Positions 1 to 64,000 of a stretch of 64,000 nt of DNA are shown one piece after another. The number at the start of each line of letters is the position of its first letter. The first letter of the stretch is position 1. Location of the stretch: contig NMRA01000467.1 of NCBI GenBank assembly GCA_002633005.1, positions 255,081 to 319,080 of the forward strand, written 5' to 3'. Source of the stretch: Phoronis australis (taxonomy: Eukaryota; Animalia; Phoronida). The translations under genes were made by a program, and so were the position numbers. Below the pieces are notes generated by a model. The model was not told where the DNA came from, made no database searches, and worked only from the letters and a program-made list of their open reading frames with translations.

Positions 1-2099
1 GTCATTGATGTCATGTCTAGTCGGTCAAATTATCAGTCTTGACTCAGTTTCCAAGACCCGAGAGGTATATACCCGGGTAGTATAATACAGCCGCATGGGC
101 GCAAAACAAAACAAATGGAGGCGCCACACTGAGTAGTCGAAGTCGTCAAAATCGTCAAAGTCAACTCAGTCACGGTGTCCGCTGACACTCTCAGAACCGA
201 TTGCGCCAATCTAAATCCTAGTAGAATGGTTTCGTTGAGATGGACTCGAACATCAAAAAATGGCGGTGGTGGCGCACCTCGATTCCATCACTCATGTGAC
301 AAAACGGGAGGATAGTATCATTTCACCATAGATATATGGTGACTCATCCATTCGAAGGACCTTTGTAGGGTAAAAACTAAAAAATGCCATTTGAGGGGGC
401 ACATGCACCTGCACATCCGTCCGAAATTCATTTTCGTCAACATCACTGATATAAATACACTTGCTAAATTTCAAAGGGTCCTGCAAACCGTGTTTAGGAG
501 ATACAGCGGCCATGGGCGCAAAAAAATGTACACTAGTCAAAGTCGTCGAAAAATCATCATGAGCCATCTTCTTCATCATAGTAAAAACATATACCGGTAC
601 ATGCCAATTTTCAAAATCACTGAGCGGTTCGGATAGAGGTATGGACGCCAAAAACAGACTCGAAAACAGTAACAAGAGCAACACGGAGCGTTGAAATGAG
701 TCCACTCGGCATAAAAAGGTTTCGGAACCAGAAAACTTGTCAGCTTGTGGATACATGAAATGTAATGAGAGGATGGCCGGCGGAGCTGTGACCATTTTTC
801 CGTCGAGGTTGTCGAAAAGCTGGCAACTGAACTGAAGCAAAGTTCTGGCTGCGCAAATCGAGTTAGGCTGCGGGGCTGCGCTTCATTTTGCACGTGCTAC
901 GGATGCGAACAGCTCATGGACGGAGGACGGGAAAATTGGTTGCAACAGAGGATCTGTGTTTGCCGCGCTTTGAAATCATCACCACCCGGCTGCAGAGGTC
1001 ACGTACACCTCCGAAAACAGAAGGGTGAGTGGCTCAAGTTGCTGGACCCCGGCCACCGTGGTTGCCGGGGTAGAGGGGTACAGCAACTTGACCCAGTCAC
1101 GTGACGGACGAATGCCATTAGGGGCGAACTGATTTTGGGGTTTGACTGACCCTTGAGTGAACCACAGTTGTCAAAAGGTCTCGCATCACATAGGCAGATT
1201 TAGGGGGGCCAGGGGACCGCTCCCCCCTTGGGTGCCCCAAAAAATAAACTAAAGCAAGAATGTGAACAAATATTGAATTCATTAATTAACCCCACCAATT
1301 AAAATGCGGCTGAGGGGGGAGCTCAGACCCGATTGCAAGTGTCCGACTAGCTGCGCAATCGTTTTCCCGTTTTTTTTTTTTTTTTTAGTCCGACGTTGAA
1401 GGTCCAGCAACTTTCAGGCTGGGTGCGCGCATGCAATCGTGCAATTGCCAGAGACAAAATGTTGCTCCCCCCCTTATGATATCCTAGATCCGCCACCACC
1501 TCAGCAGCCGCTAGCGCAACTTTTAAAACATTTTGCCATGTGACAAAGGACGCTGATTACGCGGGTACAACACGAGACCCGGCGTCGACCGGAAACCTTG
1601 AAAAGTGGAAAAAGTAATCTTTTTTCTTTTTTTTACGTTTGATACATTTATTACAAAAGACAAGTACATATACAAATACACACAACACAAAACAACAACG
1701 TACAGGACTGTGCAAAAAAGCGAGAAAGCATTTCTTTAATCATTGTTTTTAAGTTACAAAGTGCTACTTAAATTTCTGTTCTGGCATTTGGTCAGCTGTC
1801 TGGCTACCTTCATGTTTCAAAAACACATTTGCAATCTTCTCATTTGTTTGTATCATTAAATTTTCGTGTGCTTAACGAAGCACTAATATTAAAAGACTCC
1901 CTCAAAAATTACGAGATGACACTGATATTCTGCGCTAACGCATTAAATACAAAACAAACTATTTGACGCCGCCTAAAATATCAACCCAATTCCGCACAAT
2001 ATGACGACTAACTAAACTAAGTAACCATACGCCGTCATTTTACTTACATATTCAAAACCCATTCCGGCGTTGGCGTCTGTGATTGACTCTTCCAAAGAC

Positions 2100-2378
2100 C
2101 TTCCACGAACTCATTAACTTGTTCCATTTTCTTCATTTCTTGTTAAGAGCCATCCTTCTTCTTGATGAAGATCTTCCCATCTCTCACATATACGACTTGA
2201 TGTCCCTGTTTCACTAGTCCGTGACATTCTGAAAAAATAGCAGCTTTCCTCTTTGTGAGATTTTCATTCAATGATATGTATTTTTCGCACCGAGGCATGC
2301 CTTTGGTCCACTTGTGTAACCGCAAGTGTCGATCTTTTGTTCAGAAATTCTGTTCGTTTACGATAACTAATAAAACGA
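2100..2378 (-). mobile_element. C-terminal fragment of a CR1/L2-type LINE ORF1 (decayed)
   Basis: Minus-strand translation RFISYRKRTEFLNKRSTL ... YISLNENLTKRKAAIF...VVYVRDGKIFIKKKDG matches the typical ORF1 C-terminal pattern (KF.SYR.R / I.ENLT / W.RDGKIF.K). Confidence 0.65.
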
Positions 2379-3120
2379 TGAATGTTTTCAGTCATCCAGT
2401 TGGGTCAGTATAAGAAACAATAAATAAATCTACTACAGGACTTACGGTATGTAGAGATGGCTACGTTGCGTCCTCCTCTCGAGGACTTCATCAGGCCACT
2501 GAGTTGTCACGTGACTTGTCATGTGATCCGTCGTACAGTTTCCGCGGGATTCTCTTCAGCGCCCTCATGATCCCATGTCCTAGGTAAGTGAAACCGCAGC
2601 CCCCCCTGTCTATTGAGGCTAGGATTCTCGATTCTCTCGTAGATAGCTTCTTTGACCCCTCTCCGAAACCAATTCTCTTCTCTATCCAGGATCTTCACAT
2701 CTTCCATGGCGAAAGAGTGGTCTGTGGAAGCCATGTGACTAAAAACTGCAGAATCATAGCAGTCCCCATAACTGGACCTCCGATGCTGGTTGAAACGACT
2801 TTTCAGGGCTTGTTTGGTTTCCCCAATATATGCTGCTCCACACCCCAGTTCCGAGCATGAAATGCCATACACCACATTTGATGTTTTCTCTTTGCTGGTT
2901 TTGTCTTTCACATTTAACAATTGACTCCTTATGGTGTTAACAGGTTTGAATACAACAGCAATCCCTTGTCCCCTCATATGTGATTTGATCTGATCAGCGA
3001 TCCCTGGCACAAAAGGCAATGTTACCCTGATGTTTCCCCTATTGTCCGGCTGCGTGTTCTGAGGCCTGACTCTGTGCTGAAAAGATGTGGCTACCCGAAG
3101 TGGTCATTCCACAAGGCAAA
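2378..3120 (-). mobile_element. Penelope-like retroelement 3' fragment (GIY-YIG endonuclease + pLTR), with a short inverted 5' piece
   Basis: ORF 2519-3019 has VVYGISC..CGAAYIGETKQALKSRFNQH...WFRRGVKEAIY..NPSLNRQGG (Penelope GIY-YIG). 3077-3120 on + reads LKRCGYPKWSFHKA, the Penelope RT-EN linker in inverted orientation. The minus-strand 3' end reads CTGGATGACTGAAAACATTCA. Confidence 0.85.
2461..2497 (-). ncRNA. Minimal hammerhead-ribozyme-like motif in the Penelope pLTR (core variant GCAA instead of GAAA)
   Basis: Minus strand: CTGATGA-A-GTCCTC-GAGAG-GAGGAC-GCAAC-GTAG, i.e. a CUGAUGA box, a 6-bp stem II and a GAAA box with one substitution, immediately downstream of the GIY-YIG ORF. Confidence 0.6.
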
Positions 3121-4775
3121 CCATGTCTTATTTGCTGCATGTTGTATCCGGTTTCACGGAGTTCGGCTTCCATTGTCCTTCCTCCGTTTGGACTGGTCTG
3201 CCTCGTCGACGACTTCCCTGCGGGTTCCAGGACAGGGCTTGTTTTGTGATGCTTTTGTCAGCTTTTCTGAGGGTGTGTCCCACCCACCTCCATTTTCGCC
3301 GCTTTATCTGAGTCTCTACCCTCTCATGCCCAGTTTTTCGCCAAATCTCTTCAGTTGTGATTGTATCCTACCATTTAATCTGCAGGATTTGTCTCAGGCA
3401 TCTACTTACAAAGACCTGGAGTCTATTAACCAATGTTTTTTGTAATTCTCCACGTCTCTGAACCGTAAAGAAGAACAGACATCACATTAAGGTTGAAGAT
3501 TCTTAACTTTGACTTGAGTGAGTAGATCTTTGAGCGCCATACAGGTTTTAGCATAGCGTGTGCCTGACTTGCTTTGATGCGGGTTTTAATGTCCTCTTCA
3601 GTTCCCCCCACTTGTGCTAACGACACTCCCCAGACAAGTAAATTCTGAGACATTTTCAATCTCTTCACCGTCCAGAATAACATTGTTTACTTGTCTGCTA
3701 TGTATACACATCGTCTTAGTCTTCTCGGTGTTGATGAATAGACCTACTTGTTTAGCAGTCTCTGACAGTGCGGCTGTCCTTGTGCACAAGTCTTGGAAGC
3801 GGTGCGACAGAAGACCTAAGTCATCTGCATACTCCAGGTCATCTAATCTTTTCGTAAATGTCCACTGGATTCCTGCTGGCTGGCCCGAAAAAGCAACTCT
3901 GGTAACCCAATCCAGTACTACCGGGAACAGCAAAGGAGAGAGAAGGCACCCTTGCCTGACTCCTGAATTAATAGGGAACGGTTGAGTCAGCTGTCCTTCA
4001 TGCAACTCCTGACATGTAAAGTCTTCATGAAGTTTTGTAACTAGCCTGACAATTTTCGCAGGTATACCACTGTGTCTCAGAATTTTTCAGGTAGCGTTTC
4101 GATCAATACTATTAAAAGCCTTACTAAAGTCTATAAAATTCATGTAGAGGGAGGAATGCCACTCAAGTGATTGTTCGATTATGATTCTTAGAGTTGCAAT
4201 CTGGTCTGTACATGAGCACTCTTGACGAAATCCTGCCTGTTCATCCCGAAGTCTGGTGTCTACGGCGTCCTTCATTCTGGTTAACAGGATCCTAGTGAAG
4301 ATTTTGTTAGGAATAGAGAGGAGAGTGATACCTTGCAAATTCTTAGTGTATGAAAGGTTTCCTTTCTTTGACAACAGTCCTCGGGTAGGGTTTCATCACT
4401 CCATATCTTGTTCAGAAGGTCGTGTAGGATGGTGACTGATAGGGGTCCTCCATCGCGAATAGCTTCTGGTGGCATGTTGTCCAGGCCCGGTGCCTTTCCA
4501 GTTTTCATAAATTTAATGGCGCTTTGTATTTCAGCTCTACTGATCTTGGCGGTCGATATGTCTAAATTGTCCATTGCTGCTTCTTGGGGGGTCGAAGGGC
4601 GCGGGATTGTTCAATACACTGGAAAAATGATCTCTCCAAAGTTCCAACTGTCTCTCAAGATCAGTGATAAGCTTTCCATCTTCATCCTTGAGTGGCTTAG
4701 CTATGTTGAAACGTCTCCCGCTAAGCAACTTGGTTGTTGAATAAAGGGTCTTGATGTCCCCTTCTGCTGTAGCCT
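3120..4775 (-). mobile_element. RTE-clade LINE, reverse transcriptase region, frameshifted
   Basis: Fragments in several frames: KAPGLDNMPPEAI, QAGFRQECSCTDQIATLRIIIEQSLEW..FIDFSKAF, GVRQGCLLSPLLF, LEYADDLGLLS, SVLLYGSETW, QALSWNPQGSRRRGRP. Confidence 0.9.
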
Positions 4776-5060
4776 CTAGCTCAGTGTTCTCCACCTTGTT
4801 TTCCTGTACACCGTGTATTATCAGGCAGTTTCGTCTGGAATATTGCTCGCTGTCGTCTAAACGCTCCTCCAGTTCGCTCACATGTCTATTTAGACTGTCA
4901 GTTTCGTCCTGTTGTTTTTGTAACATATCCTTGAACCTTTCGGTTAAGTGAAAACAGGCTTCACTGAGAGTACGTTCGAACATTTATATGAACATTCCTA
5001 ATATTTCCGAGTCCTGGAGTGCAGATTTCATGCTTTGAATGAAGGTGTTCGCTTCCATGG
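4775..5060 (-). mobile_element. N-terminal/coiled-coil fragment of a CR1/L2-type LINE ORF1
   Basis: LEERLDDSEQYSRRNCLIIHGVQENKVENTE is the classic ORF1 LEQYSRRN.L.I.GV.E motif. It is fused in frame to RTE sequence at about 4775. Confidence 0.75.
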
Positions 5061-6036
5061 TTAGGCTTTAGGGCTGATATTTTCGCAGGCTATGTTCCCG
5101 AATTCTAGATTACACCCGCCATGTTTCGAAGCAATGCGTTCGATACTGTCTCAATAATTAAGTTGGACAATTTTCATGCTTTCCACTGTCTTTAGGTTAA
5201 AATGAAAGAAACATAGGTACAACAGCGGTCACAGGAAAAGGAAAAAGACGACAATTTTAAGAGGACTTGAAAAATTCCCAAACTAAATAATTTAATTTCA
5301 CAAGCTACGGAAAAGTAACCAGTATCTTAAAAACATGCAGTGCGCACTGTGGGCAGAATTGAGTACTTCCAGCAACTTTGTAGAGTGACACATCCAACAT
5401 CCGCATAGGTAAATTGCAGCATTTCCATGTAACGTGAAGCAGAAAATCCTGACTGTGCTGTATGTGATATCAAGGATTTATTGTATCAAATATTCTGCAA
5501 AGATGGAATTAAGTTAGCGTTCCCAAACGTGGAATCTGTGCAGAAAATGTTTTAGAGGCGCATGGTCATTAATTAAGAGGAGCCCGAAAGCAGCATTCGC
5601 TTGATGCCAACTCAAGAGCTGTTGAACAGAAATCCAATTACTAGATACTGTAGTGGTTCATTTATTTAAAAACAAGAAGAAGTCCTCGTGTCAGGCCCTC
5701 TGATTGTTTGATTAGGTGAAGTTTATTAATATATTTTAGTTGTTTGACATTGCATGGGATCGAAATTCCCGCGCTTCAACCGTCGCCGCCCGACTGATTT
5801 CGCAGTGGGAAGTGCAACATGACGTCCTTCATCCATGAATATCTTAAGAGGTTTAACTTTTCCCGTGAACCAGTAGTACACTATACAGTACAGCAGCGTA
5901 AATTTGTCGGCAGGAGAGGTGTTAAAACGCTTTATACCAGTAAGTTGTAACCTCCCATCCGCGGCATTACAAGGGACCTGTAGGTGCCGCTGAACGCCTG
6001 TCCAATCCAGACCTGACCAGGATAGCGAATTCCAAT

Positions 6037-6815
6037 ATAGTCAGGTTCACTGTGTCCAAATTTTGACATTTGTTGTAATTTTTTGGAGAACGTCGAAACT
6101 ATAAATTTTCGGAAACCTTTTGGAATGACACCCAGAAAATAATTGATTCCATTTTTGGCGGCCATCTTGGCAGCCATCTTGAATTCTTTTAACTATTCTG
6201 GGGGCTCGTAGCTGCCATTAAAAATACCTTAAATTTATATGTATCATTTTAGAAATAACGTTTTTCAATTCCTTGGCCCTCAAAATGTAGGTGCAGCCAT
6301 TAAAACTAACATTCTAAATGACAAGAGCAAAGATACTGAACAAAATGTATTTTACCGGCGCTATTTTTGAAATTCCAAGATGGCCGGCGAGATGGCTGCC
6401 CATGAAATTAAAATTCCATTTCCTTGACCTCAGAACTGCAGGTGTAGCCATTAAAACCAACATTCTAAGTGACCCATAAGCGGAGATATTGGGCAAAATC
6501 CATTTTACCGGTGCCATTTCTGAAATTCCAAGATGGCCACCAAGATGGCCGCCAAAAAATGGAATCAATTATTTTCTGATTCGTTATTTCATGAGGTTTC
6601 CAAAAATTTGTAGTTTCCGCTTTCCCCAAAAAATTCCAACAAAATTACACAACAAGCAATGTTTATAGACGATGCATAGGGGAATTCAGGGCGGTCAAGG
6701 GGTCCGGACTACACTTTTTTCTCTTGATTTTAGTAATTTCAAATCTAAAATTTTCAAATTGTTGACTTGGACCACCTTTTATATTTATCTGGTCCGAACA
6801 AGTGAACCACAGTAA
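6037..6815. mobile_element. Non-autonomous TIR element with long imperfect inverted arms and repeated CAAGATGGC(G/C)GCC motifs
   Basis: About 6060-6185 is the inverted complement of about 6520-6645 (e.g. ttgattccatttttggcggccatcttgg vs ccaagatggccgccaaaaaatggaatcaa). The outer ends ggttcactgtg and aagtgaacc are also inverted. Superfamily uncertain. Confidence 0.55.
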
Positions 6816-7386
6816 GGCTCCTTACTCTTCGTTCCGTTAAAATGATCCAAACGTTTTTATAAACATCAAACCTCAACTCGCAGCAGCATAACCAAACTTA
6901 ACTTACAGAACAGTCTAAAACAACGAATAATGTCTTGCAACTATAAAAAGACACGCATTTCCATTCAGTAACTTCATTAATTTTAGTAATTTTACAACCA
7001 TAGGCGTTTGTTTTAGTTAAAATAATTGCGAAGCTAGACGTACGTACGTACATAAATGTGCTAACATTCAATTAATCAGATAAAGAAATATCTAAAATAT
7101 TGACCTCACCATAATTTGATTACAACAATTTACTAATAATGCGTTTCCCAATGCTTAATAATGTAAAGCTAAAAGCTAATTCTCTTCAACAAGTCAATTG
7201 CACAGTCCACCTCAAAGCTGGCGAATGAATTTCGTAGGTGTATACCTGCTGCAAAGTGAACACTCAGTCTGTTCACCTCAAACATGCATATTGTCAAAGG
7301 AACACTTCAAAATCCCAGTTTACCAAGTGTGCCCCTTGAATCCTTTTCACGTCAGTAACCTATACGGTTCCTTCCAAGGCGGTTGA

Positions 7387-7721
7387 CTACAGTCCCAGAA
7401 ACGTACGTGTTCTCTTGGTACGGTCGAAGTACCGTCTATCGAGGTTGACATTGTGCAGGAAATCTGGAAACTCTTCAAACAGCTCGTTGCAAGCCACGTC
7501 AGGGTGAGTCAACAGGTATGAGATGGCGCCACTGGTACCCTGGGTGGTCATTCCGGTGCCGCCATGACCTTCGCTGGTGATGAAATTTGGCGCCAAGCGA
7601 TAGAAGAGCGTAAAGTTACGATAGTTGATGGAGCGCGGGCAAGGTTTGAAGGATACTACTCCTTGAATACGATCTCCAAACAGCCTTCGACAGAGAGCCA
7701 TGATGTAAAGCAGATAAGTTC
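7387..7721 (-). CDS. Copy A exon 7 (terminal): GTYLLYIMALCRRLFG...CPRS...EGHGGTGMTTQGTSG...RTFLGL*
   Basis: Acceptor ttccag|GA at 7721 (phase 1) and TAG stop at 7387-7389. DAO-family GHGGxGxT motif at 7546-7569. Confidence 0.9.
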
Positions 7722-10700
7722 CTGGAATTGGAAAGACCGTGGCAATCAGGTAATCATCTTCTCATACGAAATCCGAGACAACCGGAAGAGTATGAATCGC
7801 TCTATGCAGTAATTTTAACTTGCAGGCGTAATCGTAAATATGAGTCACTGCAACACTTTACAGCCCACCTTTATGTAAATAAGTACTCTAGTGACCCAAA
7901 ACTCATCAACACCCAAGAGCACCGGATCACGAATCCTCATATGTACCGTTTTCATTGTCTGAATCAACTGGCTCCGCCCAAAGGCTTACAATTTGCTGTC
8001 ATCAAAATGTTTCCAACACAAAAAGAAAATGTCGAATTATGCCGTGACGGTAGAAAATTGTGGCGAGAAGGGTGTTAGCGAACATTTTAAGACTCAAAGT
8101 GTCGTTGAGTCAATGCATGTTTAGGCTTGGATAAGTTTCGGAGTTCAAAAGTGTATCGACTCCCTGTAGTATTTCAGGAGAGATCGTGTATTTCTATGGA
8201 ATTCCAAGGCTGTCACTTGTTAACTTGTAGCCTTCATTTTGGCGTATTTTTGCAATGCCTCGTTTTTGAAACTTTCAAAGTAAGACTGATTACGTGGGCC
8301 TAATAAATTCACCTGGGAGAACAAAATAATTCATTTTGAGAACATGGAGCGGTACGGTCGGGGATATCTAACGTTGTCGTATGAGGCTTCGATGTTCTGC
8401 AGAGACCAGTGGCCGGTTGCATGAAACAGTCCCAAATAGGGACTCAACCAAGGCCCCTAAGTCCTTTTGCGTATTTGTGTCTTTATGGAGTCACAGATGC
8501 AATATTTTTCTATCATTTCATCTTTATTATGAGCTCATCTTTGATTAATGACATTTTCTAATAATATAATTAAAATCTGAGCCCAGAGTTCATTGAAAAT
8601 CAATAGTGACTCAGTACTTAAATTGGGGTTGTTGCATGAAAAGATCCCTAATTATTTTCGATAATGTTGACAATTCAACGTAGAGTTCACTCTCGATTTG
8701 TATCAAAGTCAAAAGTTGACTTGGTAATGAAACTAAAACAACAAAAGAAAGGGCAATCGTTGTTTCCACAAGTCCAAAAATGCGCTGTAGATTTAGGGAA
8801 TTTAGTGAGTCCCTATTTGGGACTGTTTCATGCAACTGGGCACAGTAGGCTACGGATGCACCTAAGTATCTTGTAGCAATCTCGGGCTGTCAGCAATTAC
8901 CTGGCACCCCTCGACTGGCGATGTTCCCTCCAAGCGCAACCTTGACTAGACTGACGTCATCCTTCTCGGAATATGCTATGGGCGTAATGTGAGTAATATG
9001 GTACTCTAACGTTGGAATTCGTCCTTTCAAGAGAATGTACCCCGACACTCCTGGCGCAGTGACGATGTGGTCTGTGGCCTTTCTGGAGCCGAAAAGCTGG
9101 AAATTGAATGTCTGTCGGTTACCTTAGGGAAACAAATCTGGTAAAGCTAGTTGAATACTTGCACTGTTATATCCTGCACTATCACGGAATTAATTTAAAG
9201 TATACATGTAGGTCTAAGGGGAACTCGCAGTTCATGCAGTAGCTGGTTCTATGCCTAAAAGCTACATGTAGATGTCGGGTAAACTCGAGCTCAGTAGGAC
9301 CGTCTCGGATTACACGGCGATAGAGGTCTCCCGTTTTGTCCCGGAGATAACAAAGCGTGTGACCTAGTTTTGGAAAACAGGCACATTGATGTCGGGAAGG
9401 GGGAGAATTTTAGATCAGGCATCCATGGGTATTTATTAAGTTTCTCAAACGTTTTCATGCCGGAGTTGCAGCCGACAGGACAGCCAAGTAGTACTTCGTT
9501 GGCATTGCCGGGAAGAACGAATGGATCGAGTAATACAACAGAGACAAACTTGAAAAGAATAAGGCTGCAACAAATAACATGTTAAACTCCAGTGGCACGA
9601 AAACGAGGCATCAAATGTGCCTGTCGGACGTTTACAGCATTGTGGGTAAAAACAGTGAGATTCGAGTGTTACTGTGCCGGGGACGGACCTATTCATTGGT
9701 CTCTTTATTTTTATTTCTACCCTTAGGGTTTATTTTGTATAACTTATCGATCTATTTATAGCCTCAAGGGTCTACTTTTGTATTCATGCATTCTACTCAA
9801 CACCTGATTGGTCACTCATATTTCCTTTGTTCAGTTCAACGTGGTCTAGCTCATTCAGCCACCATCTCGTCGTCTACAAGACCTACGTTTGTACTCTGGC
9901 TTATAGGACAAGTACAATAATTCATTAAAAACAGTTACTAAGTAACAAACGATGTTTAATGTATTCTATACATTTTTAATTCGACATAGCGACACCTTTC
10001 ACTTCGTGTGAGGTTCCAGATAAGGGAGTCAATTGTCAGGCAAATGACAGCACTGGCGGCCAGAAGGTAGCCAGACTCGAGACAATTTTAGGTAAATTTT
10101 AAGGCACATATTATGCGAAGGCCTTTTTAGGGGTCATCAACGCTGATTGTGGACAAAATTTGGCAACCACTGCGGTCAGGCAGTCACGTGAGATCTTTAT
10201 ATCACGAATGCTCACATACAATCTCTACTTTCAACATTTATTTTACGCAAACACCAGGCCCAGATGTTGGCTTTGAGTCCGTCGGGCAAAAACAACTCGA
10301 AAGGGACCGCGCGGACATCCACCCCCACCCGACGTCTCCTTCCCTTTCGCGCTGGGTTCTCTGCGAACGCAAACCTCCGGCGTGCCTTTTTCTTTGTCTT
10401 ACCCTAGTCGTGACTTCAGTATGTAGATGTCGATCCGGCGAATTCCGCTTACCATTGACGCCTAACAGGTTATCTGCTCAATATTCGACATCAAGACAAA
10501 TGAAACGATGTAAACGTTGATTGATTTTCCAAATTCGAGTGAAACAAATGCGCGGCCTCGGCATTTTACGCGCACCCGTTCGCTGCCCCATATTGTGCTG
10601 CAATAGCGTCTATTCACATTCTGCGAAACCACAACAACTGGGCTGTGCGAGTTCCTCGCTCTTCCCGTTAAAAGCATTTTTATACTAGAGGTAAGTGGCT

Positions 10701-13700
10701 AAGATATAAACCTTTATTTCAGTGCGCACTTTAGTTAATTTTTGCAAAAAGCGAACCGAGGTTCCGTCGTGCAGGGTCACGCCGAGGCTTCCTACCCTGG
10801 CTTCGCCTTTCTCGTACTAGCCGAATGACTAAAGTGTTCAAAAATTTAGTATTTTCCGTTTTAATAATTCGTTTGGGCGTTTGTTACGCGAGTCGTGGTG
10901 TGGTTCAGTCCTGTTGTGGTCATAAAAAGTAGACGATTACCACATTTTTGCAGTTTGGGTTCAAATTCAATTGTAAACAAGTGTTCGGGGTGTCCCCATC
11001 ATGATCAGGTGTTAGCGATGTTTATTTAGGTTAACTTTTTCCTCATTGGACTGGTGCAAAATAACATTCCCCTGGGCACTTTCGTTTAATGGTTAAAAAT
11101 TTTCAAGTTATCAAATAAGATTGATCAAATCTAGAATCGCATTCATGTCTTCGTGTGTGATGCCTTCATGTTGTTGTGTATGACATGCCACATAATCAAT
11201 GTTCTCGACATCTGAAAATCCAAACCTGTCGGAAAGACGTAACTGAACTCAATCTTTCGGCTATTCTTTGTTATGGGCAAACAAAAAAACACGTATGTTA
11301 CAGCTTACCAAGACTGACTGAAGCACCGGCTAATTGCCCTGAATTCAGTAATGCTAAGACTTCGCGAGGTTTTGTGAGATGTTGCCAAGTATTCTAAAGC
11401 GTTCCCACCTTGCATTTTGTTTTTAAGGTTTTCGTTAGCTAACATGAAATAGATACGCCCAAAACTAAATGAATAAGCACTTTTTATGCCAAATAGTTGC
11501 GAATTTTTTTATTTTGAAGAAAAAATAGTTACTTCCAAGTTTCCCGCCAAATGATGTAATGGGTGGAAGATGTTTGGTCACTTGGCGATCAATTGCAATG
11601 GCGGAACACAACTGATCAGCAGAGGAGGACGATTTTGAGCGAGAACTAGACAATTAATATTCAGACAGAAAAGAGAGTGAATACAGGCATCACACTCAAG
11701 TTCTTGAAGAATCAGACAATGAATTCAATTTCCTACTTAGAGAACTTTCGTCGACTTTGAGGCCGTATGAACTCGACCCTACAAGAAATGCCACTACCAG
11801 ACATATGTGTCGCCACAACCAACTGAACCAAGGGGTGGTCAATATTCACAAAAAACACTTAATAATCACTGATATCAAAGGTCATATTGAACCTAGGTCA
11901 TCCTTGCCATTATGCATGAGTACGCTCTAAAGACACTGCTTAGTCTCCGTGTCGTAGCACTCGATCTTGGCCGGGGTGGAGATCCCTAGAATGCAGGCAG
12001 TTTCTTCATTATTTGTAAAATTCGCAAATACACTTACAAAGTGGCGAGTACTTCGTAACGCCGCTTTTGTGTTTGGTCGAAGCACGATTCCTTGAAATGT
12101 GCCGAACAAGGTGTAGCTTATGACTGAATCGCATGTTCCATAATGACTTTCCGCACGCTCGTGCGGCGCACAAACCGGTGTTTCTGTGCTACTTTCACGT
12201 ATTTAGGGAAATTTGATCACAGAGACGTTCTCAGTCAAGTGGCTATTACTACAGCCTCCACAAACGCACATTTTCATGTCGGAAAAAGGCGGCTCTCTGT
12301 GGACATTCCTCACAACTACTCAGTATCGCACTGGTAAAAACAACAATGGCGGAGACGGTTTTACACCCATTACGTACAACCTCGATGACAGAAAAATGNC
12401 GCAAATACACTTACAAAGTGGCGAGTACTTCGTAACGCCGCTTTTGTGTTTGGTCGAAGCACGATTCCTTGAAATGTGCCGAACAAGGTGTAGCTTACGA
12501 CTGAATCGCATGTTCCATAATGACTTTCCGCACGCTCGTGCGGCGCACAAACCGGTGTTTCTGTGCTACTTTCACGTATTTAGGGAAATTTGATCACAGA
12601 GACGTTCTCAGTCAAGTGGCTATTACTACAGCCTCCACAAATGCACATTTTCATGTCGGAAAAAGGCGGCTCTCTGTGGACATTCCTCACAACTACTCAG
12701 TATCGCACTGGTAAAAACAACAATGGCGGAGACGGTTTTACACCCATTACGTACAACCTCGATGACAGAAAAATGTATCTAAATATTTGGTTTGTTCCTT
12801 GGCAACAGGTATACTAAGGGCTATTAAGTCTCTTAAAATGTATTTTATTAAAATAAAATTCTTTTTGAGACACAGTGTCATGGTGGGATCTCATTAAGAG
12901 AGGACGCGTGATTTTGTCTAGATTTTAGCGAGCTTCTAGTGTTACTGAAATCTACCTTGTTGAAGCGACTGGTGGTGAAGAACATTCACATGACAAAATG
13001 GCTACCAAGTGTACATGGACGTTGTTTTTCTCTTCTCTTTTAAGGGTACCGGTTACTACAAAAAAACAACTCAAGAATGGAAATAATTTTCTGTCAATAA
13101 TTTTTTTCTAAATGTCGTTTACTGGGGCAAAAATTTTACTGGGCGAAGCACACTGAACTTTTCTGCCTACGAATATGGCTACTCCTTCATGAACCCGGTC
13201 GAAGATCATTTGAAAATCTGCGTACAATACAGGGTCAGTTACTGGATACGTTAAAAGAGGCGAGTACTAGATACCATTTACTGGAAGGCAACACACTGTG
13301 GGACATGTGTTTGACAGACGCTGTTGTATTCTACATGCCAAGGCCACTGCGCTTTCTCTTTGTTAAAATCTGTTCGCACAGCAATTGACTCCGCTCTTTA
13401 CTATGACTGGCAACAGTACCAAGATAACTTAATTGATTGAGAACTTTGTTCACTACGGCTAAACACGTGATACGTACAGTCATGAATATATATATATATA
13501 AATCAGAATTTGTGGTCTGGTAATAAAGATAATCTGAGTGTATGTTCTTCGTGGTATTATCATCATCCCATTTTTGTGCGGTGAAAAAAACTATAAGAAT
13601 GGACGTTCTAAAAATGAAATACGATTTTTAAGAACAAAACAATTGGCTGAGAATAGCAAAAGCATTGATAACAGCACAGCTTTTACTTGACACTTTTCTG

Positions 13701-16700
13701 TCCCAACTCAAGAATGTAGCACAAGAGCAACTTCCCATGTCTAGCGTAAACACGGCGAAACCTCATTAGTGAACATTAGCTGGTACACATATTTAACACA
13801 TGAGCCTGTCAATTCTTCAACATCAGCATCTAGTGAATGTCAAGTCCTCCATTAGCTTACTCCATGAAAGTCGGAGGAGTTAGTGCAAACGAAACTTCTT
13901 TTGATGTGCACTGACCTGGGCCACTGATCTCATAGTGTAGAGAAACTTCATAAAAGTACTGTGCACATACCTTTCGCAGAAGAGGTGTATCGAAAGTGTC
14001 GTATTCTAGGCGGGCGGAGTAACCAAGCGACAGGATGAGTTTGTCCACCGGCTTGAATTCAGTGTGACCTTTATTTTGTGAAAATATAAGACAAAAGAAT
14101 GGAATTAGCCATCAAGATTGTATGTCTCTTTCAGAGCCATTCCTTTCAAAACTTCACTAAATTGAAATCAGAACATGGACCTCGACTGGTGTGAACATTC
14201 TTAAGCGAGCATGACTTGTAAATTTCATTGACAATTATGCAACGAATAAAGCATACCATCCCTGTCTTTTGTTTCTATGCCGATAACACCCTGGTTACCG
14301 ATGAAGATCTTCTGTATTTCCTGCCCATACGTCCAGTTATGACCAACAGCCTCTACTAACTTCCGGTAGGTGTGGTGGAAGTCTGTGGCAAGACGTGATC
14401 CGTTAGGGTGATCGAAAGCGGTGTGAATTAGAGAACTTTTGTCCCCAAACACTCTTTCAACGAGAGATGCTGGCACGCGGAAACACGGTATGCCAAGAGA
14501 TCTATTGACTTTCTGGTAATGAGTCTCCATTTCGAATGCCTGTGAAGAATCAGTTGTGATGGACCAGCTTTTCTCGAAGTTCCGCGACAAATCCGCTTCT
14601 GACGACTTCAATGCCGGAAGTAAAACGCCACAGGACTGATCTTCCGGAAGGTACTTCTCTGCCCACTTGTCAATCACCTTCAAGACGTTCTTTGTTCCCA
14701 TCGCGTACTTCCGATCATGATACCAATCCGTTCGCTCGAAGTGACTACCACGCATGTGGAGCATGTTGGAAAACAATCTTAGTTCCTCTTTAACCACAAG
14801 TTTGATGTTGTCGTAGACGTCTGCATTAAAAAGGTCTTTGAAGGAAATGTCCACACTTTTGTAACCTAGAGTCCTGGCGTCCTCAATACTCTTCTCCGTC
14901 GGACCGAAACGCCTTGAGAAAAGTCCTTCCAGTAGGCGGTAGCTCCTAAATCGGTAATCTTCGCTGATAGATGTTGCTAAAATTTTGAAACAACAGACGT
15001 GTTCATCCAGTAAACAGAGCTACATGTATACCAACAAAGTGAGTTAATCCTTTCCTGGCGTCATTGGAACACCGGGTGACAACTACCGGTAGTAACGGAA
15101 ACATTTAACTGTTATTAAAAATTTCATAGGCTGCTATAGCAACCTTCCGTCAAAGAAACCAATTTTTATGTAAAACCGGACTGTCGCCATGTTCTTGACT
15201 AAGACGATAAATTTTTGGGCTTAGTTTGAAAGAGCGTTTCGAGCCTTGAAACGGCGCCCGTTACCTGCTGTAACTTGGAAAGAACTGGTACTTCGTATAC
15301 GTATGAAGACTATAGCCGCATAATTTGAGCAGCCGTGACGAACCAATTGATTCAGTTTGTTCTCAAGTAAAAATTGCCACTATTGTTTCCACGCACAGAA
15401 TCCTGTCTAGATCTTATTCATTGACAAACAGTTAACAAGCAAAAAATGTATGAGCTGTCAATTTTTCTAAATCCAGATATCGTATCCAATCTGAGTAAGG
15501 AACACGTTGAGATCGGTTTATAACCTTTAGTGGTCTAGATCAAAAGTTTTTGGTGGAAGGCAGCTTTATAGTCTTTCAGAAAATTGCAACGGGCTAAAGC
15601 AAGTCCGTCATTGGTACAAAACTGAACTGCGTTTTCAATAGAGACAGCTTGACGTTTTGGTGTTGGGACTTCTATGTTTAATTTGGGCAACCCTTTGGGA
15701 CTGCTCAAGACAATACAGAGGAGTGAACGGAGGAATAACCAACACTAATAGACAAAATACCAGTCTTCCGCTCTAGGTCACCAATGACTCGGTTTGTGAA
15801 ACACAATAGTGGAACACCATACATTGATGAACATTCTTACCCAAATGCTCGTGGTAGTTGTAACCACTACCAATGAAATTCGAGTCGGCAGTATCACGTG
15901 CCAAAAACGTGACTTCATCATTGTCCCCATTCTCCCGCGCTCTGACGGCATTGATGACAGCTCCCACCATTGGTCCAGGCCCTCCCGCGTAGAGCACACG
16001 AGTGGGACCTCCTGTTGTTTTCGGGTTCGGTCCTTTGTAACGGCATATTTTAACAGCCTATTTGGAAACAAAATGCCACAAATGTTTTTGGAGTATGTAA
16101 TGGCAGCAACCAGAAAAAGTTATGAAAACGAAACTGGTGACATGTGGTTTTGACTGAAAACCGCTTTGTTGCATAGTATCAACGCAGTAATTTCCGGAGG
16201 TAGAAATGTGTTCTTGCAGATAAGTCGTACCAAATCTCTAAAAATGCTTATATTTGAAAAGGCGATTCAAAGTTAGTGAAAAATACTGTAACTTGTGGTC
16301 TTTGTGTCATAGTTACCACTGTAAGTTGTAGTGGACATCTTAAACGTGTATAAATATGACTTTTCACATTTTTCCGGGTCAGGTGCACACTTCATTTGAT
16401 CAAAATGTTTTCAAACTAATTTTGTTTTCGTACCAAGGTGATGATCGCTAGAGATGGAGGCAACGTCGAAACATAAGTCTTTTCCAGTTATTCACTCTAT
16501 ATTGCCATATCAACACGTAGCGGAAACTAGGTGTTTATTCCTCTGGAAACCATTCTACGTAATACATTATTTCCCGATGTTTCAGAATCAATAACGTTTT
16601 GTTTGCAATTGCACATGAGTTCAGTACCGATACAAACCTTTCGTTTTGGTGGTTCATGGTTTGTCAGGAGAGAAAACGATTCTACTTCATGGGGAAAATT

Positions 16701-19700
16701 CTTCTTGACAAACTGCAGGACTTCTTCGTCACTCGTCACCCAGTTACTGTAAATGGTTCTTTTGTCTTTGATTGCTTGTTCGCAGAACTTCTCTGCGTCG
16801 GCACCTGGTAAATTTGTGGACAAAAATCTGACCTACAAAATCGAGACAACGATTCACTTTTAATGTAAATACTTTATATTAGATTATTTCATACAGGCCC
16901 GTAGCGGGGATGGTTCGAATTTCTAGAACGGTGGACCTTTGATATTTTCCAAAGGTCGAAATTGTAGAGTTTCCAGTAAGGCTCTTCACGCAGCTTAATT
17001 AGGGGGAAGGGAAGTCTGTATACAACGATGACTCTCAGCTCTATGTTCCTGAGATGAGACGGACATGAGGATGTCGTGACGGTGCAAGATTTTATACCAC
17101 AAACATTTATAAAATCTTGCACTGGCAGGTTTTTACGCAACCAATCTAAGACACCTGTGGATGTTTGTCATGGGTCTCAATTGAAGAAAGTATTTTTTAA
17201 TCTTCCCTTTTTGGGTAACATTAGTTGTGTGATCGGCAGGCATGTTTAAAGAATGCTTGGAGCATGTGCACCATATTTGCAACTTGTGACAATCTTTAAA
17301 CCTGTAAATAGACTTTTGTCATTGTCTAGACTAAAAAAACCATTGAGTAATTCTCAAAGAAGTCATGTTGTGTACCAACTCAACTGCAGTGACTGTGAAC
17401 AGTTTTACACTGGAATGACGAACAGGTTTCTTATCATCAGAGAAGGATAAATGGTGGGGCGGAAGAAGACTCGTAAGGGAGTTCCCAGGAAAAGAGTGGA
17501 GTTGTGCCACTGTAAATAGATCNTAATCTATTATTTTCATACACTCTTTGTGCACATTCACAGAGATCATTCAACTATGTTGTTTTTGTACTATAACGTA
17601 TTTCTGGTGTATTATGCAAACAAGCTGCATTTTACACCATTAGTCAATGTTTTAGTCATTGAGGCACAAATTTTGCCCAGTCTCAAGTGTTTTGTGTTAT
17701 TTTTGATGCCTGACAATGCCAGAATAACTTCCTAGTAACATTCAGACTTAGTTTGAATTTTTGTCACTAGGTGTCTCTTTACATTTTTTAAATTTCACTG
17801 TTTACAATTAATTTACAATAGTAAAACATGTAATGTGAGTGTAATATTGTTCAATACAATGGCACTGATGGGACCATGTTACTTGTTTTACAAAAAAGTC
17901 ACCAAAACTGTTGTTTTTACAAATATAAGTTTACTAAGCTCTTTGGTGATTATTTGGTAACTTCAAACTCAAATTTCTCAAAAATGTGCAACTTTATAAG
18001 TGGGAACTTTTTAGATTTTGAAAACACTCTAATAAATGAATTAAAAAACACCAAAATAAAATTGCCCCCCCTAAAGTACTCACAAAAACCATTTTCTAGA
18101 GGCCCTACAAAATCTGGCCCACCGACTAATCATTGCTAAAACAAGCAACACAGGGGCTGTCTTGCGTAAGAGTGGCAGTGGGTGACCCAAGACTGCATGT
18201 TCGAAAGAAAATGAGGATCGTGTTGAGGAACTGATTCAATCCCAGGAGGACAACCCCGGGCAAATCTCTGAGAGAATTCGATAGCTATTTACAAGTGAGC
18301 AAGTCTTCTGTGCAAAGAATGGCAATAACCCTTCAAAAGAATGTAGGTATCACGGAGAGATCAAAATGTTTGAATGAAAACTCAAAGTAGATACTTGCAT
18401 GACCACTATTCGGCCACAGATGTGAAAAGAATCATTTTCATTGATGAAAAGACTTTACACTCGAAATCGCTAAAAATCGCCAAACCGACCGTGTTCTTGG
18501 GATACAAAAACGAGATATTTAGCCTTTTCGACTCTATCATGAGAATTCCAGGTTTTTGAAAAATAAGGATTTCCGGTGGAGTATCGTAGGACAGAAAAAC
18601 AAATGTTCATTTTATTGACACTGATACGGCCAAAGTTGTAGGATGTATGCAGTTAATGGATAAAAATCTTCTCCCGGATTGCAGGCGACTGAATCCTTGA
18701 AACAATTAGGTGTTTCAGTAAGATGGGGCTCCTTTTTCACACGCAATCAAGATAAGCCAGGCTCATTTGGAGTAAGCAAGATAAGCCAGGCTCATCTGGA
18801 GTAAGCAAGATAAGCCAGTCTCATCTGGAGTAAGCAAGATAAGCCAGTCTCATCTGGAGTAAGCCACAACAAAATACATCAAAAAGGATGAGTGGCCTCC
18901 GCTCAATCCTGACTGCAATCCAACGGACTGTGCCAAAAGGAGAAAGTTTACCAGGGGAATGAGAGACAAATCGACTGAGCAGGAATGAAGTCAGTTTATC
19001 ACGGGAGGAAATCTCGATAGCAGAAATGCGGAAAAGCATTTCTGGTTGGTAGAAACGGCTGCGTTTAGTCGTGGAGGAAGGTGGAGGCCACATAGAGCAT
19101 TAACTGAAATGAGCGAGCTTTCTTTTTGACCTAATGTATTTAACTAGACAGTACTCGCCCAATTGGACGCAGATCTCTCAGATATTTTGCTCATTTGTTG
19201 ATGATGTCCTAAGGTTCATCTGTAAGAAATTTGAAAAAATCAGTTTATCAGTTGCTGCGAAATCACTTGTCAAAAATTGGGTCACTTTTTTGGAACACCT
19301 GATACATGTTCATTAGAACGTCGTACGGAAAATTCGCCATCTAATGAGCTAGAATTCTTCATCTAGTTTGCACAAAACATAGTTGTTTGATTTTTACAGA
19401 AGAGCGCTTATTAATATAAAATCTTGATTCTGGCAAAGCATCCGTGATTTGAAAAAACACAAATGACAAAATGTATTATTGTGGGATAAAGCCGAAGACT
19501 TGCCATAACGAATGTGTAAAACAACTGTCACATTAACAATATTCAATAATGAAGTCTTATCATTACCGCCATAATCAAAAACTTCAAAGCCAGCCTCTTC
19601 AATGCCTCTAACACAAGCTTCCGCCCTATATGAGGCCTATACATTGTACTTCTAACACAAGCTTTCGCCCTATATGAGGGCCATAGTCCTTCATCAGGTG

Positions 19701-22700
19701 AATAAATGGCACGATGATAAATCATTGTCTACAAAGCACATTAGACTTTCACATATCCAAATATGGAACTAATTATTACTGCGTACAACTCGCATCAATA
19801 GCAAAATTCGATTGTTGATGACTACGACAACACTAATGATAACGACAGTGATGATGACAATGATACGCATAGATAACTCAAGACGGGGGAAATTGGGGGA
19901 TCGATCGAATCCCCCCTCAGAAAAGGTCCAGGACCAGCCTATCCATTTAACATAAGATATAGATGGACAAAAAACAACAAAATTGTTGTTATAGTAGCTA
20001 CTGGTACTACTAACTACAATGATAACTAAGTTGATCTTGATTTTGAATTTACTTCTGATTCAAAGCCCTTTACGTAATCATCAGGCCGTGCCTGGCCAAC
20101 TTCGTCCGAATGGTGCGTAGATGATAGAATCGCGCAGACTATTAGAAGAGGCGTCATGTCATTCATCGGCATGGAACGCTCGTGGTGGCTACAGCCTAAT
20201 AGGATAACAAGGGAGTCTAGAAGTAAATTTTCATACATAGCTAGGCTATAAATCAGTGAGAGAGATCACAAACAGTGGTGCGGTGTGAATGCCTTAAAAT
20301 CAACCGCGAAACAAAACAGCAGTATGCGCACTTAAAACTTTGCACGTGCTGTACCCAAGTGCATAGTGAGTTACGGACGTATTATATTGCTAAGAAGTTA
20401 CGTCGTTGCTGTGGAAGAGAGAGTTATCCGTGGTATACTATGAAAGAACTAACGAGAAACGTTAGAATGCCAGCAGAAAAACTGCACTTGATGACCCCAA
20501 AATTGAACATAATGGCCCTAAAGCCTGTACAAAGCTTTTAATTAGTATACCAAACTAATGTGTGATTGGGAAAATTCTAATTCAAAAATCAGTTTAACAC
20601 ACATTGACCTTTGAGTTTGTCGCAACTAATGACCCTAAAGTTTGTGACTGGACTTCATGAATGGAAAACACGTGCGTGATTATGAAAGGTTTAGCACAAA
20701 AATCAATTTTGCACATAATAACCTTTGACCTGGCAACTCAGGTCACTTGATCCAATTTGAATTCCAAGTAAATGTCGGACCCGTTTCGGGTCATTCCGTT
20801 ACATTTTGGGTGAAAACACTATAATCTTGTTTTTTAAATCCATTCATTATCGTATAAGTTACAATGAAAACGATTGTTATTAGCGAATCGATGTAAGAAT
20901 AATAGCAATCTGAAAAGGAAGGAAGAATAAGAAGGATAAGAACGTGACACGGCGTAACAATAATGGACTCTGCGCGTGCGTATTACTAGGATTGTTATGG
21001 GAAGTTATTTACAGTAACCCGTTTACCAATATGAGAAGGAATTCTTTAAAATTATAGGAGAAATTACATGACATATTTTGATGACCTTTACACTAATTGA
21101 CCTCTTCCGGTGAATTATGAGCCCCGATGAGGGAAAAATTCTAAACTCCATTAAAAGTGTGGTTAATGCTAAGAATCACAGATGTTTTACTTTAAGCACT
21201 TCAGAATACAAGATGAATGAATTGGTCAAACTTTCAGAACAAAAATGCACCTAATGACCCCATGGGTGCACCAAATGGCCTGAAAATTTAGAATTCAAAC
21301 TCAATCGCATTTAGTAAACAGACCTCTTCCGGTGCAATATGGAATATGATTATATAACGAATCAAAATTTTAGTACCTCCAAAAATCACATGCAGAATTT
21401 AAAGAACATACCTGCACCCATTTTGGAGTTATTAAGCCTTTACGTTGGTCGGAAGAAGAATAAGAAGAACTAGGCGTGACAATAATGGACCCTGCGCGTG
21501 TGTATTACTGGAATTGTTTTGGGAAGTTACTGACTGCAAACCCTTTACCAATATGAAAAGGAATTCTTTAAAAAATGTAGGAGAATTTACATGTTAATAT
21601 TTTGATGACCTTTCCACTAATTGACCTCTTCCGGTTCATTATGAACCCCGACGAGGGAATAATTGTGAACTCGATTTAAAGTGTGGTTAATGCTAAGAAT
21701 CACAGATGTTTTACTTTAAGCACTTCAGAATACAAGATGAATGAATTGGTCAAACTTTCAGAAGAAAAATGCACCTAGTGACCCCATGCGTGCACTAAAT
21801 GACCTGAAACTTTAGATTCTGTATTAAACTACCTGTGCCAATCACACCTGTAAATTTGAAGTGTCTAGCTCAAAATTTTAGTTTCCACCTAATGACCTTT
21901 GACCTGTTAAACCTGATTGGATGACCCGATTACTTAGAAAAGTAATTTTTTAAATTAGCTTATTGACTTATACCGTTGTACCGAATTTGAAAAGAATAGC
22001 TTTTAAAATAAAGAAGGAGTAGCATTTTGAAAATTATATGACCTTTGCACCAAATGACCTCTTCCGGTGCAATATGGAATATGATTATATATTGAATCAA
22101 AATTTATGTACTGTCAAAAATGATATGCTAAATTTAAAGAACGTAGCTGCACCCAATTTGGAGTTATTAAGTCTCAAAGTTGGTCGGAAGAAGAATAAGA
22201 AGAACTAGAAACATTATTGTCACGGCGTGACAATAATAGACTCTGCGCGTCCGTATTACTGGAATTGTTATGAGAAGTTACTGACAGCAACCCGTTTACC
22301 AATATGAAAAGGAATTCTTTAAAATATTAGAAGAAATTACATGTTAATATTTTGATGACCTTTCCACTAATTGACCTCTTCCAGTGCATTATGAGTCCCG
22401 ATGAGGAAATAATTGTGAACTCGATTAAAAATGCTTTTGATGCTAAGAATCACACATGTTTTACTTTAAGCACTTCAGAATACAAGATGAATGAATTGGT
22501 CAAACTTTCAGAAGAAAAATGCACCTAATGACCCCATGCGTGCACCAAATCACCTGAAAATTTAGAATTCAAAATCAATCGCACTTAGTAAACAGATATG
22601 TAATTTTGAAGTTTCTAGCTCAAAATTTTAGTTTGCACTCAATGACCTTTGATCAATTTTTTTCTGATTGGTTAAGCCTATTGCGTAGTAAAGTTGTGCG

Positions 22701-25700
22701 TTCAACTGGCATGCTGACTTACACCAGTGTGCCAAAATTCAAAAGAAGTCCTTGAAAAATGTAGGAGATATAACATTTTGAACGTTAGGTGACCTTTGCT
22801 CTAAGTGACCCTATCCGGTGCAGTATAAGCGACTTCAGGACAATTATTGCAAAGACCGTGAAAAGTGTGTTCAATGCTGAGAATCACAGTTGTCTAACGG
22901 TTGACACATCAGAATACTTGGTGAATGAAAAGGACAAATTTTCAAAAAAATGCACCACCTAATGACCCCATGGTTGCACTAAATGACTTGAAACTTTGTA
23001 TTTCGAATTGAATTAGACGTACCAATCAGACTTGTGAATTTAAAGTGTCTAGCTCAAAATTTTAGTTTACACCTAATGACCTTTGACTTGTTTTATCTGA
23101 TTGGATGATTCGATTACTTCGAAAAGTAATTTTTTAAATTGCCTTGTTTACTTATACCTGAGCACCGAATTTGAAAAAGATAGCTTTATACCTGAAGAAG
23201 GAGTAGCATTTTGAAAATTCTATGACCTTTGCACCAAACGACCTCTTCCGGTGCAATATGGAATATGATTATGTGACGAATCAAAATTTATGTACTGTCA
23301 AAAATCATATGCTGAATTTAAAGAACGTACCTGCACCCAATTTGGAGTTATTAAGTGTCAAAGTTGTTTGGAAGAAGACTAAGAAGAATGAGAATAAGAA
23401 GAATAAAATTGAAGAAAACCCATGAACAACAGTACTCTGCGCTTGCACGCGCAGAGTAATAAGAATAAAATTGAAGAAAACCCAGAAACAACAGTACTCT
23501 GCGCTTGCACGCGCAGAGTAATAAGAATAAAATTGAAGAAAACCCAGAAACAACAGTACTCTGCGCTTGCACGCGCAGAGTAATAAGAATAAAATAGAAG
23601 AAAACCCAGAAACAACAGTACTCTGCGCTTGCACGCGCAGATTAATAAGAATAAGAATAAAATTGAAGAAAACCCAGAAACAACAGCGTGCAAGCGCAGA
23701 GTAATAACAGGAATAAAAGGAATAAAAACAAGAAGATAATATACTTACAGCAGTTAAACTCTGCGCTAATAAGCGCAAAGTAAAAATTTGTTATTTCTGG
23801 TATACTTGTTGGCATAGTACATCAACGTCTGTAGTCATTGTGTCAGAAACTATCACCAAGTTAATTAAGTCAGTATCATTTGTAAAGAATCTGAAAATTA
23901 TTTACTTTACACTGAAGAGTCACTGACCATTCACGACCAGCATGCTTCTGGTTCTCTGAATAACATGCAGAGCTCAGTGAGCCTACAGCTATGGTGATGA
24001 CCTGATTACTATTCCCTGTCTTTGATTACTTTACACCTCCAAATAATTGCTTTACAACCCTTACAAGAATTATTTTACGCACTTAATTTAACGGCGTAAC
24101 GTTCAGCCATTTCACTATAGATATAAACTTGTCGGTCACACTGTGAAATGACATGTTTATGATGAACGTGTTGTGGTACATAATTATTCAATAGTCCTTC
24201 AAAAGTCTTTTAACGAAGCAGGTACGTACTTATTTTTCAGTTTTCTTAAAATATGCGGGCATTTTCACAGGTGCATAAAATCCGGGCTTTGTTTCAGGTA
24301 TAGGTGCATCACTTATTGCGGTAAAGTATCGTTTATTTTTGCTTGTAAAAGTATAGAAATTAAACCCAAGTCCGAAATTATAGATATTTTAGGAGTAATG
24401 AGCCTTCGGAATAGTGAACCTTCAGAGTAGTGAATCTTCGTAATAGTGGACTGCTCCCAAATCCAGTGATGTAAGAAACTTGGGTAACACGCAAAACACA
24501 ACCAGATGAAAAAAATTCAAGTCATTCTCTGACTTAATATTTCCGTCCGAGTATGTAATGAGGTGAAATCACTCTTTTAAGCACGCTTGATTTGAAAGTT
24601 TGGTAGGGGATAACGCTAGAACGTTCTCTTTCTAGACCACATTTCATCTGGATTTGAGTCCCGTTCTTTGCGAGCAACCGTCACGGTATCCTCATTTCTG
24701 GTATAACGAATTCCGTCTCATCTCGGGAACATCGAGCTGAGAGTCATTGTTGTGCACACAGAATTCCCTTGCCCCTAATTAAACTGCGTCAAGGGCCGGC
24801 GAAAATTCTACAGTGTCAACGTTTGCAAAATAGTGATGATGACGGTAAAGTGATGATAACGAAGGTGGTGATTTTGATGGTGGCGATGATTTTTAGCACA
24901 TCCCCAGAAATCGTTTTTGCATTATGATTCAGGATCTCACTCACTCCTTTGCATTCATTTACCACTGAAACAGAGCTCAAATGAGTAGGAGGCACCTTTG
25001 TGCAATGCTCGATTTTCTGTGATGATGATGATGGCGGTGATGATAATGGTGATGGTGATGATGGTGATGATGGTGATGATGATGGTGATGATGGTGATGA
25101 TGATGATGTTGGTGTTGTGTTGATGGTGGTGGTGATGTTGATGTGATGACAGTGATTTGTGCTGAGGATGATGACGATCTTGGTCGAGATAATGAAAATG
25201 GGGATGGTGTTATGATGAGGATAAAAATGATCAAAAAAATATCATGGCGATGGTTGTAGTGGTGATGATGACGACGGGATGGTGTTGGTGATAATAAGTT
25301 TACATACTTAAAGGTACACGTGGTTTACAATTTGATTTGAAACTTGTGGAAAAGGGCAAAACATAAAGCAGCGCCATCTTCAGAGTATGTATGGAACACG
25401 TAATCAAGCATTTTGTAGGCCTTCTCAGCGTCGATAATTTTTCATACAGTATCTCCCTGGGTTAGAATCAATGGCACTGTCAAAGGAAGACGACTGGTTT
25501 TGCAATGGCCAACATTCGGACATAGCCACTGGTTAAAAGCTGACTAATACCGACTTGCGGCTGCTGTAAACAACGACAGCCCAAATCAATACACTCCACA
25601 CAAAATTTGTGTTTTGGCGACTCACTTGAGATATCAGTTCCTCAAGTAAAACAACAGAATAATTCGAAATATACTTTTTGGCTCAATTAGCATAAAGTGT

Positions 25701-26115
25701 CGTGAATCGTTTTAAAGCAGCGATTTTCTTCCACACGTTTGGCCTTTTCTAAACATCCTTTTCACCCATTGTGTAAGCGAAAATACTTCACAGAGAGAGC
25801 AACACAATATACACGTTTGCACTAGTATTGAGATAACGTTTAAAGGATACCGCAACTACACAACATCTTCAAATTATGTTTGTTGGAATCAGGGTTTAAA
25901 ATTTTTGTTATTCATGAGTTTTTCCGAAATATTAAGGAGAAAGTTGCATTTTCATTGCACTAATCTATATTAATTTACAAACTTGTTGTGAACATGATTT
26001 TGCGTCAAGTAAAATAACGATCCGAAAAGTTGGAACTACTCACTCTCTGTCTACTAATCGCCGGAATGGTGTTCCAAGTTCGACGCACGTTAAAGAGTTG
26101 AATTCGCCCAGCCAT
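7387..26115 (-). CDS. Gene copy A: 7-exon DAO/DadA-superfamily FAD-dependent oxidoreductase with predicted mitochondrial presequence (610 aa)
   Basis: join(complement 26044-26115, 16638-16832, 15841-16057, 14257-14976, 13971-14068, 8901-9096, 7387-7721) = 1833 nt open frame. All introns are GT..AG with phases 0,0,1,1,0,1, and exons 1-6 match copy B in length. Motifs: RVLYAGGPGPMVGA (Rossmann beta-alpha), DKLILSLG, CPRS (GLRP-equivalent), GHGGTGMT. Confidence 0.88.
8410..8842. mobile_element. PIF/Harbinger-type MITE in copy A intron 6
   Basis: About 37-bp TIRs (tggccggttgcatgaaacagtcccaaatagggactca / tgagtccctatttgggactgtttcatgcaactgggca) flanked by a 3-bp duplication CAG at 8407-8409 and 8843-8845. 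A CWG target is typical of Harbinger. Confidence 0.8.
8901..9096 (-). CDS. Copy A exon 6: LFGSRKATDHIVTAPGVSGYILLKGRIPTLEYHITHITPIAYSEKDDVSLVKVALGGNIASRGVP
   Basis: Acceptor ttccag|CTT (phase 0) and donor CCAG|gtaatt (phase 1). 196 nt, the same length as copy B exon 41229-41424. Confidence 0.85.
11550..13390 (+). mobile_element. Decayed Helitron Rep/helicase fragments in copy A intron 5
   Basis: 13141-13385 on + translates ELFCLRIWLLLHEPGRRSFENLRTIQGQLLDTLKEASTRYHLLEGNTLWDMCLTDAVVFYMPRPLRFLFVKI, matching the Helitron 'E.FYLRLLL..V.GPTSFEDLRTV.G...TFKEA...GLLE.D..W..CL.EA...P..LR.LF' motif. Upstream pieces are weaker and the left boundary is approximate. Confidence 0.7.
12023..12775. repeat. 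376-bp near-perfect direct duplication separated by a single N (probable assembly overlap)
   Basis: 12023-12398 equals 12400-12775 apart from two substitutions that I see. N at 12399. Confidence 0.85.
13971..14068 (-). CDS. Copy A exon 5: GHTEFKPVDKLILSLGYSARLEYDTFDTPLLRK
   Basis: Acceptor aag|GT (phase 1) and donor AAG|gtatgt (phase 0). 98 nt. DKLILSLG corresponds to the AD.VV.A.G strand of DAO-family flavoproteins. Confidence 0.88.
14257..14976 (-). CDS. Copy A exon 4 (720 nt): ATSISEDYRFRSYRLLEGLFSRRFG...VIGIETKDRD
   Basis: Acceptor ttttag|CA and donor GATG|gtatgc. Open frame that includes track ORF 14225-14854. Same length as copy B exon 42952-43671. Confidence 0.92.
15841..16057 (-). 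CDS. Copy A exon 3: AVKICRYKGPNPKTTGGPTRVLYAGGPGPMVGAVINAVRAR...DSNFIGSGYNYHEHL (FAD-binding Rossmann segment)
   Basis: Acceptor aatag|GCT (phase 0) and donor TTGG|gtaaga (phase 1). 217 nt. Confidence 0.9.
16638..16832 (-). CDS. Copy A exon 2: VRFLSTNLPGADAEKFCEQAIKDKRTIYSNWVTSDEEVLQFVKKNFPHEVESFSLLTNHEPPKRK
   Basis: Acceptor ttgtag|GTC and donor AAG|gtttgt. 195 nt. Paralog similarity drops after the donor. Confidence 0.88.
17180..17450 (+). mobile_element. Penelope-like GIY-YIG fragment
   Basis: KVFFNLPFLG...SHVVYQLNCSDCEQFYTGMTNR (VVY..C..C...Y.G.T.R). Confidence 0.75.
18130..19303 (+). mobile_element. Decayed Tc1/mariner-family transposon (right part with 3' TIR)
   Basis: Fragments RKSGSG*PKT..ENEDRVEELI, IIFIDEKDF, VFQ*DGAP, EWPPLNPDCNPTD, KRLRLVVEEGGGHIEH. 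The right end ...cactttttggaacacctgata resembles a mariner TIR followed by TA. Confidence 0.8.
18748..18864. repeat. 29-bp tandem repeat x4 inside the mariner relic
   Basis: Unit caagataagccag(g/t)ctcatctggagtaag at 18748, 18777, 18806 and 18835. Confidence 0.9.
20560..23785 (+). mobile_element. Head-to-tail array of a non-autonomous Helentron/HINE (DINE-1-like) element
   Basis: Monomers start ggcgt(g/a)acaataat(g/a)gac(t/c)ctgcgcgt at about 20951, 21473 and 22224 and end aagaagaataagaagaactag. They contain tgacctttgacct-type motifs. The 5' subterminal actctgcgcgt is complementary to the 3' hairpin arm acgcgcagagt. Confidence 0.6.
23399..23702. repeat. 62-bp tandem repeat (about 5 copies), each with the hairpin actctgcgc-ttgcac-gcgcagagt
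   Basis: Units start at 23399, 23461, 23523, 23585 and about 23653 (degenerate). No unique spacers. Confidence 0.9.
24830..25300. repeat. (GAT/GGT)n degenerate trinucleotide tract in copy A intron 1
   Basis: Direct reading. It produces the spurious poly-His ORF 24977-25234. Confidence 0.9.
26044..26115 (-). CDS. Copy A exon 1: MAGRIQLFNVRRTWNTIPAISRQR (mitochondrial presequence-like)
   Basis: AAAATGG start context and donor AGA|gtgagt (phase 0) joining exon 2 in frame. Near-identical to 53040-53111. Confidence 0.82.
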
Positions 26116-26163
26116 TTTACACCAAATCTTCCTCTTTCAGTATACATTGATATTAGCTCGACC

Positions 26164-26170
26164 ATTTATA
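26164..26170 (-). promoter_or_regulatory. Candidate TATA box (TATAAAT) of copy A
   Basis: Lies 49-55 nt upstream of the ATG and is conserved at identical spacing in copy B (53160-53166). Confidence 0.55.
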
Positions 26171-26914
26171 CTGTCGATAACTGTTGGAAAAGGTCAAATT
26201 ATCTGTCAATATGATGGAAGGCGGAGCCTTGGTTGCGGATTAAAATCTCAGACCATTTCACGGTGAATCATACAAGTTCGGTATTACGAAGACTGTGTCA
26301 GTAATAAATAAATTTACTAAAGCACAACTCTGCAATATGATCAGCACAAGGTTTTTGGAGTAGGGTTGAGAGGAACCCATTATTTTCCATTTGTTTTGTC
26401 TAAAATTGTCACTTTCACCGCCGTGGTCAGTGACGACTTAGTCCGCCACTTTGACATGTGCAATAACGACAAGTCAGCCTGAGGGAATTTGTCGATATTC
26501 AATATTTTAGACATTATAACACTGTACAAACCTTGCGACTAGGAAATGCCCGGACCAAAGAGTCGACTTTTAGAATTTTAAAAACATGCCGAAGAAAGCG
26601 ATAAGTTGGTTAACTTTAAAATAGAAATCTAAGTAATTTCATAACATATGTTGATGGTGAACACGCCGGTATGTACATTACTTACACATTTATGTGTCCT
26701 GCTCACATATGTGTTTTATCATAGATGTAAAACAGGGGGGTCAAAATAGCCAATTCACCATTTTTGACTTGCAATCAGGGATCATTTTAAAAAAACATGC
26801 TTCTGGGTCAATTGACCCACAATTCCTCAAACCTATGGGTCTACTAAGAGAACTTATGGTTCTAGGTTCATTCACCTCTAAGCCATTATTGACACATTTG
26901 TGTTGCATGAATCT

Positions 26915-27125
26915 TTAAAGATATTGCTGCCCTGGCATCGATATTTTTTGGTGTATGAAACCAATCACCTCATCAATGTCTAAATAATTATTACGACGCC
27001 CTAGCCCTAGTCTTGACAACAATCGCCAAATGTGCCTAACGCTAATTATGATACCAAAGCGATACATGAGCAGGTCTACAGTTTCTTTTTGAGACAATGT
27101 TGAAAAGGTCTCCAACACGTTCATC
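26915..27125 (-). mobile_element. IS3EU-like transposase N-terminal HTH fragment
   Basis: LSQKETVDLLMYRFGIIISVRHIWRLLSRLGLGRRNNYLDIDEVIGFIHQKISMPGQQY resembles the 'S.KEI...L...HG..IS.R.L.R.L...GL.RR......V...I..E....G..YGYR' pattern. Confidence 0.55.
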
Positions 27126-28120
27126 TCTATCCAAATTGGAATATCCTCTGTAAAAGAAAACAAGACCTATCATGTGAAACCGATTTAATAACAGTATAGT
27201 ACATATTATACCACATTATTAGCCTGGCATGGCCAATACAACCGTTTATTTATTCAACGCGTTTTGCCGGAACCCGAGGCCTGCTTCGCTAGAGTTTCGA
27301 GCCGTCGACTTGACCGCTGCACCATTCAGCGGATGACGTCATCGTACCTGAAAATAGAATACTTAAAGGAGAAGGAAATCTTTTTTCGTGTCATTTAAGA
27401 AAAAATGCAGTCCGTTGATTATCCCAGACATATTTTTCAGTTGATAACGGCTTCCCGTTGTTTTATTGATTAGTTGTGCCTTACTCCGAAAGTGACGTTT
27501 AGGGGGTTAACAATTTTCCACCATTTCGTTTTCAAATAGTCTGGCTGTGTGACCTGTCGAGTCATTAGTTATTTTACCTCGGTTGCGATAAGTTCGGTCG
27601 TCGCTTGTGTTTGTTTACGAGTCAGTTAACATGCTGCACGGTTGCTGCGTACCGGGGTGTACTCATTATCGTCTCACGCACACATTGGGAATGCCATTAC
27701 ATCACTTTTTTTCCTAAAGATGACACACTTCACTCGTTCGTGTGAAGAACGCACCGCTACCCGTCCACTCAGCATACAAAGCAGGCGAGTGTGTGAAAAA
27801 CATTATGCGCAGCCGGATTACGGAAAAGATATGTACGCGGAATTGATGAAGGTTCCTGCAATACAACGCCGTAAGAAGGGTGCCATACTGTCCCTGTTGA
27901 TTCACGGCAGTGTCCAGTCGCTACCACTGAAAAGTGCATTTTTGAAACGAGAAAGCTCGCGAGCTGTGGCCTCTACAGTGTCTGCATGCCCTTCATCTAT
28001 TGTCATTCGTGCCACCAAACGAACACCCAGAGCGTGCAATTTCGGGAACTAGAAGTGATTTGCCCTGTGCTGGTGTTGTCTCCAGCCCGGAGCCTGTAGG
28101 CAGCCCTGCTGCGATGTTAA

Positions 28121-28718
28121 AGGCGAAGGCAACCTTTTTCCATGTCATTTTGAGATAAAATAAGGTTGATTGGTTATCTTAGACATATTTTCCACTTAAT
28201 TACAGCTTTTCGTAATTTTATAAATTACCCGTCCGCTATTCCGGAAGTGACGTTTTAGGAGGCCAGCGTTTCCCGCCACTTGGTTTTGCGTTGACTTTAC
28301 CGTGCGAATCTGTTCTATTCTACTTTTGTTTTGTGCTGTTTTTCAACAATTGTCGCCACCACTTTCCATCGGCGAGTATTCTGCGGCAAGATAGGTTAGT
28401 AGGGAACTCAATTACGTTGGATTTAGGGATTGTTAAGTGTGTTGTAAGCTGAAAATGGCTGGAGTCGGTGACCCGTATAACAGTGACAGTAGTGTGAGTG
28501 ACGGAGACCTTGTTCACAGCAGTGGTGACGAGGAATTTTTTCACGGACATTCAGTGGGTGGGTACATGTTTGAGCCCGAGTATAACGAGGCAGAGTACGC
28601 ACAGGCACAGGCAGCTGTTGAGANTACGAAAAGCTGTAATTAAGTGGTAAATATGTCTAGGATAACCAACCAACCTTATTTTAGCTCAAAATGACATGGA
28701 AAAAGGTTGCCTTCGCCT
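28121..28718. mobile_element. Second, same-family Kolobok copy nested in a TTAA site of the first (contains an N at 28624)
   Basis: ttaa|aggcgaaggcaacc ... ggttgccttcgcct|ttaa with about 95-bp TIRs. The internal + ORF reads MAGVGDPYNSDSSVSDGD...GGYMFEPEYNEAEY (KolX N-terminus). Confidence 0.8.
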
Positions 28719-29035
28719 TTAAGTAATGGGAGTGAATACAGGCCCAGTTCGACTCCCAGTGAGGAGTACAGTTCGCCGTCCATTGAACAGGCCGGTGAGC
28801 CAAAGTTTGTTTATGTTTATTGTGGACTTGACTAAAGTATTGGATTTTGGGTGCCAGGTGTGTGGCGAGGGAGTAACACGACGGGATGTAAGCGGTTTTG
28901 GTGTTCAGGTCACCATCCTTAGGGATTCCGTTGAGGTCGGCATAACAGTGCACAACGTACATTTGCACCAAGACGTCCACCACGTCTGTCCGATATCTGC
29001 CTAATCCCTCTCGACAGCTGTCTGTGCGTATTCTG

Positions 29036-31841
29036 CAGGCCCGTAGCCCGGCGGGGGGGTTCGAGGGGTTCCGACGAACCCCCCTCCCGCGGAAAAGGTC
29101 CAGCCCCAGCCTATCCGTTAAAGATATGATACAGATTGACAACAACAAAATTGATGCAGCTACTGGTACTACTGACTACAATTGTTAACTAAGTTAGTAA
29201 TAATTTTGAATTTGCTTCTGATTCAAAGCGCTTCACGTTATCATCGAGCCGTGCGGTACCCGGCCCACATCGCCCAAGTGGTATTTGCGTAGATAGCAGG
29301 ATCGTGCAGACGATTAGAGGAGGCTTTATGTTATTCATCGGCATTGAAAACACGTGGTGGTTACACTGTAGGGATACAAGGGAGTCTAGAAGTAAATGTC
29401 TATACCCAGCTAAGCTATATAGCAGCGAAATAGCTCCCAAAAAGTCACATTGCGGTGTGAATGTCTTAAAATCGACCATGAAGCAAAACAACAGAAAATA
29501 GGTTTGTTATCTGATATTGCTTGCTAGCACAGTACGGTAAAGGGCAGGTGTTTCCAAATTTGGAATTGAAAATGTTCGTAAAATACAAGTATGTTTTTCG
29601 TCATATAGTGTCCAATTCGAGAGTGGATTGGTGGGTTGACATGCATTCGTGTACACGTATTTGCGTTTCCGTCCTTTTAAATTCAGTAGAAGCCGACGGT
29701 AAGTTATAGACAGCCCTCCGTCGGTACTCAAAAACCTGAATTTAACTATAACCGTGTTTGCTTGCTCTGAGAAAACACCGAAGAGCACGTTCACATTTTC
29801 TGGGGAGTAGGTCTAAACCCAATAAAAATTCTGGTCAATGGAGATAGACTGCTCTTGTCACTAGTGTCAATGGTACACAGCCTCACACACTTCATGCGAG
29901 CAACCAGATGGAAAAGATTTCCAGGCAGAGGCGGGTCTGCGGAGGGGTGTTCGGGGGCTCAAACGCTCCCCTCGGGACAGGATCAAAAATAAAAATTAAA
30001 AAAATGTCACCAGGAAAACAAAATCAGGTACTAAAAACCAAACAAAATCTTACACAGGAGGGGGAACTCCCTCCCGACCTTCCCTACACTCGGCGCTACG
30101 CGCCTCGGATTCAGGGGAATCCTACCTCCCACCCCTTACTGAAAACGTAGATCTGACACTGCCAAGGTTAGATGCCACAATTCCGATGGTGCGCTTCTCC
30201 GAAGCTTCACTACTCCGAAGGTTTGCCACCTTCGAAAATTCACTATTTCGAATGTCCACAATTCCAGAACAGAACTCCGACAGTTACTTTTTTTACTCGG
30301 GTCTCTCTCAAACAGTAGTCCAAACCTCAAACCACTGAGCCAAACAGTTCATTACTCTGATTGTCTGCTAATGAGTCGTAACAAACGTGAATAAATTATT
30401 GTATTTGTGTCTATGTAGTAACCGTGTAAAAGGGTGTGCAAAAAGTTGACTAGTTCTTAATATATTGATTTCATTGTTGAGATCGGTTCCAATCACTGCC
30501 AATTGTGATACTTGAATCTAATTAACGACTCATTCTCAATTAGGGGCAACATCTGGGGCAGGGGTAAGGGCTGCGGCGACCAACGGTTTTAAATTTAAGA
30601 AGACTGAATGGGGCTCACTGACTATGTGAAGACTGACAGGGACTGGGTAGCCTGCTAACTACATTTGATTTCGACCCGCCTGTGCGTGGTTCCGGTGGGT
30701 GAAGTTCAGGCGCAGCGGCCCTAAACTTTTCAGTCGCGCTCATTGTGGAGTGATGTGACCTTGACATGGGTTTGATGACTGTATCGTGGTTGATAATTCA
30801 TCAATATTCCCACTCCAAATTGTTTAAAATGCAATAACGTTAACACGGAAAAATATGACTAGATAAAAAGTTTCATTAAGTTAATCTCCGACTAAATATT
30901 TCTGACCGAGAAGGTGTAATTACTCATTTAAGCCTGATTTGAAAATTTGGCAAGAAGTAACGAGGAGAACGTTTTGGACCACATTACATTCGAAATGAGT
31001 CCCATTTTTTGCGAGCAACCGTCACGGTCTCGCTGGTTCCCTGCGTGACGCTGGGTGGTAGCCAGCAAGCCTGGTATGATCACTTAATTTTCCTCGGGAT
31101 TTTTTTACAACGGCGTTTCTGATTGGCTGGTCGATTTCTCAACAAGAAGCACTTTACCCAAACAAACTGACATGACTGACGGAGGAAGTGTAAATGTGGT
31201 CTGTTGTACAGACAAATCGGGTGCTTAAAATTCATGTTCAAGAAATGAGAATCCCAGAAAATTGTGGTTGCGCCTTTCATATTGCATCTTCCTAATGTCG
31301 CTGACTTTTGTTTACGTTAGGCCTACTGTCCTGTATTTATACAGTATGAATAACACACTAGTAAAATCGACCAGATGACGGCGTGTTTATTGTACATGTG
31401 CTTCTGAGCACACGGCTATTAAAAATTAGGCGCAGAAACAAAACAGTTGCTGCTACGCCACTTGCACGGACAAGGCTAAAAATCGTCCATAGTCCGCCAT
31501 TTTCTCACTTTGTTGTAAAGCTAACCAATGACTGTCGAAGTTACATCAACCAGGGATAAAGCACGTGTTACTGCCTGCTACCTGCGTGCTGGCTACCACC
31601 TAGCGACACGCGGGGAACCGGCATCCTCATCTCTGGTATTAGGCCTACTAATTCCGTCTCATCTCAAAAACATAGAACTGAGAGTCATCGTTGTGTATAC
31701 AAATTTCCCTTCCCCCTGATTAAGCTGCGCCAACTGAGGGCCTTAATGAAAACTCCAAAGTGTCGCCGTTGCGGCAAAGTATCAAAAGTCCACCATTCAA
31801 GAAATTCGAACCACCCATGCGCAATGCTGGCTACGGGCCTG
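29036..31841. mobile_element. Non-autonomous hAT-like element with a 5-bp target duplication, nested in the Kolobok KolX remnant
   Basis: TIRs caggcccgtagcc / ggctacgggcctg with TTCTG on both sides. Removing the element rejoins the KolX reading EYSETEYAQTAVE. Related pieces occur at about 16893-17090, 19870-20450 and 24600-24830. Confidence 0.75.
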
Positions 31842-32924
31842 TTCTGTCTCGCTATATTCGTGCTCAAAATGTACACCCACTGACTGTTCGTGAAAAAATT
31901 CTTCGTCACCACTCCTATGAACAATGTCTCCGTCACTCACGTCACTGTGTCTGTGATGTGGGTCGCCAACTCCAGTCATTTTCAGGCTACTACAGGGGCG
32001 GATCCAGGACTTTGTGTCAGGGGGCCAGGGTAGAGCATTAGCTAGGATTTTGCCCGTCAGACATTCGCACCCCCAAAATGCCATGTGGAATCTAGTCTGT
32101 GAGAATTTTAGGGAGGAGCATGGCCACCTTGGCCCCCCTCTAAATCCTTCTGTGTGTTATAAACTAAAATATCCCTAAATCCAACGTAACTGAGCTCTCT
32201 ATCAATCCATCTTGTTGTAGTACACTCATCATGGGAAGTGGTGGCGACACTTTCAGGAAACCAACTCGAAAACAACAGTGAAACAGATCCTCACAGTAAA
32301 CTCGAACGTAGAAACAAAATGGTGGGAAATTCTTAATCCCTTAAGTGTCGTAATTAACTTAAACATATGTATGGGATAATTAACTAACTGTATTTTTATT
32401 TAAGATGACATGAAAAACGTTGCCTTCTCCGTTAAATTAGGACGTACAATAACGTCATGTTCAACAAACGCCATTTTACCGCCATTTACACACTGTGATA
32501 AATAAGACACACAATCTCAATAAAAATGACATTTTTCATTCAGTAAAATTTATCTGTTATTTCTCTCATTTGTAAATCATCGATGTCCAGTTTAAATGCG
32601 GGTAGTGTGTCGTCGAGGTAATTTGACATTATACTCAGTGTAGCCAGTAGTAACTTACTTTAGCAGACCGTTTCCACGGTGGAAGCCTAGCACGATAATT
32701 TGTTTAGTAAGTTAGACTAGTTGCTTACAACTTATTTTGTAGAATCACTTTATTTCTATTTTGTTTAAATTTGCAATTGCTTTAAAGTAAAACCATCATT
32801 TTAACAAGAATAACTGGGCGTTTCTTAAATGGTAACGACCTACGACCCCGGGCCTGTGACATAGAAATTAGTTACAAAGCCGAGGCGAGTCGAGAAAGGT
32901 ATGTCAGTTCATTGCAATGTTGAT

Positions 32925-33287
32925 CGAATATAAGGTTGCATACATAAGAGCGCAATTATAGAAGGAATTGTCATGGAAACTAATGTATTATAAAACGTTG
33001 TAAAATTTAATAAAATACAACTTATGGACATTATTTATGTAACGACAAGGTACGATGGATCCCAGTATCTTGGGAATTTATGTCAGGAGTTTCAGTTTTT
33101 AGTATTAAAGCTTCGAGTATTTTTAAACGAAAGCAGTCACGTTCGAAATGCCTGACGATAGTATTGTCGTTCAGATATTGTTATAACAGATATGTATTTT
33201 ATTAAATTTTACAACGTTTTATAATAAATTAGTTTCCATGACAATTCCATCTGTAATTGCGCTCTTATGTATGCAACCTTATATTCG
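32925..33287. repeat. About 95-bp inverted repeat pair with a spacer of about 175 bp
   Basis: 32925-33019 (cgaatataaggttgcatacataagagcgcaatt...aaaataca) is the near-perfect reverse complement of 33193-33287. Confidence 0.9.
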
Positions 33288-33607
33288 TGTTTAATGTCAT
33301 TGTTCTTGTTTCATGTATCTTGCACGATAGCGTTTATGATTTTAAATTTATTTGCCTTGGATGACTGATGTATAGTCGAAGTACCGCTACTGTTTTATTA
33401 TGAAATGTTTTGTTCAGTGTTTTATTACATATTTACTCATATATTTGTGTTCGTGATGCCACTTACACTGGGCGATCTACTATTTCAACTGCCATCTGAA
33501 GAAAGACATCTATGTAGACACTATGAAAGTTTGTTGAACAAACTAACTAAAGCCAAGAACAGCTTACTATTCAATGAAACATGTATGAAAGAAGGTCTGC
33601 TACCCAA

Positions 33608-33662
<55 letters not shown>

Positions 33663-33664
33663 CA
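33193..33664 (+). mobile_element. Penelope-like pLTR with ORF start, running into a (CA)n microsatellite
   Basis: From 33456: MPLTLGDLLFQLPSEERHLCRHYESLLNKLTKAKNSLLFNETCMKEGLLPKYT. FN..C..E.LLPKYT is a characteristic Penelope-like ORF N-terminus. It is followed directly by (CA)n at 33610-33664. Confidence 0.65.
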
Positions 33665-34744
33665 AACAAACAAACAACACATATATATTCAATAACTAGG
33701 CCTCCGGCCCTTGTTACAATCAAATCATCAAATACAATAAAGGTAAGTGTCAAACACTAGAAGTAAACCTAGTTCTTCTTCGCTTGAATGCGAAATGAAC
33801 ATATTTACATGTTGGCCATATAAGACCTTTTTCCTCCAGAGTCATGAGCCTGTTGAATTTTGTAACATTGGGATTGTTGTAGCTCCATGCAGGCAAATGT
33901 CTTTTTCCTAAGGTCGTCGTAGAATGGGCATTCGATAACAAAATGATATTCTGACTCGACATATGTCCTAACCTTTCTGTTCTGCTAAGTTGAAGTTCAA
34001 GTGTCTACCCTTTTCTATCATTAGTGCATGCGTTGAACATCTTAATCTTACCTTCATGTGAGTGATCAGCACTGCTTCTTATGAATTTTTAAGTCTATTT
34101 TGAGACCCTTTTATGTAAAATCATGAGCAGTGCTTGGAATTTGAGAAATATAAAAGTGGAAATATTGCCTGTGTTCTGTAATTCATTTCTCTTGAAAATT
34201 CAAATGCTGCGCAGATTTCAGTATCTCACGTTTTGAAGATTGTTGAATTGGAGTTTTTAGCGAAGGAAAATGTTTATTCTTCCAATTATGTGCTATTTAA
34301 AACAGGAAGTCGAATGAAATTTTAGCTCTAAGGTAAAGAAGACGCTTTTCAATTTCAAACAAAAAACTATTGCCAACATGACCATTCTTCTGTTTTCAAA
34401 GGCTGAACTATTGTATTAAGGATGATAAAAATGTTTCTATGTTTTAAATTGTTTGAGGGCAGCTGCACAGTGCAATCAATGCTCGTAATGATGCTCATTT
34501 CTATTAATGCTTATTTTCGCTAAGCACTTAGACAAAATGAAATTTCAGTTGTTGGCCTTACTGTGTGCTAAGTTGAAGAGCATTTTGGTTATCTATTTCA
34601 GTTAAATTGGATTTCTGTAACAAGGTGTTTAGATGAAACGGTATTCAGGTTGTCAAAACATTTTTTTATTTTGGGTGGGATGCAGGCTTGCAGAGGTTTT
34701 TTTTAACTTTTTCTTATCAATGTTTAGCTTAGCGATATGTTCAT

Positions 34745-35147
34745 TGGACGACGAACTGTCCTCTTCACTCGTTGTCTAACTGTGCCTGTATTCACTCCCA
34801 CTTCTCAACATCGCAGCAGGGCTGCTTACAGGCTCTGGGCGATGATGAGTACATCCCGGTACGCAGCAACAGTGTGGCATGTTTACTGACTTGTAAACAA
34901 AAGCAAACGACTACCGAACTTATCATAACCGAGGTTGAACAATGACTGACTCGACATCTCTCACACTCAGACTACATGGAGAAGAAATTGGCGCGAAATT
35001 CTTGCCTCCCAAAACGTCACTTCCGGAGTATAGGACGGATTGTTAATTCAATTGCGGAAAGCTGTAATTAAGTGAAAAATATGTCTAGGATAATCAATTA
35101 ACATTATTTTTTGCTAAAAATGACATGAAAAAAGGTTGCCTTCCCCT
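34745..35147 (-). mobile_element. Third Kolobok-family fragment (THAP-side end), inverted relative to the 27367 end
   Basis: Reverse complement of about 27367-27680 joined to 28085-28120 and 28723-28780. Ends ggttgccttcccct|ttaa. Confidence 0.7.
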
Positions 35148-35177
35148 TTAATAAATGAGAGCATGCTCGTCGCATGG

Positions 35178-35270
35178 AATGGAAAGTGGTGGTAAGTCTA
35201 CTTGTAGAGTGGAAAGTGGTGGTAAGTCTACTTGTAGAGTGGTAAGTGGTGGTAAGTCTACTTGTAGAGC
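35178..35270. repeat. 30-bp tandem repeat x3
   Basis: Unit tggaaagtggtggtaagtctacttgtagag. Confidence 0.85.
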
Positions 35271-36261
35271 CTTATTCGTTACTTCTTTAGAAGTCATGAA
35301 ATCGTTCCCATTTTCACAAAGCAACAATTTGAGACCAATTTCATAACCGTAAGTGGTATAATTAAAAATCGGTTGATATGATGGAAGGCGAGTTTGTAGA
35401 TGCTTTTATACATTTTCATTTCTTGATCCGTATCTCTTTTGCCTTTGCCAAACATGTTTCTTTGCTGGACTTGGCCATATCCCGTATAGCATGAATATAC
35501 GCCAAAGTTATTGACCCCACAGATGAAAGCTCTCTTTTTCATTGATAATTAAACAACACTACCTCACAGGTGTTTAATTTATTTGGATCAAACAGTGCTT
35601 ATCATTACAAAGGTCCTTATTTTTCTAACAACATGACATCACGCGCGTTATGTGAACATAAAAAATTCTGATGTACAATTACACCAACAATCACATTTAA
35701 GTTTTGTGTAACGAATTTCTGATAAAATGGTCCAAGTCTTGTGATAATCATTGTTAATTACATATTATTTTAATCATACATGTAAGTCATGCGACTTAAA
35801 AGGCTTCAGACAGAGAAAGTTGTTGTTGACGCTTGAACTCGCAGTAGCAGCACAACTCAAACTGAACGCATCCAAATCACTAAATAATAGTTTACGTTTT
35901 CCATAATGTACTTTACATTGGTAATTTTAGCCATCTCATGCGTTTGTTTTGGTTAAAACAATCTCAAAGCTAGACGTGAGTACACTGTACGTCAATCAAA
36001 CAAATAGATTAGAATAGATTTTCCATTTACGTTTCCAAATGATTTTGATCGTTTAAAATGTCCGGTGTTAATCTAAGAACTGTTTATTTTCAACTGAAGT
36101 CAATTGAACGTTCCAGTCAAAGCTTAAAGGACAAACTTTGTAGGTGTATACCTGGTGAAAATTAAACGCCCAGTCAGATCACCTCAAGCATGTACAGTGT
36201 CAAAGGAACATTTTTAAAACGTCCCGATATACAAAAATTGAAATGTAACGGTGTCCACTTT

Positions 36262-36632
36262 TCACGCAACTTGCATAGCTCCTTCCAAGGCAGTTGGCTT
36301 CAGCCCCAAAAACGCACGCGTTCTCTTGGTACGGTCGAAATACCGCCTTTCAAAGTCGACATTGTTTAAGAAATCTGGAATTTCTTCAAACAGCTCGTTG
36401 CTAGACACGTCAGGATGAGCCAACAGGTACGAGATAGCGCCACTGGTCCCCTGGGTGGTCATTCCGGTGCCGCCATGACCTTCGCTGGTGATGAAATTTG
36501 GCGCCAAGCGATAGAAGAGCGTAAAGTTACGGAAGTTAATCGACCGTGGGCAGGGTTTGAAGGATACTACTCCTTGAATACGATCTCCAAACAGTCTTCG
36601 ACAGAGAGCCATTATGTGAAGCAGGTAAGTTC
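36262..36632 (-). CDS. Copy B exon 7: GTYLLHIMALCRRLFG...GHGGTGMT...RAFLGLKPTALEGAMQVA*
   Basis: Acceptor ttcccag|GA at 36632 and TGA at 36262-36264. Confidence 0.9.
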
Positions 36633-39600
36633 CTGGGAAAAAGAAATTCAAAAGGCGGTGAAAATCAGCTTCATACGGTATCCGAAACAAATGGGAAAGT
36701 ACGAAACACTCTATCTAGTTATTTTAACTTCCGGTTGTAACCTTAAATATTTTTTCAGGTATTTATTATCATTGATAAACAAGTACAAAAACAAACAAGC
36801 AAATAAGTACATTCATTATTCACGCATGCACATCTCGTAAGAAGTAAAGAACTGCTACATGGAATTCACGTAAACAATAAAATTTTCGCAGAAAAGCTGT
36901 CATATACAAAAATTTTATATCCAATTAATTTTTCAGCATTATAGTACTCATAAGTATATGTAACAAACTTGTGAAAATTAAGTATATTTTTGCGGCATCT
37001 CTCCTTGTAAATGTACAGTTTGGCTAGTAATAATAAAATGTTAAATAGAAAATCATGTGTCTCATAAAGTCCAAGAATAACACTTTCGTAACAGAAACAG
37101 CAGGGAAGCTGAATAAGACACTTTTGAAGTAGTTTTTCTGAATTGACATTCCCAAAAAGGGTGTGACAGCGTCTCTGCAGCATTATTACAAAAAGAGCAT
37201 AAATTAGAATCCTGAAAATGGATTTTGACTAAAAAAGTATTTGTTGTAATAATCCTGTGTAATATTCTAAATTGGAACCATCTAATGTTGTGATCCTTTG
37301 TAGTGTCATAAAGCAATGAGTATATTTTCTTTCAATCTAAACTATCTCCTAACTCTATTTCCCATTTACACTCTGACTTAGAAGATCTCTTGAACAAATA
37401 CATGTATGTCTGCAACCCTTCAAACCTTTCCGTAAGTGAGTAATTCCTTAAGGCATGCAAGGAAACTAGACATTAACACTTCTAAATTTACTTTGAAAAA
37501 GACTTTTGAAACTTTTTTTGAACAGAAACAACACCATTATATTCTACTGAAGTTGGTTTTTACATCGAACCTATTTATCATATGGTTTAAACTAATATAA
37601 CGAAATCGCCATCAGAGGTATACATATCTCTGATAAATCTTAAGCCTTTTACAAACCAAAACTTATAAAAGATACTTGTGCCTCCGATCGCCAAGTTACT
37701 ATTAAACCACAAAGGTTGATTCTCAAAGTTCTTTTCACTAGCAACAAATATTTTCTTATAGAAAGATGTCATACTGCCAAATACGTCGCGCCAGTAGGAA
37801 TTACCAAAGTTAACTTCGACTTAATACAGTCATCTCCAAATAAAGCAAAATTTTTTAAGAACGGGTAGAGTGAGTACAGTAATTCACCACTTTAAGACTC
37901 AGGGCTTTCAAGATATCTGCGAGCCAAGGCAAGTTTTAGAACTTTGCTGAAAGTATGTATATTATTGCCTTTTGAAGTCTCCCTTGATCAGGTCCTAAAC
38001 AGGCAGTAGTTCGTTTAATTTTATCATTACGAACCTGCCATACAAATCTAAAAAATGTCGTATTCAATTCATCGAAGACTTGTACTGGTGGATTTGGTAA
38101 ACTTGACAACAAAAATAAGCTTAGAAATAGCCAACCTTTTAAGTACAGTTACTGTACCAAACGGAGTTAAATTTCGTCGACTACAACTTTTTAATAAAGA
38201 CTTAATCTCGGTTATTCTTGCAGTGAAGTTATTATGCGTCATATTATCCAATTGAGTGTCAAAACCCACCCCCAAAAATCTAAAAGACTTTTTTGTCCAA
38301 GACAGGCTTTCTTTTGTAGGAATCACGTCACCACTACCAGTTTTACTTCCAAACCATATGACTTTTGTTTTATCCACATTCACTTGGAGACCGGAAACAC
38401 TAACAAACAAATATAGTACATTCAATGTGCTAGTCAATGACAAATTCGACCCATCCAACGTAATTGATGTGTCGTCCGCATATTGCAAAATCAAATATTC
38501 CTTATTTCCTGCAACTACACCAGCAATATTTTTTATTATTCTTGATTAAGCACGCCAAAATCTCCGCGCACAATGTGAAAAGGTAGGGAGACAAAGGGTC
38601 ACCTTGTCTGCAGCCACGCGAAATATTGAACCAGGAAGATGGGCTACCATTTACGACAACTTAATATTACTATAAAAGACTTTGACCCACCTTCTGATGG
38701 ACCAACCAAAATTAAGGAAAAATATTTTTTTAATAAAATTCCACGATAATGAATCAAATGCTTTCTCAAAATCAATCAGTAAAAGCAAACCTGGTTTCTT
38801 AGCTGCCTGGGCGTAAAACATTAAATCATATAGCACGCGGATATTTTCGTTCATATTTCTTCCGGAAACCTGTCTGGTACTTATTGATTAGTTTTCCCAA
38901 AACGGATTTTAACCGTTCAGCCACAGCCGAAGAAGCCAATTTATATGTCACATTGAGTAAGGATGTGGGTCCTCAGTTTTTCTAATAATGTTTACTTATA
39001 TCTGCTGCCTTAGGGATGCAAGTAATCACCCCCCCCCCTTTCTGTGTTTATGATAACTGACCAACAGCAGAACCAGTATTAAGTGAGTGACCCACGAAAT
39101 GTCCAATATCAGCCCCAAAAAAATCCACTGAAAAACCTCTGGAGCCTGGGCTCTTATTGTTTTTCATTTTTTCATGTGTGACTTCTTCATATGTAAGAAT
39201 ACCTTCTATTTTTTTCTTTTTCTGTCCCACTCAGTTTGGGGACACAAACCTTATCAAGAAGAGTTTCTAAAGCAGAATTAGAATTTAAAATTTCTACATT
39301 TGTTTAGATTTTCATAAAAATGTTTTGGTTTTCTGATTAACCTCTTCTTCACTATCGGTTTTAGTATTGTCAGATTTCCACAAAAAATGCATAGATTTGC
39401 TTGTGTAATGCCTATTTTCCAAGTGAAGAAAATATTTGAAAGGTTTTTCACCTTCCATATAGGAAAGAAAAACAAAGTGAACAATGGATACGCCTATCTA
39501 CCGGTCTCTATGCTACAAGCTTGCGACGTAGTTTCCCGTGGGCGTCATTACGTATTTGTTTTTTGCACCGAAAATTTCACTCTTTCGTTTTGGCTTAGAC

Positions 39601-42600
39601 CAATATGTTCCGCTTTTTATCATGAAGTCCCGCTTTTCAATCCAGTTGCTCCGTTTTTTTGGTTCTGGAAAGTTGACCGTGGCAGCATGGCAACAGGTGC
39701 TTAAAATAACATTCTCTTTTTTGTAAATGTTGTTATTTTTAAGAGCCCAATTTCTTTACAAGCATAACAATCGTAAAAATGTGTTCAATGTGTTCCAATA
39801 TTTCTTGTTTAAACCAGCGCTATTACACTTATCAGAATATCTTATTTTTACTTTCTGAAGAAAAGAGTTTATTTCTAAACTTTTATCAAGTCCTGCAAAG
39901 CAACCAATGTGATGAGCTATCCACAGTTCATTTTAAAGCACATTTTATCAATCAAAAATCCTTTATTTGCAAATTTAGGAAAGACACGTGTTATTGTTTA
40001 TCGCATTCTTCGTACATGTCAGTGAATTCTGAATTTTTACTGACGAAGGCAATTGTATCAAACGACACCAAAGATCCAAGTAATTATAGTATATAAAGGT
40101 GTATAGTTTTTAATGAATGCCTGACTAAATTACCCATTACAAGTGTGACGGATCCAAATGCTAAAACCATTATTTTACAGGGTAGAAATCTGTTGAATCA
40201 TTGAAACTATTACCCTAATGGCTTACCTTGTCCTTTATATTACCTCTCTGGTTCACTTGGTTGTTTGTTTTTCGTATTTTGGTAATACTCTTGGTTTTTA
40301 GAATGAAAAAAATATACCAGTCAGGTATTCGAAATGACTGTTACTTTTGAATTAAATTATTTATCGTTTGCTTCTGGTATAATCATCAAGAATTGAGAAA
40401 GGTCTGTCTAATGATATGGCTCCTACGCAAATCGGTTGAAAAACGGCAGAGTTGCGAAAAGTTTTAATGACAGCAACTTCCCTAGCTAGTGCACACACCG
40501 GAACAAACCAGTGCAGCCAACTCTCACGCATGCGCGGCGAAACCTCAGCGGCTGCGAGATAGGAGTTGGCATTCCAGGCGTGCGTTCAGTAGACGCTAGG
40601 ACCTACGCTAGGACCTAACTAAAACCTAGTCAAAGTCACGTGTTCTTATTTAAAATGCACGGCAATATCTCACGCAATCTCGCGAAGTCTTGCTTTTTAG
40701 CGAGGTCCTAGCGTTACTGAACGGGAGGAAGGACTAGAGTTAGCGGAGAACGAAATAATTTGTTGCGAGCGGCGAGGGACAGCCTAAATAAGGTTGTCTG
40801 AATGAGACCAGTTCGGCGGATCGGTGAACCTTAGCAAACACCAGATCCCAGACCCGGGCATGCAGTTACCTGGCACCCCTCGACTGGCGATGTTTCCTCN
40901 GCATGCGCGGCGAAACCTCAGCGGCTGCGAGATAGGAGTTGCGTTCAGTAGACGCTAGGACCTACGCTAGGACCTAACTAAAACCTAGTCAAAGTCACGT
41001 GTTCTTATTTAAAATGCACGGCAATATCTCACGCAATCTCGCGAAGTCTTGCTTTTTAGCGAGATCCTAGCGTTACTGAACGGGAGGAAGGACTAGAGTT
41101 AGCGGAGAACGAAATAATTTGTTGCGAGCGGCGAGGGACAGCCTAAATAAAGTTGTCTGAATGAGACCAGTTCGGCGGATCGGTGAACCTTAGCAAACAC
41201 CAGATCCCAGACCCGGGCATGCAGTTACCTGGCACCCCTCGACTGGCGATGTTTCCTCCAACCGTGACCTTGACCAGACTGACGTCATCTTTCTCTGAGT
41301 ATGCTATTGGCGTAATGTGGCTAATATGGCACTCCAACGTTGGAATTCGTCCTTTCAAGAGAATGTACCCTGACACCCCTGGCGCCGTGATGATGTGGTC
41401 TGTGGCATTTTTGGAACCGAAAAGCTGGAATTTGAACTTATATCGGTTACCTTAGATATCACAGAGGGGAAATTACATGAACTAATTTAATACTTGCTCC
41501 CTTAGTTCCTTCACAACCACGGAATTACTTGGAATATCAAACTTAGTATATGCAAGCCTAATGACAATTCGGTAGATGGCGCTAGTGCATCAAGTGGCCT
41601 GAAAATTTATGTTTCCTGGACCTACCTTTGGTGGTCGGCTGCCTAAACGTTAAATGCCGGCACAAAACATCTTTACTGTAGGTATCAAAACTTAAGCTGG
41701 ATATTCAGTAATTGTTGCAGGGGCGTGGCTTAGTGCCACTCGAGTGTCAGAACACTAAATCTACATGTAACCTACATGTAGGAGCGAGATAAACTAATTC
41801 ATGCCAGAGACTAACTAGTAAGGGGCTCCAACCTATTCTGACTAACGATTGCATGGTCATAAAATGACGTTTAGTTACCCAGAAAGGACGGGAGACGGCG
41901 CAGATTCGATCATTTACATTTTGAATTCCACACGACACCTTTATAGGCTTAGTCTCTGCGTGCACTGCGCTGATAATAGATTGTATTAAATGCCCAGCAC
42001 TCATGCAAACCTTGTCCTATAGAGTGCACAGCCCTCGGATTATACTGCTTCTAGGATATTAATTAGAATAATTCAAAATGTGTAGAAAAATAACAAAAGA
42101 ACAAAGAATGTTTGACGTCTTGTGTACGGCTATTATAAGTGCGACATTCGTGGCACGTTTCGGGCTAGTTACAAGATTTTCCACATAAGGATGGTAACAT
42201 AGTCAGAAAGTTGACTGTATTTTCGGCTTACGCGAATTCGACTGTTGGATGTTGGCTGGAAATAAATTAAGCACGGGACAACTAGGTAAATTTTAAGGCA
42301 TATATTTTGAACAATGAGAAAGCCCTTTTGCGTGTCAACAATGCAGACTATTGGAAAATCTTGGGCCATCGCTTACAATTATCTAATCAGGCAACCATGT
42401 GAGACTTTCACCCACCAAATCTCCACATGCTGATGAAGTGATTTTTACTTTTAACAAATTTAGATATTAAAAAGGAGCTTAATTCTTCATCAGCACCACC
42501 TAATGAATGACAAGTCATCCATTAGCGTACTCCACGGAAGTCAGAGGAGCTAGTGTAAAAAAATTCTTTTGATGTGCATTGACCTGGGCCACTGATATCA

Positions 42601-45600
42601 TGACATTGGGAAAGTTCAGAAAATCTCTACACATACCTTTCGCAGAAGAGGTGTATCGAAAGTGTCGTATTCTAGGCGGGCGGAGTAACCAAGCGACAGG
42701 ATGAGTTTGTCCACCGGCTTGAATTCAGTGTGACCTTTTGTGAAAAGATATGACAGGAACGGAATAAGCCATTAAAATGTGTTTCTCATCCAAAATCCAA
42801 AAATATTTCCGCAAAATCATGATAAAAAGGCGCTGGTATGCATCCCTTTTGCGATTTCGCTTTGAAACTAGAACATGATCCTCCGCTAGGAAAAGCATTC
42901 TTAAATAATTTTATAGGCAATTAAACAACAAATGAAGATTTTAAAGCATACCCTTCTTGTCGAGAGTTTCAATGCCGACAACACCCTCGTTATCGACGAA
43001 GATTTTCTGTATTTCCTGACCGTATGTCCAGTTATGACCAACAGCCTCTACTAACTTCCGATAGGTGTGGTGGAAGTCTGTGGCCACACGCGATCCGTTA
43101 GGGTGGTGAAAAGCGGTGTGAATTAGTGGACTCTTGTCTCCAAATACTCCTTCAATGAGAGATGCAGGCACACGCGAATACGGAATGTCGAGAATTTTGT
43201 TGACGTTCTGGTAAAGGGTCTCGAGTTCGCATGCCTGTGGAGGGTGAGTGGCGAGAGACCAGCTGGTGTCGTAGTTTCGTGACAAATCCGCTTCAGCAGA
43301 CTTCAATCCCGGAAGTAGAATACCACAGGACTGATCTTCCGGAAGGTACTTCTCTACCCACTTGTCAATCACTCTTAAGACGTCCTTTGTTCCAATCGCG
43401 TACTTCCGGTCATGATACCAATCCGTTCGCTCGAAGTGGTTACCACGCATGTGGAACATGTTGGAAAACAATCTTAGTTCCTCTTTAACCATAAGTTTGA
43501 TGTTGTCGTAGAAGTGTGCATTGAAAAGGTCTTTCAAGGAAATGTCGACGCTTCTGTAACCTGGTGTTCTGGCGTCCTCAATGCTCTTCTCCGTCGGACC
43601 GAAACGCCTTGAGAAAAGTCCTTCCATTAGACTGTGGCCCCTGAATCGGTAATCTTCGTTGATACATGTAGCTAAAATTTTGAAACAACAGAAGTGCTCG
43701 TACAGTGAACATAATTAAACCAAGAAAGTGATAAAGCGTTTAACCCATTCATGGCGTCGTGGCACTTGGAACGCTTGGCCATCTGATAATCAATATTCCT
43801 AACAAGGTTTTAAGCTGCTATAAATTTTTTCTTTAGACTACTTACAACGCTGTCAGACAAGTGTCAGCACAACCCTAACTTAGACGAGAAATGATATCTG
43901 GGTTTGGAAAGAACAGTTGATACGGCGCCTAATTACCCTAATTAGAAAGAATTTAGAGGCAGTTCGTATATTACTTGAGATTATCGTCGCCACATAAAAT
44001 GAGTAGCCGTGGCAAGTCAACTTATTCATTGACAAACAGAAAAAGTAAGCAGTCAATTTATCGAGACCCAGAAATCATATCTAATCTGAGTAGGCCCTAA
44101 GGAGCGATAAGTGATCTAAATCAAAAGTTACTTTTTGATAGAGGGCTGATTTATAGTTAGCATAAGAAAACTGTAATGAGCTAAAACAATTCTGACATTG
44201 GCACAAACTGAACTTTTTTGATAGAAACACTTCCATATTTTGGTAAGTGTCCGAATTCTTAATGCGGGGACATTCGTTGGGATCATTATCACAAGCCAAT
44301 ATAAAGGCGTGCACAGAATAATTAACACCAACGACCCTGCCTGTGACAATTAACTAATTAATTAGGTTTGACTCATTGGCTACTCGTAAAGTACGACACA
44401 CAATGGGAGAACATCAAACAGTCGAGAACATTCTTACCAATATGCTCGTGATAGTTGTAGCCACTGCCAATGAAATTCGAGTCGGCAGTATCACGTGCCA
44501 AGAACGTGACTTCTTCATTATCCCCCTTCTCTCGCGCTCTGACGGCATTGATGACTGCTCCCACCATTGGTCCAGGACCCCCCGCGTAGAGCACACGAGT
44601 GGGCCCTCCTGTTGTTTTCAGGGTCGGTCCTTTGTAACGGCATATTTTCACAGCCTATTACATTGAAACAAAAATACCAGAAATATTTTAGTTAGTAGTG
44701 ATGACATCAATCTGAAAAACAATGAAATGTTCACTGGTGTTCACGATTGAAAACTGCTGTGTTGCGTAGTTATTCTATGCGAAGACATGTAAGTGGCCGA
44801 CTCAGCATGTTGATAACAGTATCAACGCTGGTAACTTCCGAAGGTAGAATTTGTCCTCTTAGATAAGTCGTACCAAAATCGTTGGATAGGCTTATTTGCG
44901 AAAAGGCCGTGCAAAAAGTAGTACTTGTAGCTTTGATAATACCTACATGTAAAACCTCTGAGTTTTGGCGGACATCTTTAACGTATATGAGCGCTAGCAG
45001 GCCGAGACGTACCTCTTATTTTATGAAGCGTAGCCCCGTTATCAAACTGAATTTGTCTGGGAACGTCTGCATTAATTGCCAAGTTGATATTAGCGAAAGG
45101 CGGAGGCAACATCGAAGGGTGAGTCTTTAAAGTAATACATTCTGTAGATTGCCGTATCAACACTTATCGGAAAGAAGCTGTTGTTCAACTGCAAACCATT
45201 TCTTCTTAGTAATCCCCGATGTTTAGTAGCAATAACGATTTGTTTGCAGTTAGTTCAGTAGCGGTACAAACCTTTCGTTTGGGTGGTTCATGATTTGTCA
45301 GGAGGGAAAACGATTCAACTTCTTCAGGAAAATTTGTCTTGGCAAGTCGCAAGACTTCTTCGTCACTCGTCACCCAGTTACTGTAAATGGTTCTTTTGTC
45401 TTTGATTGCTTGTTCGCAGAACTTCTCTGCGTCGGCACCTGGTAAATTTGCGGACAAAAATCTGACCTACAAAATCGAGACAATGACTCATTTGAACGTT
45501 GATAATTTATATTAGATATTTCACATTTCGTTAGGCAACAAGGGCGAAGTGTTCAAAACGCCTTAATCGAGCACTGTCGATTTTACGATCGACATAGTTC

Positions 45601-48600
45601 TTGAAATTGTTACTTTCGACCAGAGCAAAAGCACGAAACCCGCCGTTTTCTTTTTTTCAAATCGCCTATTTCCCCGACGTTTTGCAGACGTTGGCTGAAA
45701 TCATGGCCGGTGACGTTCTCAGTTACACATTTAAAGTATTCTGCCTTAATTAAGAGGGATTTAGGTCTGCTAGCGAAGCATTAGACTGAGACTACAGGGG
45801 TTCCACGTTCGTGTACGCGTGTAGGCTGGCCTGGGGAAACTACTTGTCACGCAGGTTAGGTTCCTTTAAAGCTTCAAAGAAACGTTTGTGTTCTGTCCAA
45901 GAAAAACGAAGACAACGCTGGCTCAGTAGTAGCATTAGACAAAATATTTATCGTTCGTCCAACTACCTTCCTGTATCTCGCAACTCGAAAAATATTCATT
46001 GAAATACAAAGTTGTCTTTTTGTGTCAACGACACTTAACGAGACGGACTTGGAATCCTTAACGCTGCATTTCGCCTTGTTTAGCTGGCTAAAAACGAAAA
46101 TAGAGTGAAGCCTTTTACTTTCTTGATATTTCTTACTGTAATATGATTCTATTTCCTCTTTTTTGAGACACAAGCAATGCGTATATGTGCCATTTTATAA
46201 CTTACAATTTTACTGCTGGCTACCCGAATTAACTGTGAACATGGGCGGCGCACCATAGGGGGCTGGGGGCTATAACCCCCACTTTTTTGAGTGCTACTCC
46301 GCACATGGTCTATTGGCATTAAACCGCGGGGGCTGACGGGGGCTTTAGCCTCTCACTATTTTCAGTGCTGCGCCGCCCATGGGGAAGCTTTTGTTTAGTC
46401 ACTGATGGTTGTCAGTGACGGAAATGAAAATTAATTCTATTACTGACCGATTTTGTGACAATTAAAGAACTAATTCGATTTTCGTTTGTAGCCAGCTTAA
46501 TGTGGATATGGGGCTTTAAATCGTACGTATTTGTATTGGAAAATAAAGTGAACTACGTATATTTGGCTAAAGTCAGAGCCCATGAAAATTCTATTTTAGA
46601 CATGATACAGTGGGAACGCGTAATTTTATATCAATCTGTCATACATATACGTCAACAAAATTGCTGTTTAGAAAATGTGCATTGTTTAACAAAACAACTG
46701 TTGATATCAACTCTTGATTCTGGCGAAGTATTCGGGATTAAAAAAATAACATTGTAGGGTGACACCGAAAACTTGCGTTATAAATATGTTACAAACGTAA
46801 CAGTGTTTGGTGGTGTTGACACTAATTGTGGCCGTAAAGGAAACATTGACAATACTGAGAAATGAGAGTATATCGAGAGTGAAATGATAATGAACACGGT
46901 GATAGACGAGTGATGATAATGAACACAGCAAATCAGAGAGACTGGCAGAGTTCTTTTTGATTTCGTGATTCTTTGCGTATCATTTAGTGTTTTTGTTCAC
47001 TTTCAAACTTAAAATTGATGACCACAGTGATGGTGACAATAATGATTATGGTCATGACGGTAACGGAGGTGATGATGATTGTGATGATGGTGATAATGAT
47101 GATGGTGATGATGATGACGATGATGATGATGGTGACGATGATAATGTTGATTGTGATGATGATGGTGGTGATGATGATGATAATGATAATGATGGTGATG
47201 ATGATGATAATGATGATGGTGANNNNNNNNNNNNNNNNNNNNNNNNNNNNNNNNNNNNNNNNNNNNNNNNNNNNNNNNNNNNNNNNNNNNNNNNNNNNNN
47301 NNNNNNNNNNNNNNNNNNNNNNNNNNNNNNNNNNNNNNNNNNNNNNNNNNNNNNNNNNNNNNNNNNNNNNNNNNNNNNNNNNNNNNNNNNNNNNNNNNNN
47401 NNNNNNNNNNNNNNNNNNNNNNNNNNNNNNNNNNNNNNNNNNNNNNNNNNNNNNNNNNNNNNNNNNNNNNNNNNNNNNNNNNNNNNNNNNNNNNNNNNNN
47501 NNNNNNNNNNNNNNNNNNNNNNNNNNNNNNNNNNNNNNNNNNNNNNNNNNNNNNNNNNNNNNNNNNGATGATGATGATGATGATGATGATGGTGCTGGTG
47601 ATGATGGTGATCATGATGATGACGATGATGATGATGACGATGATGATCATAGTAATGGTGGTGATGGTGATCATGTTGATGATTGTTTTGTTGATGATGG
47701 TGATGATGGAACTAATCGTGATGATGGTGAGGATGATGGCTGTGATGAGGATAGTTATGATGAAGGCCATGATTGTGATAATGATGGAAGTTGATGATGT
47801 GATAATTATCACGATAATAATGATAACGACAACGAAGGTGATGATGGTGTGTTGATGCTAATGATGACTATGACAATGATGGTGATGAAGATGGTGGTGT
47901 TTGTGATGATGATGATGATGAATACGATGATGACGATAGTGATGATGTTGGTGATGACGATCATGACGATGACGAAGGGGATGGAGTTGATAGTGATGAT
48001 GACGAAGATTATAATGAAGGTGATGGTGTTGATGATGATGATGATGATGATGACGAGGACGATGATGAAGGTGATGATGGTATTGTGTGATGTGATGATA
48101 GTGATTTATGATGATGATGATGATGATAATGATAACAATAACGGGGATGACGAGTATGATATTGACGATTATCACGATGATAATCACGAAAATTGCCATG
48201 ATGATGGTGATTGTAGTGACGATGACTATGGCAAGGTGTTGGTGGTAATAAGCGTGCATACTTAAAGGTACGCGTGGTTTACAATTTGATTGGAGATTTT
48301 AAGAAATGGTAAACAAAAAGATGAATGGAACAAGTGATCAAGCATTTTGCAGGCCTTCTCAGGGTTATTTGTTTTTGATGCAATCTCCCCAATACTTTAC
48401 TGTACGAGCACTCACTGCGAAAATGAGATGACTGCTTTCTTAATTATTATCGTGTCACTTGTTGAGAACTGAAAAATGTCGACACACTGCATGGATGCAC
48501 TCCGCACAAGATGGGTTTTGTGACTCATATAAGATAACAGGGCGTGAAGTAAAACAACAGAACAATTCAAAGTATTTTTTCGTTTTATTCCTTGACTATT

Positions 48601-51600
48601 CGTTTAGTACGACAAAACTTCGAAAGCAAGACCCTCGTAATGCACCGCTAAACAAGTGAATTTCTGTGGGCTTTGAATAATCGTTTTACAGTCTCTCCGA
48701 ATGAGATAACTACCTCATTGGTCTCCGTTCGGATCGTGAAGCTGTACGTGTTCTGTGTATTTGTGATACATTTTCTGGTCCGGGGTTTAATCTTTGTACT
48801 CGAACTTGAGCTCGAATTTAGTTTTGATATTTTCTATTCAACTTTTGGTACCTAATGGTAAGTGTTATTTTTGAGTACTTTGTGATGTGCGAGATTGATT
48901 GTCAAACCCTAATTTCGTGACCAAAGCATTAAAGCTAAGGTAGATTCTGAGCTCGAAATCTTGAAATTTTACTCCAATTTATTGCACACGTTAAGGAGGT
49001 TATCATGTGCGAAGTTGTACTAGACACCCATCTGCGTGAACTATACTCAGAATAGACAGTCCTCTCCGAGTGCGTATAAAAGCAGAAGGGGAAACGTCAA
49101 AAATGAAAGCGCTCTGAAGTGCAGCACTCAGTGAAAAAATTAAGAGTTTAAAGGTGAGGTTGACGACGAAACGAGGAACATAAAAAATTACGACCCCATT
49201 GCTTATTACTCTTACGTATTAGACAGCTCGTAAGGAATCTATTTACATACCAAAATTGAAAGGTTTGGTCAAAGGACCGTGGAGCTAGAACTCCGCAAAC
49301 TAATTCGAAAAATGGCCGTAACGGCGCCATCTTGCGTCTGATTTCGCCCAAGTACAATAGCTCCCGGGCTTTTGACTAAGTAAACACTACGTAAATTTCA
49401 TGTCGATCAGACGAAAAATACGATATAATTAGGATAGGCTAACAAAGTGCAGCTACAATCACTAACTAATCAACAAAGAGCAGCAAATCTCGAATATCGC
49501 GAGAACGGTAAGTCGTAGCAAGAAACGGGCTTCACTGGGCTGATAGCGTTGGAAAAGATCTATCATTGTACCAAATTTCCGACACATACGTCAAGGGACG
49601 CCGAAGTTACGGCAAAAAAATCATTTATTTGGACAACAGTCCTCGGAAAATCTTGAATAACTCGAGAACGGTAAAAACTAGAAAAAAACAAATCGGCAAT
49701 GCAATAGCTCTTGGAAGAATGATCTATCCCCAGAAAGTAAAATCAGAAAAATCCGTTCAGAAAAAATGGAAGCCATAACTCCATCTTGTATTGATTTCAA
49801 CAAAAAACAATAGGCTTCAAACCATTCACTAAGAACATGTTGAGTGGAAATTTCACGTTGATCGGATAAGAATTGTGATATGTAGCGTGCGAACAAAGGA
49901 ATAAACACAAAACTTTTTAAAAAGCAACATACTTGGAGAAATTTCATTTCACAAAGTAATAATTTCGTGTTAGTTTTCAAGTAGGTTTACAAAGATTATC
50001 CCTAGAGTTTTGCAAACGAACAAGTATCGAACTTCCCCCATCCATTCTTGGTCAAAATGATCCCAAGAACAGTGCACTTGACCACTAGATCAGCAAACCT
50101 AATCTCATACAAGATTAGATAATACGAATAAGCGATCCACTTACTATTACATCTGAAACAGATAATCAAAAATATCCTAGCGAATTTGAAATGTGATACG
50201 ATATAAAATTGGGTGCGTAATATTTTTATCATCGCATGACAAGCCATTTAGTAAATTTGCTTCTCACGCGACACAAAATCTCTTTATCACTGTAAACTCT
50301 ATGATACCGTAATTTTCGCCCTTATTAATTTCATAAGCTTTGCGATTAATGTTACATCACAAATCTTATTGACTAATACATGTTTTAGCAACAATATGCG
50401 ACTTTTGTAACCGATTTATCTTAACAAAAGACACTATCGCTGGCAATGTTTTGTAGAATAAGCATAACTTCAAATTTTGAATAATTTGCTATCAGGATGA
50501 TCCAACTTCGCCATATCTAAAACATTTTCCTTGGAGTCTTTTTGATACAGGAGAGTATACATAAACACAATTATAATTATGTTCATAAGTTGTTGTCTGT
50601 GACATGCGCGAGCAAATCTTGAAAGTTTATCACTTGAACCAAACATTTAAGGAATCCCTTTCTTTGTTCACAGCAGTAAAAATGTGAAAAAATAATCGTA
50701 AAATATTCTCGAAAGCATGTCGTAAAAAGAGTCTGACTCACTTGAAAGAATCTAAAACACAATAAGTTTAGAATCTACATGAAAACTCAGCAGAACGTAA
50801 ATGCACCCGCTTCAAAGCATGATACCCAATTATTTTCATTGTAACGCTCATAAAAATTAAAGTATTTATCGGTAATTCTTGCAACAGTAACAGAATACAA
50901 ACAGCAGCTTCGTGTCTGTTCATGTATTTGCTTTATTTACACGTTCAAATATTTGGAATTGAAAAATGGTGTAGTGTGTTTATTGTGTAGGAATTTTGCA
51001 TGGGAGATGGAACTTTACTCACTCCAGACGTTATCCAAATTCATGCTGCTAGGCACGAATACAGGAACATCAACACGATTAGTAGTTAAAGGGCCCTGGA
51101 CTTAGAATTCAGTGGTTTAAAAAATAAGTGGTATTCATTACGCTTTAACTTGCCCATAAAACGCGAAACACGCTAATTAATCTGAAAACAATCACCAAAT
51201 TTAAAAAGAAAACATGAAAGTAAAGGTAAAATGGGAATATTTGAGCTTAACAATAATTTATAAAAGCTCTGCCGGGGGGAATTTGGGGTTATGAAATTGC
51301 TTACTGACAGGTGTACGAATAATTCATACAGCAATTTTCAAAAATAGATCATGAATTCACTGCATTCATGGCGACATGGACTGGGAATTTGGTGATATTA
51401 GAACATTGAACTTTGTTCTTTTTCAGTACCTCTTAGATTACGAATAATATCTGAAACCATGGAATGCATTGCCACTAAAGCTGATGAAACGATTCTTGCA
51501 ATCATAGCATTGGTTTCAAAAACGTTATTTAGATATATTCTATGAATGAATTGATGCGGGCAATTTTTGGAAAGGTTGTTCAACTTCATTTTTGGCCTTT

Positions 51601-53111
51601 TTGTCTGGTATCCGTTCTGAATGACGACGCCAATACTGTCGTGTGATGGTTGAGAAACTGTAGGAAAGGTTTTCGAAAATCACCACACTTCTAAAAGTTA
51701 ACTCGAGCGAATGAGGCTGTAATCGTGACCTGAAGCGCCATCTAATGTACAACTAGATAGTCCTTTAAGGAACGTGCGATCCTTTTGTAGAGCACACAAT
51801 ATATTTTAACTAGAACATTTGAATTGTCATGTTTGAAAGTCGGCGTAAGCAAAATTAATTCGTATGCCATGTAGCAAATAATTTCTAGTAAACGTGTGCG
51901 TATTTGCGTGTAGTAGTAGGTAGCTACTCCCTTGAGGCCATGAAAAACCACAGCACAGTTGGTTTTAGAATAATTCAAAGGAAAGTGAAGCCTATAAACC
52001 CACGCAACTGTATTACACACATCTGCGCAAGCCAATGAATGCCAAACATTAAGTGAAGGAGATGTGCCAAATCTCTCTCACGAGAAATCCTTTTTACGTG
52101 GATAACCAAATTTACCACTCATTTTCTGTCGCTGCCAATATTTTCATGCCCTATCGTATTTGAAAGCAAGCGTTTTATTAGGCAATACTGACAACTTTGA
52201 TTCAATTTATTGCACCGAATTTTAATTGCTATAATGTGTATCAGTGTTCTGCATTTTCCGGCTTACACACATCACGTGCGAGCTGAGAAGACTTGTCTAA
52301 ACTGTCAAACATGAATTCAGGGTGAAGGGCGATTAAAATCAAGTGAGCTCACTTGCAGTTGAATAACAACACCATATCACACTTTCAAAATACAAGATGC
52401 GCAAATTTACCAAAATACGTAAACAAATATAAAGAAACTGGGATTAGTTCCAACATCAATCAGTGTTCAGAAAGTTGGGTTGGTTCAATACATATATTGT
52501 AAGTTGATAATTCCTTGGTAAGTCAACTGGTATGGTTTCCCTATATTTATAAATATGTCTAAGGTGTCAAAATATTATACAAAAATTAGCATGTGCTTAA
52601 ACAATGACACCTGGTTGTGACGCCATAAATTACTTTTGCCATCACACTTAGTAGTTAGCCTAATTTGGGATAAAGTCTCACGAATCATTCTTAAGCAGAA
52701 GTTTTCTTCCACACTTTTGGACTTGTCTGAACAGTCTGGTCGTCCGTTGTGCAAGCAAAAACTGCGTAAGAACACGTAGAGCCACGTTGTGACTAACCTA
52801 CGCATTAATGTTGTGATTGCGTTTTGACGGGTTACCGCATTTAATTACCTTCAAATTATATTTGTTGCTATTTGTTGTGATCCAATTTTGATATTTCTGT
52901 TATTCATAAACTTTCCAAAATTGTAAGCATTAAGTGATATTTTCAGTGCACCAATTCGTGCCTTACAAGAGGTTAAACTCGTTATAAACATGATTTTGCG
53001 TCAAGTAAAATAACGATCCGAAAAGTTGAAACTACTCACTCTCTGTCCACTAATCACCGGAATGGTGTTCCAAGTTCGACGCACGTTAAAGAGTTGAATT
53101 CGCCCAGCCAT
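36262..53111 (-). CDS. Gene copy B: 7-exon DAO/DadA-superfamily FAD-dependent oxidoreductase with predicted mitochondrial presequence (622 aa)
   Basis: join(complement 53040-53111, 45272-45466, 44438-44654, 42952-43671, 42637-42734, 41229-41424, 36262-36632) = 1869 nt open frame, with the same splice sites and phases as copy A. Confidence 0.88.
36866..39465 (-). mobile_element. 5'-truncated, heavily frameshifted L1/Tx1-clade LINE ORF2 in copy B intron 6
   Basis: GEKPFKYFLHLENR, NNKSPGSRGF, LLIDFEKAFDSLSW, GCRQGDPLSPYLF, LQYADDT, SGLQVNVDKT, PLWFNS, FQFRILHRIITTN...CSFC...ETLSH.FWEC. Confidence 0.9.
40528..41258. repeat. About 360-bp direct duplication separated by a single N (probable assembly or haplotype overlap)
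   Basis: 40528-40899 versus 40901-41258 with an N at 40900. They differ by a 14-bp indel and a few substitutions. Confidence 0.85.
41229..41424 (-). CDS. Copy B exon 6: LFGSKNATDHIITAPGVSGYILLKGRIPTLECHISHITPIAYSEKDDVSLVKVTVGGNIASRGVP
   Basis: Acceptor ttccag|CTT and donor CCAG|gtaact. 196 nt. Confidence 0.85.
42637..42734 (-). CDS. Copy B exon 5
   Basis: 98 nt, identical in nucleotide sequence to copy A exon 5. Splice sites aag|GT and AAG|gtatgt. Confidence 0.88.
42952..43671 (-). CDS. Copy B exon 4 (720 nt): ATCINEDYRFRGHSLMEGLFSRRFG...VVGIETLDKK
   Basis: Acceptor ttttag|CT and donor AAGG|gtatgc. Includes track ORF 42941-43627. Confidence 0.92.
44438..44654 (-). CDS. Copy B exon 3 (Rossmann segment)
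   Basis: Acceptor aatag|GCT and donor ATTG|gtaaga. 217 nt. Contains RVLYAGGPGPMVGA. Confidence 0.9.
45272..45466 (-). CDS. Copy B exon 2: VRFLSANLPGADAEK...HEPPKRK
   Basis: Splice sites ttgtag|GTC and AAG|gtttgt. 195 nt. Confidence 0.88.
46240..46381. mobile_element. Short MITE with 13-bp perfect TIRs
   Basis: catgggcggcgca (46240-46252) / tgcgccgcccatg (46369-46381). No clear TSD. Confidence 0.6.
47015..48250. repeat. (GAT)n-rich degenerate trinucleotide tract with an assembly gap (N 47223-47567) in copy B intron 1
   Basis: Direct reading. It is the source of the poly-D/M/H/I ORFs in the track. Confidence 0.92.
53040..53111 (-). CDS. Copy B exon 1: MAGRIQLFNVRRTWNTIPVISGQR
   Basis: AAAATGG start and AGA|gtgagt donor. 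72 nt, with two substitutions versus copy A. Confidence 0.82.
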
Positions 53112-53159
53112 TTTAAACCAAATATTTCTCTTTCAGTATAAAATGGTATTAGCGCGAGC

Positions 53160-53166
53160 ATTTATA
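53160..53166 (-). promoter_or_regulatory. Candidate TATA box (TATAAAT) of copy B
   Basis: Same spacing to the ATG as in copy A. Confidence 0.55.
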
Positions 53167-53946
53167 GTGTCGGTGGATTAATTTTTGAAAAAGGTCAAAC
53201 TATCTGCTGGAAGGCAAATGGAAAGCGTGCTGATTGCACAACTCAGTAATAGCTCTCGAACATTCCTTACTACGCAGTAAAGTTCACATTGTGTCTGTCG
53301 GCAATTGTTGCGCAGCAAAAGTAGTCCTCTGGGGTAGTTCAGTTTTGCATGTGCGCGAGTGTGATAGTAGACAAATTAATTGATATAATGCTAGGTTAAC
53401 ATTTCCATTCAAATGCACATTGCATTTTTGCGAGTTTGAAGCCCAGTTTCTATCATTTTATTGGTAGCGCGTGGCCACTGAGAAGTTTTTAAGAAGGGGA
53501 GGTCAAACACAAAACTGTTACCGGGGTGAAATAAATGGAGAACGGCGTCCCCCCTTTTCAATGAAGAGAGAGAAAACGCAAAATTGAACGTGCTGTCAAC
53601 CGAGATGCATTGAACGCAGGGGCTATGACGCCCTTGCCCCCCTTTGACTACGCAAATGTTCCTGTCCCTTCCTCTAGACATTGATAATTATCGTGGGATG
53701 TTTTGGCGGAGACTTATAATGTAAACTTCGTCATCATTGTCACTGAAAGAACGCCTTTCTTTTGAATAACTTTTTGCAAAGCATTGCTTATGTGCGAGTC
53801 CAATAATCTATTGAGGCGATTTTAAGAAGTGAACATAATCAAACTGAGATTAATCATCTAGATGTTTAAATGATTTTATTTACACGGTGCTGTTAGGAAA
53901 AGAAATTGACAAAACTAGAGGCCATCATTAATGTGTGTCACTAGCC

Positions 53947-54128
53947 GACAAGAATGGGGCAGTGCGAGTGAAGACAAGATTGGGACAGTGCGAGTGAAGA
54001 CAAGAATGGGACAGTGCGAGTGAAGACAAGAATGGGGCAGTGCGAGTGAAGACAAGAATGGGGCAGTGCGAGTGAAGACAAGAATGGGGCAGTGCGAGTG
54101 AAGACAAGAATGGGGCAGTGCGAGTCAA
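53947..54128. repeat. 26-bp minisatellite x7
   Basis: Unit gacaagaatggggcagtgcgagtgaa. Confidence 0.92.
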
Positions 54129-57100
54129 GACCTTTTGGATGAGTATTGTGTGATTAGTGGATCAAACAATTCCGTCATTGAAATATTCCGACGATCAGTG
54201 TGAAGACGAAGATCACACATCCTATCGACGGAGTTCGACTCATACGCTATCGAGGAACTCAAATCTACAGTCAACCGCTCGTCACTATCTGTCGATTCCA
54301 TTGTTTGTATCTGGTGACGTAAATGGAGATCACGCGACAAATTTCCTGCGCATTTTAGAATCTGATGACAGTAGCATAAATAAACTTATTGGTGAACGCC
54401 TACTCCAAAATTAAACTTCAACCTCAAGTTCTGTGACGTCAATAAATTGACATCAATGAGCGTGCAAGCAGTACTTTCAATTTCTCAATTACCGTCACTG
54501 GAAATTTTGCGAATTGGTTAACATAATATCTCTAAAAATGGCTGCTTAGATTCACACACACTGATATACTGTATGACCCTTTCAAATACTAAATAGATAT
54601 GATTTATGCGCTGTTCTCCAATAAGCTATTAGGAATAGTTTTTAAATTGTTGCACTTTTCTATGAGTTGTTATGAAAACAAATCAAAATATCAATGAAGA
54701 AAACGATAATGGTAATTTAGAAAACTGAACCAGGTTTGGAGTCTTCATCTTCAACAAATAAATTCGGCCAGCTCATTGATAACGTTGTTTTGCTGTGTAC
54801 CTTTGTGTTTATGTATATTTTACCAAAAACATGGTCACGTGACTCAATTAACGACATCTTAATAAAAGGTCGAAAATCAAACTTTGCAAGCTTCATACTT
54901 TCAAAAATGTGTACTTTACTTGCTAATTTATAATCTTTAGCTTTGTAGATATCCGTTTTAATACACAGTCTTGTCGATAAGGCCCTACATAATCTTAATA
55001 GTTTTTAAATTGACATAGAAAGCCACCTGAAATTTGCCCGATGGAAAATATTCTTACATGTCCCAGGAAAACCTTTCAAATGGACATGCATCGTTTTGTA
55101 ATTGCAAAGTTTTCTACTGCGAGTCTGAGGGTCGTTGATAGTAAGCTCGCCATAATGAAACAGGTACAAAGTTACGCGCTGTCAGGCATTACGACTATTG
55201 ATTACATTGAACTTGCTCTCTACAAAACGATTTACGTTGATGAACATTCAGTTTATGACTTATTACTTAAATGGATTGCCAGTAGTCAAAACTACCAAAA
55301 TGGACTTGAAATACACATGAATTAATGCACTTTTGCCTAAAAATTTAGAAAGTGTATGAATAACAAAAATAACAAATTTTGCTCCCAACAAACATAATTG
55401 TTAGATGTTGGAAAAATGCGACATTTCCTAACCACAATGCATTAGTCTGCCGTAAGGTAGGTCTATGTGCTTGTGCAGCATTATTTTTGCTTGCACAACG
55501 TGCGACAAGACCGTTTAGGGTGGGCCAAAAGACGAAATACTTTAGAATGTTTTGACGTAATTACACAAAAACAGAAAAAGTGCATATGCAAGAAGTAGCT
55601 GCCTGCGCCAATGAATTAAGCTTAGATCCATACAGCCATATGCAAAACACTTGAAGAAAAATTCTTTGAAAGAAAACGTCACCGCTTGCATTTACACATA
55701 GGGCCAAATGGACGCACACCGGATAAAGATGAGAAAAATTGCAATTGTTCGTCGGATGATTATAGGAGGTAATAAATGTCCGTCCTTGCTGTAAATTTTT
55801 AAAGAAGCCTAAGCATCAAGTAATTTACAAAATGTTGGCAGTGCATTATTAGTGCATGAAGTCTCGAATTTTTGGTGTAGGGCACTAAAAAGATGCACTA
55901 ACTTAAGAAGACCATGTCTCATAAAGGACGGTTGGTATTCAAACGAAACTTTCAGTTACAGCGTTTTATATACTGATCTCTGAGACGTTGTTAACAAAAC
56001 TCTTGCAATTATTCTACTCGTGCTTGAAGGTATATCGACTATTAGAAATTGTATGATTTTCTTGAAATTCATTGCGTTGTAACTTTCTCGAATTACACAG
56101 ATTTATCGATATCCTCAAAGCGTTATCTGTACCTATATAATTACGTTATCAGCAGTTTCCATGTATTCTAGTGAAAGTCGAAAAACAGTGACAAAATTCA
56201 CTGTACGATAAAATGTTCGTATACTGGTGAAAAACAAATCTTGTATTTTGATAAATTACAAGTGTTCCCAACTTTATATTTGTAAATGTTTATTTTTACT
56301 TAAATCATTGTTTTTTCAAAAACAAATAAGGCTTAATACTACTACCCAAGCTTTGTCTATGCCTTCACTGTTTTCCCGAAATTCTTGGCACGCGGAATGC
56401 AAGTTAAAAATTGTTATCCAGTCTATTGAAATCGATTGCATTAAGCTGCTAGATCCAACAACATGCGGCCAGGAGTACCAGCAAACCACGACAGTTACAA
56501 AGAAAAACACCAGCTTAGGAGTTTTTCATTATTTAAGATGAATCATGAGAGGGAATTAGTATGTTTGCACTTGGATTCTGAAACATTCTAACACTCAGTG
56601 GCTTGTATAGGGTCTAATTTTTGCAAGGTGCTTCGGGACTAAACAACAAAGTGAATAAACAACATTTTTTTAAAGCAACACCCAGACGAAGCAGACTTTC
56701 CAAGGTTATCATGTCATCACATGCTATAGTGACCTAGTCACTTAACTTGAAGTTTGCATCCCTTCCAGGAAAGGAAGTGAAATTTAAAACAAGACCAGCC
56801 AAAATTCCAAGAACACATGCTCGTTACGTAAACAAAATAGACTTTCAGTCTGGATTGATAACATTTACGTCTATTCGCATCTCCTACAAGCTGTTTTGGT
56901 TTCATTTTCAAAAGCGTTTTGCCTAGAACAGAAAATAAATTATACTGTGTCCTTTTTTGTTTCTAATGATTTTAAAGCTCCCAAAATTTAGCGAATGAAA
57001 ATTGGTCACGTTCTTAGCTAATTTCGTTGCTTTCCAACGAATGTATATTTGTTTTTATGGGAAATTTTGCTAAAATACATTGTTACGTGATCTAAGGACA

Positions 57101-57189
57101 GATTGGTAAAAAGTCAAAATTCAAATTCTTCGAGAATTCTGCTTTTAAAAAATATACCTGGCTATCTGGCTAAATACACACACTTGTGA

Positions 57190-57325
57190 ACAATACTCAG
57201 ACGACAATACTCAGACGACAATACTCAGACGACAATACTCAGACGACAATACTCAGACGACAATACTCAGACGACAATACTCAGACGACAATACTCAGAC
57301 GACAATACTCAGACGACAATACTCA
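57190..57325. repeat. 14-bp minisatellite, about 10 copies
   Basis: Unit gacaatactcagac. Confidence 0.92.
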
Positions 57326-58304
57326 CTCAGACGTGCGAGAGAATTCGACTATATATTGTTCGTAATTCCTCTGATAACATGTCGAGTCATTTCTTCTACT
57401 GTGTGCTGAGAATGGTAAATAATGCCAAAACACCAAGGCAGTTAGAAAAAAACGTTTCATGATGTTTTTGAGACCGTTCTCTTGTTTTCTGAAAAGATGG
57501 ATAACTGGTCCTGTTATTTCCAATATGTGCCATATTTTAAAGGGGCAATGAATACGCTGTTAAAAACCAACAGTTGATTGCGAGCGAGACAACTAAGTGA
57601 TAGGAAACCGTACCAAAGATTTTATAGTTAGGCCTACCAAAGGGGATATAGTATCTTTGACTGTACTAATCGTCTATTTTGGGGTTTGTGGATGAATTGC
57701 CAGGTCATTACTGCTTCAGAACAGGCACAAAGAAATTTCAAAAGATATGCACATATATAGTAATCAATTTCAATTCAAACAAAGGATCAGAACGCGGTGA
57801 CGATGATTTGTAATGGAAGAACCAGTTGTAATACACCTTTAGTTTATACCACGGTCCAAGGTCGAACCTCCAAATTTAGAATCGACTCCGACTCAGACTC
57901 GAAACTTTTACTATTCACGTTGAATGGTTCGAGTGGAATTGTTCGTAGCGTTTCTACTTTTGTATGGAGACCCGACGTTTGTGATTTTCATTTTTGATGA
58001 AAGGAGAAGCTAATAATATTCTAGAAAACTGAAAACAGCGTTTTTGAGATGCCTTGTTGAACATTTATATCAAATTAAATTTGGTCATGTTATGGGTACC
58101 ATTGCTTTGCTATTTTGTGCCATTACTAAAAAACATGGTCATGCAACCTATATAAGTCTACAAAGCAAAATTTGCAGGCTTTTCACTTTCGAGAAATATA
58201 CAGTTTTGCAGGGCTAAGTTCTGTAATTTTCTACATATTTTTTGAAAACACCTTTTACATTATTTTCAATTATGCTTAGTGATGGAGACTGTGACATTAA
58301 GGTC

Positions 58305-58820
58305 AAGGTCCTTTTAGCCTTTCATGCCATCCTACGCATTGGCGACTTCACCGTTACATCTCAATCATCCAATCATTCACTCACCCTTCAACGTTCTTCA
58401 ATTCAGTCAAGTTTTTCTCCCTTCTTGGCAAACCCCCATACTTAACCATCACCGTCACTAACTTCAAACACCATGACTCATACCCGGTTGCTCTCCACAA
58501 CCCATTCTCATTCTATTCCCGGTTACTTTCCACTTACCGTAGTCAGTGTCTGCACTCTCCCGTTTCCCACCTGTCTTCATACCTCAGTCTGTTCCACTAT
58601 CAATCAGGCCCACTTTTCCGTCTCCCAGACTCCACTCCAGTCACACGTTTCTTTTTCAATCATACTCTCCGCTCTGTTTTAGTCTCAGCATCACTCGAGC
58701 CTAACCGCTTCGCTTTCGTATCGGTGCAGTGACTTCGGCTGCAGCTAACGGCCTTCCCGAGACGGTTATCTAACGCATGAGACGCTGGAATCTGACGTAG
58801 TCAAATGATACATTAGCATG
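58305..58820 (+). mobile_element. Decayed tyrosine recombinase of a DIRS/Ngaro-type retroelement
   Basis: LLAFHAILRIGDFT (catalytic Arg box) and FRIGAVTSAAANGLPETVI*RMRRW.SDVVK*YI (HSFRIGAAT...GRW.S....YI box) with stops and frameshifts. Confidence 0.8.
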
Positions 58821-61800
58821 TCCGTCTTCCCATCACGACTCCACTAACTCTCCAGCCACTTCCCATCACCTGGAGTCAGTATTACTCGCTCCCCTATTGC
58901 CTACACCCTCACTCCCCTCACCAGGTGTCAGTATTGCCTGCAGCTCCCTACCTCCCCCAACAGGTGTCCGTATTGCTTGCACCTTTCTTCTGACTTCCCT
59001 CACTACCCATTTCCTTCACCCCATCCATCATCCCTCACACACACGCTGGTGTCAGTATTGCCTGCACCACTTTTTCTTACTCTAGGTTTATCACCTGTTA
59101 TATAGTGTATTTTCATCTTTATTTTTATTTTTTTTGTATTATCTACCTCAGTCTCTGTTAGCCATTTTGTCACAGTATGTTTTGTGTATATAGTCACTCT
59201 CAGTTCTACTTATCAACCTCATTCTCTGTATTTTAGTTACATTTATTTTCATATCCTTGTACCTCGTGTGTACTCATATTAGACTTACTATTGATCCTTA
59301 TCCTTACATTTTAGTGTAATCCGCCACCGCCACGACACACAATCAGCAGCTGTTCCAGCACTTGGGTAAACGTACCTCCCCTCTAGCCTTGACCCCCAGT
59401 TATAGTTGGGTATCCTTCTGATAGCATTCTGTAAGTATGTAAATCTACACAAATATTTCCTCTGGTATTTTTACTTTTGTGCGTCCCTGCGGATGGGCTT
59501 GAGCTGTCTTACAACATCTCTAGCGGCGCATTTTATTGTCCATCTTTCCAGAGATTATCATTTATTTTTATGTTTATTTATTACTTTACACTCATATTTC
59601 TGTACCGTTATCTGTCATAATAAATGACTTTTACTTCGCCTATATACGGTTTCCTTTTTAATTCTAGAAACGGAGGTTGCAACGCACCTATCATTTTCGG
59701 GACATACGTCAAACATAAGTTAACAGTTTGACTGCAAGCTGAGCGGGAGTGATGAGCAGAATCAGGGACAGCGTACGCGTTATATTGATCATGCGTGAGC
59801 ACTCTTTCTTTTTCAATGGAAAAAATAGTACCTTTCTTGCGTGTGACGTATTAAAACCTTCCAGTTAAAACACTTTACCTCACATGAACGTACAGTTTTT
59901 TACTTAAAGGGACATGTCATTTCATGACTGAGCAACACAAGTTTGGAATTAATTATTGATGGACGGGATAGATCTTTTGAATTAGAATTAACCACAGCTG
60001 TAAAACACTGGAATGTGTTTTTGTTTGGGATTTTCTTATAAATCGCTAATTCTCGCCATCGTCTGCCTAACATTCGCTGAAATCGAGGCTGGTGACTTCA
60101 CCAGTGAATTACCCTACTCAGCCACACACTGTACGCTATGTGACGTTGCGCTCAGAGCGCTTGGCTAAGACGCGAGTGTTTCGGGTTCGATTGGGCGCTG
60201 GGGCTTATCGCAGAAAAATTTTTTATTCGCCTACATGAACACTTTAAAACGCTTTAGCTAAAGTTTTTACACGTACTTGAATACGTTTTTAAACGCATAT
60301 TAAACCGTCAGAAGAATCAAATATTTCACGTTAATTGCTTTCACTCAACGCATATAAAACGTTTAAAGTAAAATATTCTAGCTGAAGCTTTTTAAAATAC
60401 TCGTATAACTGAACTAGTTTTGACACTGTGTTTCTCACAGTGCAAATGCACTATGAACTGGGTGCCTGAAAGTTTGTAAAAGATTAGTCATGTTTCTGTT
60501 ATAGTTTGAAAAAATACTTTCACTTTCATAATCATTTGCGGTGAACTACTGTAGAGCTCTTCCACCAATAACATTTAACTAGAGCAACCCGCTTGGTAAT
60601 TTCCGGACTGTAATGCCAACGTGTTACCTTCGATTTTAATGTTTGTGCTTGAATGAACACCAAACGAAGAATTGCATAATGTTTAATTAAGCTAAACTGT
60701 TTTGTATGATTCTCATTTTTAACAACTTTATTTACCGGCCTAGTTGAGTCGACATACGATAAAGGCTTGTTTTCAGGCATCGGGAAGAGTGTCAACAATG
60801 TTTCGCTCATTACTGGGCGTGTATGTACTGTTGAATTTTCGCCCTTGGCAACTGCATTACGTAATAGTCGCAAAAACGCTGATAGCTTATACTCAGACAA
60901 TTGATTAAAGCCGTACATTTTCTAAATGATTTGCTTTATCAACAGATTTGATCGGCAGACGGTTTTGTATTTGGGCAAGCTTTGTAAGGAAACTGTCGTC
61001 AGTGTATGGCTTTTCAGATGGTTGGATCAGCCGGAGTGTGACAAATCAAGCATAGTTCTTCTTAACAGTATTCCCAGAGTGTCTGAGACTGCTGTCTACA
61101 AGGCTGGCATCGAATGTAACTCAAAACCGTCATATTACGCGAGATTTAAAACAATTTATCCCATATGCGTTGAATCAGTCGAGGGAAATACGGCCATGAT
61201 GTAATAATGATTTCCGTATTCACCTCTCGCACTACCTCAACTGTGACCTCTGACAATGGAAAGTTCAAAAGGTAGGTCAATGTCGACTCGACATCGTTAG
61301 CCGGTTCGATCATCAAACTTTCGGAGAATTGTTTAACGTAATACAGTTGGAGCAGTGTAAATAGCACTCAGCATACAATCAGGTTTCAATCTTGATATCT
61401 GGAACAGGACTGCTAATTAAATGACAGTTTCATTTGCTAAATATTTTATTGTCTGCAACTCAGCCGCCGATTCCTCGGTAACTACGGTATCAAATGTTGT
61501 TGTTATTTAACTAATTTCAGGGGATGTTACAGGTTCAATAAAAAGTTACCCTTGTTTTCATCTTTCTTATCTCTTTTCAGGTAATAAATCGTCACATTCA
61601 AAACTGTTTCTTTTACTAGAGAAAACTTGCAGTCTAACGCGCAAGTACATACATATAGGATGTGATCCGCCACGTGAACAGTCTGCGTGAAGTATTCAAA
61701 AAATCTGCGGAAAAATGAAACAAACTTAGGAAATCGAAGCGTATGGGATAAATACATTGATTTCGCTCTCGGTCGATATGCGGAATAATGTCTCGTGGGA

Positions 61801-62599
61801 TATTACTTCATTTACGCCACTCTCGGTAAGTTTTGTGTTTGTATTTCCTGGAGAATTATTTAGAAATAGTAAATATTGCACGTTTATTTATTCAGCGGTT
61901 GACTCTTCTGCGTGATAAAACCCGTCCATTGTTTGTGGAAAGAGATCGCCACATAAATATTCCTCATGAAAATAGGTTGTTTTCGGGAATTGTTTTTCAA
62001 TTACAGCTGTGAAATATTTTGAACGTGTCACCAAATGAATCGACGACATCGTGGCCAGTTTGGTGATACATTTCTGTTTACAACCTCAACTACATTTTAA
62101 CGTTTTAAAAATGTTTGGAATGATAGTTCCACATTTCACCACCATGTGATGCTCGTAACGTGAAGAAACTTGTCATAAATTTACATTTTATTGTAAAAAA
62201 GCTGAACGCGTTTTTATGCCTTGATGCAACTTATGGAAATGATAAACACACTTTATGGACATCTAATCTCATTGTTATATTCAGTGAATAAACACACTTT
62301 ATGGCAGTGGCGGATCTAGGATATCACAAGGGGCCCAACATTTTGTCTGAAAATATTTGCGCAAAGCTCAATTAGATGAGCATAGCACCGAATGGGGGGA
62401 GGTCGGGAGGGGGGGGTTGCCCACCTCCAGCCCAGGAAAATTTCTCTGTTTTTTCCTCTAAAAATCAAGCATTTTCCTTGATGCCTGAAGTATTATCCAA
62501 GAAAAAAGGCCAAGAAAAGGACGTTGCAAATGCTAATTCAACACTTGGAACGTGAACACACTACAGTATAGCGTACCCAAAATGTTGTTGGGTAGAAAA

Positions 62600-63460
62600 T
62601 TGACACTGCAATTCATGGAATCTGACCTTTGCAGTCACACCAAATCATCAACAGTAGGCAATAAGCGATTTGGACATCATGCGGAATTATAGCTGGTGAG
62701 AGTGATTTGTTCATGGCGTCTTTCTTCCATCCATAGTCCTCTGGATCTAGTGCTGGTGACATTCCACCACATGACTGACTGGTAATGAGCTCTGTTTACG
62801 TTAATATTCTCTGTGAATGCCTCTGTTGTCGGTGACATTTATTTCTTGCCATTTCTCTTCCCCATACCAGTGGTTTGGTTCCTGACATTTTCTTAATTCC
62901 CCGGTTTCATTCCATAACAGGCACACATACATTTAGGTGCCTGTTTCATGACATCAGAAAAATGTGCATTAAAAATGCCGATAGCAGACAGGTCATTCCA
63001 GCCTTCAATATTTTAACGATGGATCCCTTTCCAACTCCATAGTAACATGCCACCGTGTTACACCCCTACTGCGCATGGGCAGGGGGGAGACCTTCACAAT
63101 ATCGCTACGTGTTTCCAGTGTTAACTTTATGTCTACGACTGTTCTACGCTTACTACGTGATTTCATGGTTGAGATATTTGAAGCTATTCCTTGTCTTAGC
63201 AACGCAGACGAAGGACAAATACATTTTGTCATCCGAAAAATCTAAACTTTGTTAAGTTCATATGCACATTTCACGTCTAATTGCACAATAATGGTGCTAG
63301 CTTCTTCGTGGAATGTCTCCAATGTCCTTGTACTGTATTAAGCGACAAGGATCTTCATCAGGGATTACCTACTTGCGTTCCTAACATACTGCTAGCCTTT
63401 CTCGAAGTCATATAACATTGCCTGTCCAATGCTTGTTTCATGTACATTAACAGCCGATTT
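62600..63460 (-). mobile_element. Academ (AcademX-type) transposon relic: XPG/FEN1-like nuclease and start of a Cys-rich domain
   Basis: HEEASTIIVQ, FSDD, VVDIK, AHAQ*GCNTVACYYGVGKGSIVKIL (H3TH), SPTTEAFTEN..RAHYQSVMW, PALDPEDYGWKKD...MIWCDCK. Confidence 0.7.
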
Positions 63461-64000
63461 CATAAAGGTGGTTTAACAAAAAGTCTTAAACCTGGTCTTC
63501 CTAAACCTGGTCTAATTTTAGACCTAACTTGCATTTCACCATCATGGTTTAAGAGTCTGAATGCCTGGTTTTGCTAGACCAGGGCCCGGTCTCCAATCTC
63601 CGTACTCAGACTCGAATCATGCTCAAACTCACACTTCATACTCAACTCGAGTACAGACTCAGCTTTGGTGTATTCAATGTCATACTCGAAAAATCTGTAC
63701 TCGAAATTTCGAGCACGTACTCAATTTTCGAGTATACTCGAAGCGAAGTGTATTTCATCCATATTTCGAGTACGATTTTGAGTAAAAATTCCGAGTATAT
63801 GCTCTAAATTTCAAGTTTGGTATGGCAGTGTGCTTGAAATCGTACTCGAAAATAAATACGAGCCAGAGAACAAAATATCGAAAGGGAACCAAGAAACACA
63901 GCAAATCTAAAAAAATAAGTCCTCTTACCGTATCTCAGCACTTCAATTTCAGTTCAGAGATAATAGTTTTCATCTTAAATCTTCTTATTCTTCACCTTAT

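What the first reader, a model, noticed from the sequence alone, without database searches (positions are those of the whole stretch)
7387..53111. Tandem pair of intact, uncharacterised DadA/DAO-superfamily flavoenzyme genes: candidate novel mitochondrial D-amino-acid or imino-acid (opine) dehydrogenase system in an animal
Seen: two complete 7-exon genes (610 and 622 aa) with open frames and conserved splice sites, although their introns have been independently invaded by TEs, which suggests purifying selection. Established: GHGGxGxT near the C-terminus, a GLRP-like motif (CPRS), an AD.VV.A.G-like strand (DKLILSLG) and an N-terminal beta-alpha-beta unit define the DAO/glycine oxidase/DadA fold. 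Canonical animal DAO and DDO are about 350 aa and peroxisomal (PTS1). These proteins are much longer, lack an SKL-type end, and carry a long insertion after SNFIGSG where bacterial DadA has its extra, probably membrane-associated segment. I do not recognise them as FOXRED1, L2HGDH, SARDH/DMGDH or PIPOX. Inference: a patchily distributed, possibly horizontally acquired and since intronised, respiratory-chain-linked dehydrogenase acting on D-amino acids or opines (abundant in marine invertebrates), or a specialised-metabolite enzyme. The substrate is unknown.
Basis: partly seen in the sequence, partly recalled or inferred. Interest (0 to 1): 0.85.

Follow-up and report, generated by a model that had tools for sequence, protein, structure and literature searches.

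The report
Animal genes resembling bacterial D-amino-acid dehydrogenase
This animal carries two intact neighbouring copies of a seven-exon gene, at least one of them spliced and transcribed, from an unnamed protein family that also occurs in a freshwater sponge and is predicted to fold like bacterial D-amino-acid dehydrogenase, so it likely encodes a mitochondrial flavin enzyme that would oxidise an amino or imino acid whose identity is still untested.

Summary
Two tandem minus-strand genes, seven GT-AG exons each, give open frames of 610 and 622 aa, 87% identical, dN/dS 0.23. RNA reads cover copy B's exons on the right strand and span two introns; copy A has only about four reads. The proteins belong, end to end, to an unnamed family (34 full-length homologues aligned, 26-31% identical; the only named one is from the sponge Ephydatia muelleri). 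A homologue's AlphaFold model has the glycine-oxidase/DAO fold (Z 25.5), and the nearest predicted structures of the sponge protein are bacterial D-amino-acid dehydrogenases (DadA), whose insertion lies at the same place. Flavin-contact motifs and the likely carboxylate-binding Arg529 are invariant, but the FAD loop is non-canonical (GGPG[S/P/C]M in 36 of 36, GxGxxG in 0). Only this animal's pair has an Arg-rich, acid-free N-terminal extension, likely a mitochondrial presequence. No bacterial member was found in limited searches, so horizontal transfer is unsupported, and substrate and electron acceptor are untested. Verdict: a real, undescribed, patchily found DadA-like flavoprotein family in animals; a new variant of a known kind.

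The parts
26044..26115 (-). Gene A exon 1 (start codon; most of the presequence-like N-terminus)
   Evidence: in-frame stop 7 codons upstream; not covered by the RNA lays
16638..16832 (-). Gene A exon 2 (family-specific N-terminal extension)
   Evidence: colinear with homologues
15841..16057 (-). Gene A exon 3 (Rossmann unit with GGPGPM loop; SN-x3-SGY motif)
14257..14976 (-). Gene A exon 4 (DadA-position insertion, TDW motif, start of substrate domain)
13971..14068 (-). Gene A exon 5 (SLGY motif); identical to B exon 5 at 98 of 98 bases
8901..9096 (-). Gene A exon 6 (substrate-domain strands, GGNI motif)
   Evidence: no RNA reads on it
7387..7721 (-). Gene A exon 7 (CPR with Arg529, GHGGTGMT, stop)
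   Evidence: about 4 reads in run X1
53040..53111 (-). Gene B exon 1
   Evidence: not covered by the RNA lays
45272..45466 (-). Gene B exon 2
   Evidence: RNA depth in X1, X2
44438..44654 (-). Gene B exon 3
   Evidence: RNA depth and exon 3-4 joint, 3 reads
42952..43671 (-). Gene B exon 4
   Evidence: both flanking joints seen in RNA
42637..42734 (-). Gene B exon 5
   Evidence: exon 4-5 joint, 4 reads
41229..41424 (-). Gene B exon 6
   Evidence: RNA depth, falling to 0.2 in the bin 41410-41557 as expected for an exon edge at 41424
36262..36632 (-). Gene B exon 7 (12 codons longer than A); AATAAA at 36088
   Evidence: not covered by the RNA lays
37065..37331 (-). LINE reverse-transcriptase zinc-finger fragment in B intron 6
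   Evidence: PF13966 E 9e-08

Best explanation
These are two intact tandem paralogues, one shown spliced and transcribed, of an unnamed animal family predicted to have the DAO/DadA flavoprotein fold, and they likely encode a mitochondrial FAD dehydrogenase that would oxidise the C-N bond of a small amino or imino acid, possibly a D-amino acid, and would pass the electrons to the respiratory quinone pool rather than to oxygen. Shown: gene structure, purifying selection, transcription of B, full-length membership in a family that includes a sponge gene. Predicted on homologues: the fold and the DadA-like insertion. Inferred: import by the Arg-rich first ~34 residues; FAD binding by a modified GGPGPM loop together with the invariant SN-x3-S, SLGY and GGTG-x-T motifs; substrate carboxylate held by Arg529; hydride transfer to flavin N5 giving an imino acid that hydrolyses to a keto acid plus ammonia or an amine; peripheral membrane docking by the amphipathic insertion.
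For: Family: a profile of 34 homologues scores the spliced A and B proteins at E 2e-104 and 3e-110 over residues 34-610, colinear; 57 of 95 homologue-invariant positions are kept in both. Fold: P0001 model pLDDT 83.5, pTM 0.87; Foldseek best glycine oxidase 4ysh E 1.4e-13; VIA Z 25.5, rmsd 3.2, 354 aligned, 14% identity; PF01266 in 16 of 34 members. DadA likeness: 8 of the 10 Atlas structure rows for the Ephydatia protein carry automatic names of (D-)amino acid dehydrogenase, aligning 386-416 residues against 365 for the glycine-oxidase row; spacing between the isoalloxazine motif and the next core helix is 21 residues in a ThiO, 70 in E. coli DadA, 102 in A; hhalign 80% to a 13-sequence DadA profile against 60% to a 23-sequence ThiO-like profile; GHGGTG resembles DadA GHG-x-LG (11 of 13). 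Selection is strongest on the FAD region (dN/dS 0.06, residues 107-160) and the C-terminal active-site half (0.14). C527-P528-R529 and G553-G554-T555-G556 in 36 of 36; the equivalent Arg binds the substrate carboxylate in DAO and glycine oxidase (passages of PMC9844085 and PMC3818420). N-terminus: 6 and 5 Arg, no Asp/Glu before residue 36; 0 of 542 and 0 of 554 internal 34-residue windows are acid-free with 5 or more Arg. DadA is a D-alanine:quinone oxidoreductase (passages of PMC9436414, PMC11306353).
Against: GxGxxG in 0 of 36 family members against 13 of 13 DadA and 23 of 23 ThiO-like proteins; no acid at the end of the second strand; Pro-Arg instead of Arg-Pro, while PMC9844085 names GxGxxG and Arg-Pro as the conserved features. 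Pfam matches never include the N-terminal FAD loop (profile positions 52-95 onward). No Pfam hit for 9 single window exons. NCBIfam gives only weak ThiO hits (27 of 34, best E 2.7e-05) and no DadA model. The DadA/ThiO hhalign difference is small, both profiles are shallow, and neither aligned the N-terminal unit nor Arg529 in register, so the Arg equivalence rests on motif position and the model's secondary structure. The Atlas model has mean pLDDT 0.48 and automatic names; no DadA chain appeared among the PDB rows, so the comparison with solved structures does not test it. The folded protein is a 29%-identical homologue, not the window's own. No transmembrane stretch in A or B (best mean 0.96). 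Four homologues have neither a presequence nor a tail, and two end in a PTS1-like CRL. The presequence was judged by composition only.
Confidence: 0.4

Rival explanations
1. An active flavoenzyme of specialised or osmolyte metabolism that cleaves a secondary amine (N-carboxymethyl or N-carboxyethyl amino acid such as an opine, or a natural-product intermediate), as oxidase or dehydrogenase, and not a general D-amino-acid enzyme.
For: Solved structures tied at or near the top include CmiS2 (Z 25.2), iminodiacetate oxidase IdaA (23.9) and a flavin opine dehydrogenase (22.2). Patchy occurrence, tandem duplication here and apparently in another genome (P0037 and P0038 share contig lengths), and 39 nonsynonymous differences in residues 251-400 fit a diversifying tailoring enzyme.
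Against: Z differences reflect shared fold at 11-14% identity and do not tell function. The Atlas neighbours are DadA-type. No pathway gene lies in the 64 kb window.
Confidence: 0.27
2. A non-catalytic or flavin-free DAO-fold scaffold (in the way FOXRED1 is recalled to act in complex I assembly), kept for structure or binding.
For: Broken GxGxxG, no ribose-binding acid, no Arg-Pro; the window's pair departs at 38 of 95 family-invariant positions and sits on a branch of about 6 changes per site (quick tree).
Against: The altered loop is itself invariant across 36 sequences at 26-31% overall identity, as are the other flavin-contact motifs and Arg529; dN/dS is lowest in the FAD region.
Confidence: 0.15
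3. On origin: the family is an old animal or eukaryote resident, kept in sponges and a few other lineages, lost or diverged beyond detection elsewhere, with no recent transfer from bacteria.
For: All 33 profile hits form one family with the Ephydatia gene, with nothing between 688 bits and the cut-off; no bacterial member or 0 of 201 genomes of one phylum. The Atlas feature search lists eukaryotic DAO-family clusters of 541 aa (mostly diatoms) and 477 aa at the same 0.89 score as bacterial ones (leads only).
Against: 29% identity between animal lineages is low for a vertically inherited metabolic enzyme (own knowledge); the lineages use different termini (presequence here, C-terminal hydrophobic stretch plus basic tail in 30 of 34 homologues, neither in 4), as separate acquisitions would give; nearest predicted structures are bacterial. 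The bacterial searches were word- or pattern-limited.
Confidence: 0.5
4. The pair is an assembly artefact (two alleles placed in tandem) or one copy is a dying pseudogene.
For: The scaffold has overlap duplications at single-N gaps; A has few reads and no joint and its stop replaces a Lys codon of B, 12 codons from B's end.
Against: dS 0.28, flanking and intronic identity of 71-82% and unrelated intron insertions are far beyond allelic difference; both frames are intact; B would match only 85% at 7383-7533, below the 93% threshold, so some reads there come from A; homologues P0001 and P0038 end where A ends.
Confidence: 0.05

Closest known systems
Bacterial D-amino acid dehydrogenase DadA (E. 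coli b1189, NP_415707.1)
   Same: Predicted fold; insertion after the isoalloxazine-contact motif; GHG-type C-terminal motif; nearest predicted structures of the sponge homologue.
   Different: About 180 residues longer; insertion 102 vs 70 residues; extra N-terminal extension; no GxGxxG or Arg-Pro; profile match only 80% probability, 14% identity; no NCBIfam DadA hit; spliceosomal introns and a presequence-like leader.
Glycine oxidase ThiO (PDB 4ysh, 1ng3) and relatives CmiS2 (6j38), IdaA (6pxs)
   Same: Best solved-structure matches, Z 24-25.5, about 350 residues aligned; weak TIGR02352 hits in 27 of 34 homologues.
   Different: 11-14% identity; about 200 extra residues; GHGG/GLGG in place of GHxRNG; hits far below the family cut-off of 250.8 bits.
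Animal peroxisomal D-amino-acid oxidase and D-aspartate oxidase (PDB 8hy5, 6rkf)
   Same: Same fold (Z 20.5 and 19.7); GHGG-type motif (YGHGGxG named for DAAO in PMC9844085).
   Different: 12-15% identity, about 335 vs 610 aa, no PTS1 in the window's pair, non-canonical FAD loop.
Flavin-containing opine dehydrogenase (PDB 7fgp) and animal mitochondrial DAO-fold dehydrogenases DMGDH (4pab) and L2HGDH (8w75)
   Same: Same fold (Z 22.2, 19.6, 18.0); precedent for dye- or quinone-linked catalysis, the latter two in mitochondria (own knowledge).
   Different: 12-13% identity; no folate-binding C-terminal domain as in DMGDH; no partner subunit genes in the window.
Ephydatia muelleri Em0023g680a / KAL5457510.1 (hypothetical protein)
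   Same: Same family, colinear over the whole catalytic part, 29-30% identical.
   Different: No N-terminal presequence-like leader; C-terminal hydrophobic stretch and basic tail; uncharacterised (gene id in 0 papers).

Membership tests
DAO / glycine-oxidase flavoprotein superfamily (PF01266) | Two-domain DAO fold over the whole core | tested here: met
   On homologue P0001: VIA Z 25.5, rmsd 3.2, 354 aligned; Foldseek E 1.4e-13; window proteins tied to it by a full-length profile match
DAO / glycine-oxidase flavoprotein superfamily (PF01266) | Pfam DAO score above the curated cut-off | tested here: inconclusive
   16 of 25 homologues scanned pass 27.9 bits; 0 of 9 single window exons hit; the spliced window proteins were not scanned
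DAO / glycine-oxidase flavoprotein superfamily (PF01266) | N-terminal GxGxxG fingerprint | tested here: not met
   0 of 36; replaced by GGPG[S/P/C]M in 36 of 36
DAO / glycine-oxidase flavoprotein superfamily (PF01266) | Carboxylate-binding Arg in an Arg-Pro pair | tested here: inconclusive
   Arg529 invariant in 36 of 36 at the expected place, but as Pro-Arg, never Arg-Pro; residue-level structural register not available
DAO / glycine-oxidase flavoprotein superfamily (PF01266) | Binds FAD and oxidises a C-N bond | not testable with these tools
   needs purified protein
D-amino acid dehydrogenase DadA | Sequence match to the DadA family | tested here: not met
   No DadA model among NCBIfam hits of 34 homologues at E 0.1; hhalign 80%, 14% identity; single-sequence comparison 0.9%
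D-amino acid dehydrogenase DadA | Helical insertion after the isoalloxazine-contact motif | tested here: met
   102 residues vs 70 in DadA and 21 in ThiO; 386-416 residues aligned to DadA-named models (low-confidence query model)
D-amino acid dehydrogenase DadA | Quinone as acceptor, D-amino acid substrate, membrane association | not testable with these tools
   no transmembrane stretch; insertion helix amphipathic (moment 0.63) but not hydrophobic
Glycine oxidase ThiO | TIGR02352 above cut-off; GHxRNG motif | tested here: not met
   best E 2.7e-05; motif is G[H/L]GGTG
Animal DAO/DDO | About 340 aa with C-terminal PTS1 | tested here: not met
   610/622 aa, ends LGL and QVA; 12-15% identity in structural alignment
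FOXRED1, L2HGDH, DMGDH/SARDH, PIPOX orthologues | Clear sequence orthology across animals | tested here: inconclusive
   Exon 4 finds only 3 proteins among 1.84 billion representatives and the family profile no PDB sequence below E 1.5, which a conserved animal orthologue should exceed; L2HGDH and DMGDH 12% identical structurally; FOXRED1 was not compared directly
Flavin opine dehydrogenase | Catalytic subunit with partner subunit genes; opine activity | tested here: inconclusive
   Fold match Z 22.2, below five other enzymes; no partner gene seen in the window; activity untested
Horizontally acquired gene | Nests within a bacterial clade | tested here: inconclusive
   No bacterial member found to build such a tree; tree of 36 rows has no outgroup

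The most novel reading that the evidence does not exclude
Sponges and this invertebrate have an overlooked quinone-linked D-amino-acid dehydrogenase that lets animal mitochondria respire bacterial or dietary D-amino acids without making hydrogen peroxide, using a rebuilt FAD-binding loop, and the enzyme was taken up from bacteria more than once, each time gaining a different targeting signal.
Probability: 0.15. Interest if true: 0.8.

Novelty: new variant of a known kind. Interest (0 to 1): 0.52.

Why it matters
Animal D-amino-acid breakdown is credited to peroxisomal oxidases (own knowledge); a DadA-like mitochondrial dehydrogenase would be a second, energy-yielding route, plausible for animals that feed on or house bacteria. 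Even with another substrate, this is an unannotated enzyme family with a conserved replacement of the GxGxxG loop, present in at least two animal lineages, easy to express and assay. Its value is capped because fold alone does not give the substrate and the transfer story has no support yet.

Tried and rejected
No whole genome is held, so paralogues elsewhere, neighbours beyond the window and this animal's own DAO/FOXRED1 could not be checked. An exon-6 acceptor 22 nt further upstream would break the frame; the downstream acceptor (9096/41424) keeps it and fits homologues and RNA depth. Word-based searches with exon 4 (960 candidates) and exon 7 (57 candidates) for longer proteins found nothing (weak evidence). 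The one exhaustive search used exon 4 alone, the most divergent part, so distant members may be missed. PDB sequence searches with exon 7, P0001, P0035 and two profiles gave no hit below E 0.45. Pattern scans of genome, metagenome and viral contigs: 11, 96 and 246 pattern matches, none confirmed; N-terminal motif scans gave 1, 0 and 6 loci, none a family member by profile. tblastn of plasmids and phages: only E 0.5-0.7 fragments. Global hhalign failed. No RNA holder was listed by the run index; same-species runs were laid instead. A second fold of P0001 with the shallower alignment added nothing (pLDDT 64.5). The careful tree did not finish; the quick tree is quoted. Atlas feature hits are all below 0.9, leads only. 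Literature: 8 searches, judged from listings and abstract starts, showed no description of this family; passages only were read of PMC4729200 (no 'oxidoreductase' or 'FAD' in the main text), PMC4784904 ('oxidoreductase' once, as a Pfam class among sponge transfer candidates), PMC12414876, PMC9844085, PMC3818420, PMC11306353 and PMC9436414. The supplements of PMC4729200 and PMC4784904 were not read and may list a member. No complex prediction was run. Whether the homologues are intronless, and the taxa of 22 of the 23 clusters looked up, could not be determined.

Full report
1. Observation. Six-frame translation finds each quoted motif twice on the minus strand, and a self-comparison pairs the regions 7.2-26.2 kb and 36.1-53.2 kb. 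Reading the splice sites gave seven exons per copy with identical lengths (72, 195, 217, 720, 98, 196 and 335/371 nt), all introns GT-AG, and open frames of 610 and 622 aa. The copies share 529 of 610 residues; dN/dS is 0.23 (95% interval 0.17-0.32), 0.06 in the FAD region and 0.14 in the C-terminal half. Divergence at silent sites (0.28) and in introns rules out alleles. No third copy lies in the window. The window looks animal: long repeat-rich introns, LINE and GIY-YIG fragments, CpG observed/expected 0.90. The species was not identified.

2. Expression. Three same-species RNA runs and one contig set were laid (about a fifth of each raw run). On B exons 2-6, X1 gave 44 reads and X2 7, confined to exons and on the strand expected for a minus-strand RNA; introns 3 and 4 were spanned by 3 and 4 reads, introns 2 and 5 had no listed joint; X3 gave 4 intronic repeat reads and X4 none. 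On A exons 6-7 only X1 showed about four reads' depth on exon 7 and its flank, none on exon 6 and no joint; B is too different there to explain all of them. B is expressed at a low level; A weakly or elsewhere. Exon 1 and B exon 7 were not covered.

3. Family. Single exons hit no Pfam family (0 of 9). Exon 4 against 1.84 billion representatives found 3 proteins (best E 3.8e-08). A profile from these and the window's exons found 33 proteins of 573-758 aa, all at 688 bits or more, among 7994 candidates scored. Of 23 clusters looked up, one carries a species name: Ephydatia muelleri Em0023g680a / KAL5457510.1, hypothetical protein. The other homologues are 42-76% identical to the representative of that cluster; that most are sponge genes is my inference. 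A profile of 34 homologues matches the spliced A and B proteins at E 2e-104 and 3e-110 over residues 34-610 without rearrangement, at 26-31% identity, which also confirms the gene model; 57 of 95 invariant positions are kept. In a quick, unrooted tree the pair lies about 6 changes per site from all 34 others.

4. Fold. P0001 folded with 34 sequences gave pLDDT 83.5, pTM 0.87. Foldseek and VIA both rank glycine oxidase first (E 1.4e-13; Z 25.5, rmsd 3.2, 354 aligned), followed closely by CmiS2, IdaA, proline, N-methyltryptophan, D-arginine, sarcosine and opine enzymes; human DAO is at Z 20.5, L2HGDH at 18.0; identities are 10-15%. PF01266 hits 16 of 34 members, never over its N-terminal loop. 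For the Ephydatia protein, 8 of 10 Atlas structure rows are named (D-)amino acid dehydrogenase and align 20-50 more residues than the glycine-oxidase row, though that query model is poor (pLDDT 0.48) and the names automatic. The insertion lies where DadA has its own: 102 residues between the two flanking motifs, against 70 in E. coli DadA and 21 in a ThiO. Profile comparison leans the same way but weakly (80% vs 60%), and NCBIfam lists no DadA hit.

5. Motifs. Invariant in 36 of 36: GGPG-x-M, S148-N149, S153, H158, D245-W246, SLGY, T472, Y476, K486, C527-P528-R529, G553-G554-T555-G556, T558. PMC9844085 (passages) gives GxGxxG and an Arg-Pro pair as what stays conserved in DAAO and glycine oxidase, and PMC3818420 (passages) places the carboxylate-binding Arg in WAGLRP. 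Here the Arg is kept, but GxGxxG is absent (0 of 36), the pair is Pro-Arg, and the second strand ends in Thr, Asn, Ala or Ile rather than an acid. So the family works like the superfamily by fold, yet fails two textbook fingerprints. Strict conservation of the altered loop argues for a rebuilt flavin site rather than decay; this is inference.

6. Targeting. A and B have about 33 N-terminal residues that the homologues lack, with 6 and 5 Arg, no acid before residue 36 and a moderate hydrophobic moment (0.6); no internal window has that make-up (0 of 542, 0 of 554). This fits a mitochondrial presequence (own knowledge; no predictor was run). Thirty of 34 homologues instead carry a C-terminal hydrophobic stretch and a basic, acid-poor tail, two of them ending CRL; four have neither.

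7. Origin. No bacterial, archaeal or viral member was found: pattern scans over GTDB genomes, JGI metagenomes and IMG/VR, tblastn of plasmids and phages and 0 of 201 genomes of one bacterial phylum. These searches need shared short words or were narrow, so absence is not shown. Equally, no relative surfaced from the annotated animal proteomes that the collection includes, apart from the sponge, so the family is patchy at detectable similarity. Transfer from bacteria remains possible but unsupported; retention with many losses is as likely. An earlier scan finding (e1-633341) is a caution of the same shape: an intron-bearing bacterial-type dehydrogenase that proved an old eukaryotic resident; I did not check it.

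8. Mechanism and verdict. Most likely (0.4): a mitochondrial FAD dehydrogenase acting like DadA, a D-alanine:quinone oxidoreductase (passages), on a small amino or imino acid. Invertebrates do make D-amino acids (passages of PMC12414876), but nothing here picks the substrate. Rivals: a secondary-amine or specialised-metabolite enzyme (0.27), a non-catalytic scaffold (0.15). It is not a member of DadA, ThiO or animal DAO by their defining features; it is an undescribed family of the same fold. Eight literature searches showed no description; two papers' supplements were not read. Novelty: new variant of a known kind. Interest 0.52.

Noticed in passing
window 12017-12775 and 40528-41258: Near-identical 377 bp and 359 bp direct duplications around single N bases at 12399 and 40900, most likely scaffold overlap artefacts; the second copies the last ~40 bases of B exon 6.
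   Followed up: partly
window 13971-14068 and 42637-42734: Exon 5 is identical in both copies (98 of 98) and exon 1 at 70 of 72, while exon 4 is 86% identical: possible local gene conversion.
   Followed up: no
window 7387-7389: A's stop codon stands where B has Lys; homologous sequence continues behind it, so A lost a 12-residue tail.
   Followed up: partly
window 25037-26205 and 47993-53206: Conserved non-coding blocks in intron 1 beside a GAT microsatellite and around exon 1, with TATAAA about 55 nt before the start codon in both copies.
   Followed up: no
window 2522-4392: Broken retroelement pieces on the minus strand: GIY-YIG (Penelope-like, E 3.6e-04, below cut-off) and two reverse-transcriptase fragments (E 8.5e-12, 6e-08).
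   Followed up: partly
window 20917-23734: Complex satellite of about 540-630 bp units followed by a 62 bp tandem array inside A intron 1.
   Followed up: no
homologues P0002, P0006, P0008-P0035 (C-termini): 30 of 34 homologues have a hydrophobic stretch followed by a basic, Ser/His-rich tail ending mostly in RIRL, which looks like a C-terminal organelle-targeting signal; two end in PTS1-like CRL.
   Followed up: partly
homologues P0037/P0038 and P0039/P0040: Two paralogues share contig lengths (40147 and 682431), suggesting a separate tandem duplication in another organism.
   Followed up: no
whole window: TACATGTA occurs 9 times against about 2 expected from base composition.
   Followed up: no
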